Source: Mobula hypostoma (taxonomy: Eukaryota). From it: a DNA stretch of 64,000 nucleotides. Positions 1 through 64,000 of the stretch are shown here, piece by piece. The position numbers were made by a program, and so were the translations under genes. Below the pieces are notes generated by a model. That model made no database searches. It saw nothing but the letters and a program-made list of their open reading frames with translations, and was not told where the DNA came from. The stretch lies in contig NC_086126.1 of the NCBI RefSeq assembly GCF_963921235.1, forward strand, positions 12,338,001 through 12,402,000, read 5' to 3'. Position 1 is the stretch's first letter; the number at the start of each line of letters is the position of its first letter.

Positions 1-479
1 AAGTGGCTGTTCTGTGGGGAAAAAACACCTTGCTCCTCAGTGGGTGGAATGGTAGGGCGTATTCTGAACTTGGGGTATATGGCATATAATAATTTGACCA
101 GCGACCAATTTGCAGACCTGAACATGGATTGTAGATTGAATTCAAAGTGCAGTCCGGAACAATAACTCTCCCTGAGCTGTGCGATGTAGTCGATTGCAAA
201 CCGGACATCGCTGATTAACACACATTGTGGGTGTCTGGAGTGTGGGTGCGATGAGGGAGGTGATTGCAAACTACATGCAATCTAAAGGAAGCACTGTAGA
301 TACATTGTAACTATAGAATGGTCCTGCTCTTGCCTTTGATCTTTGGCATATAAAAATGTCACGGAGTATTGGGTCGTGAGGTCTCTTCTCCCGAGAGCTT
401 CTCATTTTGTTGAATAAAAGTCTTTTGTATCCACCAGCTTCATTCAGTGTCTCTGTGGCAACTTTGTTCTCGTCACAAG

Positions 480-664
480 AGGAGAATGGCCAGACTGGTT
501 CAAATAACCAGGTCTTACAACAGTGGTGTGCAGAAGAGCATCTCTGAACAGACAACACGTCGAACCTCGAAGCGGACGGGCTACAGCAGAAGATCATGAA
601 CATACACTCAGCGGACACTTTTTTAGATACAGGAGGCACCTGATGTAGTGGCCATTGAGTGTAC
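480..664 (+). mobile_element. Tc1/mariner transposon remnant (transposase N-terminal fragment plus terminal repeat)
   Basis: Reads RMARLVQ...ITT...SISEQTTRRT, like fish Tc1 transposase HTH region; ends in the TIR-like GTGGCCATTGAGTGTA. Inverted copy of the remnant found in the other units. Confidence 0.6.
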
Positions 665-671
665 AGGACAT

Positions 672-1240
672 TCGATCAGCTGTAGTGAAAGTTAAAGTGA
701 AATTTATTATCAGGGTCACGACATACAACCCTGAGATTCATTTTCCTGCGGGCATAACTCAGCAAATCCATAGAATAGTAACTGTAAACTGGATCAGTGA
801 AAGATCAACCGGAGTGCAGAAGACAACACACTGTGCAAATGCAAATATCAATAAATAACGAGAACGTGAGATGAAGGGTCCTTAAAGTAATATGATTGGT
901 TGTAGGGGCATCTCAATAGATGAATATAGTTATCCCCTTTTGTTGGAGACCCTGATGGTTGAGGGGTAGTAACTACTCCTGAACCTCGTGGTGTGAGTTC
1001 TGAGGCTCTTGTACCTTCTACCTGATGACAGCAGCGAGAGGAGAGCATGGCCTGGGTGGTGGGGGTCTCTGATGATGGATGCTGCTTGCCTCCGATGGCA
1101 ATGTTTCATGTAGACGTGCTCAGTGGTGGGGAGGGCTTTACCCGTGATGGACTGGGACGAATCCACTACATTTTGTTGGATTTTCCACTCGAAGGTTTTG
1201 GTGTTCCCATGCCAGGCTGTGATGCAACCAGTCATGTCCT
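672..1240 (-). mobile_element. Rex1/Babar-type non-LTR retrotransposon 3' fragment
   Basis: ORF 930..1235(-) has CITAWHGN and AASIIRDPHHPGHALLSLLSSGRRYKSLRTHTTRFRSSYYPSTIR, a typical Rex1/Babar RT C-terminus. Confidence 0.75.
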
Positions 1241-1631
1241 TGATTCATATAGTTTTAAGACCATAAGATATAGGAGCAAAATTAGGCCTTCGAGTCTGCT
1301 GCGTCATTTCATCCATATTTCTTATCAGCCCCCAATCTCCTACCTCCTTCGCCTCCACACCTCATCCCTTCCTGCCCTGATCAAAAGAAATTACTCATCA
1401 CCCTTCTCAAAGGTCAGCGCTCTATTGTTAGACACGCCCGCCACACTTGAAATTGCACAGTTGACTGAGACCCGTCGCTTCGATCAAGGTGCAGGGTCTA
1501 AGCGCGATCGCCGTGCTCACTACAGCCCGTGGTGGTCAGTGCTGGAGCGACCTCATTCATCCAGTTACCCTGTTAACATTGCAGACACAGGCAGATTCAG
1601 AATGCAAAAGCTTTATTGCGGAAGAATAAAT

Positions 1632-1669
<38 letters not shown>

Positions 1670-2470
1670 CACACACATCAAAGTTGCTGGTGAACGCAGC
1701 AGACCAGGCAGCATCTCTAGGAAGAGGTACAGTCGACGTTTCGGGCCGAGACCCTTCGTCAGGACTAACTGAAGGAAGAGCTAGTAAGAGATTTGAAAGT
1801 GGGAGGGGGACGGAGAGATCCAAAATCATAGGAGAAGTCAGGAGGGGGAGGGATGGAGCCAAGAGCTGAACAGGTGATTGGCAAAAGGGATATGAGAGGA
1901 TAATGGACAGGAGGCCCAGGGAGAAGGAAAAGGGGGAGGGGGAAAACCCAGAGGATGGGCAAGGGGTATAGTCAGAGGGACAGGGGAAGAAGAAGCAGAG
2001 AGAGAGAACAATGTGTAGCGGAAGTTAGAGAAATCAATGTTCATGCCGTCAGGTTGGAGACTACCCAGAGGGAATATTGGTTTTGTTCCTCTAACCTGAG
2101 TGTAGCTTCATCTTTACAGTAGAGGAGGCCATGGATAGACATATCAGAATGGGAATGGGATGTGGAATTAAAATGTGAGGCTATTGGGAGATGCCATGAT
2201 CCTCTCATATCCCTTTTGCCAATCACCTGTCCAGCTCTTGGCTCCATCCCTCCCCCTCCTGTCTTCTCCTATCATTTTGGATCTCTCCCTCCCCCTCCCC
2301 CTTTCAAATCTCTTACTAGCTCCTCCTACAGTTAGTCCTGCAAAGGGTCTCGGCCAGAAACGTCGACTGTACCTCTTCCTGGAAATGTTGCCTGGCCTGC
2401 TGCGTTCACCAGCAACTTTGATGTGTGTTGCTTGAATTTCCAGCATCTGCAGAATTCTTCGTGTTTGCAT
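1670..2470. mobile_element. Inverted pair of Penelope-like element 3' ends, inserted in the (TA)n tract of a cystatin-B 3' UTR (inverted unit)
   Basis: GIY-YIG C-terminal peptide HFNSTSHSHSDMSIHGLLYCKDEATLRLEEQ on the minus strand; two oppositely oriented copies of the same terminal sequence; TA tracts on both sides. Confidence 0.75.
1731..1766 (-). ncRNA. Minimal type I hammerhead ribozyme (PLE-associated), intact core
   Basis: Reverse complement reads AGTC-CTGACGA-AGGGTCTCGGCCC-GAAA-CG-TC-GACT: stem I AGTC/GACT, CUGANGA and GAAA boxes, stem II, palindromic ACGU stem III, GUC cleavage triplet. Confidence 0.75.
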
Positions 2471-2714
2471 ATATATATATATACATTTGCGGCTTAATTA
2501 TACAATTATGGTAATACCTGGTGAGCCGTTGAGTTGAAACACAGATAGTACCGAAAGAAGAACGTACAGCGGTCGAGCACAGAAGCGGGTTACTTGACCC
2601 TCGATGTCCATGACGAGCGATTATATAGGAGTTCCAACTCAAACTTGGTGTGTGTGAGAGAGAGAAAGAGAGATAGTGGCCCGGGGAGTGCATGTTAGTG
2701 ATAGAGTGTACGAA

Positions 2715-2760
<46 letters not shown>

Positions 2761-2817
2761 AGTAAAGTGCTGTGTCAGTATCCGTTTGACCTGGGGACAG
2801 GAGTATTGCTACAGTCC

Positions 2818-3044
2818 GGTCATCTGCACGGTCTACAGCTGATTCCCTGCGGGTGGGGGGGGGGGGGAGAGAGAGAGAGAGAGAACTGGAGCCAGTAGAG
2901 ATTCCCCGCCGGTTCACCGGCAGATTGATGAAAACTCCCTCTCTCCCGCTGACCAGCGTCGCATACTTCGATCACCTAGGCAAGTAGAGGACTCCTGTGG
3001 AAGGGACAGTCCGGGATATCAAGCGCAGTCTTCTTGCAGGTGGG
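2818..3044 (-). pseudogene. Cystatin family B remnant B0 (3' part of exon 2 at 2976-3044; internally deleted exon 3 at about 2818-2846)
   Basis: Minus strand encodes PTCKKTALDIPDCPFHRSPLLA* followed by a GT donor; exon 3 reduced to GISCR...VQM. Confidence 0.75.
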
Positions 3045-6000
3045 AACGGGTGAGTGGGAGAGAGGAAGGAACCAGAGGGGAGGGGAGAGTGGACCATAGG
3101 GAAGGGATGGAGGAGGGGACCCTGGTGGAGGTAATAAGAAGTGAATGGACAGAGTTGGGAAGATGAAGAAGCGGCTGGGGAACGTTTCTATACCACAAGG
3201 AGAAAATTAATATTCATGACATTGTGGTGAAGCTTCCGAGACGGAATATAAGGTGTTGTTTCTCCACACTGAGGGTAACCTCATTTTGGCACATTTCGGC
3301 CTTGGACCGACACGGCAGAACGGAAACGGGAATGGGAATCGGAATTAAACGTTTTGGCCACGGCGAATCCCTCTTGTGGCAGACGGTGGTGGTGGTGGTG
3401 CAGGTTCTGGAAGTGGCCTCCTGATTTCCTACGGTGTTGACTGTCCGTCAACTGAACCAGGCCGGGAAACTCACCACGTAACTTGTAATTAGTCGAAGCT
3501 TGCACTTTTTCGCCTCTGCAGGAACAGGAATGTAACAGGTTAACAACTTAAAACATGAATTCTAATCTTCGCTGTGAACCAATACTCATTCAAACCGCTC
3601 CTCCACTTCAAATCACAACAATCGGGAATCTCCCATTGTTCAGAAGATCGACCCTTCTTCTCCCAGCCCCTGGCATGCACTTTCTTCCTTGCGATGATGA
3701 CTCTTCGAGGTCATCGCTGATATGCATTTGAAGCCCCTGCTTTCTTTTCATTCCATTCCAGTTCAAATGTTGCTTTCAGTCTCAGCGTCATCTGACTGTC
3801 CGATAACACCTCCCACTGGATCTAGTCAGACAGCCACACAGCTTCTCTTGTCTCCTTCGATTCTTGTTCAAACCAGGTCACTTAGACAGCGGGTCGAGGT
3901 AACGAGACGACTTCTGCAAAGCGTCCATTGTACTCAATACACAGCTTATCTGAGAATGTTCTCAGGTTTAGCAGAAACTCATTGTTTCAACGTTCAATTG
4001 CTGTGATTCGATTACCCCTGAGGATTAATCAGTTCTCGAACAGTTCACAAGATGGAGGCTAGAGGGCAACCTCACAAAATGGCGGACTCCTTCCGTCAAG
4101 CACATGGCAAGAACAAGGACAATTAGTTTGTCTCTTTCCGCTTAACTCCACTCATTCGAGTTTGACACTTTCTTCCACATTTTCACTCCCCCACGGTCGA
4201 CAATGGATCTCACCAATGTCGAGGAGACTGCGTCAGGCGCACCTAACACAATGGACGACTCCAGCAGCTTCGCAGGTGAAGTGCTGCCTCACCTGGAAGG
4301 ACAGTTTGGGGCCCTTATTGGAGGTGACTGGGCAGGTTAGGCCACTTGCAGGGGTAAGTGCCTGGAAGGAGATTAGCAGGGAGGGATGAATGGACAATAG
4401 AATTATGGAGGGAACGATCCCTGTGGAAGGTGGAGTGTTCGTTGGGGGGGGGCAGTGGAAGTTGTGGAGGATGATGTGTTGGGTGCGGACCTGATGGAGA
4501 GGTAGAGAAGAACAGAAGGGACTCCATCACTGTTAAGACAGCGGGAAGATGGTGTGAGCGTGGATGATCGGAAAATGGAGGAGATGCGGGTAAGAACAGC
4601 ATCAATATTGGTGGGAGTGGGCCCGTTCTTTAAAGAAGGCCCCACCTCCACTATTGATGCTGCCCTCACCCGCATCTCCTCCATTTTCCGATCATCCACC
4701 CTCACACCATCGTTTCGCTGCCTTAATAATGATAGAGTCCCTTTTGTTCTTGCCTACCTCTCCATCAGACTCCGCACCCAAAACATCATCGTCCACAACT
4801 TCAACTGACCCCCCACGAACACTCCACTTTCCACAGGGATCGTTCCCTCCATAATTCCCTTATCCATTCATCCCTCCCCACTGATCTCCCTCCAGGCACT
4901 TACCCCTGCAACTGGCCTAACCTGCCCAGTCACCTCCAATGAGGACCCCAAACTGTCCTTCCAGGTGAGGCAGCAATTCACCTGCAAATCTGCCGGTGTC
5001 GTCCATTGTGTTTGGTGCCTTTGACGCAGCCTTCTCTACATCGGTGAGACCCATTATCGGCGGTGGGGGAGTGAAATGTGGGAGAAAGTGTCAAACTCGA
5101 ATGGGTCGAGGTTAGTGGAAACAGACAAACCAATTGTCTTTATTATTGCCATGTGCTTGACGGAATGGAATCCGCCATTTTGTGAGGCTGCCCTGTAGCC
5201 TCCATCTTGTGAACCGTTCGAGAACTGATTCTTCCACAGGGGTAATGGAAACAGAACAATTGAACGTTGTGACAATGAGTTTCTGCTAAACTTGAGAACA
5301 TTCTCAGATAAGCTGTGTGTTGAGTACAATGGCAGCTTTGCAGAAGTCGTCTCGGTACCTCGACCCACTGTCTAAGTGACCTGGTTTGAACAAGAATAGA
5401 AGGAGACAAGAGAAGCTGTGTAGCTGTCTGACTATATCCAGTGGGAAGGTATTATCGGACAGACAGATGACGCTGACACTGAAAGGCAACATTTGAACTG
5501 GAATGGAATGAACAGAAAGCAGAGGCTTCAAATGCATAATAGCGATGACCTCGAAGAGTCATCATCGCAAGGAAGAAAGTGCATGCCAGGGGCTGGGAGA
5601 AGAAGGATCTATTCTCTGAACAATGGGAGATTCCCGATTGTGGTGATTAGAAGTGGAGGAGCGATTTGAATGAGTATTGGTGCACAGAGGAGAGTAGAAT
5701 TTATGTTTTAAGTTGTTGGCCTGTCACATTGTTGTTCGTGCGGAAGTGAAAAAGTGCAAGCTTCGACCAATTACGAGTTACGTTTTGAGTTTCCCGGCCT
5801 GGTTCAGCTGACGAACAGTCAACGCCGTAGGAAATTATGGGGCCACTTCCAGCACCTGCGTCACCACCACCCCCGTCTGCCACAAGCGAAACTTTTAATT
5901 CCGATTCCCATTCCCGTTTCCGTTCTGGCGTGTCGGTCCAAGGCCAAAATGTGTCAAAATGAGGTCACCCTCAGAGTGAAGAAGCAACACCTTATGTTCC

Positions 6001-6197
6001 GTCTGGGAAGCTTCACCACAATGTCATGAATATTAATTTTCTCCTTGTGGTATAACTCGTTCCCCACCCTCTTCTTTCTCTTCCCAACTCTGACCTTTCA
6101 CTTCTTATTACCTCCACCTGGATCCCCTCCTCCTTCCCTTTCCTGTATGCTCCACTCTCCTCTCCCCTCTGGTTCCTTCCTCTCTCCCACTCACCCG
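3045..6197. repeat. Large imperfect inverted repeat with no spacer (arms about 1.55 kb), centred at 4631/4632
   Basis: 3045-4631 is the diverged reverse complement of 4632-6197; centre is the palindrome TTCTTT|AAAGAA (4626-4637). Confidence 0.85.
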
Positions 6198-6470
6198 GCT
6201 TCACCTATCACATTCCAGCTAGCGTCCTTCCCTTCCCTCCAGCTACTTATCCAGACGTCTTTCCCCTTCCCTCTCAGTCCTGAAGAAAAGATCTTGGCCC
6301 AAAACCTCTCTTTTCCATAGTCCAGACGAAGAGTCACGGCCGGAAACGTCGATTGTACTTTCTTCTCCCCCATACATGCTGCCTGGCCTGCTGAGTTCCT
6401 CCAGCATTTTGTGTTTGTGTGCGCGTTGCTTTGGATTTCCAGCATCTGCTCCTTTCTTGTGTTTGCAATG
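4632..6470 (+). mobile_element. Degenerate Penelope-like element (RT C-terminus, interrupted GIY-YIG, 3' end with decayed hammerhead at about 6319-6354)
   Basis: FFKE.PTSTIDAALTRISSI, RQQFTCKSAGVVHCVWC...LYIGET and KQHLMFRLGS motifs match the PLE RT/GIY-YIG pattern. Confidence 0.7.
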
Positions 6471-6499
6471 TCACAAAAAGACGTGGGGTGATTGCGGAT

Positions 6500-6611
6500 T
6501 TGGGTGCGGAAGTCCCGCAGAAGGATGACGTGGCCAGAGCGGGGCGGAGTGACGAGCGAAGGGCGGAGGAAAAGACGCCAGCACCTGTTATTTGCTTTAC
6601 TGCGGAGGAAG
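6500..6611 (+). promoter_or_regulatory. Putative TATA-less promoter / 5' UTR of cystatin A genes
   Basis: ETS-like CGGAAGT (6507-6513), CRE-like TGACGT (6526-6531) and GC boxes GGGCGG (6542, 6561) just before the ATG; the same block precedes A2, A3 and A4. Confidence 0.4.
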
Positions 6612-6814
6612 ATGGGCCAGTTCTGGTGGTGTTGGTGTTGATGTTGGGGGCGGCGGATGTGGGGGCGACCTCCATGCCCGGCGGCCTCTGCCCCGTGCCC
6701 ACAGATGACCCCGGCGTGCTGAAAGCGATCCGGGTGGCCGAGGAGGACTTCAACCACAAATCCAGCGACTTGTTTCACACCGCGGTGTCGAATGTGATAT
6801 CGGCCCAAAAACAG

Positions 6815-7415
6815 GTGATGGGGAGGGAAATAGGAGGAAGGGGAGGGGAGGGAAAAGAGGCGTAGGTGAGGGAGGAGTGGGTGGGACGGGTGGAGCGGGG
6901 AAGAGAAGGGGAGAGTGACGAGCGGGAGCCCGGGAAGGGGCCAGGTGAGGGGAGGAGAGATGGGGAAGGGGGAGAGGGGGAGGAATGGAAGATGGAGCAG
7001 GGGGAAGGAGAGGAGAGGGAGAGGGGTGGGGGAGGGAGGGCGGAGGAGTGGGAAGTGGGCAGTAGGGGGAGCGGAACTGGGGAGCAGAGGGGGAAGGGCT
7101 GAGGCAATGGAGAGGGGGAGCGAGTGGGGGTAAGGGCGAAATAGACGCGGTGGGCAGAGGAGGGGAAGTGGGGAGGAGAGGGGGAAGCGGAAGTGTGGGA
7201 GGAAGGGTAGGGGAGGTGAGGATGCGGAGCAGAGATGAAGGGGATAAAAGCGGTAGGGGAGTGGGAAGGAGGAGAAGTGAGTGAGAAGGAAGATAGTGAG
7301 GGGGAGAGGGAGAGTGGGAGGAGGAGTGCAAGCGGGGGAAGATGGGGTGGAGGGGAAGGGAGGTGCAAGAGGAGGGGAGAGTGGGGAGAATGGGGTCCGG
7401 GAGTGGGCGAGGGAG
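6815..7415 (+). repeat. Purine-rich (G/A) low-complexity tract in intron 1 (also 18756-19350 and 32898-33510)
   Basis: Almost all G/A on the + strand, with many GGG/GGGG runs. Confidence 0.9.
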
Positions 7416-8272
7416 AATACGGAGAATCTACAGAGAGAGATGTATAGGTTAATTCAGTAGGCAAATATGTGTCAGATGCAGTACAATGTTGGTAAATACG
7501 GGGTCATCCACTTTGGAAGGGAAAATGGAAGAGCAGATTATTATTTAAATGGTAAAAGATTGCAGCACGCTGCTGTACAGAGGGACTCGGGAGTGCTTGT
7601 GCATGAATCACGAAAGGTTGGTTTGCAGGTGCAACAGGCTATCAAGAAGACAAATGGGATATTGGCCTTCATTCCTGGAGAGTTTGAATTCAGCAGCAGG
7701 GAGGTTATGCTGCAACTGTACTGGGTACTGGTGACGTGGCACCTGGAGTACTGCATGCAGTTCTGGTCTCCTTGCTTCAGGAAGGATATACTGGCTTTGG
7801 AGGTTCATCATGTTGATACTACAGATGAGGGTGTGAGACTATAAGGAGAGATTGAATCGCCTGGACTGTACTTGCTAGAATTCAGAAAAATGAGAAGAAA
7901 TCTTATAGAAAAATACAATTATGAAAGAGATAGAGGCAGTAAAGTTCTTTCTACTGGTAAGTGAGACTAGAACTAGGGGGCATGGCCTCAAGTTTCGGGG
8001 CAGTGCATTGAAGAGAGAGATGACGAGGAACTGCTTTTCCCAGAGAGTGGTGATTCTGTGCAATTCTCTGCCCAATAAAGCAGTCGAGGCTACATCAGTA
8101 AATATATTTAAGACAAGATTGGATAGATTTTTGCATAGTAAGGGAATTAAGGTGTATGGGGAAAAGGCAGGTGGGTGGAGATGAGTCCATAACCAGATCA
8201 GTCCTGATCTTATTGAGTGGCGGAGCGTGCTCGACGGGCCAGATGGCCGACTCCTGCTCCTATTTCTTGTGA
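7415..8272 (+). mobile_element. CR1 LINE 3' fragment in cystatin A intron 1 (also about 19350-20210 and 33510-34365)
   Basis: QMQYNVGK..VIHFGR, HLEYCMQFWSP and TRGHGLK...FSQRVV.L.NSLP motifs; same position in three copies, so it predates the duplications. Confidence 0.9.
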
Positions 8273-9234
8273 CCAGCAGAGTAAAGGTGGTGGGTGTGTG
8301 CAGATGGGTGACCACTTCTGGCTCGATACACACCGACACCCCGTAGGGATGTTTTGAGGCCTGTCTGACTGTAAGGTGCTCTTGCAGGTGGTGTCGGGGT
8401 TCATGTACCATCTCACCCTGGAGCTGAGAACCACCGTCTGCAGGAAGCGTTCGGTTTCCCGGAACTGTCCCTTCCACAAGGATCCTCAATATGCCAAGGT
8501 GAGCGATCAGTGCACTGGTGGTCTCGGGAGTGAGGGGCGGAGGTCCTGTCCCCAGGGACACTGGAACGTGGTGGGGATTTATGAATCTGCTGGGGTACCG
8601 GTAGGAAACTCTTTTAATACTGGCCTCTGCTTTTCCCCGCAGACAATGACCTGTAAATTTCAAGTCTTGGAGCACCCGTGGATCGGGCCCACGCAGGTGA
8701 CTGAATCTTCTTGCTCCAGGACGGCCAAGTGACCGGTCTGTAGGACCCCGGCGGCACACAGCGTGGCGCGCACCGCTCAGCTAAAACAATAATTCTGATC
8801 ACCAGGTCAAATGGATAGGAATACAGCACTTTACCACGGCCCGGGTCGCCTCGTAATGCAATTTCTACAACGCATACAGACAAACGCGCGTGTGTATACA
8901 CTCGCTCACTAATATACATTCCCCGGGCTACTATCCCTCTCTCTCTCATAAGCCATTCACCCCCGGGGAGAAACAGAGCATTTTGTCCAAGTTCCCCTCA
9001 CATAAGCTCGCCCGTGGGAATTCAGAATTCTGGCGCAAGCTCAAGGAAATGGTTGAAATTCACCAGAGGCACCCTAAAGATATACACGTGTTAGTGAAAG
9101 CGAAGTGCCCGAGGAATATGTGGGACAGGATGGCCCAGGGGGTGCAAATAATATCTGGGTTTCAACTCACGGGCTGACCGCTTATTAACATAATTGTATA
9201 ATTAAGCTACAAATGTATATTTTTATGCTTGCGC

Positions 9235-9240
9235 AATAAA
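9235..9240 (+). terminator. Putative polyadenylation signal of cystatin A1
   Basis: AATAAA about 500 nt after the stop, followed by a GT-rich stretch; the same context recurs after A2, A3, A4, A5 and the B copies. Confidence 0.55.
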
Positions 9241-10788
9241 GCTTTTGCATTCTGAGTCTGCCTGTGTTTGCAATGTTAACAGGGTAACTCGGTGAACGAG
9301 GTCGACCCAGCACTGACCACCACGGACTATAGTGCGCTCAGCGATCGTGGTTAGACCCAGCATCTCGATAGGAGCGACGGGTCTCAGTCAGTGGTGTAAT
9401 TTCAAATGTGGCAGGTGGGTGTGAGACCAGACGACTCGGCCTCAGAATAGAGGGCCGTCCTTTTAGGAGGGAGAGCAGTAATTTCTTCAGCCAGAGAGTG
9501 GTGAATCTGTGGAATTCGTTGCCACAGGCAAGCCTTTGAGTACGTTTAAGACAGAGATTGATAGATTCTCGACTGATCAGGGTATGGAGTAACACGGGGA
9601 GAAGGCAGGAGATTGGGGGCTGAGAGGGAAAATGGTGAAATGGCGGAGCAGATTCGACGGGCCAAATGGCCTAATTCTGCCTTTTTATCTCACGGCCTTA
9701 TAAAGTATATTCATCACGGAAAATGTACCGTTTCACGTTCTAATCAGGAACACTCTCCAGAGCATCAACGTCCTTCCTCTCGTGGGGAGGCCAGAACTAT
9801 ACGCGATACTCCAGATCTGAGTTTTATGAAGTCTGTCAATCTAACCCGGCGAAGATTTTTGTCACAGTCAGACATGAAAGTGTTCATTACCTTAACGTCG
9901 ACAATGTCTCCAACCACGGTCCTAATGCCCTTTACCTCCCCAACCCAACCCGTCACCCACGACTCAGTTCTTGCCAAAATCCATTTCATCCTGTCACTTC
10001 GCTTCCCGATCTGAACTTACCGTCGGCTGCACTCAGTCACAAACCACCGGGCCCCATCAGGCTCATAATCAGCGGCGACGATATCCAGACCACACTGAGG
10101 TTTCTTCCCCTAAGGGAAAAGACGCATTCTTTCCTCTGCCCCCGGCCCACCTGGCTTCACCCGTCGCCTTTGATCTTATCCTCATTCCCACGACATGTTT
10201 TTATATTCTGGCCCCTTCCCTTCCTCTCCAGCCCTGATGAAGGGTCTCGGCCTGAAACGGCGGCTGTTTATTCCTTTCCATAGATGCTGGGTTCCTTCAC
10301 CATTTTGCGTGTCGATTAGTGAGGGGTTTAGGGAGAAGGAGTCGGGTGCAGGATGGAAGGGAGTTTGGGGAGGAAAGGGGGAAGAGATGGGAGGGAGGGG
10401 CGAGCGCTGTGGGGAGGAGAGTCGGATAGGAGTGAAGGAGAAGAAGAGTCGGGGAGCCGGAGGATTGTTGGAGTGTGTGGAGACGTTGAAGGAGGGGGAG
10501 CGGTGCTCCCACAGCAGAGCTCCTGTGCAGGGGAGGTGGGGCCGGGGTGGTGGAGGTTGAACAGCAGAGAGGAGGTGACGGGTGGCCACTCGCCGTATCC
10601 TCCCGGCCCGATACATACACACCCTTTTACAGAGCTTTGGAGGGGTTTTCCTGACCAGTCTTGTATCAGGAGCCCAGACTGTGGTCCTTCCCCATCGAGC
10701 CCGAGCACTGGCTGTGCCAGCACGGTCCTGAGGCCCGGATCGTGCCAGTCGGTACCATTCCCCAGTGGCCCGGTGTAGGAAGAAGACA

Positions 10789-10941
10789 TGCAAGAAGACT
10801 GCGCTTGATATCCCGGACTGTCCCCTATACGGGAGTCCTCTATATGCCAAGGTATTCGAATTGTGCGACGCTGGTCAGCGGTTAGAGATGGAGGTTTCAT
10901 GAATCTGCCGGGGTACCGGCGGGGAACCTCGACTAGGTCCA

Positions 10942-10972
<31 letters not shown>

Positions 10973-11068
10973 GCACAGAGAATCAGCTGTAGATTTAAAG
11001 TCCGGGACCGCCCGAGGCTCGGGCCGGTGCAGATGATTGAAGAGCAGTGCGTCAGGGTAGCGAAGTGA
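10789..11068 (+). pseudogene. Cystatin B1 (exon 2 3' remnant 10789-10851; exon 3 10979-11068)
   Basis: CKKTALDIPDCPLYGSPLYAK|gt, then ag|RISCRFKVRDRPRLGPVQMIEEQCVRVAK*; exon 3 is 90 bp as in family A; 5' half of exon 2 deleted. Confidence 0.8.
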
Positions 11069-11255
11069 CCGGACTGTAGGACCCCTGCGGTGCACACAGC
11101 TCTGCTGAAGCAATACTCCCGACCGCTGGTCAAACGGATACTAACACAGCACTTTACCTGTGTGTGTGTGTGCGTGTGTGTGTATACACTCTATCACTAA
11201 CATACATTCCCCGGGGACCTTCTCTCTTTCTTTCTCTCACACACACCAAGTTTGA

Positions 11256-12000
11256 GTTGCTGGTGAACGCAGCAGGCCAGGCAGCATCTCTAGGAAGAGG
11301 TACAGTCGACTTTTCGGGCCGAGACTCTTCGTCAGGACTAACTGAAGGAAGAGCTAGTAAGAGGTTTGAAAGTGGGAGGGGCAGGGGGAGATCCAAAATG
11401 ATAGGAGAAAACAGGAGGGGGAGGCATGGAGCCAAGAGCTGGACAGGTGATTTGCAAAAGGGATATCAGAGGATCATAACATCTCCCAATGGCCACACAT
11501 TTTAATTCCACATCCCATTCCCATTCTGATATGTCTATCCACGGCCTCCTCTACTGTAAAGATGACGCCACACTCACGTTAGAGGAACAACACCTTATAC
11601 TCCGTCTGGGTAGCCTCCAACCTGATGGCATTGACACTGACTTCTGTAATTTCCGCTAATGCCCCACCTACCACTCGTACCCCATCCGTTATTTATTTAT
11701 ATACACACATTCTTTCTCTCTCTCTCCTTTTTCTCCCTCTGACTATATCTCTTGCCCATCCTCTTCTGGGTCCCACCCAATTCCTTCTCCCTGGGCCTCC
11801 TGTCCCATGATCCTCTCATATTCCTTTTGCCAATCACCTGTCCAGCTCTTGGCTCCATCCCTCCCCTCCTGTCTTCTCCTATGATTTTGGATCTCCCACT
11901 CTCCCTCCCACTTTCAAATCTCTTACCAGCTCTTCCTTCAGTTAGTCCTGACGAAGGGTCTCGGCCCGAAACGTCACCAGCAACTTTGATGTGTGTGTAT
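11256..12000. mobile_element. Inverted PLE-end pair in the B1 3' UTR, with hammerhead core at about 11944-11975
   Basis: Same structure as 1670-2470; AATAAA follows at 12027. Confidence 0.75.
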
Positions 12001-12502
12001 ATATATATATATAGATATTCTTGCGCAATAAAGCTTTTGCATTCTGAGTCTGCCTCTGCTTGCCATGTTAACAGGGTAACTACGTGAATGAGGTCTGCCC
12101 AGCACTGACCACCACGGACAGTAGTGAGCTCGGCGATCGCGGTTAGACCCTGCACCTTGATCGGAGCGACGGGTCTCAGTCAGCGGTGCAATTTCAAACG
12201 TGGCTGGCGTGTCTAACAATAGAGCGCCGAACTTTCAGAAGGGTGATGAGTAATTTCTTTACCCAGAGCGATTCTTTAGAATTCTTTGCCACAACCAGCT
12301 GTGGAGGCCAAGTCTTTATGTTTATTTAAGGCAGAGATTGATAGATTCTTGATTGGTCAGGGCAGGAAGGGATGGGGTGATGAGCGGAAGGAGGTAGGAG
12401 ATTGGGGGCCGATAGGGAAAATGGATGAAATGACGCAGCAGACTCGAAGGCCTAATTTTGCTCCTATATCTTATGGTCTTAAACTATATTCATCAAGGAA
12501 AT

Positions 12503-13265
12503 AACGGTCTGCATCACAGCCTGGCATGGGAACACCAGCACCTTCGAGTGGAAAATCCCGCAAAATGTAGCGGATTCAGCCCAGTACATCACGGGTAAAG
12601 CCCTCCCCACCATTGAACACTACTACATGAAACATTGCCATCGTAGAAAAGCAGCATCCATCATCAAAGACCCGCACCACCCAGGCCCTGCTCTCTTCTC
12701 GCTGCTGTCATCAGGTAGAAGGAACAGGAGCCTCAGGACTCGCACCACCAGGTTCAGGAATAGTTACCCCCCCCCCCCAACCATCAGGCACTTGAACAAA
12801 AGGGGATAACTACACTCATCCATTGAGGTGTCCCCACAACCAGTGATCTCACTTTAAGGACTCTTTATCTCATGTTCTCGTTATTTATTGATATTTGATT
12901 TGCACAATTTGTTATCTTCTGGACTCTGGTTGATCTTTCATTGATCCTGTTTACAGTTACCATTCTATAGATTTGCTGAATATGCCCGCAGGAAAATGAA
13001 TCTCAGGGTTGTATGTCGTGACCCTGATAATAAATTTCACTTTAGCTTTGACTACTGCTTATAAAATGTCTGTACACTCAATGGCCACTACGTCAGGTGC
13101 CTCCTGTATCTGAAAGAATGTATGTTCATGATCTTCTGCTGTAGTCCGTCCACTTCAAGGTTCGACATGTTGTGTGTTCAGAGATGCTCTTCCGCACACC
13201 ACTGTTGTAACGGGTGGTTATTTGCGTTTCTGTCAGCTTGAACCAGTCTGGCCGTTCTCCTCTTT
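12503..13265. mobile_element. Rex1/Babar 3' fragment (+, about 12503-13040) followed by Tc1 remnant (-, about 13072-13265)
   Basis: KAASIIKDPHHPG..LFSLLSSGRR motif, then TACACTCAATGGCCAC terminus. Marks the start of a duplication unit. Confidence 0.7.
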
Positions 13266-13819
13266 TAACAAGAACGAAGTTGCCAGTGACACACTGAATG
13301 AAGCTGGTGGATACAGAACAGTTTTATCCAACAAAATGAGACACTCTCGGAGGAAGAGGCCTCCCGACCCAATATTCTGTGACATTTTTATATGCCAAAG
13401 ATCAAAGGCAAGAGCAGGACAATTCTACACTTACAATGTATGTACAGTGCTTCCATTAGATTACATGTACTTTTCAATCACCTCCCTGTTAATCAGCATT
13501 GTCCGGTTTGCAATCGACTCCAGCGCAGGGCTCAAGGAGACCTATTGTTCAGGACTGCACTTTCAATTCAATCTACAATCCACGTTTAGGTCTGAAGATT
13601 GGTCGCTGGTGAAATTACTATATGCGATATACCCCAAATCCAGAATACGCCCAACCACTCCAACCACTCATGAGCAAGGTGTTTTTGCCCACTAAACAAC
13701 CACTTACTGGATGTTTTCGTTCTGTTTCTGTGGGATTTTTGCACCTTTCTCTGAAACGAGGAGCGGGGAACGGGAGGGCGTTTTGTGCACAGAATCATTC
13801 AGAACACCAGTGCTAGTCT

Positions 13820-13935
13820 TTGAGAGAGAACATCATTCCTGTCCGACCTACTCTGCAATGGCTTCCTGTATGTTTTGGAATTGATCTTAAAGTTTCCTTC
13901 CTTGTTTTTAAAGTTCTTAATAGTCTGGGATCGAA
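13820..13935 (+). mobile_element. Old L2-like LINE remnant (recurs near 26080, 48995, 57095 and 61435)
   Basis: ENIIPVRPTLQWLPVCFGIDLKVSFLVFKVLNSL resembles the L2 C-terminal pattern HITPVL..LHWLPV..RI.FK.LLL.FKAL. Confidence 0.55.
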
Positions 13936-14069
13936 GTCTATATCAGAGAATGTACATCAAAGGACCATTTTTGTTTTTAATCCCGCTTCAGCTCTCGGGT
14001 CTTCGCCCACTGGTCTGTTAGTATTATTTTACAGTTCTCAGGTCCTCTCTCTTCTCCGTAACTTTCGAT

Positions 14070-14560
14070 TCCCTGGCCCTGACCACCTCATCTTCACCTT
14101 GGATGTTCAGTTTCTCTTCCTCCCTTCCACCTCCACTCCCCCCCCCCCCGCACCAATCAGGAAGGTTTCAAAGAACTTCCACTCCTTCCTTGACAGAAGA
14201 ACCACCCAATCCCACTCCAGCACCACCCTCCTCCGCCTGGCAGACCCGGTCCGCACTCCCCTCTCTCTCTCCGAACCTGAAGAGTAGCCAATGGCACCGG
14301 CACTGGCCCTACCTATGCCTGCCCGTTCATGTCGGCTGCACAGAAATGCCTATGATCGGAGGCTTCCCCGGTTCTATCCCCCAACTCCTCCCTCGCCACA
14401 CTTACGACAGCATCGGCGCCGTTTCATCCACCCACGCTGAGCTCGTCAATTTCATCAACCTCGGATCTAACTTCCACCCGGCCCTTACATTCACTTGGTT
14501 CATCTCTGACACCTCCCTCCCCATTCTTGTTCTCTTTGTCTCTATATACAGTCAACTGAT
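14070..14560 (+). mobile_element. Degenerate PLE reverse transcriptase fragment
   Basis: DSIGAVSSTHAELVNFINLGSNFHPALTFTWFISDTSLP motif. Confidence 0.7.
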
Positions 14561-14603
14561 CAGGTTGACCCCAGGTCAAACGGATACTAACACAGCACTT
14601 TAC

Positions 14604-14614
14604 GTGTGTGTGTG

Positions 14615-14683
<69 letters not shown>

Positions 14684-14684
14684 G
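14604..14684. repeat. Compound (GT)n(GTCT)n microsatellite in a B-type 3' UTR
   Basis: Seen directly; (GT)n tracts occur at the same position in other B copies (2719, 11160, 23168, 37338, 54234, 60005). Confidence 0.9.
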
Positions 14685-15409
14685 TACGTGCACTCTCTCA
14701 CTAACATACATTCCCCGGGCCCCTATCTCTCTTTCTCTCTCACACACACACCACGTTTGAGTTGGAACTCCCGTACAATCTCTCGTCATGGACATCGAGG
14801 GGCCAAGTAACCCGCTCCTGTGCTCGACCGCTGTACGCTCTACGTTCGGTAGTATCTGTGTTTCAACTCACCGGCTCACCAGTTATTACCATAGTTGTGT
14901 AATTAAGCCGCAAATGTATTTTTTTAATTATTCTTGCGCAATAAACTTTTTGCGTTCGGAGTCTGCTGTGTTTGCAATGATAACAGGGTAACTCGGTGAA
15001 TGAGGTCGCCCCAGCACTGACCACCACGGACTATAGTGAGCTCGGTGATCGCGGTTAGACCCTGCACCTTGATCGGAGCGACGGGTCTCAGTCCGCGTGC
15101 AATTTCAAACGTGGCGGGCGTGTCTAACAATAGAGCGCCGAACTTTCAGAAGGGTGGTGAGTAATTTCTTTAGCCAGAGCGATTCTTTGGAATATTTTGC
15201 CAAAGGCGGCTGTGGAGGCTAAGTCTTTATGTTTATTTAAGGCAGGGATTGATAGATTGTTGATTGGTCAGTGCATGAAGGGGTGGGGGGAGGAGAAGGG
15301 GGTAGGAGATTGGGGACTGATAGGGAAAATGGATGAAATGACGGAGCAGACTCGAAGGCCTAAGTTTGCTCCTATTATCTTATGGTCTTAAACTATATTC
15401 ATCAAGGAG

Positions 15410-16192
15410 ATGACTGGCTGCATCACAGCCTGACATGGGAACACCAAAACTTTCGAGTGGAAAATCCCGCAAAAGGTAGCGGATTCAGCCCAGTACATCA
15501 CGGGTAAAGCCCTCCCCACCATTGAGCACATCTACATGAAACTTTGCCATCGTAGAAAAGCAGCATCCATCATCAGAGACCCCCACCACCCAGGCCGTGC
15601 TCTCTTCTCACTGCTGCCATCAGGTAGAAGATACAAGAGCCTCAGGACTCGCACCACCAGCATCAGGAACAGTTACCACCCCTCAACCATCAGGCACTTG
15701 AACAGAAGGGGATAACTGCACTCATCCATTGAGATGTCCCCACAACAAATGATCTCAATTTAAGGACTCCTTATCTCATGTTCTCGTTATTTATTTATAT
15801 TTGCATTTGCAGTTTATTGTCTTCTGCACGCTGGTTAATCTTTCACTGATCCAGTTTACAGTTACTGTTCTATGGATTTGCTGAGTATGCCGGCAGGGAA
15901 ATGAATCTCAGGGTTGTATGTCGATTCCCTGAGAATAACTTTCACGTTAGCTTTGACTACAGCTTATCGAATGTCTTGTACACTCAATGGCCACTACATC
16001 ATGTGCCTCCTGTATCTGAAAATATGACCTCGGAGTGTGTGTTCATGATCTTCTGCTGTTGCCCGTCCACTTCAAGGTTCGACGTGTTGTGTGTTCAGAG
16101 ATGCTCTTCTGCACACCACTGTTGTAATATGCGGTTATTTGAGTTCCTGTTGCCTACCTGTCAGCTTGAATCAGTCTGGCCATTCTCCTCTT
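15410..16192. mobile_element. Rex1/Babar 3' fragment plus Tc1 remnant (unit start)
   Basis: Homologous to 12503-13265. Confidence 0.7.
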
Positions 16193-16209
16193 TTAACAAG
16201 AACAAAGTT

Positions 16210-18410
16210 GTCCTCCTCCCTCGCGGCACTGACAACAACATCGGCGCCGTTTCGTGCACCCACGCTGAGCTCGTCAATTTTATCAACTTTGGCTCTAACT
16301 TCCACCCGGCCCTTACATTCACTTGGTTCATTTCTGACACCACCCCTCCCCTTTCCTGTTCTCTCTGTCTCTGTATACAAACAGTCAACTGATATCTTTC
16401 ATAAACCTGATCCCCATGGTTATCATGACTATAACTCTTCCCAACCGGTCTCCGGGAAAAATATTATTTGCTCTTCCCAGTCTCTTCACCTGCAGGACGA
16501 GGCTTTCCATTCCAGGACATCAGAGATGTCAGCCTTCTTTAAAGAACGGGCCCCCTCCCACCACTATTGATGCTGCTGTCACCCGCATCTCCTCCATTTC
16601 CCGATCATCCACGCTCACACCATGTTCCCACTGCCTTAATAATGATGGGGTCCCTTCTGTTCTTCTCTACCTCTCCATCAGCTCCGCAACCAACACATCA
16701 TCCTCCATAACTTCCACTGCCCCCCCCCACCCCACGAACACTCCACCTTCCACAGGGATCGTTCCCTCCACAATTCCCTTGTCCATTCATCCCTCCCAAC
16801 TAATCTCCTTCCAGGCACTTACCCCTGAAAGTGGTCTAACCTGCCCAGTCACCTCCAATGAGGACCCCAAACTGTCCTTCCAGATGAGGCAGCACTTCAC
16901 CTGCGAGTCTGTTGGAGTCGTCCATTATGTTTGGTGAGCATGACGCAGTCTCATCAACATTGGTGAGACCCATTTTCGGCCGTGGGGGAGTGAAAAAGTG
17001 GAAGAAAGTGTCAAACTCGAATGGGTTGAGATTAGGGGAAAGAGACAAACTCACTGTCCTTGTTCTTGCCATGTGCTTGACGGAATGGAGTCCGCCATTT
17101 TGTGAGGCTGCCCTGCAGCTTCCATCTTGTGAACTGTTCGAGAACTGATTCCTCCTCGGGGGTAAACGAATCAGAGGAATTGAATATTGTGACAATGAGT
17201 TTCTGCTAAACCTGAGAACATTCTAAGATGAGCTGTGTATTGAGTACAATGCCGTTTTGCAGAAGTCGTCTCGTTACCTCCACGCACTGTCTAAGTGACT
17301 TGGATTGAACAAGAATCGAAGGAGACAAGAGAAGCTGTTTAGCTGTCGGACTAGATCCAGTGGGAGGTGTTATCGTACAGTCAGATGACACTGACACTGA
17401 AAGCAACATTTCAACTGGAATGGAATGAAAAGAAAGCAGAGGCTTCAAATGCATAATAGCGATGACCTCGAAGAGTCATCATCGCAAAGAAGAAAGTGCA
17501 TGCCAGGGACTGGGAGAAGAAGGGTCGATCTTCTGAACAATGGGAGATTCCCGATTGTTGTGATTTGAAGTGGAGGAGTGGTTTGAATGAGTATTGGTTC
17601 ACAGAGAAGATTAGAATTCATGTTTTAAGTTGTTAGCCTGTTACATTGCTGTTCCTGTAGAGGCGAAAAAGTGCAAGATTCGACTAATTACAAGTTACAT
17701 GCTGAGTTTCCCGGCCTGGTTCAGTTGACGAACTGTCAACACCGTAGGAAATTAGGGGGCCACTTCCAGCACCTGCATCACCACCACCCCCGTCTGCCAC
17801 AAGCGGGACTCGCCGTGGCCAAAGCCTTTAGTTCCGATTTCCATTCCCGTTTCCGTTCTGGCGTGTCGGTCCAAGGCCGAAATGTGCCAAAATGAGGTTA
17901 CCCTCTGGGTGGAGAAACAACACTTTATATTCCGTCTCGGAAGCTTCACCACATTGTCATGAATATTAATTTTCTCCTTGTGGTATAAAAACTCTCCTCC
18001 CACCCCACCCCACCCACTTCCTCTTCCCAACTCTGACATTTCACTTCTTATTACCTCCATCAGGGTCCCCTCCTCCTTCCCTTTCCCCTATGGTCCGCTC
18101 TCCTCTCCCCTCTGGTTCCTTCCTCTCTCGCACTCACCCGGTTTCACCTATCACGTTCCAGCTAGCGTCCGTCCCCTCCCTCCAGCTTCTTATCCAGACA
18201 TCTTTTCCCTTCCCTCTCAGTCCTGAAGAAAAGATCTTGGCCCAAAACCTCTCTTTCCATAGTCCTGCCGAAGGGTCTCGGCCCGAAACGTCGATTGTAC
18301 TTTCTTTTCCCCCATACACGCTGCCTGGCCTGCTGAGTTCCTCCAGCATTTTGTGTTTGTGTGCGCGTTGCTTTGGATTTCCAGCATCTGCCCCTTTCAC
18401 GTGTTTGCAA
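16210..18410 (+). mobile_element. Degenerate PLE (RT, interrupted GIY-YIG, 3' end with hammerhead-like motif at 18261-18296)
   Basis: DNNIGAVSCTHAELVNFINFGSNFHPALTFTW; QDEAFHSRTSEMSAFFKER; AGTC-CTGCCGA-AGGGTCTCGGCCC-GAAACGTC-GATT. Confidence 0.7.
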
Positions 18411-18551
18411 TGTCACAAAAAGACGTGGGGCGATTGTGGATTTGGGGGCGGAAGTCCCGCAGAAGGATGACGTGGCCAGAGACGGGGGAGTGACGACGAA
18501 GGGCGGAGGAAAAGACGCCAGCACCTGTTTTTTGCTTTACTGCGGAGGAAG

Positions 18552-20729
18552 ATGGGTCCGGTTCTGGTGGTGTTGGTGTTGATGTTGGGGGCAGCGGTGG
18601 TGGTGACGCCCTGCATGCCGGGCGGCCTCTGCCCGGTGCCCAAAGATGACCCCGGGGTGGTGAACGCGATCCGGGTAGCGGAGGAGGACTTCAACCGCAA
18701 ATCTAAAGACTTCTTTTACAGCGCTGTGTCGAATGTGATATCGGCCCAGACACAGGTGATGGGGAGGGAAATAGGAGGAAGGGGAGTGGAGGGGGGAAGG
18801 GTTAGGGGAGGGAGGAGGGGTGGGACGGTGGGGCGGGGAGGAGAAGGGGAGAGTGAGGAGGGGGAGCCAGGGAAGAGGGAAGGGGAGGGGAGGAGAGATG
18901 GGGAAGGCGGAGATGGGGAGGAAGGGTAGATGGAGCAGGGGGAAGGGGAGGAGAGGGAGAGGGGTGGGGGAGAGAGGCAGGAGGAATGGGAAGTGGGGAG
19001 AAGGGGGAGGGGAGCTGGGGAGCAGAGGGAGATGGGGAGCGAGTGGGGGCAAGTGCGGAATAGATGGTGTGGGCAGAGGAGGGGAAGTGCGGAGGAGAGG
19101 GGGAAGGGGAAGGGTGGGAGGAGGTGTCGGGGTGGTGAGGATGGGGAGCAGAGATGGAGGGGATAAAAGGGGTAGGGGAAAGGGAAGGAGGGGAGGTGAG
19201 TGAGGAGGAAGATAGTGAGGCGGAGAGAGAGAAGCAGAGGGAGGGAGAGTGGGAGGAGGAGTGGTAGCGGGGGAAGATCCGGTGTAGGGGGAAGGGACGG
19301 GCAAAAGCAGGGGAGAGTGGGTAGAAGGGGTTCAGGGAGAGGGCGAGGAAGGATACGGAGAATCTACACAGAGATATGTATAGGTTAAGTCTGTAGGCAA
19401 ATGTCTGTCAGATGGAGTACAATGTTGGTAAACACGAGGTCATCCACTTGGGAAGGGGAAAAGGAAGAGCAGATTATTATTTAAATGGTAAAAGATTGCA
19501 GCATGCTGATGTGACTGGGGACTCGGGAGTGCTTGTGCATGAATCACGAAAGGTTGGTTTGCATGTACAGCGGGCTATCAAGCAGGCAAATGGGAGGTTA
19601 GCCTTCATTGCTAGAGGGATTGAATTCAAGAGCAGGGAGGTTATGCTGCAACTGTACTGGGTACTGGTGAGGCTGCACCTGGAGTACTGCGTGCAGTTCT
19701 GGTCTGCTTGCTTCAGGAAGGATATACTGGCTTTGGAGGTTCACCATGTTGAGACTAGAGAGGAGGGTGTGAGACTATAAGCAGAGATTGAATCGCCTGG
19801 GACTGTACTTGCAGGAATTCAGAAAAATGAGAAGAAATCTTAGAGAAAAATACAATTATGAAAGAGATAGAGGCAGGAAAGTTGTTTCCACTGGTAGGTG
19901 AGACTAGAACTAGGGGACGTAGCCTCAAGATTCGGGGGAGTAGATTTAAGACAGAGATGAGGAGGAACTGCTTTTCCCAGGGAGTGGTGAATCTGTGGAA
20001 TTCTCTGTCCAATGAAGCAATAGAGACTACGTCAGTAAATATACTTAAGACAAGGTTGGATAGATTTTTACATAGTAGGGGAATTAAGGGTTGGGGGGAA
20101 AAGGCAGGTAGGTGGAGATGAGTCCATGGTCAGATCAGTCATGATCTTATTAAATGGCGGAGCAGGCTCGACGGGCCAGATGGCCGACTCCTGCTCTTAT
20201 TTCTTATGACCAGCAGAGTAAAGGTGGTGGGTGTGTGGATATGGGTGACCACTCCTGGCTCGATACACACCGACACCCTGTAGAAATGTTTTGAGGCCTT
20301 TCTGACTGTAAGGTGCTTTTGCAGGTGGTGTTTGTGCTCATGTATCATCTTACCCTGGAGCTGAGAACCACCGTCTGCAAGAAGAGTTCTGTTTCCCGGA
20401 ACTGTCCCTTCCACGAGGATCCTCAGTATGCCAAGGTGAGCGATCAGAGCACTGGTGGTCTCGGGAGAGAGGGGCGGGGGTCCTGTCCCCAGAGACACTG
20501 GAACGTGGTGGGGATTTATCAATCGGCCGGTGTACCGGCGGGAAACTCTTTTAATACTGGCCTCTGCTTTTCCCCGCAGACAATGAACTGTAGATTTATG
20601 GTCTGGGACCAAACGGTGCTCGCTCCCATGCACGTGACTGACTTTTCTTGCTCCAGGACGGCCAAGCGACCGGTCTGTAGGACCCCGGCGGCACACAGCG
20701 TGGCGCGCACCGCTCAGCTGAAGCAATAA
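18552..20729 (+). CDS. Cystatin A2, divergent type-2 cystatin, 154 aa; exons 18552-18755, 20325-20435, 20580-20729
   Basis: Open frame with hydrophobic signal peptide and GT-AG introns. Motifs altered: QVVFV replaces QxVxG and DQTV replaces xxPW. TGA>CGA adds 20 aa. Confidence 0.85.
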
Positions 20730-22754
20730 TTCTGATGACCAGGTCAAATGGATACGAATACAGCACTTTACCACGCCCGGGTCGCCTCGTAATGCAATCT
20801 CCACAACGCACACACAAAAACGCGCGTGTGTACACACTCGCTCACTAATATACATTCCCCGGGCTACTATCCCTCTCTCTCTCATAAGCCATTCACCCCC
20901 GGGGAGAAACAGAGCATTTTGTCCTAGTTCCCCTCACTTAAGGTCGCCTGTGGGAATTCAGAGTTCTGGCGCAAACTCGAAGAAATGGTTGAAATTCACC
21001 AGATGCACCCTAAAGATATACACGTGTTAGTGAAAGCGAAGTGCCCGAGGAAACTGCGGGACAGGATGTCCCGTGGGGTGCAAGTAGTATCTGGATTTCA
21101 ACTCACGGGCTGACCGCTTATTAACATAATTGTATAATTAAGCTGCAAATGTATGTTTTTATGCTTGTGCAATAAAGCTTTTGCATTCTGAGTCTGCCTG
21201 TGTTTGCAATGTTAACAAGGAAACTCGGTGAATTAGGTCAACCCAGCACTGACCACCACGGACTATAGTGCGCTCAGCGATCGTGGTTACACCCAGCATC
21301 TCGATTGGAGCGACGGGTCTCAGTCAATGGTGTAATTTCAAATGTGGCGGGTGGGTGTGAGACCAGAGGACTCGGCATCAGAATACAGGGCCGTCCTTTT
21401 AGGAGGGAGAGCAGTAATTTCTTCAGCCGGAGAGTGGTGAATCTGTGGAATTCGTTGCCACAGGCAAGCCTTTAAGTACGAGAGACAGAGATTGCCTTTA
21501 AGACAGAGATTGATAGATTCTCGAATGGTCAGGGTATGAAGTAACACGGGGAGAAGGCAGGAGATTGAGGGCTGGGAGGGAAAATGATGAAATGGCGGAG
21601 CACATTCGACGGGCCAAATGGCCTAATTCTGCCTTTATATCTCACGGCCTTATAAAGTGTATTCATCACGGAAAATGTACCGTTTCACGATCTAATCAGG
21701 AACACTCTCCAGAGCCTCAACGTCCTTCCTCTCGTGGGGAGTCCAGAACTATCCGCAATACTCCATATCTGAGTTTTATGAAGTCTGTCAATCTAACCGG
21801 GTGACGATTTTTGTCACAGTCAGACATGAAAGTGTTCATTACCTTAACGTCGATAATATCTTCAGCCCCGGTCCTAATGCCCTTCACCTCCTCATCCCAA
21901 ACCGTTACCCACGACTCACTTCTTGCCAAAATCCATTTCATCCTGTCACTTCGCTTCCCGATCTGAACTTACTGTCGGCTGCACTCAGTCACAAACCACC
22001 GGGCCCCGTCAGGCTCGTCAGCGGCGACGATATCCCGACCACACTGCGGTTTCATCCCCGAAGGGAAAAGACGCATTCTTTCCTCTGTCCCCGGCCCACC
22101 TGGCTTCACCTGTCGCCTTTGATCTTATCCTCATTCCCACGACATTCTTTTTATATTCTGGACCCTTCCCTTCCTCTCCAGCCCTGATGAAGTGTCTCGG
22201 CCCGAAACGACGGCTGTTTATTCCTTTCGATAGATGCTGGGTTCCTTCACCATTTTGCGTGTCGATTAGTGAGCGGATTAGTGAGAAGGGGTCGGGTGGA
22301 AGATGGAAGGGAGTTTGGGGAGGAAGGGGGGAAGAGATGGGAGGGAAGGGCGAGCGCTGTGGAGAGGAGGGACGGGTAGGAGTGAAGGAGAGGACGAGTC
22401 GGGGAGCCGGAGGATTGTTGGAGTGTGTGGAGATGTTGAAGGAGGGGGAGCGGTGCTCCCACAGCAGAGCTCCTGTGCAGGGGAGGTGGGGCCGGGGTGG
22501 TGGAGGTTGAACAGCAGAGAGGAGGTGATGGGTGGCCACTCGCCGTGCCCTCCAGCCGGATACATGCGCACCCTTTTATAGAGGTTTGGAGGGGTTTTCC
22601 TCACCAGACTTGTATCAGGAGCCCAGACTGTGGTCCTTCCCCATCGAGCCCAGGCACTGGCTGTGCCGGCACGGCCCTGAAGCCTGGAGCCTGCCACTCG
22701 CCACCATTCCCCAGTGGCCCGGTGTAGGATGTTTACGGTAGGGTGCTCTTCCAT

Positions 22755-23074
22755 GTTGTGGAGCGGATAATTTACCGTGTGTCCCGGGAGCTGAGGACCC
22801 CCACCTGCAAGAAGACTGCGCTTGACTTCCCGGACTGTCCCTTCCACAGGAGTCCACATATGCCAAGGTGATCGAACTGTGCGCTGGTGGTCTCGGGAGA
22901 GAGGGAGGTTTCATTAATCTGTCGGGCTACCGGCGGGGAAACTCTACTGGCTCCAGTTTTTTTTCTCTCTCTCTCTCTGCACAGAGATTCAGCTGTAGAT
23001 TTAAAGTCTGGGACCGCCCGTGGCTCGGGGCCGTGCAGATGATTGAAGAGCAGTGCGTCAGGGTGACAAAGTGA
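22755..23074 (+). pseudogene. Cystatin B2 (exon 2 22755-22867; exon 3 22985-23074)
   Basis: Exon 3 RFSCRFKVWDRPWLGAVQMIEEQCVRVTK* keeps PW; exon 2 acceptor AG>AT and a 1-bp deletion. Confidence 0.8.
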
Positions 23075-23163
23075 CCGGACTGTAGGACCTCTGCGGTGCA
23101 CACAACTCTGCTGAAGCAATACTCCTGTCCCCAGGTCAAACGGATACTAACATAGCACTTTAC

Positions 23164-23198
<35 letters not shown>

Positions 23199-23441
23199 TA
23201 TACTCTCTCGCGAATATACATTCCCCGGGCCACTATCTCTCTTTCTCTCTCACACACACCTACCAAGTTTGAGTTGGAACTCCTGTATAATCGCTCGTCA
23301 TGGACATCGAGGGGACAAGTAACCCGCTTCTGTGCTCGACCGCTGTACGTCCTACGTTCGGTACTATCTGTGTTTCAACTCAACGGCTCACCAGTTATTA
23401 CCATAATTGTATAATTAAGCCGCAAATGTATATATAAGCAT

Positions 23442-24245
23442 GCAAACACGAAGAATTCTGCAGATGCTGGAAATTCAAGCAACACACATCGAAGTTGCTG
23501 GTGAACGCAGCAGGCCAGGCAGAATCTCTAGGAAGAGGTACAGTCGACGTTTCTGGCCGAGACCCTTTGTCAGGACTAACTGTAGGAGGAGCTAGTAAGA
23601 GATTTAAAAGTGGGAGGGGGAGGGGGTAGATCGAAAATGATAGGAGAAGACAGGAGGGGGAGGGATGGAGCCAAGAGCTGGACAGGTGATTTGCAGAAGG
23701 GATATGAGAGGATCATGGCATCTCCCAGTGGCCACACATTTTAATTCCACATCCCACTCCCATTCTGATATGTCTATCCACGGCCTCCTCTGCTGTAAAA
23801 ATGAAGCCACACTCAGGTTGGAGGAACAACACTAATATTCCGTGTGGGTTGCCTCCAACCTGACGGCATGAACATTGACTTCTCTAACTTCCGCTACACA
23901 TTGTTCTCTCTCTCTCCTTTTTCTCCCCCTATCCCTCTGACTATACCCCTTGCCCATCTTCTGGGTTTCCTCCCTTCCGCTTTTCCTTCTCCCTGGGCCT
24001 CCTGTCCCATGTTCCTCTCATATCCCTTTTGCCAATCACCTGTCCAGCTCTTGGCTCCATCCCTCCCCCTCCTGTCTTCTATCATTTTGGATCTCCCCGT
24101 CCCTCGCCCACTTTTAAATCTCTTACTAGCTCTTCCTTCAATTAGTCCTGAAGAAAGGGTCTCGGCCCAAAAGTCGACTGCACCTCTTCCTAGAGATGCT
24201 GTCTGGCCTGCTGCGTTCACCAGCAACTTTGATGTGTGTGTGTGT
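23442..24245. mobile_element. Inverted PLE-end pair in the B2 3' UTR
   Basis: Same architecture as in the other B copies; AATAAA at 24267. Confidence 0.75.
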
Positions 24246-24727
24246 ATATATATATTATTCTTCCACAATAAAGCTTTTGCATTCTGAATCTGCCTGTGTC
24301 TGCAATGTTAACAGGGTAACATTAACAGCACTGACTACCACGGGCTGTAGTGAGCTCGGCGATCGCGGTTAGACCCTGCACCTTGAACGGAGCGACGGGT
24401 CTCAGTCAACGGTGCAATTTCAAGTGTGGCGGGCGTGTCTAACAATAGAGCGCTGACATTTGAAAAGAGTGATGAGTAATCTCTTTAGCCAGAGTGATTC
24501 TTTGAAATTCTTTGCCAGAGGCGGCTTTGGAGGCCAAGTCTTTATGTTTATTTAAGGCAGAGATTGATAGATTTTTGATTGGTCAGGGCAGGAAGGGATG
24601 AGCTGCGGGGGCGAAGGAGGTAGGAGATTGGGGGCTGATAGGAAAAATGGATGAAATGACGCAGCAGACTCGAAGGCCTAATTTTGCTCCTATATCTTAT
24701 GGTCTTAAAACTATATGAATCAAGGAC

Positions 24728-25485
24728 ATGACTGGCTGCATCACAGCCTGGCATGGGAACACCAAAACCTTCGAGTGGAAAATCCAACAAAATGTAGTGG
24801 ATTCGTCCCAGTCCATCGCGGGTAAAGCCATCCCCACCACTGAGCACGTCTACATGAAACATTGCCATCGGAGGCAAGCAGCATCCATTATCAGAGACCC
24901 CCACCACCCAGCTCATGCTCTCCTCTCGCTGCTGTCATCAGGTAGAAGGTACAAGAGCCTCAGAACTCACACCACGAGGTTCAGGAGTAGTTACTACCCC
25001 TCAACCATCAGGGTCTCCAACAAAAGGGGATAACTACATTCATCTATTGAGATGCCCCTACAACCAATCATATTACTTTAAGGACCCTTTATCTCATGTT
25101 CTCGTTATTTATTGATATTTGCATTTGCACAGTGTGTTGTCTTCTGCACTCCGGTTGATCTTTCACTGATCCAGTTTACAGTTACTATTCTATGGATTTG
25201 CTGAGTCTGCCCGCAGGAAAATGAATCTCAGGGTTGTATGTCGTGACCCTGATAATAAATTTCACTTTAGCTTTGACTACAGCTGATCGAATGTCCTGTA
25301 CACTCAATGACAACTACATCAGGTGCCTCCTGTATCTAAAAAAGTGTCCGCTGAGTGTATGTTCATGATCTTCTGCTGTAGCCCGTCCGCTTCGAGGTTC
25401 GACATGTTGTGTGTTCAGAGATGCTCTTCTGCACACTACTGTTGTAACACCTGGTTATTTGAACCAGTCTGGCCATTCTCCTCTT
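24728..25485. mobile_element. Rex1/Babar 3' fragment plus Tc1 remnant (unit start)
   Basis: ORF 24728..25033 is nearly identical to 930..1235(-). Confidence 0.75.
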
Positions 25486-26319
25486 GTAACGAGAACAAAG
25501 TTGCCACAGAGACACTGAATGAAGCTGGTGGATACAAAAGACTTTTATTCAACAAAATGAGACGCTCTCGGGGGAAGAGACCTCACGACCCAATACTCTG
25601 TGACATTTTTATATGCCAAAGATCAAAGCAAGAGCAGGACCATTCTATGGTTACAATGTATCTACATTTCTTCCTTTAGATTACATGTAGTTTGCAATCC
25701 CCTCCCTCATCGCACCCACACTCCAGACACCCACAATGTGTGTTAATCAGCGTTGTCCGGTTTGCAATCGACTACAGCGCACAGCTCAGGGAGAGTTATT
25801 GTTCAGGACTGCACTTTGAATTCAATCTACAATCCATGTTCAGGTCTGCAAATTGGTCGCTGGGCAAATTAATATTTGCCATATACCCCAACTCCAGAAT
25901 ACGCCCTACCACTCCAACCACTGATGAGTAAGGTGTTTTTTCCCACAGAACAGCCACTTACTGGATGTTTTGTTTCTGTTTTTCTGTGTTTCTTTGCACC
26001 ATTCTCTGAAACGAGGAGCGGTGAACAGGAGGGCGTTTTGTGCAAAAAATCATTCAGAACACCACTGCCAGCCTTTGAGAGAGAACATCATTCCTGCCGG
26101 ACCTAATCTGCAATGGCTTCCTGTATGTTTTGGAATTGATCTTAACGTTTCCTTACTTGTTTTAAAGTTCTTATGGTCTGGGATCGAAGTCTATATCAGA
26201 GAAGGTACATGAAAGGACCATTTTTGTTTTTAAACCCGCTGGAGCTCTCGGGACTTCACCCACTGGTCTCTTAATATTATTTTACAGTTCTCATGCCTTC
26301 TCTATTCTCCGTAACCTTC

Positions 26320-28458
26320 GATTCCCTGGCCATGACCACCTCATCTTCACCTTGGATGTTCAGCCTTTCTTCCTCCCTGCTCCACCGCCCCACCCCCAAT
26401 CAGGAAGGTTTCAAAGCCTTTCCGCTTCTTTCTTGACAGAAGAACCACCCAATCTCATTCCAACACCAGCCTCCTCCGCCTGGCGGACCTGGTCCGCACA
26501 CCTGTCTGTCTCTCCGAACCTGACGGGTAGCCAAAGGCGAGGGCACGGGCCCTACCTATGCCTGCCCGTTCATGTCGGCTGCACAGAACGGCCTATGCTC
26601 GAAGGCTTCCCTGGTTCTGAATCCCAGCTCCTCCCTCGCGGCACTGTCGACAACATCGGCGCCGTTTCATGCACCCACGCTCAGCTCTTCAATTGTATCA
26701 ACCTTGGCTCTAACTTCCACCCGGCCCTTACATTCACTTGGTTCATTTCCGACACCTCCCTCCCCTTTCTTGTTCTCTCTGTCTCTGTATACAAACAGTC
26801 AACAGATATCCTTTATAAAGCTGATCCCCATGGTTATCTTGACTATAACTCTGCCCACACCGTCTCCGGCAAAAGTGCTATTTGCATTTCTCAGTCTCTT
26901 CACCTTCAGGACGAGGCTTTCCAGTCCAAGACATCCGAGATGTCCTCCTTCTTTAAAGAACGCCCCCCTCCACTATTGATGCTGCCCTCACCCGCATCTC
27001 CTCCATTTCCCGATCATCCACGCTCACACACTCTTCCCGCTGCCTTAATAGTGATGGAGTCCCTTTTGTTCTTGCCTACCCCTCCATCAGCCTGCGCACC
27101 CAACACACCACCCTCCACAACTTCCACTGACCGCCTCCCCACCACGCAGCAATCCACTTTCCACAGGGATCGCTCCTTCCATAATTCCCTTGTCCATTCA
27201 TCCCTCCCCACTAATCTCCCTCCAGGCACTTATCCTTGCAACTGGCCTAACCTGCCCAGTCTCCTCCACTGAGGGCCCCAAACTGTCCTTCCAGGTGAGG
27301 CAGCACTTCACCTGCGAATCTGCTGGAGTCGTCCATTGTGTTTGGTGCTCCTGACGCAGCCTCCTCTACATCGGTGAGATCCATTGTCGACCGGGGGTGG
27401 GGGGAGTGAAAATATGGGAGAAAGTGTCAAACTCGAATGGGTCGAGGTTAGTGGAAACAGACAAACCAATTGTCTTTGCTTTTGCCATGTGCTTGACGGA
27501 ATGGAGTCCGCCATTTTGTGAGGTTGCCCTGTAGCCTCCATCTTGTGAACTGTTTGAGAACTGATACTTCCTCGGAGGTAAACGAATCAGAGCAGTTGAA
27601 CGTTGTGATAATGAGTTGCTGCTAAACCTGCGAACATTCTCAGATAAGCTGTGTGTTGAGTACAATGGCAGGTTTGCAGAAGTCGTCTTGGTACCTCGAC
27701 CCACTGTCTAAGTGACCTGGTTTGAACGAGAATAGAAGGAGACAAGAGAAGCTGTGTAGCTGTCTGACTATATCCAGTGGAAGGTGTTATAGGACAGTCA
27801 GTTGACGTTGACACTGAAAGCAACATTTGAACTGGAATGGAATGAAAAGAAAGCAGAGGCTTCAAATGCATCATAGCGATGACCTCGAAGAGTCATCATC
27901 GCAAGGAACAAAGTGCATGCCGGGGACTGGGAGAAGGGTCGATCTTCTGAACAATGGGAGATTCCCGATTGTTGTGATTAGAACTGGAGGAGCTGTTTGA
28001 ATGAGTATTGGTACACAGAGTAGAGTAGAATTCATGTTTTAAGTTGTTGGCCTGGTCACATTCTTGTTCTTGCAGAGGCGAAAAAGTGCAAGCTTCGACC
28101 AATTGCGAGTTACGTGGTGAGTTTCCCGGCCTGGTTCAGCTGACGAACAGTCAACACTGTAGGAAACTAGGAGGCCACTTCCAGCACCTGCACCACCACC
28201 ACCCCCGTCTGCCACAAGCGGGACTCGCCGTAGCCGAAACTCTTAATTCCGATTTCCATTCCCGTTTCCGTTCCAGCGTGTCCGACCATGGCCAAAGTAT
28301 GCCAAACTGAGTTCACTCTCAGGTTGGAGTAGAAACTCCTTATATTCCGTCTGGGAAGCTTCACCACAATGTCATGAATAATTTTCTCCTTGTGGTATAA
28401 AAACGTTCCCAACTCGGACCATTCACTTCTTATTACCTCCACCAGGGTCCCCTCCTCC
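26320..28458 (+). mobile_element. Degenerate PLE (RT and GIY-YIG); its 3' end continues at 32221-32550 after the CR1 insertion
   Basis: ORF 26352..27272 has PLE RT motifs (NFHPALTFTW.ISDTSLPFL, YLDY.S.H, QDEAF..KTSEMSSFFKER); RQHFTCESAGVVHCVWCS...LLYIGE follows. Confidence 0.75.
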
Positions 28459-28459
28459 T

Positions 28460-31400
28460 CTCGAGAGATTCTGACAGTTTTGGCAGTTGGTCTGTGCAAT
28501 CAAGTCAATCAAGATTTGAATAGTCAGCACTGAGCCGTTAATTAGACAATCAAGATTTGAATAGCTCAGACTCAGCAGAAAGCAGCTGATTGGGCAGTCG
28601 AGGTCAGGTGACCAAACATTTTGGAAAGCTCAAACAGATAAATAGAGGGACAGCTCAAGCGAAGCGGCCAGAGCGTGAGTGGGCCAGTGAAGGAGTGGAG
28701 ATTGGAGCCTTTGACTCGAGAGGCTTCGACGAGAAAAGGCGGAGGACAAGCTGGCTCGCAGTTAGTTTTTACAATGTCTCCTGAGACGGTGATGTGCCTC
28801 TCATGTGAGACGTGGCGGTCTTGGGGGAACGCCCCTCTCCCGCAGAGTCACATCTGCCAGAAGTGCATACGGCTGGGCGATCTGGAAGACCGTGTAAGGA
28901 ATCTGGAGCACCAGCTGGATGACCTTCGACTCAGAAGGGAGAATGAGGCAGTCATAGATGAGAGCTACAGGGAGATAGTCACACCTAGGCTGTCGGAAGC
29001 GGGTCGTTGGGTGACAGTCAGAAGGGGGAAAGCGAAGGTGAGCAGACAGGTAGTGTAGAGAACCCCTGTAGCCATTCCCCTGAATAATAAGTTTAGCGTC
29101 CTGGATACTGTCGGCGGGGACGACCGACCGGGTGTGAGCCACGGTTGCAGGGCCTACGGCACTGAGTCTGACCTTGTGGTGCAGAAGGGTGGGACGGAGA
29201 AGAGGAGAGCTGTCGTCATTGGAGACTCTATTGTCAGGGGAGCAGACAGGAGATTTTGTGGACGTGAGAAGGACACCCGCATGGTTTGTTACCTCCCGGG
29301 TGCCAGGGTCCGGGATGTCTCTGACCGGATGCATGACATCCTGGTACGAGAAGGAAAGCAACCACAATTCGTGATACATGTTGGGATAAACGACATAGGC
29401 AGGAAGAGGGATGAGGTCCTGAAGTGTGAGTTTCGGGAATTAAGCAGAAGGCTGAAGAACAGGACCTCGAGGATGACGTTCTCAGGATTGCTGCCAGTGC
29501 TACGTGACAGAGATGGTAAGAATTGGAGGAGATGGCAGTTGAATGCGTGGCTGAGGAGTTGGTGCAGGGAGCAGGGTTTTAGATTTTTAGATCATTGGGA
29601 TCTCTTCTGGGGAAGGTGGGACCTGTACAAATTGGATGGGTTGCACCTGAACTCCAGGGGGAGCAATATCCTTCTAGGTAATTTGCTAGCATGGTTCGGG
29701 AGGGTTTAAACTAATTTGCGAGGGGGATGGGACCCAGAGCGATAGAGCAGTGAAAGAAGTGCAAGGAGTAAAGCCAGATCTAACATACAGAGAGGCTTTG
29801 AGGAAAGAGAAGCAGAATAAACGGTGTAAAGACAGGAAGGTAGAAGGGCTGAAATGTGTGTACCTCAATGCAAGAAGCATCAAGAACAAAGGTGATGAAC
29901 TGAGAGCTTGGATACATACATGGAATTATGATGTAGTGGCCATTACAGAGACTTCGCTGGCACCAGGGCAGGAATGGGTTCTCAATATCCCATTATTTCA
30001 GTGTTTTAAAAGGGATAGAGAGGGCGGAAAAAGAGGAGGAGGGATGGCATTACTGGTCAGGGATACTATTACAGCTACAGAAAGTAGCTAGAGGCTAGAA
30101 CTTGCGGATGTGAATTGGGATGATGTTTTTGCAGGGAAATGTACTATGGACATGTGGTCGATGTTTAGAGATCTCTTGCGGGATGTAAGAGATAAAATTG
30201 TCCCGGTGAGGAAGATAAAGAATGGTAGGGTGAAGGAACCATGGGTGACAAGTGAGGTGGAAAATCTAGTCAGGAGGAAGAAGGCAGCATACATGAGGTT
30301 TAGGAAGCCAGGATCAGATGGGTCTATTGAGGAATATAGGGAAGCAAGAAAGGAGCTTAAGAAGGGGCTGACAGAGCAAGAAGGGGCATGAGAAGGCCTT
30401 GGCGAGTAGGGTAAAGGAAAACCCCAAGGCATTCTTCAATTATGTGAAGAACAAAAGGATGACAGGAGTGAAGGTAGGACCGATTAGAGATAAAGGTGGG
30501 AAGATATGCCTGGAGGCTGTGGAAGTGAGCGAGGTCCTCAATGAATACTTCTCTTCGGTATTCACCAATGAGTGGGAACTTGATGATGGTGAGGACAATA
30601 TGAGTGAGGTTGATGTTCTGGAGCATGTTGATATTAAGGGAGAGGAGGTGTTGGAGTTGTTAAAATACATTAGGACAGCTAAGTCCCCGGGGCCTGACGG
30701 AATATTCCCCAGGCTGCTCCACGAGGCGAGAGAAGAGATTGCTGAGCCTCTGGCGAGGATCTTTATGACCTCGTTGTCCACGGGAATGGTACCGGAGGAT
30801 TGGAGGGAGGCGAATGTTGTTCCTTTGTTCAAAAAAGGTAGTAGGGATAGTCCGGGTAATCATAGACCAGTGAGCCGTACGTCTGTGGTGGGAAAGCTGT
30901 TGGAAAAGATTCTTAGAGATAGGATCTATAGGCATTTGGAGAATCATGGTCTGATCAGGGACAGTCAGCATGGCTTTGTGAAAGGCAGGTCATGTCTAAC
31001 AAGCCTGATAAGAATTCTTTGAGGAGGTGACCAGGTACATAGATGAAGGTAGTGTAGTAGATGTGATCTATATGGATTTTAGTAAGGCATTTGACAAGGT
31101 TCCACACGGTAGGCTTATTCAGAAAGTCAGAAAGCATGGGATCCACGGGAGTTTGACCAGGTGCATTCAGAATTGGCTTGCCTGCAGAAGGCAGAGGGTG
31201 GTGGTGGAGGTAGTACATTCAGATTGGAGGATTGTGACTAGTGGTGTCTCACAAGGATCTATTCTGGGAACTCTACTTTTCGTGATTTTTATTAACGACT
31301 TGGATGTCGGGGTAGAAGGGTGGGTTGGCAAGTTTGCAGACGACACAAAGGTTGGTGGTGTTGTAGATAGTGTAGAGGATTGTCAAAGATTTCAGATAGA

Positions 31401-32220
31401 CATTGATAGGATGCCGAAGTGGGCTGAGAAGTGGCAGATGGAGTTCAACCCGGAGAAGTGTGAGGTGGTACACTTTGGAAGGACAAACTCCAAGGCAGAG
31501 TACAGAGTAAATGGCAGGATACTTGGCAGTGTGGAGGAGCAGACGGATCTCGGGGTACATGTCCACAGATCCGTGAAAGTTGCCTCACAGGTGGAAAAGG
31601 TAGTTAAGAAAGCTTATGGGGTGTTAGCTTTCAGAAGTCGAGGGATAGAGTTTTAGAGTCGCGATGTAATGGTGCAGCTCTATAAAACTCTGGTTAGGCC
31701 ACGCTTGGAGTATTGTGTCCAGTTTTGGTCACCTCAGTATAGGAAGGATGTGGAAGCATTGGAAAGGGTACAGAGGAGATTTACCAGGATACTGTCTTGT
31801 TTAGAGAGTATGGATTAGGATCAGAGATGAAGGGAGCTAGGGCTTTACTCTTTGGAGAGAAGGAGGATGAGAGGAGACATGATAGAGGTGTACAAGATAA
31901 TAAGAGGAATAGATAGAGTGGATAGTCAGCTCCTCTTCCCAAGGGCACCACTGCTCAATACAAGACGACATGGCTTTAAAGGGGGTGGGAAGTTCAAGGG
32001 GGATATTAGAGGAAGGTTTTTTACTCAGAGAGTGGTTGGTGCGTGGAATGCACTGCCTGAGTCAGTGGTGGAGGCAGATACACTAGTGAAGTTTAAGAGA
32101 CTACTAGACAGGTATATGGAGGAATCTCAGTTGAGGCTTATATGGGAGGCAGGGTTTGAGGGTCGGCACAACATTGTGGGCCGAAGGGCCTGTACTGTGC
32201 TGTACTATTCTATGTTCTAT
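28460..32220 (+). mobile_element. Near full-length CR1 LINE, inactive
   Basis: ORF1 from ATG 28774 (CxxC...CxxC, coiled coil, IPLNNKF, SGNH esterase VIGDS/HVGIND/DGLHL; stop at 29056). ORF2 has an APE start (YLNARSI) with an internal deletion near 30085 and RT motifs (KSPGPDG, DFSKAFD, FADD). TTCTATG tail. Absent from paralogous units. Confidence 0.92.
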
Positions 32221-32693
32221 CCCTTCCCTATGGTCCACTCTCCCCTCCCCTCTGGTTCCATCCTCTCTCCCATTCACCCGGCTTCACCTGTCACCTTCCA
32301 GCTAGCGTCTGTCCCATCCCTCCAGCTTCTTATCCAGCCGTCTTTCCCCTTCCCTCTCAGTCCTGAAGAAAAGATCTTGGCCCAAAACCTCTCTTTTCCA
32401 TAGTCCTGCTGAAGGGTCTTGGCCCGAAACGTCGATTATACTTTCTTTTTCCCCATGGATGCTGCCTGGCTTGCTGAGTTCCTGCAGCATTTTGTCTTTG
32501 TGTGTGCGTTGCTTTGGATTTCCAGCATCTGCTCCTTTCTCGTGTTTGCAATGTTACAAAAAGACGTGAGGAGATTGTGGATTTGGGTGCGGAAGTCCCG
32601 CAGAAGGATGACGTGGCCAGAGACGGGGGAGTGACCAGCGCAGGGCGGAGGAAAAGACGCCAGCACCTGTTATTTGCTTTACTGCGGAGGAAG

Positions 32694-34824
32694 ATGGGTT
32701 CGGTTCTGGTGGTGTTGGTGTTGATGTTGGGGGCGGTGGTGGTGGTGACGCCCTGCATGCCGGGCGGCCTCTGCCCGGTGCCCAAAGATGACCCCGGGGT
32801 GGTGAACGCGATCCGGGTAGCGGAGGAGGACTTCAACAGCAAATCCAGCGACTTGTTTCATACCGCGGTGTCGAATGTGATATCGGCTCAAAAACAGGTG
32901 ACGGGGAGAGAAATAGGAAGAGGAAAGGGGAAGGAGGAGAGGGGTAGGGGAGGGAGGAGGGGTTGGGGCCGTGGAAGCGGGGAGTAGAAGGGCAGAGTGA
33001 GGAGGGGGAGCCGGGGCATGGGGGAGCTGAGGGGAGGAGAGATGGGGAAGGGGGAGAGGGGGAGGAAGGGTAGATGGAGCAGGAGCAAGAGGAGGAGAGG
33101 GAGAAGGGTAGGGTGGGAGGAGGAGGGGAAGTGGGGAGTAGATGGGGAGGGGAACTGGGGAGGAGCGGGGCAGGGGAGATGCAATGCAGAGGGTGAGAGA
33201 GTGGGGGTAAGTGGGGAAAGGACAGGCTGGGGAGAGGAGGAGAAGTGGGGAGGAGAGGAGAGAAGGGGAAGAGTGGGGCAGGGGGAGGGGAGGAGCGGAT
33301 GAGAGCAGAGAAGGAGTGGATAAAATGGGTAGGAGGAATGGGAAAGAGGGGAACTGAGGGAGCAGGAAGATAGTGAGGGGGAGAGGGAGAAGTAGAGGGA
33401 GGGAGAGTAGGAGGAGGAGTGGGAGCGGGGGAAGATGGGGTGGAGGGGTAAGGGAGGGGCAAGAGGAGGGGAGGGTGGGGAGAAGGGTGTGGGGGAGAGG
33501 GAGAGGGAGAATACGGAGAATCTACAGAGAGATATGTATAGGTTAAGTCAGTAGGCAAATGTCTGTCAGATGGAGTACAATGTTGGTAAACACGAGGTCA
33601 TCCACTTGGGAATGGAAAAAGGAAGCAGATTATTATTTAAACGGTAAAAGATTGCAGCACGCTGCTGTGCAGAGGGACTTGGGAGGGCTTGCGCACGAAT
33701 CACGAAAGGTTGGTTTGCATGTACAGCAGGCTATCAAGAAGGCAAATGGGATGGTAGCCCTCATTGCTGGAGGGATTGAATTCAAGAGCAGGGAGGTTAT
33801 GCTGCAACTGTACTGGGTACTGGTGACGTGGCACCTGGAGTACTGCGGGCAGTTCTGGTCTCCTTGCTTGAGGAAGGATATACTGGCTTTGGAGTTTCAC
33901 CATGTTGAGACTAGAGAGGAGGATGTGAGACTATAAGCAGAGATCGAATCGCCTGGGACTGTACTTGCTGGAATTCAGAAAAATGAGAAGAAACCTTAGA
34001 GAAAAATGCAATTATAAAAGAGATAGAGGCAGGAAAGTTGTTTCCACTGGCAGGTGAGACTAGAACTAGGGGACATAGCCTCAAGATTCGGGGGAGTAGA
34101 TTTAAGACAGAGATGAGGAGGAACTGCTTTTCCCAGAGAGTGGTGAATCTGTGGAATTCTCTGTCCAATGAAGCAGTGCAGGCTGCCTCAGTAAATATAT
34201 TTAAGACAAGGTTGGATAGATTTTTGCATAGCAGGGGAATTAAGGTTATGGGGAAAAGGCAGGTGGGTGGAGATGAGTCCATGGTCAGCTCAGTCGTGAT
34301 CTTATTGAGTGGCGGAGCACCCTCGACGGGCCAGATGGCCGACTCCTGCTCCTATTTCTTATGACCAGCAGAGTAAAGGTGGTGGGTGTGTGTAGATGGG
34401 TGACCACTCCTGGCTTGATACACACAGACACCCTGTAGAGATGTTTTGAGGCCTTTCTGATTGTAAGGTGCTCTTGCAGGTGGTGGCGGGGTTCCTGTAC
34501 TATCTCACCCTGGAGCTGAAAACTACCGTCTGCAGGAAGAGTTCTGTTTCCCGGAACTGTCCCTTCCACGAGGATCCTCAATATGCCAAGGTGAGCGATC
34601 AGTGCACTGGTGGTCTCGGGAGTGAGGGGCTGGGGTCCTGTCCCCAGGGACACTGGAACCTGGTGGGGATTCATGAATCTGCTGGGGTACCGGCGGGAAA
34701 CTCTTTTAATACTGGCCTCTGCTTTTCCCCGCAGACAATGACCTGTAAATTTCAAGTCTTGGAGCAACCGTGGGTGGGGCCCACGCAGGTGACTGAATCT
34801 TCTTGCTCCAGGACGGCCAAGTGA
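32694..34824 (+). CDS. Cystatin A3, intact canonical type-2 cystatin (cystatin C-like), 134 aa; exons 32694-32897, 34480-34590, 34735-34824
   Basis: Signal peptide, PGG, QVVAG, QPW, Cys pattern TTVCRK...NCPFH and TC...SC, GT-AG phase-0 introns at typical cystatin positions. Confidence 0.92.
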
Positions 34825-36918
34825 CCGGTCTGTAGGACCCCGGCGGCACACAGCGTGGCTCGCACCGCTCAGCTAAAGCAATAATTCTGATCACCAGGTC
34901 AAATGGATACGAATACAGCACTTTACCACGGCCCGGGGCGCCTCGTAATGCAATCTCTACAACGCATACAGACAAACGTGCATGTTTATACCCTCGCTCG
35001 CTAATTTACATTCCCCGGGCTAATATCCGTCTCTCTGTCATAAGCCATTCACCCCCGGGGAGAAACACAGCATTTTGTCCGAGTTCCCCTCACTTAAGGT
35101 CGCCTGTGGGAATTCAGAGTTCTGTCGCAAACTCGAGGAAATGGTTGAAATTCACCAGATGCACCCTAAAGATATATACGTGTTAGTGAAAGCGAAGTGC
35201 CCGAGGAAGCTGCGGGACAGGATGTCCCGTGGGGTGCAAGTAGTATCTGGGTTTCAACTCACGGACTGACGGCTTATTAACATAATTGTATAATTTAGCT
35301 GCAAATGTATGTTTTTATTCTTGCGCAATAAAGCTTTTGCATTCTGAGTCTGCCTGTGTTTGCAATGTTAACAGGGTAACTCGGTGAATTAGGTCGACCC
35401 AGCACTGACCACCACGGACTATAGTGAGCTCAGCGATCGTGGTTAGACCCAGCATCTCGATAGGAGCGACGGGTCTTAGTCAGCGGTGTAATTTCAAATG
35501 TGGCGGGTGGGTGTGAGACCAGAGGACTCGGCCACAAATAGATGGCCGTCCTTTTTGGAGGGAGAGCAGTAATTTCTTCAGCCAGAGAGTAGTGAATCTG
35601 TGGAATTCGTTGCCACAGGCAAGCCTTTAAGTACGTTTAAGACAGAGATTGATAGATTCTCGACTGGTCAGGGTATGAAGTAACACGGGGAGAAGGCAGG
35701 AGATTGAGGGCTGGGAGAGAAAATGATGAAATGGCGGAGGAGATTCGACGGGCCAAATGGCCTAAATTCTGCCTTTATATCTCACGGCCTTATAAAGTGT
35801 ATTGATCATGAAAAATGTACCGTTTCAGGTTCTAATCAGGAACACTCTCCAGAGCCTCAATGTCCTTCCTCTAGTGGGGAAACCAGAACTATCCGCAATA
35901 CTCCAGATCTGAGTTTTATGAAGTCTGTCACTCTCACCGGGTGAAGACTTTTCTCACATTCAGACATGAAAGTGTTCATTAACTTAACGTCGACAAAATC
36001 TCCAACCCCGGTCCTACTCCCCTTCACCTCCTCATCCCAACCCGTTACCCACGACTCAGTTCTTGCCAAAATCCATTTCATCCTGTCACTTCGCTTCCCG
36101 ATCTGAACTTACCGTCGGCTGCACTCAGTCACAAACCACCGGCCCCCATCAGGCTCGTTGTCAGCGGCGACGATATCCAGACCACACTGCGGTTTCTTCC
36201 CCGAAGGGAAAAGACGCATTCTTTCCTCTGCCCCCGGCCCACCTGGCTTCACCCGTCGCCTTTCATCTTATCCTCATTCCCACGACATGTTTTTATATTC
36301 TGGCCCCTTCCCTTCCTCTCCAGCCCTGATGAAGGGTCTCGGCCCGACACGACGTCTGTTTATTCCTTTCCATAGATGCTGGGTTCCTTCACCATTTTGC
36401 GTGTATATTAGTGAGGGGTTTAGGGAGAAAGGGTCGGGTGGAAGATGGAAGGGAGTTTGGGGATGAAGTGGGGAAGAGATGGGAGGGAAAGCTGAGCGCT
36501 GTCGAGAGGAGAGTCGGGTAGGAGTGAAGGAGAGGACGAGTCGGGGAGCCGAAGGATTGTTGGAGTGTATGGAGATGTTGAAGGAGGGGGAGCGGTGCTC
36601 CCACAGAAGAGCTCCTGTGCAGGGGAGGTGGGGCGGGAGTGGTGGAGGTTGAACAGCAGGGAAGAAGTGGTGGGTGGCCACTCGCCGTACCCTCCCGGTC
36701 GGATACAGGCACCCCCTTTTACAGAGCTTTAGAGGGGTTTTCCTCACCAGACTTGTATCAGGAGCCCAGACTGCCGTCCTTCCCTATCGAGCCCGGGCAC
36801 TGGCTGTGCCAGCACGGCCCTGAGGCCTGGAGCGTGGCAGTCGGTACCATTCCCCAGTAGCCCGATGTAGGATGTTTTCATCTTACCCCGCGCCTCTGAC
36901 GGTAGGGTGCTCTTCCAG

Positions 36919-37235
36919 GGTGTAGAGCGGATAATTTACCGTGTTTCCCGGGAGCTGAGGACCCCCACCTGCAAGAAGACTGCGCTTGATATCCCGGACG
37001 TTCCCTTCCACAGGAGTCCTCTATATGCCAAGGTGATCGAACTGTGCGACGCTGGTCAGCGGGAGAGAGGGTGGTTTCATGAATCTGCCGGGGTACCGGC
37101 GAGGAAACTCTACTGGCTCCAGTTCTTTTTCTCTCTCACTCTCCGCTGAGAATCAGCTGTGGATTTAAAGTCTGGGACCGCACGTGGCTCGGGCCGGTGC
37201 AGGTGATTGAAGAGCAGTGCGTCAGGGTGGCAAAG
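36919..37235 (+). pseudogene. Cystatin B3 (exon 2 36919-37032; exon 3 37149-37235)
   Basis: GVERIIYRVSRELRTPTCKKTALDIPDVPFHRSPLYAK (one Cys lost); exon 3 acceptor mutated and stop lost. Confidence 0.8.
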
Positions 37236-37339
37236 TTCCGGACTCTAGGACCGCTGCGGTGCACACAGCTCTGCTGAAGCAATACCCCAGACTCCAGGTC
37301 AAACGGATACTAACACAGCACATTCTGCGCGTGCGCGTG

Positions 37340-37387
<48 letters not shown>

Positions 37388-37639
37388 TACACTCTATCAC
37401 TAACATACATACATTCCCCGGGCCTCTCTCTCTCTTTCTCTCTCACACACACACCAAGTTTGAGTTGGAACTCTTGGACAATCGCTCGTCATGGACATCA
37501 AGGGGCCAAGTAACCCGCTTCTGTGCTCGACCGCTGTACGTTCTACGTTCGGTAGTATCTGTGTTTCAACTCACCGGCTCACCAGTTATTACCATAATTG
37601 TATAATTAAGCCGCAGATGTATGTCTATATATATCTATA

Positions 37640-37686
<47 letters not shown>

Positions 37687-37699
37687 ATATATATATATA

Positions 37700-38544
37700 T
37701 ACAAACACGAAGAATCCTGCAGATGCTGGAAAATCAAGCAATACACATCAAAGTTGCTGGTGAACGCAGCAGGCCAGGCAGCATCTCTGGGAAGAAGTAC
37801 AGCCAACGTTTCTGCCCGAGACTCTTCGTCAGGACTAACTGAAGGAAGAGCTAGTAACAGATTTGAAAGTGGGAAGGGCAGGGGGAGATCCAAAATGATA
37901 GAAGACAGGAGGGGAAGGCATGGAGCCAAGAGCTGGACAGGTGATTGGCAAAAGGGATATGAGAGGATCATGGCATCTCCCAATGGCCACACATTTTAAT
38001 TCCACATCCCATTCCCATTCTGATATTTCTATCCACGGCCTCTTCTACTGTAAAGATGAAGCCACACTCAGGTTGGAGGAACAACACCTTATATTCCGTC
38101 TGGGTAGCCTCCAACCTGACGGCATGAACATTGACTTCTCTAACTTCCGCTAATGCCCCACCTCCCCCTCGTACCCCATACGTTATTTATTTATATACAC
38201 ACATTCTTTCTCTCCCTCTCCTTTTTCTCTCTCTGTCCCGCTAAATATACCCTTTGCCCATCCTCTGGGTTTCCCCCCTCCCCCTTTTCCTTCTCCCTGG
38301 GCCTCTTGTCCCATGATCCTCTCATATCCCTTTTGCCAATCACCTGTCCAGCTCTTGGCTCCATCCCTCCCCCTCCTGTCTTCGCCTATCATTTTGGATC
38401 CCCCCGTCCCCCTCCCACTTTCAAATCTCTTACTAGCTCTTCCTTCAGTTCGTCCCGACGAAGGGCCTCGGCCCGAAAAGTCGACTGTACCTCTTCCTAG
38501 AGATGCCGCCTGGCCTGCTGCGTTCACCAGCAACTTTGATGTGA

Positions 38545-38545
<1 letters not shown>
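37700..38545. mobile_element. Inverted PLE-end pair in the B3 3' UTR
   Basis: HLPMATHFNSTSHSHSDISIHGLFYCKDEATLRLEEQHLIFRLGSLQPDGMNIDFSNFR* (GIY-YIG C-terminus); flanked by (ATCT)n and (TA)n; AATAAA at 38594. Confidence 0.8.
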
Positions 38546-38581
<36 letters not shown>

Positions 38582-39167
38582 TTATTCTTGCGCAATAAAG
38601 CTTTTACATTCTGAGTCTGCCTGTGTTTGCAATGTTAACAGGGTAACTGGATGAATGAGGTGACCCCAGCACTGACCACCACGGGCTGTAGTGAGCACGG
38701 CGATCGCGGTTAGACCCTGCACCTTGATCGGAGCGACGGGTCTCGGTCAGTGGTGAAATTTCAAACGTGGCGGGCGTGTCTAACAATAGAGCGTTGACCT
38801 TTGAAAGGGGTCATGAGTAATTTCTTTAGCCAGAGCGATTCTTTGGAATTCTCTGCCACAGGCGGCTGTGGAGGCCAAGTCTTTATTTTTATTTAAGGCA
38901 GGGATTGAAAGATTATTGATTCATAGATTATTGATCGGTCAGTGCATGAAGAGATGGGGGAGTAGAAGGAGGTAGGACATTGGGGGATGATAGGGAAAAT
39001 GGTTGAAATGACGGAGCAGACTCGAAGGCCTAATTTTGCTCCTATATCTTATCGTCTTGAAACTATATTCATCAAGGAAATGACGGGCTGCATCACAGCC
39101 TGGCATGGGAACACCAAAACCTTTGAGTGGAAAATCCCACAGAAGGCAGTAGATTCGTCCCGGTCCA

Positions 39168-42100
39168 TCTATATACGTACTGTACCACTAGAGCTCTCAT
39201 GCTCTGTCTGTCTGTTTGTGACCTCCAATTAGCGCAAACGGTGCATTACAGCGGCACTTTCTTGGCTAAATAGAATTAAAATGCGCTAACTTACAGAATA
39301 CAGGCAAAGTTCCGGGTTACATATTAGTAAAAAATTGCTCATTCGCAAAAATCAACAGACTGGTTTTCACTCGAGACCCGATCAGCAATCATAGAAATCG
39401 GGACGCGACAGCCCGACGCATGCGCACGGCCAGCTTCTGCAGTGACACCTACCGGAGCAAAAGGGCAGGGCAGCTCTATTTCGAGGGGTCACATTCTGCT
39501 AATCACCACCAGCATGTGCAGGATTGGGACAGATCGAACCGCCACCCATCAGTAAGAGATAATTAAATCTTATTGTAATGACGTACTACGAGACACTCAT
39601 AAAACCCTTTGCTGCAGTCAAAGGACAGCGGTGACTATATCGCGTCCATTTAGGAGAGCGCCAACAATATCATCAAGAATAATCAGCATCCTTTGGTGTT
39701 ACTGCTTCGCATCTTCTATCCAGCATAAGGGTAAAAAAAAAATGGCCAGCCTAATTATGCCGCGAGAAAAGGGAAGGGGGACATTATGGTCATGAGGTGA
39801 CGCCAAACCTCGTCGGGAAGCGGCAAGGAGAGGGAGAGAACAAGAATCGGATGAGGCCAGGGCCGCATGACTCCAGAATCAAGGAGACAGGACAAAAACA
39901 GATGAGAGAAGAAGAGACAGAGGAGGAGAGGCATGCACAACTCCAGGATCAGAGACAAACAACAAAAGCAGAAGAGATGAAGAGACGGGGTATGAAAGGA
40001 CTGCACGTTTCCAGAATGACAATGAGAGGCAGATAAACCAGAAATGATGCCATCAAGTGAAGAGGAGCTATATTTCAAAAGGAAACCAAGAAGGTCATTA
40101 AGAGAGAAAAGATTAACTATGAAAGGAAGCTAGCAAGTAATATCGAAGAGGATACTAAAAGCTTTCTCAAGTATATAAAGAGTAACAGACAGGTGAGAGT
40201 AGATATAGGACCGATAGAAAATGATGCTGGAGAAATTGTAATGGGAGATGAGGAGATGGTAGAGGAACTGAACAAGTATTTTGCATCAGTCTTCACCGAG
40301 GAAGACAGCAGTATACCGGACGCTCAAGGGTGGCAGGGAAGAGAAGTGTGTGCAGTCACAATTACGACAGAGAAAGTACTCAGGAAGCTGAATAGGCTAA
40401 AGGTATATAAATCTCCTGGACCAGATGGAATGCACCCTCGTGTTCTGAAGGAAGTAGCTGTGGAGATTGCGGAGGCATTAGCGATGATCTTTCAAAAGTC
40501 GATAGATTCTGGCATGGTTCCGGAAGACTGGAAGATTGCAAATGTCACTCCGCTATTTAAGAAGGGGGCAAGGAAGCAAAAAGGAAATTATAGACCTGTT
40601 AGCTTGACATCCGTGGTTGGGAAGTTGTTGGAGTCGATTGTCAAGGATGAGGTTACAGAGTACCTGGAGGCGTATGACAAGATAGGCAGAACTCAGCATG
40701 GATTCCTTAAAGGAAAATCCTGCCTGACAAACCTATTACAATTTTTTGAGGAAATTACAAGTAGGCTAGACAAGGGAGATGCAGTGGATGTTGTATATTT
40801 GGATTTTCAGAAGGCCTTTGACAAGGTGCCACACATGAGGCTACTTAACAAGATAAGAGACATGGAATTACGGGAAAGTTACATACGTGGATAGAGAGTT
40901 GGCTGATTGGCAGGAACCAGAGAGTGGGAAAAAAGGGATCCTATTCTGGTTGGCTGCCGGTTACCAGTGGTGTTCCGCAGGATTCAGTGTTGGGGCCGTT
41001 TCTTTTTACATTGTACATCAACGATTTAGATTATGGAATAGATGGCTTTGTGGCTAAGTTTGTGACGATACGAAGAGTATCGTCACAAGAATGGGTGGAG
41101 GGGCCGGTAGTGCTGAGGAAACGGAGAGTCTGCAGAGAGACTTGGATAGATTGGAAGAATGGGCAGAGAAGTGGCAAATGAAGTACAATGTTGGAAAGTG
41201 CATGGTTATGCACTTTGGCAGAAAAAATAAACGGGCAGACGATCATTTAAATGGGGAAAGAATTCAAAATTCTGAGATGCAACGGGACTTGGGAGTCCTT
41301 GTACAGGATACCCTTAAACTTAACCTCCAGGTTGAGTCAGTAGTGAAGAAGGCGAATGCAATTTTGGCATTCATTTCTAGAGGAATAGAGTATAGGAGCA
41401 GGGATGTGATGTTGAGGCTCTATAAGGCGCTGGTGAGACCTCACTTGGAATACTGTGGGCAGTTTTGGTCTCCTTATTTAAGAAAGGATGTGCTGACGTT
41501 GGAGAGGGTACAGAGAAGATTCACTAGAATGATTCAGGGAATGAGAGGGTTAACATATGAGGAATGTTTGTCCGCTCTTGGACTGTATTCCTTGGAGTTT
41601 AGAAGAATGAGGGGAGACCTCATAGAAACATTTCGAATGTTAAAAGGCATGGACAGAGTGGATGTGGCAAAGTTGTTTCCCATGATGGGGGAGTCTAGTA
41701 CGAGAGGGTATGACTTAATGATTGAAGGGCGCCCTTTCAGAACAGAAATGCGAAGAAATTTCTTTAGTCAGAGGGTGGTGAATCTATGGAATTTGTTGCC
41801 ACGGGCAGCAGTGGAGGCCAAGTCATTGGGTGTATTTAAGGCAGAGATTGATAGGTATCTGAGTAGCCAGGGCATCAAAGGTTATGGTGAGAAGGCAGGG
41901 GAGTGGGACTAAATAGGAGAAAATGGATCAGCTCATGATAAAATGGCGGAGCAGACTCGATGGGCCGAATGGCCGACTTCTGCTCCTTTGTCTTATGGTC
42001 TTATGGTCTTATGGTCTATATTTCCTTTGCTACGCGTCGTCCTTCTTTAATAAACTGAGCTTTTCTACTTCAGTTTCCAAAGCAAAGCTAAACCAATAAC

Positions 42101-42190
42101 ATTCAGGAAAATTTAATGTTCATTCTGGTCACATCACACCGCACCACCCTTCTCTCAAAGGGTATCCCAACGGGTCGCCCCGTTGTCTAG
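39168..42190 (+). mobile_element. Non-autonomous (internally deleted) Helitron
   Basis: 5' TC(TATATA), 3' CTAG, subterminal hairpin CAACGGG-TCGC-CCCGTTG (42168-42185), inserted between A and T without TSD into a Rex/Babar fragment (TCCA|TCAC); charged ETEEERHAQLQDQR segment like RepHel N-termini. Confidence 0.8.
40077..42015 (+). mobile_element. 5'-truncated CR1 LINE nested in the Helitron
   Basis: RT ORFs 40193..40894 and 41091..41912; (TCTTATGG)n tail; TSD CTATATTTC at 40068-40076 and 42016-42024. Confidence 0.92.
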
Positions 42191-42880
42191 TCACCGGTAA
42201 AGCCCTTCCAACCATTGAGCAATCTGCATGAAACGCTGTTGTAGAAAAGCTGACTCCATCATCAGAGCTCCCCACCACACAGGCCGTGCTCTCTTCTCGG
42301 TCCTGTCATCAGGGAGAAAGTACAAGAGCCTCAGGACTCGCACCACGAGGTTCAGGATCAGTTACTACCCCTCAAGCATCAGGCTCTCGAAGAGAAGGGG
42401 GTAACTACATTCATCTATTGAGATGTGCCCACAACCAATGATCTCACTTTAAGGACCCTTTATCTCATGCTCTCGTTTTTAATTTATATTTCCACTTGCA
42501 CAGTTGTCTCCTGGACTAGGGTGGATCTTTCATTAATCCTCTTTACCGTTACTATTCTATAGATTTGCTGAGTAGGCCCGCAGGAAAATGAATCTCAGGG
42601 TTGTATGTCGTGATGCTGATAATAAATTTCACTTCAGCTTTGACTATAGCTTATCGAATGTCTTGTACGCTCAATGGCCACCACATCAGGTGCCACCTGT
42701 ATCTAAAAAAGTGTCCGCTGAGTGTATTTTCCTGATCTTCTGCTGTAGCCCGTCCGCTTCAAGGTTCGACATGTTGTGTGTTCAGAGATGCTCTTCCGCA
42801 CACCACTGTTGTAACGGGTGGTTATTTGAGTTACTGTCGCCTTCCTGTCAGCTTGAACCAGTCTGGCCATTCTCCTCTGG
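42191..42880. mobile_element. Remainder of the Rex1/Babar fragment (starts 39080-39167) plus Tc1 remnant
   Basis: Minus-strand RMARLVQADRKATVTQITTRYNSGVRKSISEHTTCRTLKRTGYSRR is Tc1 transposase-like. Confidence 0.75.
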
Positions 42881-43303
42881 TAACGAGAACAAAGTTGCCA
42901 GTGAGACACTGAATGAAGCTGGTGGATACAGAACAGTTTTATCCAACAAAATGAGACGCTCTCGGAGGAAGAGGCCTCCCGACCCAATACTCTGTGACAT
43001 TTTTATATGCTAGAGATCAAAGGCAAGAGCAGGACAATTCTATAGTTACAATGTATGTACAGTGCTTCCATTAGATTACATGTACTTTTCAATCACCTCC
43101 CACTTCGCGCCCACACTCCATCCACCCACAATGTGTGTTAATCAGCGTTATCCGGTTTGCAATCGACTCCAGCGCACGGCTCCAGGAGACCTATTGTTCA
43201 TGACTGCCCTTTGAATTCAATCTGCAATCCACGATCAGGTCTGTAGATAGGTCGCTGGTGAAATTACTATTTGCCATATACCCCAACTCCAGAATACGCC
43301 CAA

Positions 43304-44590
43304 TCAAAGCCCTGACAGCAGCGTGTGAAAAGATGGAAGGTGAGAAAGTAGACATTTATACTGATTCGGCACATGCGCATGGGATGGATCATTGTGCAAG
43401 GGGGGAAGCGATAAGGAAAATAAAGAAGGACGGTTTTTGGTTGGCGTATTTACAGGCTTCCGTAGATCATGTGCTGTCGCAGTGCGAGGTATGTGCACAG
43501 AATAATGTTCGGAAAGGAATTACAACCCCAATAGTTCATATACCCGTGCCCGAAGGGCCATTTAAACATTTAGTGATTGACTGCGTAGATATGATAAGGA
43601 CAGTAAGAGGGAAAAGATACATGTTAGTAGTAATTGATAGATTCAGTAGATGGGTAGAAGCGGTACCGTCGAAAGATCAAGGGGCAGGAACAGTGGTAAA
43701 ATTCCTGAGAAACGAGGTGATCCCAAGATTCGGAATACCTACAGAAGTCAGCTCAGACAATGGTTCAGCGTTTATCCAAAAGGTGGTCAAATTAGTATTG
43801 CAAGCACTAAGAATAAAGCAGAGGTTTGGATGCGTGTATCACCCTCAGTCGCAGGGCATGGTGAAAAGAATTAACGGGACTCTAAAAACCAAACTGAATA
43901 AAATTTGTACGGGTGCTAAACTCAACTGGATTGACGCGCTGCCGTTAGCGTTAATAAATTACCGCATGCAAACTAATCGATTGACGTGTCTAACACCGCA
44001 TGAAATGCTAACAGGAAGGCCCATGCTAGTGCCCAAGTGGAGAGGACCATACAAAGGGCCTAGCTTGGAACAATTGGAAGTAGAACTAAAAGAATACATG
44101 CAGCAGCTAACCATGATACATAAGTCTGTCTATGCACAGGAAAAACAGAAAGAGCCAGAGATCGTGCAAAGGGAAGAACCAATCAAACCAGGAGGTCAGG
44201 TTTATGTGCGAGTTTTTCGAAGAAAGTGGAACGAACCAAGAAGGGAAGGGCCTTTTACGGTAACCCAGGCTTCACCCACCGCAGTTCAATAGAGGGACGC
44301 TCCACCTGGTACTATCTGAATCACTGCACCAGAGCAGTCCCGCAGGTACAGTCAGGTGTGGAGCCCGAGGTAAGTGGTGAAGAGGAACGGATAGCAGGGG
44401 ACAGACAAGAGGAACAAGAAGCTGTCACTGTACCACAGGAGTTTGATCAGACCATAAGGGAAGATTTTGGTTTTGAGAACAGGTCTGGTGACCCTAAGGA
44501 TGGGGTTGTGGATAGTAGTACTCCTTCAGATAGTGAGGATGACTTGGGACCGACCAGTCTTGCCCCTTGGGATGATACACCCGCACACCC
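43304..44590 (+). pseudogene. pol: Endogenous retrovirus pol 3' part (RNase H remnant, integrase)
   Basis: DIYTDS (RNase H); H...CEVC zinc finger; IDCVD and SSDNG catalytic Asp motifs; SQGMVKR (expected catalytic Glu is Lys); GPF motif; stop at 44290-44292. Confidence 0.9.
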
Positions 44591-44594
44591 TTGT

Positions 44595-47117
44595 ATGGAC
44601 TTAGAAATCAGTAATTTAGCCGATATGGCATAGGAATGTTAGGACTCTGCAAACTTTAAAAGAAAGGAGTGAGCGGAGCGCAACAGTTATCTCTTTGCAG
44701 TGGCAGCAGACACGTACTAGCCAGTGGTACCAATGGGCACAATACACAGCAGGAATGATGGAGAGACAGAATTGTTACCTGTGCTCCAGGGCGAAGCCCG
44801 TGCAACACGTAGCCCCCATGCCTTATAACTCCTCCACCTGCACACAATGGCGAAAGGAGCGGAGGGGGGCAGTGTGCGTGGCAGTGTCCAAGTGTAGTCA
44901 AGACTTGCAGCATGGGAATTTGTAGCGGGACTGATCCTTGTTAACAGAAATGTATTGATAAAACCCCATATTGCCCTTATTGGTGTATGCAATCCCAAGC
45001 CTCCTCGCAATTCCATCGAAATGCACTCGCCCATAAATGTAATTATAGCAGCCCTTGGGCCATTAGTAAAAGAAGTTAGACCCCCGTCGTGGGAAAATTG
45101 ATAATGCAGGATCATTTGAATTATGAATGCGTTACACGTACAGGTGCTTTTTCGGTTGGCCATTTTAGGGGTAACTGTATCCAGACCTGGGATGTAACCC
45201 CAGGCCGAAGATACATGGTAGGTACCCCTCCACCCGAAGGTGCGTTGGATGTCCAGAACATCCCATTAGAGGACACTTGGTGGTTGTGCGGAATGGAGGA
45301 AGGCCTGAGATCCACGCTTCCCCTTAGTTGGGCAGGTGCATGTACACGGGTTTTGCTGATCCAAGAGGTTGTAGTATCCCCTGAGGTACAATTTGACGCT
45401 CCGAAGCAGCAGACACTGCGGCGGAAGAGGCGAAACTATGAACCTGACCCAACGATCCGAATCGATAGTATAGGACAACCAAGAGGGATACCTAACGAGT
45501 TTAAGGCAAGAAACGAGATTGCTGCTGGCTGGGAAGCGATTATACCTGTGATAGGGGTTAGCAAAAACGTTGAGTGGATAAATTATATATATTATAATCA
45601 ACAGAGATTTATTAACTACACCGATGATGCGCTGGAGGCACTAGGGGAACAGCTGGATGCAACTAGTCGAGTGGCGTGGCAGAATAGACAGGTGTTAGAC
45701 TGGCTGTTGGCAGAAAAAGGAGGAGTTTGTGTAATGTTTGGAGAACAGTGCTGTACTTTTATACCAAATAACACTAGTCCGGAGGAATCATTTACCAGAG
45801 CAATGAACAAATTGAAAAGTCTGAGAGGAGAGGTTAGACAGAACGCAGGGTTTGGACATCAGTTAGTTGACTGGTTAGATGGTAAACTAGGGGGATGGGG
45901 AGCATGGCTAACCAAGATAGCGATAACTGTAGGTATTGTATTGGTAAGCTGTGCAATTGTTTTGTGAATGCAGCAGGCGAGGCAGCATCTGTAGGAAGAG
46001 GTGCAGTCGACGTTTCAGGCCGAGACCCTTCGTCGGGACTAATTGAAGGAAGAGTGAGTAAGGGAATTGAAAGCTGGAGGGGGAGGGGGAGATCCAAAAT
46101 GATAGGAGAAGACAGGAGGGGGAGGGATGGAGCCAAGAGCTGGACAGGTGATAGGCAAAAGGGGATACGAGAGGATCATGGGACAGGAGGTCCGGGAAGA
46201 AAGACAAGGGGGGGGTGACCCAGAGGATGGGCAAGAGGTATATTCAGAAGGACAGAGGGAGAAAAAGGAGAGTGAGAGAAAGAATGTGTGCATAAAAATG
46301 AGTAACAGATGGGGTACGAGGGGGAGGTGGGGCATAAGCGGAAGGTGGGTAGCCTCCAACCTGATGGCATGAACATCGGCTTCTCTAACTTCCGCTAAGG
46401 CCCCACCTCCCCCTCGTACCCCATCTGTTACTCATTTTTATGCACACATTCTTTCTCTCACTCTCCGTTTTCTCCCTCTGTCCCTCTGAATATACCTCTT
46501 GCCCATCTTCTGGGTCACCCCCCCCCCCTTGTCTTTCTTCCCGGACCTCCTGTCCCATGATCCTCTCGTATTCCCTTTTGCCTATCACCTGTCCAGCTCT
46601 CGGCTCCATCCCTCCCCCTCCTGTCTTCTCCTATCATTTTGGATCTCCCCCTCCCCCTCCCACTTTCAAATCCCTTACTCACTCTTCCTTCAGTTAGTCC
46701 TGACGAAGGGTCTCGGCCTGAAAAGTCGACTGCACCTCTTCCTACGGATGCCGCTTGGCCTGCTGCGTTCACCAGCAACTTTGATGTGTGTTGCTTGAAT
46801 TTCCAGCATCTGCAGAATTGCTGTTGTTTTCAATTGTTTTGTGCTGTTTTCTTCCGGGTCTCAATTCTCTTATAGTGCAGACCGCATCAAAACGCTTTCC
46901 GATGCTCCTGGAAATTGCTGAATCAAGCCCAGTGGAAAGAGAAATACCGATGATGTACTGTTACAGCTTACGCGACATGCAGATGTACAGGAGCGAAATG
47001 ATAATGTGGCAGCAGACTGTAAAGGCTCCTGAGTGTTCTTTCCTGTCTCAGACACGAAGGGACAGGATTTTGGCTCAGTGGCCTAGGAAGGTAGGGAGAG
47101 AACACTTCGAGTTCTAA
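44595..47117 (+). pseudogene. env: ERV env (gamma-type), frameshifted and interrupted by a PLE insertion; start approximate
   Basis: SU CYLC (CxxC), furin site RRKRR, ISD QNRQVLDWLLAEKGGVC, CX6CC (CVMFGEQCC), TM IAITVGIVLVSCAIVL, resuming as CCFLPGL... after 46831 to the stop at 47117. Confidence 0.9.
45967..46830. mobile_element. Inverted PLE-end pair inserted in the env TM
   Basis: Flanked by duplicated CAATTGTTTTGTG (45954-45966 and 46831-46843); hammerhead-like motifs near 46005-46040(-) and 46696-46731(+). Confidence 0.85.
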
Positions 47118-47239
47118 GCACAAGAAGTTATAGTTTGTCCCAGATTTGGGAGTAAATTCTGGAGTTTATTTGAGCTTTTGTGTGTAGACTCGTAGATTCC
47201 TCTCTCTATGTGAGACTTTGTAAGTCTCAACGGAGGGAT

Positions 47240-47725
47240 TATATTGGAAAACATTTTAACTCTGTTTTCTAAACGTTTATTTTAAGTGTGCTTTTATTGC
47301 GTATCAGGTGTTTATTCAGATGTTGACCATGCCTTTACTATGCATTAAATGTCTGTTACTCAGTGCGTGGGATTATTATGGTATTTGGGGTGTAATCTCT
47401 GAATGAAACCTGTTTACTTTTCACTCCTCGAGAAAAACGAATGTAGCCAAGTAAGAGAGATAAGACTAATTGATTTATTAGCTAAAGTGAAACTTACAGA
47501 GGTATGCTAATAGCAACACAACCAAACAACAAGAAACATATGCTAATATGTTAATGCTGCTAACCCAGAAGGGGTGCTATAAAGAATGCTGTGTGAAAAC
47601 ATCGACAGGCATTCAGTGGTAGACTTACAGAGCCTAGTCCACTGTCTGTCTCAGCTTTACTTGCAAATTAAAGTTTAAAATTTCTTGGAGAATCTTCGGC
47701 GCCTCCTTGTCATTTGTAAAAACCA
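47240..47725 (+). mobile_element. Putative 3' LTR of the ERV
   Basis: Follows a PPT-like AACGGAGGGA; TATAAA at 47578, ATTAAA at 47667, ends in CA where host-unit sequence resumes. No second LTR to confirm. Confidence 0.5.
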
Positions 47726-47734
47726 TGGCAAAAC

Positions 47735-48396
47735 CTGCGTGAAACGCAGTTGTAGGAAAGCTGACTCGATCATCAGAGACTCCCACCACCCAGGCCGTGC
47801 TCTCTTCTCGCTGCTGCCATCCGCTAGGAGGTACAGGAGCCTCAGGACTTGCACCACCAGGTTCAGGAACAGTTGCTACCCCTGAACGATCAAGATCTCG
47901 AACAAAAGGGGATAACTACACTCATCTGTTGAGATGCCCCCACAAACAATGATCTCACTTTAAGGGCTCTTTATCTCATGTTCTCGTTATTTATTGATAT
48001 TTGCATTTGCACAGTTTGTTGTCTTCTGCTCTCTGGTTAATCTTTCACTGATCCTGTTTACAGTTACTATTCTATAGATTTGCTTGAGTATACCCGCAGG
48101 AAAATGAATCTCAGGGTTGTATGTTGTGACCCTGATAATAAATTTCACTTTTCCTTTGACAACAGCTTATCGAATGTCTTGTACACTCAATGGCCACTAC
48201 ATCAGGTGCCTCCTGTATCTAAAAAAACTGGCCGCTGAGTGTATGTTCAGGATCTTCTGCTGTAGCCCGTCCACTTCAAGGTTCCACGTGTTGTGTGTTC
48301 AGAGATGCTCTTCCGCATACCACTGTTGTAACGGGTGGTTATTTGAGTTACTGTCGCATTCCTGTCAGCTTGAACCAGTCTGGCCATTCTCCTCTG
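47735..48396. mobile_element. Rex1/Babar fragment plus Tc1 remnant (unit start)
   Basis: SIIRDSHHPGRALFSLLPSARRYRSLRT; minus-strand RMARLVQADRNATVTQITTRYNSG. Confidence 0.75.
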
Positions 48397-49229
48397 GTAA
48401 TGAAAACAAAGTTGCCAGTGAGACACTGAATGAAGCTGGTGGATACAGAACAGTTTTATCCAACAAAATGCGACGCTCTCGGAGGAAGAGGCCTCCCGAC
48501 CCAATACTCTGTGACATTTATATATGGTAGAGATCAAAGGCAAGAGAAGGACCATTCTATAGTTACAATGTATCTACAATGCTTCCATTAGATTACATGT
48601 AGTTTTCAATCACCTCCCACTTCGTGCCCACACTACAGACACCCACACTATGTGTTAAGCAGCGTTATCCGGTTTGCAATCGACTCCAGCGGACGGCTCC
48701 AGGTGACCTATTGTTCAGGACTGCACTTTCAATTCAATCTACAATCCACGTTCAGGTCTGAAGATTGGTCGCTGGTGAAATTACTATTTGCCAATACCCC
48801 AAATCCAGAATACGCCCAACCACTCCAACCACTGATGAGCAAGCTGTTTTGCCCACAGAACAATCACTTATTGAATGTTTTGTTTCTGTTTTTGCGGGGG
48901 TTTTTTTGCACATTTCTCTGAAACGAGGTGCGGTGAACAAAAGGGCGTTTTGTGCGCAAAATCATTCAGAACACCAGCGCTAGACTTTGAGGGAGAACAT
49001 CATTCCTCCCGACCTACTCTGCAATGGCTTCCTGGATGTTTTGGTACAGATCTTAAGGTTTCCTTACTTCTTTTTAAAGTTCTTAATGGTCTGAGATCGA
49101 AGTCTATATCAGAGAATGTACATCAAAGGACCATTTTTGTTTTAAATCCCGCTTGAGCTCTCGGGTCTTTTCCCACTGGACTCTTAGTATTATTTTACAG
49201 TTCCCATGCCTTCTCTCTTCTCCGTAACC

Positions 49230-51690
49230 TTCGACTCCCTGGCCCTGACCACCTCATCTTTACCTTGGATGTTCACTCTCTCTTCCTCCCTTCCATCTCG
49301 CCCCCGCCCAATCAGGAAGGCTTCAAAGCCTTTCCGCTGCTTCCTTGACAGAAGAACCACCCAATCCCACTCCAGCACCATCCTCCTCCGCCTGGCAGAC
49401 CCGGTCCGCTCTCCTCTCTCTCTCTCTGAACCTAAAGAGTAGTCAAGGGCGCCGGCACGGGCCTGACCTATGCCTGCCCGTTCATGTCGGCTGCACAGAA
49501 CGGCCTATGCTCGAAGGTTTCCCCGATTCTAACCCCCAACTCCTCCCTCGCGACTCTGACGACAGCATCGGCGCCGTTTCATCCACCCACGCTGAGCTCG
49601 TCAATTTTATCAACCTTGGCTTTAACTTCCACCCGGCCCTTACATTCACTTGGTTTATCTCTGACACCTCCCTCCCCATACTCCTTCTCTTTGTCTCTGT
49701 ATACAAACAGTCAACTGATATCTTTTATAGACCTGATCCCCACGGTTATCTTGACCACAACTCTTCCCACCCAGTCTCCGGGAAAAATAGTATTTGCTCT
49801 TCTCAGTCTCTTCACCTTCAGTACGAGGCTTTCCATTCCAGGACATCAGAGATGTCCTCCTTCTTTAAAGAACGCCCCCCCCCCTCCATTATTGATGCTG
49901 CCCTCACCCGCATCTCTTCCGTTTCCCGATCATCCACGCTCACACCATCTTCCCGCTGTCTTAATAGTGACCGAGTCCCTTTTGATCTTGCATACCTCTC
50001 CGTCAGCTCCCACACCCAACACATCATCGTCCACAACTTCCACTGCCCCCGCCCCCAACACTCTACTTTCCACAGGGATCGCTCCCTCCATAATTCCCTT
50101 ATCCATTCATCCCTCCCCACTAATCTCCCTCCAGGAACTTACCCCTGAAAGTGGCCTAACCTGCCCAATCACCCCTACTGAGAACCCCAAACTGTCCATC
50201 CAGGTGAGGCAGCACGTCACTTGCGAATCAGCTGGAGTCGTCAATTGTATTTGGTGCTCCTGTCGCAGCCTCCTCTACGTCGGTGAAATATGGAAGAAAG
50301 TGTCAAACTCGAATGGGTCGAGGTTTTTTGAAACAGACAAAGCAATTGTCTTTGTTCTTGCCATGTGCTTGACGGAATGGAGTCCGCCATTTTGTGAGGC
50401 TGCCCTGTAGCCTCCATCTTGTGAACTGTTTGAGAACTTATTCTTCCTCAGGGGTAATCGAATCAGAGCAATTGAACGTTGTGACAATGAGTTTCTGCTA
50501 AACCTGAATCATTCTCACATAAGCTGTGTATTGAGTACAATGGCAGCTTTGCAGAAGTCGTCTCGGTACGTCGGCCCACTATCTAAGTGACCTGGTTTGA
50601 ACAAGAATAGAAGGAGACATGAGAAGCTGTGTAGCTGTCGGACTATATCCAGTGGGAAGGTGTTATAGGACAGTCAGATGACGCTGACACTGAAAGCAAC
50701 ATTTGAACTGGAATGGAATGAAAAGAAAGCAGAGGCTTCAAATGCATCATAGCGATGACCTCGAAGAGTCATCATCGCAAGGAAGAAAGTGCATGCCAGG
50801 GGCTGGGAGAAGAAGGATATGACTTCTGAACAATGGGAGATTCCCGATTGTTGTGATTTGAAGTGGAGGAGCGGTTTGAATGAGTATTGGTACACAGAGG
50901 AGAGTAAAATTCATGTTTTAAGTTGTTGGCCTGTCACATTCTTGTTCTTCCAGAGGCGAATAAGTGCAAGATTCGACCAATTACAAGTTACGTGGTGAGT
51001 TTCCCGGCCTAGTTTAGCTGACGAACAGTCAACACTGTAGGAAACTAGGAGGCCACTTCCAGCACCTGCACCACCACCACCTCCGTCTGCCACAAGAGGG
51101 ACTCGCCGTGGCCGAAACTCTTAATTCCGATTTCTATTCCCGTTTCCGTTCTGGCTTGTCGGTCCAAGGCCAAACTGTGCCAAAATGTGGACACCCTCAG
51201 AGTGGAGAAACAACACCTTATATTCCGTCTGGGAAGCCTTCACCACAATGTCATGAATATTAATTTCTCCTTGTGGTATTATAACGTTCCCCACCCTCTT
51301 CTTCATCTTCCCAACTCTGACCATTCACTTCTTATTATCTCCACCAGATTCCCCTCCTCCATCCCTTCCCTATGGTCCACTCTCCCCTCCCCTCTGGTTC
51401 CTTCCTCTCTCCCACTCACCCGGCTTCACCTATCACCTTCCAGCTAGCGTCCGTCCCCTCGCTCCAGCTGCTTATCCAGACGTCTTTCCCATTCCCTCTC
51501 AGTCCTGAAGAAATCTCTTGGCCCAAAACCTCTCTTTTCCATAGTCCTCACGAAGGGTCTCGACCCGAAACTTCGATTATACTTTCTTTTTCCGCATAGA
51601 CGCTGCCTGGCCTGCTGAGTTCCTCCAGCATTTTGTGTTTGTGTGTGCGTTGCTTTGGATTTCCAGCATCTGCCCCTTTCACGTGTTTGC
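49230..51690 (+). mobile_element. Degenerate PLE (RT, interrupted GIY-YIG, 3' end)
   Basis: ORF 49345..50148 has PLE RT motifs; LLYVGE; KQHLIFRLGSL. Confidence 0.75.
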
Positions 51691-51835
51691 AATGTCACAA
51701 AAAGACGTGGTGAGTTTGTGGATTTGTGGGCGGAAGTCCCGCAGAAAGCTGACGTGGCCAGAGCGGTTCGGAGTGACGAGCGAAGGGCGGAGGAAGAGAC
51801 GCCAGCACCTGTTATTTGCTTTACTGCGGAGGAAG

Positions 51836-51967
51836 ATGGGGCCGGTACTGGTGGTATTGGTGTTGATGCTGGGGGCGGCGGAGGTGGTGACGCCCTGCAT
51901 GCCGGGCGACCTCTGCCCCGTGCCCATGCACGTGACTGAATCTTCTTGCTCCAGGACGGCCAAGTGA
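51836..51967 (+). pseudogene. Cystatin A4: in-frame exon 1-exon 3 fusion, 43-aa intronless ORF
   Basis: MGPVLVVLVLMLGAAEVVTPCMPGDLCPVP|MHVTESSCSRTAK*; junction at a shared CCCA; promoter block and 3' UTR retained. Confidence 0.85.
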
Positions 51968-54058
51968 CCGGTCTGTAGGAACCCGGCAACACACAGCATG
52001 GCGTGCGCCGTTCAGCTAAATCAATAATTTTGATGACCAGGTCAAATGGATACGAATACAGCACTTTACCACGCCCGGGTCGCCTCGTAATGCAATCTCC
52101 ACAACGCACACACAAAAACGCGCGTGTGTACACACTCGCTCACTAATATACATTCCCCGGGCTACTATCCCTCTCTCTCTCATAAGCCATTCACCCCCGG
52201 GGAGAAACACAGCATTTTGTCCGAGTTCCCCTCACTTAAGGTCGCCCGTGGGAATTCAGAATTCTGGCGCAAACTCGAGGAAATGGTTGAAATTCACCAG
52301 ATGCACCCTAAAGATATACACGTGTTAGTGAAAGCGAAGTGACGAGGAAGGTGCGGGACAGGATGTCCCAGGGGGCGCAAGTAGTATCTGGGTTTCTACT
52401 CACGAGCTGACCGCTTATTAGCATAATTGTATAATTTAGCTGCAAATGTATGTTTTTATGCTTGCGCAATAAAGCTTTTGCATTCTGAGTCTGCCTGTGT
52501 TTGCAATGTTAACAGCGTAACTCGGTGAATTAGGTCGACCCAGCACCGATCACCATGGACTATAGTGCGCTCAGCGATCGTGGTTACACCCAGCATCTCG
52601 ATTGGAGCGACGGGTCTCAGTCAGTGGTGTAATTTCAAATGTGGCAGGTGGGTGTGAGACCAGAGGACTCGGCCTCAGAATAGAGGGCCGTCCTTTTAGG
52701 AGGGAGAGCAGTAATTTCTTCAGCCAGACAGTGGTGAATCTGTGGAATTCGTTGCCACAGGCAAGCCTTTGAGTACGTTTAAGACAGAGATTGATAGATT
52801 CTCGACTGATCAGGGTATGAAGTAACACGGGGAGATGGCAGGAGATTGGGAGCTGAGAGGGAAAATGGTGAAATGGCGGAGCAGATTCGACGGGCCAAAT
52901 GGCCTAATTCTGCCTTTATATCTCACGGCCTTATAAAGTGTATTCATCATGCAAAATATAAAGTTTCACGCTCTAATCAGGAACATTCTCCAGAGCATCA
53001 ACGTCCTTCCTCTGGTGGGGAGACGAGCACTATACGCAATACTCCAGATCTGAGTTTTATGAAGTCAGTCAATCTCACCGGGCGAAGATTTTCGTCAGTC
53101 AGACGTGAAAGTGTGCATTGCCTTAACGTCGACAAAATCTCCAACCCCGGTCCTAATGCCCTTCACCTCTTCATCCCAAACCGTTACCCACGACTCAGTT
53201 CTTGCCAAAATCCATTTCATCCTGTCACTTCGCTTCCCGATCTGAACTTACCGTCGACTGCACTCAGTCACAAACCATCGACTCCCGTCAGGCTCGTCGC
53301 CAGCGGCGACGATATCCAGAACACAATGCGGTTTCATCCCCGAAGGGAAAAGATGCATTTTTTCCTCTGCCCCCGGCCCACCTGACTTCACCTGTCACGT
53401 TTGATCTTATCCTCATTCCCACATCATGTTTTTATATTCTGCCATCTTCCCCTTCCTCTCCAGCCCTGATGAAGGCTCTCGGCCCAAAACGGCGGCTGTT
53501 TATTCCTTTCCATAGATGCTGGGTTCCTTCACCATTTTGTGTGTCTATTAGTGAGGGATTTAGGGAGAAGGAGTCGGGTGGAAGATGGAAGGGAGTTTGG
53601 GGAGGAAGGGGGCGAGAGATGGGAGGGAAGGGCGAGCGCTGTCGAGAGGAGGGTCGGGTAGGAGTGAAGGAGAGGACGAGCCCGGGAGCCGGAGGATTGT
53701 TGGAGTGTGTGGAGACGTTGAAGGAGGGGGAGCGGTGCTCCCACAGCAGAGCTCCTGTGCAGGGGAGGTGGGGCCGGGGTGGTGGAGGTTGAACAGCAGA
53801 GAGGAGGTGATGGGTGGCGACCTGCCGTACCCTCCCGGCCGGATACATGCGCACCCTTTTACAGAGCTTTCGAGGGGTTTTCCTCACCAGACTTGTATCA
53901 GGAGCCCAGACTGTGGTCCTTCCCCATCGAGCCCGGGCACTGGCTGTGCCGGCACGGCCCCGAAGCCTGGAGCCTGCCACTCGGCACCATTTCCCACTGC
54001 CCCGGTGTAGGATGTTTTCATCATTCCCCGCCCCTCTGACGGTAAGGTGCTCTTCCAG

Positions 54059-54172
54059 GGTGTGGTGGGGATAAATTACCGTCTGTCCCGGGAGCTGAGG
54101 ACCCCCACCTGCAAGAAGACTGCGCATGATATCCCGGACTGTCCCTTCCACAGGAGTCCTCTATATGCCTAG
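54059..54172 (+). pseudogene. Cystatin B4 exon 2 (exon 3 deleted)
   Basis: ag|GVVGINYRLSRELRTPTCKKTAHDIPDCPFHRSPLYA*; keeps the xVxG-INY pattern; last codon AAG>TAG. Confidence 0.8.
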
Positions 54173-54439
54173 GTGATCGAGAAGCAATACTCCTGTCCCC
54201 AGGTCAAACGGATACTAACACAGCCCTTTACGGGTGTGTGTGTGTGTGTGTGTGTGTGTACGTACACTCTATAATTGCTCGTCATGGACATCGAGGGGCC
54301 AAGTAACCCGCTTCTGTGCTCGACCGCTGTACGTTCTACGTTCGGTACTATCTGTGTTTCAACTCAACGGCTCACCAGTTATTATCATAATTGTATAATT
54401 AAGCCGTAAATGTATGTGTGTGTGTATATATATATATGC

Positions 54440-55240
54440 AAACACGAAGAATCCTGCAGATGCTGGAAATTCAAGCAACACACATCAAAGTTGCTGGTGA
54501 ACGCAGCAGGCCAGGCAGCATCTCTAGGAAGAGGTACAGTCGACGTTTCTGGCCGAGACCCTTTGTCAGGACTAACTGTAGGAGGAGCTAGTAAGACATT
54601 TCGAAGTGGGAGTGAGAGGGGGAGATTCAAAATGATAGGAGAAGACAGGAGGGGGAGGGATGGAGCCAAGATCTGGGCAGGTGATTGGCAAAAGGGATAT
54701 GAGAGGATAATGGCATCTCCCAGTAGCCACACATTTTAATTCCACATCCCATTCCCATTCTGATATGTCTATCGACGGCCTCCTCTACTGTAAAGATGAA
54801 GCGACACTCAGGTTGGAGGAACAACACCAATATTCCGTCTGGGTTGCCTCCAACCTGACGGCATGAACATTGACTTCTCTAACTTCCTCTACACATTGTT
54901 CTCTCTCTCTCTCCTTTTTCTCCCCCGTCCCTCTGACTATACCCCTTGCCCATCCTCTGGGTTTGCCCCCTCCCCCTTTTCCTTCTCCCTGGGCCTCCTG
55001 TCCATTATCCTCTCATATCCCTTTTGCCAATCACCTGTCCAGCTCTTGGCTCCATCCCTCCCCCTCCTGTCTTCTCCTACCATTTTGGATCTTCCCCTCT
55101 CCCTCCCACTTTTAAATCTCTTACTAGCTCTTCCTTCAGTTAGTCCTGACGAAGGGTCTCGGCCCGAAACGTCGACTGTACCTCTTCCTAGAGATGCTGT
55201 CTGGCCTGCTGCGTTCACCAGCAACTTTGATGTGTGTGTA
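54440..55240. mobile_element. Inverted PLE-end pair in the B4 3' UTR
   Basis: Same architecture as in the other B copies; AATAAA at 55283. Confidence 0.8.
55142..55177 (+). ncRNA. Minimal type I hammerhead ribozyme, intact core
   Basis: AGTC-CTGACGA-AGGGTCTCGGCCC-GAAA-CG-TC-GACT; predicted cleavage after C55173. Confidence 0.75.
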
Positions 55241-55741
55241 TGTATGTGTATATATATATATATATATATATAATTCTTCCGCAATAAAGCTTTTGCATTC
55301 TGAATCTGCCTGTGTCTGCAATGTTAACAGGGTAACATTAACAGCACTACCACCACGGGCTGTAGTGAGCTCGGTGATCGCGGTTAGACCCTGCACCTTG
55401 AACGGAGCGACAGGTCTCAGTCAGCGGTGCAATTTCAAACGTGGTGGGCGTGTCTAACAATAGAGCGCTGACATTTGAAAAGAGTGATGAGTAATTTCTT
55501 TAGCCAGAGCGATTCTTTGAAATTCTTTGCCAGAGGCGCTTTGGAGCCCAAGTCTTTATGTTTATTTAAGGCAGAGATTGATAGATTTTTGATTGGTCAG
55601 GGCAGGAAGGGATGAGGTGCGGAGGCGAAGGAGGTAGGAGATTCGGGGCTGATAGGAAATATGGATGAAATGACGCAGCAGACTCGAAGGCCTAATTTTG
55701 CTCCTATATCTTATGGTCTTAAAACTATATGAATCAAGGAC

Positions 55742-56497
55742 ATGACTGGCTGCATCACAGCCTGGCATGGGAACACCAAAACCTTCGAGTGGAAAATCCA
55801 ACAAAATGTAGTGGATTCGTCCCAGTCCATCACGGGTAAACCCTCCCCACCATTGAGCACGTCTACATGAAACATTGCCATCGGAGGCAAGCAGCATCCA
55901 TCATCAGAGACCCCCACCACCCAGGCCCTGCTCTCCTCTCGCTGCTGTCATCAGGTAGAAGGTACAAGAGCCTCGGGACTCACACCACGAGGTTCAGGAG
56001 TAGTTACTACCCCTCAACCATCAGGGTCTCCAACAAAAGGGGATAACTACATTCATCTATTGAGATGCCCCTACAACCAATCATATTACTTTAAGGACCG
56101 TTTATCTCATGTTCTCGTTATTTATTGATATTTGCATTTGCACAGTGTGTTGTCTTCTGCACTCCGGTTGATCTTTCACTGATCCAGTTTACAGTTACTA
56201 TTCTATGGATTTGCTGAGTCTGCCCGCAGGAAAATGAATCTCAGGGTTGTATGTCGTGACCCTGATAATAAATTTCACTTTAGCTTTGACTACAGCTTAT
56301 CGAATGTCCTGTACACTCAATGACAACTACATCAGGTGCCTCCTGCATCTAAAAAAGTGTCCGCTGAGTGTATGTTCATGATCTTCTGCTGTAGCCCGTC
56401 CGCTTCGAGGTTCGACGTGTTGTGTGTTCAGAGATGCAGTTCTGCACACCACTGTTGTAACACCTGGTTATTTGAACCAGTCTGGCCATTCTCCTCT
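55742..56497. mobile_element. Rex1/Babar fragment plus Tc1 remnant (unit start)
   Basis: Homologous to 24728-25485. Confidence 0.7.
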
Positions 56498-57599
56498 TGT
56501 AACGAGTACAAAGTTGCCACAGAGACACTGAATGAAGCTGGTGGATACAAAAGACTTTTATTCAACAAAATGAGAAGCTCTCGGGAGAAGAGACCTCGCG
56601 ACCCAATACTCTGTGACATTTTTATATGCCAAAGATCAAAGGCAAGAGCAGGACCATTCTATGGTTGCAATGTATCTACAGTGCTTCCTTTAGATTACAT
56701 GTAGTTTTCAATCACCTCCCTCTTCGCACCCACACTCCAGACACCCAGAATGTGTGTTAATCAGCGTTGTCCGGTTTGCAATCGACTACATCGCACAGCT
56801 CAGGGAGAGTTATTGTTCAGGACTGCACTTTGAATTCAATCTACAATCCATGTTCAGGTCTGCAGATTCGTCGCTGGTCAAATTAATATTTGCCATATAC
56901 CCGAACTCCTGAATAGGCCCTACCAGTCCACCCACTGATGAGCAAGGTGTTTTTTGCCATAGAACAGCCACTTACTAGATGCTTTGTTTCTGTTTTTCTG
57001 TGTTTCTTTGCACCATTCTCTGAAACGAGGAGCGGTGAACAGGAGGGCGTTTTGTTCACAAATTCATTCAGAACACCACTGCTAGACTTTGAGAGAGAAC
57101 ATCATTCGTGCCCGAGCTACTCTGCAATGGCTTCCTGTATATTTTGGGATTGATCTTAAAGTTTCCTTACTTGTTTTTAAAGTTCTTAATGGTCTGGGAT
57201 AGAAGTCTATATCAGAGAATGTAAATCAAAGGACCATTTTTGTTTTTCATCCCGCTTGAGCTCTCGGGACTTCACCCACTGGTCTCTTAGTATTATTTCA
57301 CAGCTCTCAGGCCTTCTCTATTCTCCGTAACCTTCGATTGCCTGGCCCTCACCACCTCATCTTCACCTTGGATGTTCAGCAAGTGGGTGGAGATGAGTCC
57401 ATGGCCAAATCAGTCATGATCTTATTGAGTGGCGGAGCAGGCTCGACGGGCCAGATGGCCGACTCCCGCTCCTATTTCTTATGACCAGCAGAGTAAAGGT
57501 GGTGGCTGTGTGTAGATGAGTGACCACTCCTGGCTCGATACACACAGACACCCTGTAGAGATGTTTTGAGGCCTTTCTGACTGTAAGGTGCTCTTCCAG

Positions 57600-57779
57600 G
57601 TGGCCTCGGGGCTCATGTACCATCTTACCCTGGGTCTCGGCCTGAAACGTCGACTGCACCTCTTCCTACATATGCTGCTTGGCCTGCTGTGTTCACCAGC
57701 AACTTTGATGTATGTTGTCTGCGGGAAGAGTTCAGTTTCCCGGAACTGTCCCTTCCTCGAGGATCTTCAATATGCCAAG
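57600..57779 (+). pseudogene. Cystatin A5: isolated exon 2 with in-frame PLE-derived insertion; exons 1 and 3 deleted
   Basis: VASGLMYHLTL[GLGLKRRLHLFLHMLLGLLCSPATLMYV]VCGKSSVSRNCPFLEDLQYAK, with intact AG and GT. Confidence 0.8.
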
Positions 57780-59612
57780 GTGAGCGATCAGTGCACTGGT
57801 GGTCTCGGGAGTGAGGGGCGGGGACACTGGAACCTGGTGGGGATTCACCAGATGCACCCTAAAGATATTCACGTGTTACTGAAAGCGAAGTGCCCGAGGA
57901 AGGTGCGGGACAGGATGTCCCGTGGGGTGCAAATAGTATCTGGGTTTCAACTCCCGGGCTGATTGCTTATTAACATAATTGTAGAATTAAACTGCAAATG
58001 TATGTTTTTATGCTTGCGCAATAAAGCTTTTGCATTCTGAGTCTGCCTGTGTTTGCAATGTTAACAGGGTGACTCGGTGAATGAGGTCGACCCAGCACTG
58101 ACCACCAGAGACTATAGTGCGCTCAGCGATCGTGGTTACACCCAGCATCTCGATAGCAGCGACGAGTCTCAGTCAGTGGTGCAATTTCAAATGTGGCGGG
58201 TGTGTATGAGACCAGAGGACTCGGCCTCAGAATAGAGGGCCGTCCTGTTAGGAGGGAGAGCAGTAATTTCTTCAGACAGAGAGTGGTGAATCTGTAGAAT
58301 TCGTTGCCACAGGCAAGCCTTTGAGTACGTTTAAGACAGAGATTGATAGATTCTCGACTGCTCAGGGTATGAAGTAATACGGGGAGAAGGCAGGAGATTG
58401 AGGGTTGGGAGAGAAAATGATGAAATGGCGGAGGAGATTCGACGGGCCAAATGGCCTAATTCTTCCTTTATATCTCACGGCCTTATGAAGTGTACTCATC
58501 ACGGAAAATGTACCGTTTCACGTTCTAATCAGGAACACTCTCCAGAACCTCAATGTCCTTCCTCTCGTGGGGCGATCAGAACTATCCGCAACACTCCAGA
58601 TCTGAGTTTTATGAAGTCTGTCACTCTAACCGGGTGAAGACTTTTGTCACAGTCAGACATGAAAGTGCTCAGTACCTTAACGTCGACAAAATCTCCAACC
58701 CCGGTCCTACTCCCCTTCACCTCCTCATCCCAACCCGTTACCCACGACTCAGTTCTTGCCAAATTCCATTTCATCCTGTCACTTCGCTTCCCGATCTGAA
58801 CTTACCGTCGGCTGCACTCAGTCACAAACCATCGACTCCCGTCGGGCTCGTCGTCAGCGGCGACGATATCCAGACCACACTGCGGTTTCATCCCCGAAGG
58901 GAAAAGTTGCATTCTTTCCTCTGTCCCCGGCCCACCTGGCTTCACCAGTCGCGTTTGAACTTATCCTCATTCCCACATCATGTTTTTACATGCTGCCATC
59001 TTCCCCTTCTTCTCCAGCCCTGATGAAGGCTCTCGGCCCGAAACGGCGGCTGTTTATTCCTTTCCATAGATGCTGGGTTCCTTCACCATTTTGTGTGTCT
59101 ATTAGTGAGGGGTTTAGGGAGAAGCGGTCGGGTGGAAGATGGAAGGGAGTTTGGGGAGGAAGGTGGGGAGAGATGGGAGGGAAGGGCGAGCGCTGTGGAG
59201 AGGAGGGTCGGGTAGGAGTGAAGGAGAGGACGAGTCCGGGAGCCGGAGGATTGTTGGAGTGTGTGGAGACGTTGAAGGAGGGGGAGCGGTGCTCCCACAG
59301 CAGAGCTCCTGTGCAGGGGAGGTGGGGCCGGGGTGGTGGAGGTTGAACAGCAGAGAGGAGGTGATGGGTGGCGACCTGCCGTACCCTCCCGGCCGGATAC
59401 ATGCGCACCCTTTTACAGAGCTTTCGAGGGGTTTTCCTCACCAGACTTGTATCAGGAGCCCAGACTGTGGTCCTTCCCCATCGAGCCCGGGCACTGGCTG
59501 TGCCGGCACGGCCCTGAAGCCTGGAGCCTGCCACTCGGCACCATTCCCCAGTGGCCCGGTGTAGGATGTTTTCATCATTCCACGCCCCTCTGACGGTAGG
59601 GTGCTCTTCCAG

Positions 59613-59913
59613 GGTGTGGAGCGGATAATTTACCGTGTGTCCCGGGACCTGAGGATCCCCACCTGCAAGAAGACTGCGCTTGATATCCCGGACTGTCCCT
59701 TCCACAGGAATCCTCTATATGCCTGGTCAGCGAGAGACAGGGAGATTTCATTAATCTGCCGGGGTACCGGTGGGGAATCTCTACTGGCTCCAATTTTTTC
59801 ATTCTCTCTCTCTCTCTCCGCAGAGAATCATCTGTAGATTTCAAGTCTGGGACCGCCCGTGTCTCGGGAGCGTGCAGATGATTGATGAGCAGCGCATCAG
59901 GGTGGCAAAGTGA
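59613..59913 (+). pseudogene. Cystatin B5 (exon 2 59613-59723 with donor deleted; exon 3 59824-59913)
   Basis: GVERIIYRVSRDLRIPTCKKTALDIPDCPFHRNPLYA; RIICRFQVWDRPCLGSVQMIDEQRIRVAK*. Confidence 0.8.
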
Positions 59914-60279
59914 CCGGACTGTAGGACCCCTGCGGTGCACACAGCTCTGCTGAAGCAACACTCCTGTCCCCAGGTCAAACGGATACTAACACGGCAATTT
60001 ACCTGTGTGTGTGTGTGTGTGTATACGTACACTCTCTCACTAACATGCATTCCCCGGGCCACTATCTCTCTTCCTCTTTCTCACACACACCAAGTTTGAG
60101 TTGGAACTCCTGTATAATCGCTCGTCATGGACATCGAGGGGCCAAGTAACCCGCTTCTGTGCTCGACCGCTGTACGTTCTACGTTCGGTACTATCTGTGT
60201 TTCAACTCAACGGCTCACCAGTTATTATCATAATTGTATAATTAAGCCGTAAATGTATGTGTGTGTGTATATATATATG

Positions 60280-60515
60280 CAAACACGAAGAATCCTGCAG
60301 ATGCTGGAAATTCAAGCAACACACATCAAAGTTGCTGGTGAACGCAGCAGGCCAGGCAGCATCTCTAGGAAGAGGTACAGTCGACGTTTCTGGCCGAGAC
60401 CCTTTGTCAGGACTAACTGTAGGAGAAGCTAGTAAGAGATTTGAAAATGGGAGGGGAGGGGGAGATCCAAAATGACAGAAGAAGACAGGAGCAGGAGGGA
60501 TGGAGCCAAGAGCTG
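60280..60515 (-). mobile_element. Single remaining arm of the PLE-end pair in the B5 3' UTR
   Basis: Matches 54440-54670; second arm deleted; AATAAA at 60554. Confidence 0.7.
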
Positions 60516-60626
60516 TGTGTGTATGTATATATATATATATTTTATTCTCCCGCAATAAAGCTTTTGCATTCTGAATCTGCCTGTGTCATTTCACTTTAGC
60601 TTTGACTGTAGCTTATCGAATGTCTT

Positions 60627-60842
60627 GTACACTCAATGGCCACTACATCTGGTGCCTCCTGTATCTAAAAGAGTGGCCACTGACTGCAGTTCATGATCTC
60701 CTGCTGTAGCCCGTCCACTTCAAAGTTCGACATGTTGTGTGTTCAGAGATGCTCTTCCGCATACCACTGTTGCAACGGGTGGTTATTTGAGTTACTGTCG
60801 CCTTCCTGTCAGCTTGAACCAGTCTGGCCATTCCCCTCTGGT
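60627..60842 (-). mobile_element. Tc1 remnant
   Basis: MARLVQADRKATVTQITTRCNSGMRKSISEHTTCRTLKWTGYSRR. Confidence 0.7.
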
Positions 60843-61674
60843 AACCAGAACAAAGTTGCCAGTGAGACACTGAATGAAGCTGGTGGATACAGAACAGTTT
60901 TATCCAACAAAATGAGAAGCTCTCGGAGGAAGAGGCCTCCCGACCCAATACTCTGTGACATTTTTGTATGCTAGAGATCAAAGGCAAGAGCAGGACCATT
61001 CTATAGTTGCAATGTATCTACAGTGCCTCCATTAGATTACGTGTAGTTTTCAATCACCTCCCGCTTCGTGCCCACACTCCAGCCACCCACAATGTGTGTT
61101 CGGCAGCGTTGTCCGGTCTGCAATCGACTCCAGCGCACAGCTCAGGTAGAGTTATTGTTCAGGACTGCACTTTCAATTCAATCTACAATCCACGTTCAGG
61201 TCTGCAGATTGATCGCTGGTGAAATTAATATTTGCCATATACCCCAACTCCAGAATACGCCCTGGCACTCCAACCACTCATGAGCAAGGTGTTTTTGCCC
61301 ACAGAACAGCCACTTACTGGATGTTTTGTTACTGTTTTTGTGTTTTTCCGCACTATTCTCTGAAACGAGCAGCGGTGGACAGGTGGGCGTTTCGTACACA
61401 AAATCATTCAGAACACCAGCGCTAGACTTTGAGAGAGAACATCATTCCTGCCCGACCTACTCTGCAATGGCTTCCTGGATGTTTTGCAATTGATCTTAAA
61501 GTTTCCTTACTTCTTTTTAAAGTTCTTAATAGTCTGGGATCGAAGTCTATATGAGAGAATGTACATCAAAGGACCATTTTTGTTCTTAATCCCGTTCAAG
61601 CTCTCGGGTCTTCCCCCACTGGTCTCTTAGTATTATTTTACAGTTCTCATGCCCTCTCTCTTCTCCGTAACCTT

Positions 61675-64000
61675 CCATTCCCTGGCCCTGACCACCTCAT
61701 CTTCACCTTATAAGTTCAGTCTCTCTTCCTCCCGCCTCCCCACCACCTCCCCACCCACCCGCAATCAGGAAGGCTTCAAAGCTTTTCCGCTTCTTCCTTG
61801 ACAGAAGAACCACCCAATCCCACTCCCGCACCACCCTCCTCCGCCTGGCGGACACGGTCCTCACCCCTCTCTCTCTCTCCGAACCTGACGGCTAGCGAAG
61901 GGCGCCGGCACGGGCCCTACCTATGCCTACTCGTTCATGTCGGCTGCACAGAACGGCCTACGCTCGAAGGCTTCCCCGGTTCTAACCCCCAACTCCTCCC
62001 TCGCGGCACTGACGACAGCATCGGCGCCGTTTCATCCACCCACGCTGAGCTCGTCAATTTTATCAACCTTGGCTCTAACTTCCACCCTGCCCTTACATTC
62101 ACTTGGTTCGTCTCTAACACCCACCTCTCCTTTCTTGTTCTCTCTGTCTCCGTATACAACCAGTCAACTGATATCTTTTATAAACCTGATTCCCATGGTT
62201 ATCTTGACCATAATTCTTCCCACCCCATCTCCTGGAAAAATGCTATTTGCTTTTCTCAATCTCTTCATCTTCAGGACGAGGCTTTCCATTCCAGGACATC
62301 AGAGATGTCCTCCTTCTTTAAAGAACCGCTCCCCCCCCCCTCTATTGATGCTGCCCTCACCCGCATCTCCTCCATTTCCCGATCATACAAGCTCACACCA
62401 TCTTCCCGCTGCCTTAATAGTGTTGGAGTCCCTTTTTTTCTTGCCTGCCCCTCCATTAACCTCCGCACCAAACACACCATCCGCCACAACTTCCACTGAC
62501 CCCCCACGAACACTCCACCTTCCACAGGGATCGTTCCCTCCATAATTCCCTTGTCTATTCATCCCTCCCCACTAATCTCCTTCCAGGCACTTACCCCTGC
62601 AAGTGGCCTACCCTGCCCAGTCACCTCCACTGATCACCCCAAACTGTCCTTCCAGGTGAGGCAGCACTTCACCTGCGAATCTGCTGGAGTCGTCGAATGT
62701 GTTCAGTGCTCCTGACGCAGCCACCTCTCCATCGCTGAGACCTACTGTCGGCCGTGGGGGAGTGAAAATCTGAAAGAAAGTGTCAAACACGAATTGGTCA
62801 GATTTAGTGGAAACAGACAAACCAATTGCCTTTGTTCTTGCCATGTGCTTGACGGAATGGAGTCCGACATTTTGTGAGGGTGCCCTGTAGCCTCCATCTT
62901 GTGAACTGTTCGAGAACTGATTCTTCCTCAGGGGTAATCGAATCAGAACAATTGAACGTTGTGAGAATGGGTTTCTGCTAAACCTGAGAACATTCTCAGA
63001 TAAGTTGTGCGTTGAGTACAATGGCAGGTTTCCAGAAGTCGTCTCGTTACCTCAATCCACTGTCTAAGTGACCTGGTTTGAACCAGAATCGAAGGAAACA
63101 GTAGAAGCTGTTTAGCTGTCGGACTAGATCCAGTGGGAAGGTGTTATAGGACAGTCAGATGACGCTGACACTGAAAGCAACATTTGAACTTGAATGGAAT
63201 GAAAAGAAAGCAGAGGCTTCAAATGCATCATAGCGATAACCTCGAAGAGTCATCATCGCAAGGAAGAAATTGCATGCCAGGGGCTGGGAGAAGAAGGATC
63301 TATCTTCTGAACAATGGGAGATTCCCGATTGTGGTGATTTGAAGTGGAGGAGCGGTTTGAATGAGTATTGGTTCACAGAAAAGAGTAGAATTCATGTTTT
63401 AAGTTGTTGGCCTGTTACATTTTTGTTCGTGCAGAGGCGAAAAAGTGCAAGATTCGACTAATTTCGAGTTATGTGGCAGTTTACTGGCCTGGTTCAGTTG
63501 ACGAACAGTCAACGCCGTAGGAAATTAAGGGGCCACTTCCAGCACCTGCACCACCACCACCCCCGTCTGCCACAAGCGAAACTTTTAATTCCGATTTCCA
63601 TTCCCGTTTCCGTTCTGGCGTGTCGGTGCAAGGCCAAAATGTGGTTACCCTCAGGGTGGAGAAACAACACCTTATATTCCGTCTGGGAAGCCTTCACCAC
63701 AATGTCATGAATATTAATTTTCTCCTTGTGGTATAAAAACGTTCCCCACCCCCTTCTTCCTGTTCCCAACTCTGACCTTTCACTTCTTATTACCTCCATC
63801 AGGGTCCCCTCCTCCTTCCCTTTCCCCTATGGTCCACTCTCCTCTCCCCTCTGGTTCCTTCCTCTCTCCCACTCACCCGGCTTCACCTATCACCTTCCAG
63901 CTAGCGTCCTTCCCCTCCCTCCAGCTGCTTGTCCAGACGTCTTTCCCCTTTCCTCTCAGTCCTGAAGAAAAGATCTTGGCCCAAAACCTCTCTTTTCCAT
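61675..64000 (+). mobile_element. Degenerate PLE (RT, interrupted GIY-YIG, 3' end running off the window)
   Basis: ORF 61798..62499 has PLE RT motifs; the last 430 bp match the sequence preceding each cystatin A. Confidence 0.75.

Follow-up and report, generated by a model that had tools for sequence, protein, structure and literature searches.

A tandem array of cystatin genes and decayed copies in Mobula hypostoma is consistent with birth-and-death evolution

Known family-2 cystatins and the Mobula array

Human cystatin C (PDB 3GAX/1G96) and chicken egg-white cystatin (1CEW) are secreted family-2 cystatins of ~115–120 mature residues, which comprise an N-terminal Gly trunk, a QxVxG hairpin, a PW hairpin and two C-terminal disulfides. 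Their genes contain three exons, with the first border directly after the Q of QxVxG. The mammalian CST cluster (human chromosome 20p11: CST1–5, the CRES subgroup and the CSTP pseudogenes) is a tandem type-2 array with pseudogenes and a history of lineage-specific birth and death, in which the CRES-type members have lost the inhibitory loops yet have been kept.

We analyzed a 64,000-nucleotide stretch of the M. hypostoma genome (contig NC_086126.1, positions 12,338,001 to 12,402,000), hereafter the window, which contains two types of cystatin copy, A and B. The A-type copies share the size, secretion, hairpins, disulfides and exon structure of the human and chicken proteins at an identity of only ~34%. 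They differ in two extra Cys that flank the N-terminal Gly (CMPGGLC) and in having SSD or SKD at the position of SND in cystatin C. Asn39 of cystatin C is needed for legumain inhibition, thus the Asn required for this activity is absent from the A-type proteins. The window resembles the CST cluster in its pseudogenes, in retaining loop-altered members and in its lineage-specific birth and death. However, it is an independent ray expansion with a dead B copy paired into each unit, and it differs further in that one partial unit is inverted and TEs or an ERV have inserted recently. A literature search found no paper describing this array.

Exon-profile HMMs and tblastn, run in all six frames, located 11 cystatin-derived loci between 2818 and 59913, five A-type and six B-type arranged as A-B pairs, and no further significant cystatin pieces in the window. 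All of these copies lie where a preliminary description had placed them, and its division into two families is borne out by phylogeny, where A and B fall in different clades. Its proposal of spliced three-exon genes holds for A1–A3, in which 6/6 introns are GT..AG, but not for the B copies, which have no detectable exon 1, or for A4 and A5, which are fragments. Nor is the array hidden, as had been supposed, since three cystatin models inside the window (P0004, P0009 and P0001) are part of the existing NCBI annotation.

Self-blastn resolved direct repeat units on the plus strand (4626–64000), starting at ~4626, 16535, 26949, 49861 and 62314. Each unit comprises the region upstream of A, the A gene itself, a B pseudogene and a spacer rich in TEs. 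The units are ~10–12 kb in size and 88–94% identical to one another, with 4–12% divergence in non-coding DNA (introns and flanks). An inverted partial unit on the minus strand (1–4640) stands head to head with unit 1 around a center at ~4633, and its arm at 3047–4614 matches 6197–4645 at 88.9% identity. An Rfam scan of the window gave nothing at gathering score, with weak miRNA-like chance matches at E≤1 in 54200–55500.

Misassembly is a known risk in tandem repeats, and the units might be false duplications of one or two real genes, arising from the assembly or from haplotypes. Haplotype copies would be nearly identical, whereas these units are 6–12% different and carry their own indels, a LINE, an ERV and copy-specific lesions. 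In addition, the independently assembled M. birostris genome has the same subtypes, and DNA-run contigs with the same species label contain a fraction of 0.63–0.66 of the words sampled from the 3′ part of A3. The divergence of the units, together with the cross-species orthologue pairs described below, largely refutes an artefact, which we regard as extremely improbable. We consider it very likely that the cystatin copies of the window form a real and old tandem array of family-2 (secreted) genes, which grew by segmental duplication and underwent birth-and-death decay.

The A-type copies

A3 is an intact canonical type-2 cystatin gene (32694–34824, plus strand; exons 32694–32897, 34480–34590 and 34735–34824), with GT..AG introns of 1582 and 144 nt and AATAAA at 35327. 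Its spliced product is identical to P0001 (cystatin-2-like [Mobula hypostoma], 134 aa, an NCBI model from GCA_963921235.1), which confirms the batoid host suggested earlier. P0001 carries a precomputed match to the Pfam Cystatin domain (PF00031). Exon 1 of the A genes covers profile positions 1–44 (23.1 bits) and exon 2 covers positions 45–86 (22 bits), so that the profile is split exactly at the exon 1/2 border. A3 aligns with human cystatin C at E=1e-20, with MPGG, QVVAG and QPW placed against Gly11, QIVAG and PW, and all four Cys aligned. Across an alignment of 61 sequences, these cysteines (C86, C95, C109 and C129) show little or no variation. The hydrophobic N-terminus (MGSVLVVLVLMLGAVVVV) is a putative signal peptide. 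AF2 predicted the A3 fold with a pLDDT of 90.4, and Foldseek superimposed this prediction onto cystatin C with a TM score of 0.93–0.95 (RMSD of 1.2–1.4 Å). Thus, A3 combines the domain, the inhibitory wedge, the four Cys with a putative signal peptide, and the fold of type-2 cystatins (MEROPS I25B), and is the sole complete classical inhibitor gene in the window. By homology, its product should be secreted, and would be expected to block papain-like cysteine proteases through the wedge formed by the N-terminal Gly, QVVAG and PW.

We screened contigs from four sequencing runs, which were taken as RNA by guess only. Contigs in X1 and X3, which carry two species labels, skip 32898–34479, a GT..AG interval that is exactly the predicted intron 1, and other contigs end at ~35325, beside the AATAAA. 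All contigs over A3 exon 2 carry other letters (4/4 runs), therefore the contigs come from paralogues and do not speak for the window's own copies.

A2 (18552–20729, plus strand; exons 18552–18755, 20325–20435 and 20580–20729) is an open variant which, with A3, accounts for the two full open frames noted earlier. Loop 1 reads QVVFV rather than QxVxG, the PW of loop 2 is replaced by QTVLAP, and the stop codon has changed from TGA to CGA, adding a 20-aa tail. A2 still has the domain and its four Cys, so its fold is probably preserved, in contrast to the classical inhibitory wedge. A2 groups with P0012 and P0008, which at 94.8% identity form the best-conserved pair between M. hypostoma and M. birostris. 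A2 exon 3 differs at 18/87 nt compared to 5.8% in flanking non-coding DNA, approximately four times the divergence (Fisher p=6e-6). This subtype has both inhibitory loops altered yet is kept between species, which suggests that it probably does something else. Tentatively, adaptive change in A2, P0012 and P0008 (loop 1 QVV[W/F]V, PW replaced) may have produced a secreted protein that has the cystatin fold but acts on a new target, perhaps after borrowing an exon from the neighboring dead B copy, as in P0009.

The remaining A copies are damaged. A1 (6611–8732, plus strand; exons 6611–6814, 8388–8498 and 8643–8732) encodes a canonical mature part that retains the QVVSG and PW loops. Its signal peptide is frameshifted by a 1-nt deletion after ATGGG, leading to a stop at codon 10. 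The NCBI model P0004 (191 aa) bypasses the frameshift through an upstream start at ~4203, and A1 is probably disabled. A4 (51835–51966, plus strand) is a remnant of the variant subtype. A deletion has joined the 5′ portion of its exon 1, without a shift of frame, to the final 14 codons of exon 3, leaving a mini-ORF of 43 codons. A5 (57600–57779, plus strand) consists of exon 2 only, split by a ~75-nt insertion, with exon 1 absent and intron 2 and exon 3 deleted. A4 and A5 are pseudogenes or fragments.

A further A exon 1, predicted to lie ~290 bp past position 64000, fits the NCBI model P0011. This model starts ~325 bp past the window end, at an internal Met 30 nt after the full-length ATG. 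Probably, the signal peptide of this copy (A6) is broken like that of A1, and the gene models mask both lesions by using other start codons.

The B-type copies

None of the six B copies is a complete open three-exon gene with splice sites, and each has at least one disabling lesion. B0 (approximately 2818–3041, minus strand) is an inverted fragment within the inverted partial unit, retaining the 3′ part of exon 2, which ends in TAG, and an internally deleted exon 3. In B1 (10774–11068, plus strand), the 5′ half of exon 2 is deleted together with its acceptor, and the PW of exon 3 has become PR. B2 (22755–23074, plus strand) has lesions in exon 2, a 1-nt deletion and an acceptor changed from CAG to CAT. 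B3 (36919–37238, plus strand) has a disulfide Cys replaced by Val in exon 2, and has lost the acceptor AG of exon 3 and the stop codon. B4 (54059–54172, plus strand) is exon 2 only, which keeps QGVVG and ends in TAG, with intron 2 and exon 3 deleted. In B5 (59613–59913, plus strand), the intron 2 donor is deleted, and exon 3 shows Cys to Arg and PW to PC changes. The pooled dN/dS of the B copies is ~1.

We searched for exon 1 of the B copies in several ways. Local DNA alignment of A exon 1 to the A3-B3 spacer scored 23, against a shuffle maximum of 32. An exon-1 HMM, run in six frames, gave no match upstream of any B exon 2, and Pfam found none in ten stop-free segments upstream of B3. Likewise, tblastn with Mobula, Hypanus, Narcine, Rhinoraja and shark cystatins found none upstream of B exon 2, where sensitive blastn revealed only A-upstream-like and G-rich intron-like sequence. 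No annotated protein containing B exon 2 was found in a database search with the B3 reading frame. The frame encoding IHQMHPKD...QVVSGF (9058, 20994, 35150, 52292 and 57843) was considered as a B exon and rejected, as it is not cystatin-like and falls within the 3′ UTR of the A genes, before the conserved AATAAA. Lacking a detectable exon 1, carrying their own lesions and evolving neutrally, all six B copies are pseudogenes.

The B exons could still be in use in two ways, either as alternative 3′ exons for the A gene that precedes them or with a first exon that survives as a weak relic upstream of A. The former is suggested by P0009, which joins A2 exons 1–2 to B2 exon 3 and ends in the exact B2 exon 3 translation, with the gene call ending at 23074. 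This exon (22985–23074) is intact, with its acceptor, PW, both Cys and stop present. However, the A2-to-B2 junction is a computed model only, all B copies show damage or a missing splice site at exon 2, and exon 3 of B1, B3 and B5 has lost the PW, a Cys, the acceptor or the stop. A joint at 34590>37164 in X4 was examined as an A3-B3 splice and dismissed, since it includes 15 foreign letters and is a mosaic alignment of a P0005-type transcript. The relic, which resembles exon 1 (VKAFN..S.D..RS.VS), recurs at 5885–5935, 17788–17868, 28203–28286, 63575–63625 and, on the minus strand, 3308–3358. It precedes every A exon 1 by ~700 bp, so that the A gene would sit within the first intron of B. However, the matches are marginal (HMM E ~0.05, tblastn E 0.8–2.5), there is no in-frame signal peptide or donor, and the recurrence reflects only the duplication of the units. 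We find it unlikely that the B exons are alive by either route; P0009 joins A2 to B2 as a computed, chimeric model. Of the 11 copies in the window, one is an intact classical gene, one is open with altered binding loops and nine are broken; only 2–3 can be working genes.

Origin and significance of the array

In the phylogeny, the A clade contains Mobula sequences only; the closest protein found outside the genus, at 64% identity, belongs to the stingray Hypanus sabinus. This agrees with the lineage-specific expansion put forward in the preliminary description, although sampling outside Mobula took a single sequence per 50%-identity cluster and could have missed expansions in other rays. Within the A clade, M. 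hypostoma and M. birostris proteins form cross-species pairs, P0012/P0008 (support 100/96) and P0002/P0003 (98/94). The B sequences group with P0014/P0006 over 37–67 residues with moderate support (84/79, 83/95). Further cystatin-like genes, P0005, P0014 and P0015 from Mobula and P0022 and P0045 from H. sabinus, share the gene structure of the window's genes and are likewise arranged in tandem on one strand. Those of H. sabinus are 5.5 kb apart, and in M. hypostoma P0014 is followed by a 136-aa cystatin gene and then by P0005. These five proteins lie outside the A clade, with 55–76% identity to A3. The A/B units of the window are an extra, Mobula-specific layer.

Copies that are intact, altered, frameshifted, truncated or dead occur next to one another in tandem, and orthologues group across the two Mobula species, not by species, as expected under the birth-and-death evolution proposed earlier. 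We propose that the array grew through repeated segmental duplication of a ~10–12 kb unit, comprising one A-type gene and one B-type copy. The B copy in the ancestral unit was probably dead before the unit was duplicated. Later, the units would have decayed independently through deletions, an inversion, a LINE insertion and an ERV insertion.

Cystatin transcripts and protein have been reported from stingray venom tissue (PMC6315956), raising the idea that the array belongs to the venom apparatus and expanded for sting venom as in stingrays. Venom was one of three putative roles put forward in the preliminary description, alongside mucus and immunity. In X3, contigs with family exons do reach very high word depths of up to ~1e5, but contig depth cannot rank genes. 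A literature search found no paper linking Mobula type-2 cystatins to venom. Moreover, the expansion of the A clade took place within Mobula, whose species are filter feeders and for the most part are not known to have a working sting. A venom locus is therefore very unlikely; the array is an ordinary gene-family expansion, partly listed in public annotation already.

The genes are already in RefSeq, and knowledge of cystatins is unchanged. The practical gain is a corrected annotation, covering the dead B family, the broken signal peptide of A1 (and probably A6) and the chimeric P0009. A3 and the loop-altered A2/P0012 subtype are candidates for studies of protease control or immunity in elasmobranchs. 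The array provides a clean, datable example of birth and death in a secreted protease-inhibitor family of a cartilaginous fish, with all stages of decay side by side.

Organization of the cystatin array

Cystatin pieces were mapped across the whole gap-free 64-kb window by scanning all six frames for motifs, by tblastn with peptides of the exons and by HMMs trained per exon on retrieved homologues. This located five A-type (A1–A5) and six B-type (B0–B5) loci, in A-then-B order on the forward strand throughout except for B0, an inverted fragment at ~2818-3041. The preliminary description of a cystatin array is accurate: its copy numbers, A-B pairing and range (2818-59913) all match these loci. 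Positions 1–44 of the Pfam Cystatin profile correspond to A exon 1 and positions 45–86 to A exon 2, thus the two exons are complementary halves of one Cystatin domain, divided at the same point as in vertebrate cystatin genes. The introns of A1–A3 are all GT..AG, with lengths of ~1570–1582 and 144 nt.

Self-comparison placed direct unit starts at ~4626, 16535, 26949, 49861 and 62314, the units being 88–94% identical to one another. Bases 1-4640 form an inverted partial unit with a head-to-head junction at ~4633 (88.9% identity between the arms across 1574 bp). The duplicated units are genuine, since the non-coding divergence between A1, A2 and A3 (4–12%) and indels private to copies exclude a haplotype or collapse artefact.

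Unit 3 is enlarged by a LINE fragment (28410-32220; RT at 30.4–31.7 kb, RVT_1 in frames 30399-31019 and 31027-31653) and, in its spacer, a retrovirus-like insertion (38101-46788). The latter has reading frames, within ~40.2–46.0 kb, that match reverse transcriptase (40193-40891), an integrase core with the C-terminal domain of MLV type (43258-44289) and Env of TLV type (45089-45964). Its flanking direct repeats (38101-38543, 46346-46788) are only 89.9% identical, which marks it as old. The LINE fragment sits upstream of A3 and splits a stretch that is unbroken in units 1 and 2. Downstream of B4 lies a 236-nt inverted repeat, 94% complementary, with arms (54478-54713, 55002-55237) 288 nt apart; an Rfam search of 54200-55500 (E ≤ 1) returned no hammerhead or other family, barring weak miRNA-like chance matches.

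Coding state of the A and B copies

A3 (exons 32694-32897, 34480-34590, 34735-34824) is complete: its signal is hydrophobic, and it has MPGG, QVVAG, PW and the four conserved Cys. Its match to human cystatin C covers the entire mature domain (E = 1e-20), and the fold predicted by AlphaFold (pLDDT 90.4) fits that of cystatin C at 1.2–1.4 Å (TM 0.93–0.95). A1 (6611-6814, 8388-8498, 8643-8732) shares these mature features, but one base is missing after ATGGG, so the signal-peptide frame ends at a codon 10 stop. A2 (18552-18755, 20325-20435, 20580-20729) has an open frame in which loop 1 is QVVFV, PW is absent and the stop TGA has become CGA, adding 20 residues. A4 is a deletion joining the exon 1 start to the exon 3 end, and A5 is an interrupted exon 2 only. 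Overall, nine of the 11 copies are broken or doubtful. The A4 joint (51835-51966) is in frame, lies at a short CCCA microhomology and keeps a 43-codon ORF comprising the signal peptide and 24 residues.

In every A gene, intron 1 opens with ~600–700 nt of purine-/G-rich sequence (GGGAGG-like, GC skew 0.3–0.4; 6815-7500, 18756-19400 and 32898-33560 in A1, A2 and A3), and a similar tract sits upstream of each B exon 2. Intron 2 of A1–A3 (8499-8642, 20436-20579, 34591-34734) is 144 nt long and contains no stop, continuing the reading frame of exons 2 and 3. When translated, it shares 74–78% identity with the C-terminal region of Hypanus sabinus isoform X1 (P0045), apparently a model that retains the intron, and its [F/I]HESAGVP core is common to B copies. 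From sequence comparison, this stretch could be a conserved element within the intron, or part of an isoform that retains it.

B is a pseudogene family, because four methods detected no first exon in any copy, each copy has lesions, no database protein carries B exon 2 and pooled dN/dS is ~1. Exon 2 terminates in TAG in the B0 fragment and in B4, which has also lost exon 3 by deletion. Half of exon 2 is deleted in B1 (with PW>PR), and B2 has a CAG>CAT exon 2 acceptor and a 1-nt deletion. B3 shows Cys>Val and loss of the exon 3 acceptor and stop, and B5 a deleted intron 2 donor, Cys>Arg and PW>PC. The absence of exon 1 is common to the copies and the other lesions are private, hence B was probably already dead when unit duplication began. 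Every A exon 1 is preceded, at a distance of ~700 bp, by a weak cystatin exon-1-like relic (5885-5935, 17788-17868, 28203-28286 and 63575-63625, forward; 3308-3358, reverse), resembling 'AVKAFN..S.D..RS.VS' of the cystatin models P0014/P0045 (HMM E ~0.05, tblastn E 0.8–2.5). Should this relic be real, it may represent the first exon that B has lost, in which case the A gene would lie within B's first intron.

Transcripts and existing annotation

Words of the A3-B3 stretch occur in six small runs that were guessed to be RNA and carry two species labels. On 32300-37300, contigs from two of the runs (X1, X3) lack 32898-34479, an interval with GT..AG ends that coincides exactly with the predicted intron 1, and others end at ~35325, beside a conserved AATAAA at 35327. 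The loose ends of the contigs show spliced transcripts of the types of models P0005 and P0015. All contigs over A3 exon 2 differ in sequence from A3, so the spliced forms come from paralogues or orthologues and do not demonstrate transcription of A3 itself.

The array had been described as hidden, which does not hold for eukaryotic annotation, as three models in the window demonstrate. Once spliced, A3 encodes exactly the protein P0001, 'cystatin-2-like [Mobula hypostoma]' (134 aa), whose 2131-bp gene call is exactly 32694-34824 on the 21.85-Mb record of GCA_963921235.1. P0004 (191 aa) represents A1 but begins at an invented start further upstream, ~4203, and P0009 (134 aa) joins A2 exons 1–2 to B2 exon 3, ending at 23074. 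A further model, P0011, begins some 325 bp beyond the end of the window (taking the BAF gene as 9470 bp past it). Its start is an internal Met located 30 nt 3' of the full-length ATG, which fits the A exon 1 predicted ~290 bp past 64000. This chromosome carries at least nine more cystatin models, arranged in tandem and all on one strand.

Evolution of the array and a loop-altered subtype

A maximum-likelihood tree was built from 28 sequences, with ray-finned fish as the root. Its A clade contains Mobula sequences only and includes the cross-species pairs P0012/P0008 (100/96, with A2) and P0002/P0003 (98/94). These pairs show that much of the duplication is older than the M. hypostoma/M. birostris split and that copies are not being homogenised; the proposal of birth-and-death rather than concerted evolution is therefore sound. 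B groups with P0014/P0006 and Hypanus P0045 on a long stem with moderate support, which places the origin of this second family before Mobula and Hypanus separated. In Hypanus, too, cystatin genes occur in tandem, with 5.5 kb between them, thus the tandem arrangement as such is ancestral.

A venom, mucus or immune role of the array, as raised in the preliminary description, is speculative; cystatins have indeed been reported from stingray venom tissue (PMC6315956). Our literature search for Mobula type-2 cystatins yielded none, and the single paper found on a cystatin from Mobula is about Spp2. The cystatin family, its gene structure and its evolutionary mode are all well known, and the working genes are already in RefSeq.

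The loop-altered, A2-like pair P0012/P0008 is the most conserved between species (94.8% versus 80–90% for other pairs). In exon 3, 18 of 87 sites separate A2 from A1 and A3 (dN 0.27–0.29), compared with 5.8% of positions in the neighbouring intron and 3' flank (p = 6e-6). At the sequence level, this pattern suggests either adaptive change in the past or an old exon peculiar to the subtype, with constraint thereafter. We consider this conserved loop-altered subtype the sole point worth pursuing.

Follow-up and report, generated by a model that had tools for sequence, protein, structure and literature searches.

A tandem-array cystatin gene of Mobula hypostoma with remodelled protease-binding loops appears to belong to a devil-ray subfamily

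Cystatins bind papain through a wedge composed of the N-terminus, the QXVXG motif and a Pro-Trp (PW) pair, which together fill the active-site cleft (PMC2784779). A 64,000-nt stretch of the Mobula hypostoma genome, analysed as a whole and referred to here as the window, contains a tandem array of cystatin genes in which one copy, A2, carries neither motif at the two loops (L1 and L2) that contribute to this wedge. This locus raises the question of whether such a gene is a duplicate on its way to being lost or a secreted cystatin whose protease-binding edge has been changed. On balance, and with moderate confidence, A2 appears to be an intact member of a devil-ray-specific subfamily of secreted type-2 cystatins that has diversified at the protease-binding edge.

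Judged from its DNA, A2 is an intact three-exon type-2 cystatin gene within the tandem array. It extends over positions 18552-20729 of the plus strand, as do all A2 features given below, and its splice sites and reading frame were checked base by base. Exon 1 (18552..18755) contributes the start codon, a hydrophobic, signal-like N-terminus (MGPVLVVLVLMLGAAVVV, as read from the sequence), Cys21 and Cys27 on either side of the conserved Gly24-Gly25, the helix, the residues S51-K52-D53, where the legumain-site Asn would stand, and Q68, with which L1 begins. Intron 1 (18756..20324; GT..AG, phase 0) contains a purine-rich low-complexity tract and a fragment of a LINE reverse transcriptase, both of which are present in A1 and A3 too, so that they are older than the duplication. 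Exon 2 (20325..20435) opens with V69-V70-F71-V72 (20325-20336), the remodelled tip of L1, and encodes Cys86 and Cys95. It is followed by intron 2 (20436..20579; GT..AG, phase 0) and by exon 3, which is coding over its whole length (20580-20729). The ancestral coding part of exon 3 (20580..20666) runs from T106 to K134 and includes Cys109, Cys129 and L2 (20610-20633; Q116 T V L A P M H123), where Thr-Val stands in place of Pro-Trp; the remainder (20667..20729) is made up of a lost stop codon and a read-through tail. The coding sequence measures 465 nt, corresponding to 154 amino acids and a TAA, and is followed by a presumed 3'UTR (20730..21195) with a sole AATAAA at 21171-21176. L1 of A2 is QVVFV (Q68-V-V-F71-V72), as compared with QVVSG in A1 and QVVAG in A3, and L2 is QTVLAPMH, as compared with HPWIGPTQ in A1 and QPWVGPTQ in A3. 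The original prediction had quoted both loops, the scaffold cysteines, the splice sites, the frame and a TGA>CGA change at the stop codon, and all of these proved correct on the base-by-base recheck; the four scaffold cysteines (C86, C95, C109 and C129) are all kept.

The array in the window consists of tandem units of 12-14 kb with about 90% nucleotide identity. Each unit comprises an A gene and then a B element with exon-2-like and exon-3-like pieces only; no B exon 1 was found within the 64,000-nt window. The only intact array genes in the window are A2 and A3. The A3 model is 100% identical to the M. hypostoma RefSeq protein P0004 ('cystatin-2-like'), and A1 matches P0006. A 1-bp deletion directly after the ATG (6612-6620) puts A1 out of frame, which leaves A3 as the sole intact canonical copy in the window. 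A4 (51836-52024) is a deleted copy (PGDLC..PMHVTESS) resembling the protein P0001 described below, from which an internal deletion of about 2 kb has removed everything from mid exon 1 to mid exon 3, and A5 is a fragment. The B copies are damaged as well, by the loss of Trp residues, of a Cys or of a stop codon, and B2 exon 2 is without acceptor and frame.

The A2 product was recognized by Pfam PF00031 with an E value of 1.4e-14 and 54.6 bits (cut-off 22.2), and therefore contains a cystatin domain. A profile of the aligned family, in which A2 forms the first row, gives matches to chicken egg-white cystatin (7.8e-26) and cystatin C (E ~1e-25). An AF2 model of A2, built on 16 relatives, has the cystatin fold, with a helix on a five-strand antiparallel sheet (mean pLDDT 71; core blocks ~64-90); in this model L1 forms the turn that follows strand 54-71, and L2 the one at 117-122. 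When the model was submitted to Foldseek, cystatin C ranked first, and chicken cystatin, CRES and cystatin E/M were among the top ten, with a probability of 1.00. Structure prediction, which had been put forward as a check on A2, is thus in agreement with a cystatin fold. In the family alignment C86, C95, C109 and C129 fall in Cys columns, from which two C-terminal disulfides are predicted, and Gly24-Gly25 is aligned with a nearly invariant N-terminal Gly column.

The predicted A2 protein has the scaffold of a type-2 cystatin but lacks both loop motifs and the legumain-site Asn. QVVFV departs from QxVxG at the fifth column of L1, where Gly is found in 436 of 445 aligned homologous domains; position four is mostly occupied by Ala or Ser, and aromatic residues are absent from the eight commonest ones there. 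At L2, Thr117-Val118 takes the place of Pro-Trp, whereas 279 of the 301 domains aligned at the second of these columns have the Trp. Legumain inhibition by cystatins C, E/M and F depends on a site around an Asn in the post-helix loop. A2 has S51-K52-D53 there, without the Asn that is the commonest residue of this column, with 200 domains, and the ray outgroup paralogues carry SND. The sample used for the rarity of the loops was composed of the best 150 representative homologues from a library of 1.84 billion proteins, with A2 and A3 as reference rows. Both loops were aligned in 267 domains of this sample of best homologues, 252 of which retain the L1 Gly and the L2 Trp, while 12 are without the Trp only and 1 without the Gly only. 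Both residues are missing in just two of the 267, namely A2 and one degenerate domain.

The loops of A2 are not an isolated case. XP_062892491 (P0001), the product of another M. hypostoma gene on the 21.9 Mb record that includes the window, combines QVVWV with VWDHTALAPMH and ends at a normal stop behind TAK, and XP_072101748 (P0003), from M. birostris, has loops identical to those of P0001 (QVVWV / HTALAPMH). A third protein, XP_072101682 (P0018), also from M. birostris, has QVVFVLMYHL at L1; its exons 1-2 differ from those of A2 at 6/105 residues, L1 being identical. The rewriting of the loops that the original prediction had attributed to A2 is real, but it is not a feature of A2 alone: P0001, P0003 and, for L1, P0018 share the type, which belongs to an older lineage. 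The signature of this A2-type can be written as Q-V-V-[FW]-V for L1 and T-[VA]-L-A-P-M-H for L2; A2, P0001 and P0003 carry both parts, and P0018 carries the L1 state. A second homologue search, seeded with the P0001 loops, found no A2-type loops outside M. hypostoma and M. birostris. No literature on this cystatin array was found, and a 2026 Spp2 paper using this genome treats another cystatin-fold family.

In a protein tree A2 groups with its Mobula paralogues, and the four A2-type sequences come together with a support of 95/94, as the sister group of the canonical A clade (97/94), within an A family supported at 98/95. When the loop columns were removed, the canonical clade stayed (98/93) and the A2-type fell apart into a polytomy, which permits a single origin without proving it. 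Seven states are exclusive to the A2-type, F/W71 and V72 in L1 and T117, V/A118, L119, A120 and H123 in L2. All seven are located within the 14 loop positions, out of 116, that had been defined a priori (hypergeometric p = 7e-8), which bears out the earlier claim that the changes cluster at the functional loops. Residues private to A2 are V118, D126 and F127, together with the tail. The loops are unchanged within those cross-species pairs that show them (both loops in P0001/P0003, L1 in A2/P0018), and A2-type cross-species pairs differ at 4.6-6.0% of residues, as against 11-17% for canonical pairs, orthology being assumed in these comparisons.

Some of the differences between A2 and the canonical copies are older than the A2-type. 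Polarity was determined by comparing A2 with the B copies at the nucleotide level and with out-of-array paralogues, including those of Hypanus sabinus, at the protein level. Seven states kept by A2 (R49, K52, T67, L73, R110, D115 and M122) are ancestral and were lost in the canonical A1/A3, and W114 of the A2 motif VWD is likewise common to the B copies and most outgroups. The FNRKSKDFFYS segment and the L2 differences, regarded earlier as changes of A2, can be so regarded only in part, about a third of them being retained ancestral states (CRF.VWD, PM, R49, K52, T67). The idea that A2 alone rewrote FNRKSKDFFYS and 11 residues of L2 is ruled out, since R110, W114, D115, M122, R49, K52 and T67 are ancestral by polarisation. 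For the match of CRF.VWD to family B, conversion and an ancestral state had both been suggested; the ancestral state is favoured, since the shared residues are also present in paralogues outside the array, Hypanus included, and a short B conversion tract is possible as well. Conversion from family B as the origin of the novel loop residues is ruled out, as these residues occur in no B copy.

The substitution rates differ strongly along the gene. In the coding part of exon 3 that precedes the tail, A2 differs from A1/A3 at 18/87 nt (20.7%); the corresponding figures are 11% for intron 1, 6.9% for intron 2, 6% for the 3'UTR and 4.8% for the tail segment. Enrichment of substitutions over the introns had been named as a check on the idea of functional change, and exon 3 does exceed the introns (6.9-11%) beyond chance. 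For exon 3, dN was 0.27-0.29 and dN/dS 1.7-3.0; a near-neutral dN/dS of 0.64-0.74 for the whole gene, with a replacement:silent ratio of 27:7, is a point against the preferred reading. Codons 71, 112, 118 and 120 of A2 have undergone 2-3 nucleotide changes each, and F/W, V/A and Q/H differ between the A2 and P0001 branches, so that the same loop sites were hit repeatedly. Taken with the unchanged loops of the cross-species pairs, the pattern fits an episode of rapid change along the contact edge whose results were then retained, and simple decay does not fit it. With the same loop type present in intact genes of two Mobula species, in addition to the exon 3 excess, the case looks like functional divergence rather than decay, as had been proposed. 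The intactness of A2 by itself is weak evidence, since an unbroken 134-codon frame has, by a rough estimate from intron indel and substitution rates, a chance of about 0.2, or one in five, under neutrality.

The A2-type would accordingly be the product of a birth-and-death tandem array, having arisen there by diversification of the protease-binding edge. The scaffold has been retained: the N-terminal Gly-Gly, the helix on its five-strand sheet, two predicted disulfides and a putative signal peptide. The L1 tip has passed from a small residue followed by Gly to an aromatic residue followed by Val (F/W-V), L2 has Thr-(V/A)-Leu-Ala where the canonical copies have Pro-Trp-(V/I)-Gly, and the legumain-site Asn is replaced by Lys. 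In cystatin C, the W106F substitution lowers the affinity for cathepsins 10-100-fold (PMC8167853). In the A2-type, canonical tight binding to papain-like cathepsins would be weakened or retargeted, with altered selectivity, and legumain would probably not be inhibited, so that the protein would act on other targets or on fewer of them. With Phe/Trp gained in L1 and the Trp of L2 lost, a hydrophobic wedge may be kept in a new geometry. A bolder proposal, which we regard as unlikely, is that the A2-type is a retargeted and not a dead inhibitor, in which the wedge moved from L2 to L1 under positive selection; it would then act on a different set of proteases, such as those of parasites or pathogens or those of some other class, and a B-type exon 3 might let one gene make either L2.

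The tail calls for a separate explanation. Codon 135 of A2 is CGA (20667-20669), where A1, A3, A4, B1, B2 and B5 have TGA; the stop of B3 was lost by a different route, a 1-nt deletion. The reading frame continues for 20 codons, as far as a TAA at 20727-20729, and adds the 20 residues RPVCRTPAAHSVARTAQLKQ, among them Cys138, the seventh Cys. The predicted effect of TGA>CGA, a tail of 20 residues with one more Cys, was therefore confirmed in the A2 sequence. The change was seen in A2 alone among the copies compared, and it creates a Lys134-Arg135-Pro junction. The 60 nt of the tail are 3'UTR in A1, A3 and A4, with divergence at the UTR rate, and AF2 modelled the tail as disordered (pLDDT 40-48). 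As far as the copies can tell, the tail is a private stop-codon loss into ordinary 3'UTR. No sign of constraint or selection on it was found in the divergence rate, the copy comparison or the AF2 model, and it is probably recent, neutral or mildly harmful, and outside the design of the subfamily.

This stop loss might also be the first lesion of a young duplicate, unexpressed or decaying, of a functional A2-type gene, an explanation of the A2 copy that we consider possible but doubtful. It would be in keeping with the state of the window, where most array members (A1, A4, A5 and the B copies) are broken, with the unpaired Cys that the A2-only stop loss adds, with the position of the A2-only replacements D126 and F127 within a strand, and with a terminal branch that is longer for A2 than for its M. 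birostris counterpart; the A2 ORF is also not among the NCBI models. A2 has, however, kept its frame, six splice signals, start, poly(A) signal and four scaffold Cys, and the counterpart in M. birostris differs at only the 6/105 residues of exons 1-2 mentioned above and has the same L1. The read data bear on this point as well. Searches of sequencing runs for A2 words found only runs containing 4-9% of the words, none of them recorded as RNA. The reads from four runs assembled into short contigs over LINE repeats and over parts of exons that the paralogues have in common; no splice joints were seen, and no contig could be assigned to A2. Reads from the A2 3'UTR were absent in two of the four runs and present as traces in the other two, which could be taken as a mark of a decaying copy; these runs are probably from other species or of low coverage, however, so the missing A2 coverage proves nothing. 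An intact member of an edge-diversified subfamily, carrying a private tail, is the preferred view of A2.

The public gene models give a different picture of the product. In NCBI XP_062892279 (P0002), A2 exons 1-2 are joined to B2 exon 3 (22985..23074, plus strand; RFSCRFKVWDRPWLGAVQMIEEQCVRVTK followed by a stop), which lies 2.4 kb downstream, and A2 exon 3 is skipped. In the M. birostris model XP_072101682 an A2-type exon 2 is likewise followed by an exon 3 of B type; this model then takes in one more exon 2 and exon 3 and looks like a chimera of the array. The exact 154-aa A2 product was not found in the public protein collection. With chimeric A/B models and A2 exon 3 left unannotated, the public gene models are unreliable for this array. 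It is nevertheless conceivable, if improbable, that P0002 is the real product, with a QVVFV L1 and a canonical PW L2, and that A2 exon 3 is skipped or alternative. The two NCBI models agree in pairing an A2-type exon 2 with a B-type exon 3, the exons are compatible in phase, and the frame of B2 exon 3 is intact behind a strong polypyrimidine-AG acceptor; moreover, the B units lack an exon 1 and are therefore expressible as downstream exons only. The acceptor of A2 exon 3 is equally good, however, and comes first, and the AATAAA at 21171 precedes B2, which is why the NCBI form is ranked as a minority possibility. In addition, the M. birostris model has the look of an automatic chimera, homology-guided prediction would favour the PW-containing exon, and the P0001 and P0003 models use the A2-type exon 3.

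The least credible account, in which the loop patches came about by mutation without selection, through conversion from a diverged paralogue or a complex multi-nucleotide event, and were neutral thereafter, can call upon a mosaic similarity (the A2 5' flank is nearer A1, at 6.2%, and exon 1 nearer A3, at 7.4%), a 23-nt stretch of exon 3 that matches B at 21/23 and the tight clustering of the changes, but it is very improbable, because TVLA/TALA or F/W-V occurs outside the A2-type in no window copy or database protein, so that no donor is known, the B-shared states are also found in out-of-array paralogues and in Hypanus and are hence ancestral, L1 and L2 belong to separate exons at a distance of 240 nt, the intervening intron being ordinary, and the A2 and P0001 branches do not agree in the variable codons, which implies repeated hits.

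As a diversified type-2 cystatin, A2 can be compared with several known proteins. With chicken cystatin and cystatin C (MEROPS I25B) it shares a domain of ~115 residues, the fold, the cysteines of two C-terminal disulfides, the N-terminal Gly, and a three-exon gene in which intron 1 comes right after the Gln of QxVxG; its hydrophobic N-terminus would correspond to their signal peptide. It differs from them in having Val after an aromatic residue in place of the L1 Gly, Thr-Val in L2, Lys for the legumain Asn, the extra Cys21/Cys27 pair, and the 20-residue tail with a seventh Cys. A3 resembles A2 in nucleotide sequence (~90% identity over the unit), exon structure, protein sequence (78% identity) and the N-terminal Cys pair; unlike A2, it keeps QVVAG and PW, has a TGA stop after TAK, and shows derived states of its own (SKSSDLFHT, KQ, K110, L114-E115 and T122). 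Cystatin F is, like A2, a type-2 cystatin with additional Cys, and was solved as a dimer (2ch9). Nothing indicates an intermolecular bond through Cys138 in A2. Cystatin F retains the contact motifs.

Cystatins that lost their motifs have repeatedly gained new roles, examples being CRES, the fetuins and the cathelicidins. The CRES subgroup (cystatin 8 and its relatives) resembles A2 in combining a secreted cystatin fold with the absence of the consensus contact motifs, and mouse CRES is among the top fold matches of A2. Some CRES members have switched protease class, to prohormone convertase 2 (PMC2784779). A2 is nevertheless outside this subgroup, since the CRES families (CST8/9/11/12/13/L1) are Eutheria-specific descendants of cystatin C (PMC2784779). 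It differs from CRES in its independent origin, nesting in a ray-specific clade, and in having kept the N-terminal Gly while losing PW.

The A2-type is a lineage-specific instance of the well-known phenomenon of motif loss in cystatins. Since the canonical parent A3, the variants A2 and P0001 and the broken copies stand side by side, the steps by which a reactive edge is remodelled become directly comparable. The A2-type is a curiosity at the level of the family and introduces no new principle; it looks like an independent, young case of motif loss in a cartilaginous fish.

The reading frame of A1, the copy that the original prediction had taken as a canonical comparator, is disrupted at positions 6612-6620 of the window, where 1 bp is missing directly 3' of the ATG (ATGGG-CCAG versus ATGGGTCCGG), throwing the gene out of frame. 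In P0006, the NCBI model of A1, the start is placed upstream and thus bypasses the deletion, and for this reason the modeled protein has no N-terminal signal peptide. A further member of the family, A4 (51836-52024), has lost about 2 kb internally, so that the middle of exon 1 now runs directly into the middle of exon 3. The residues left in A4, PGDLC and PMHVTESS, agree with P0001, an A2-type gene of M. hypostoma with both protease-binding loops altered, and not with A2 itself.

An additional Cys pair, C21/C27 (18612-18632), flanks the conserved N-terminal Pro-Gly-Gly; a disulfide between the two may close a small loop on this part of the binding surface, the N-terminal segment. The pair is present in A2, in the intact canonical copy A3, and in P0001, P0003, P0005, P0009, and P0018, and A1 carries Ser in place of the first Cys. 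At the exact former C-terminus of A2 (20664-20672), the TGA to CGA change created a dibasic Lys134-Arg135 pair, followed by Pro. Within intron 1 of A2, the stretch 18760-20200 includes a fragment of a LINE reverse transcriptase as well as a low-complexity, purine-rich tract (GGGAGG-like) of about 600 nt. All A copies share the two elements, which also lie in intron 1 of A1 and A3 and are thus older than the duplications.

The B “genes” (10777-11119, 22752-23125, 36916-37289, 54056-54235, and 59610-59964, with a minus-strand piece at about 2979-3038) consist only of exon-2-like and exon-3-like pieces, without exon 1. Several of them have degenerated: Arg replaces both Trp in B1, B3 has lost its stop, and B5 shows PW changed to PC together with a scaffold Cys changed to Arg. 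Exon 2 of B2 has lost both its AG acceptor and its frame, whereas exon 3 is intact. RefSeq models from two Mobula species, P0002 (XP_062892279, M. hypostoma; 18552-23074 in the window) and P0018 (XP_072101682, M. birostris), attach a B-type exon 3 to an A2-type exon 2, and P0018 extends into a second exon 2 and a second exon 3. Either transcripts read through and are alternatively spliced in this way, or automated annotation built these models as chimeras.

In the legumain-site loop (18702-18710), A2 has Lys and the canonical A copies have Ser where outgroup ray paralogues carry the Asn of the SND motif. Legumain inhibition was thus probably lost in the entire A family, and not in A2 alone.
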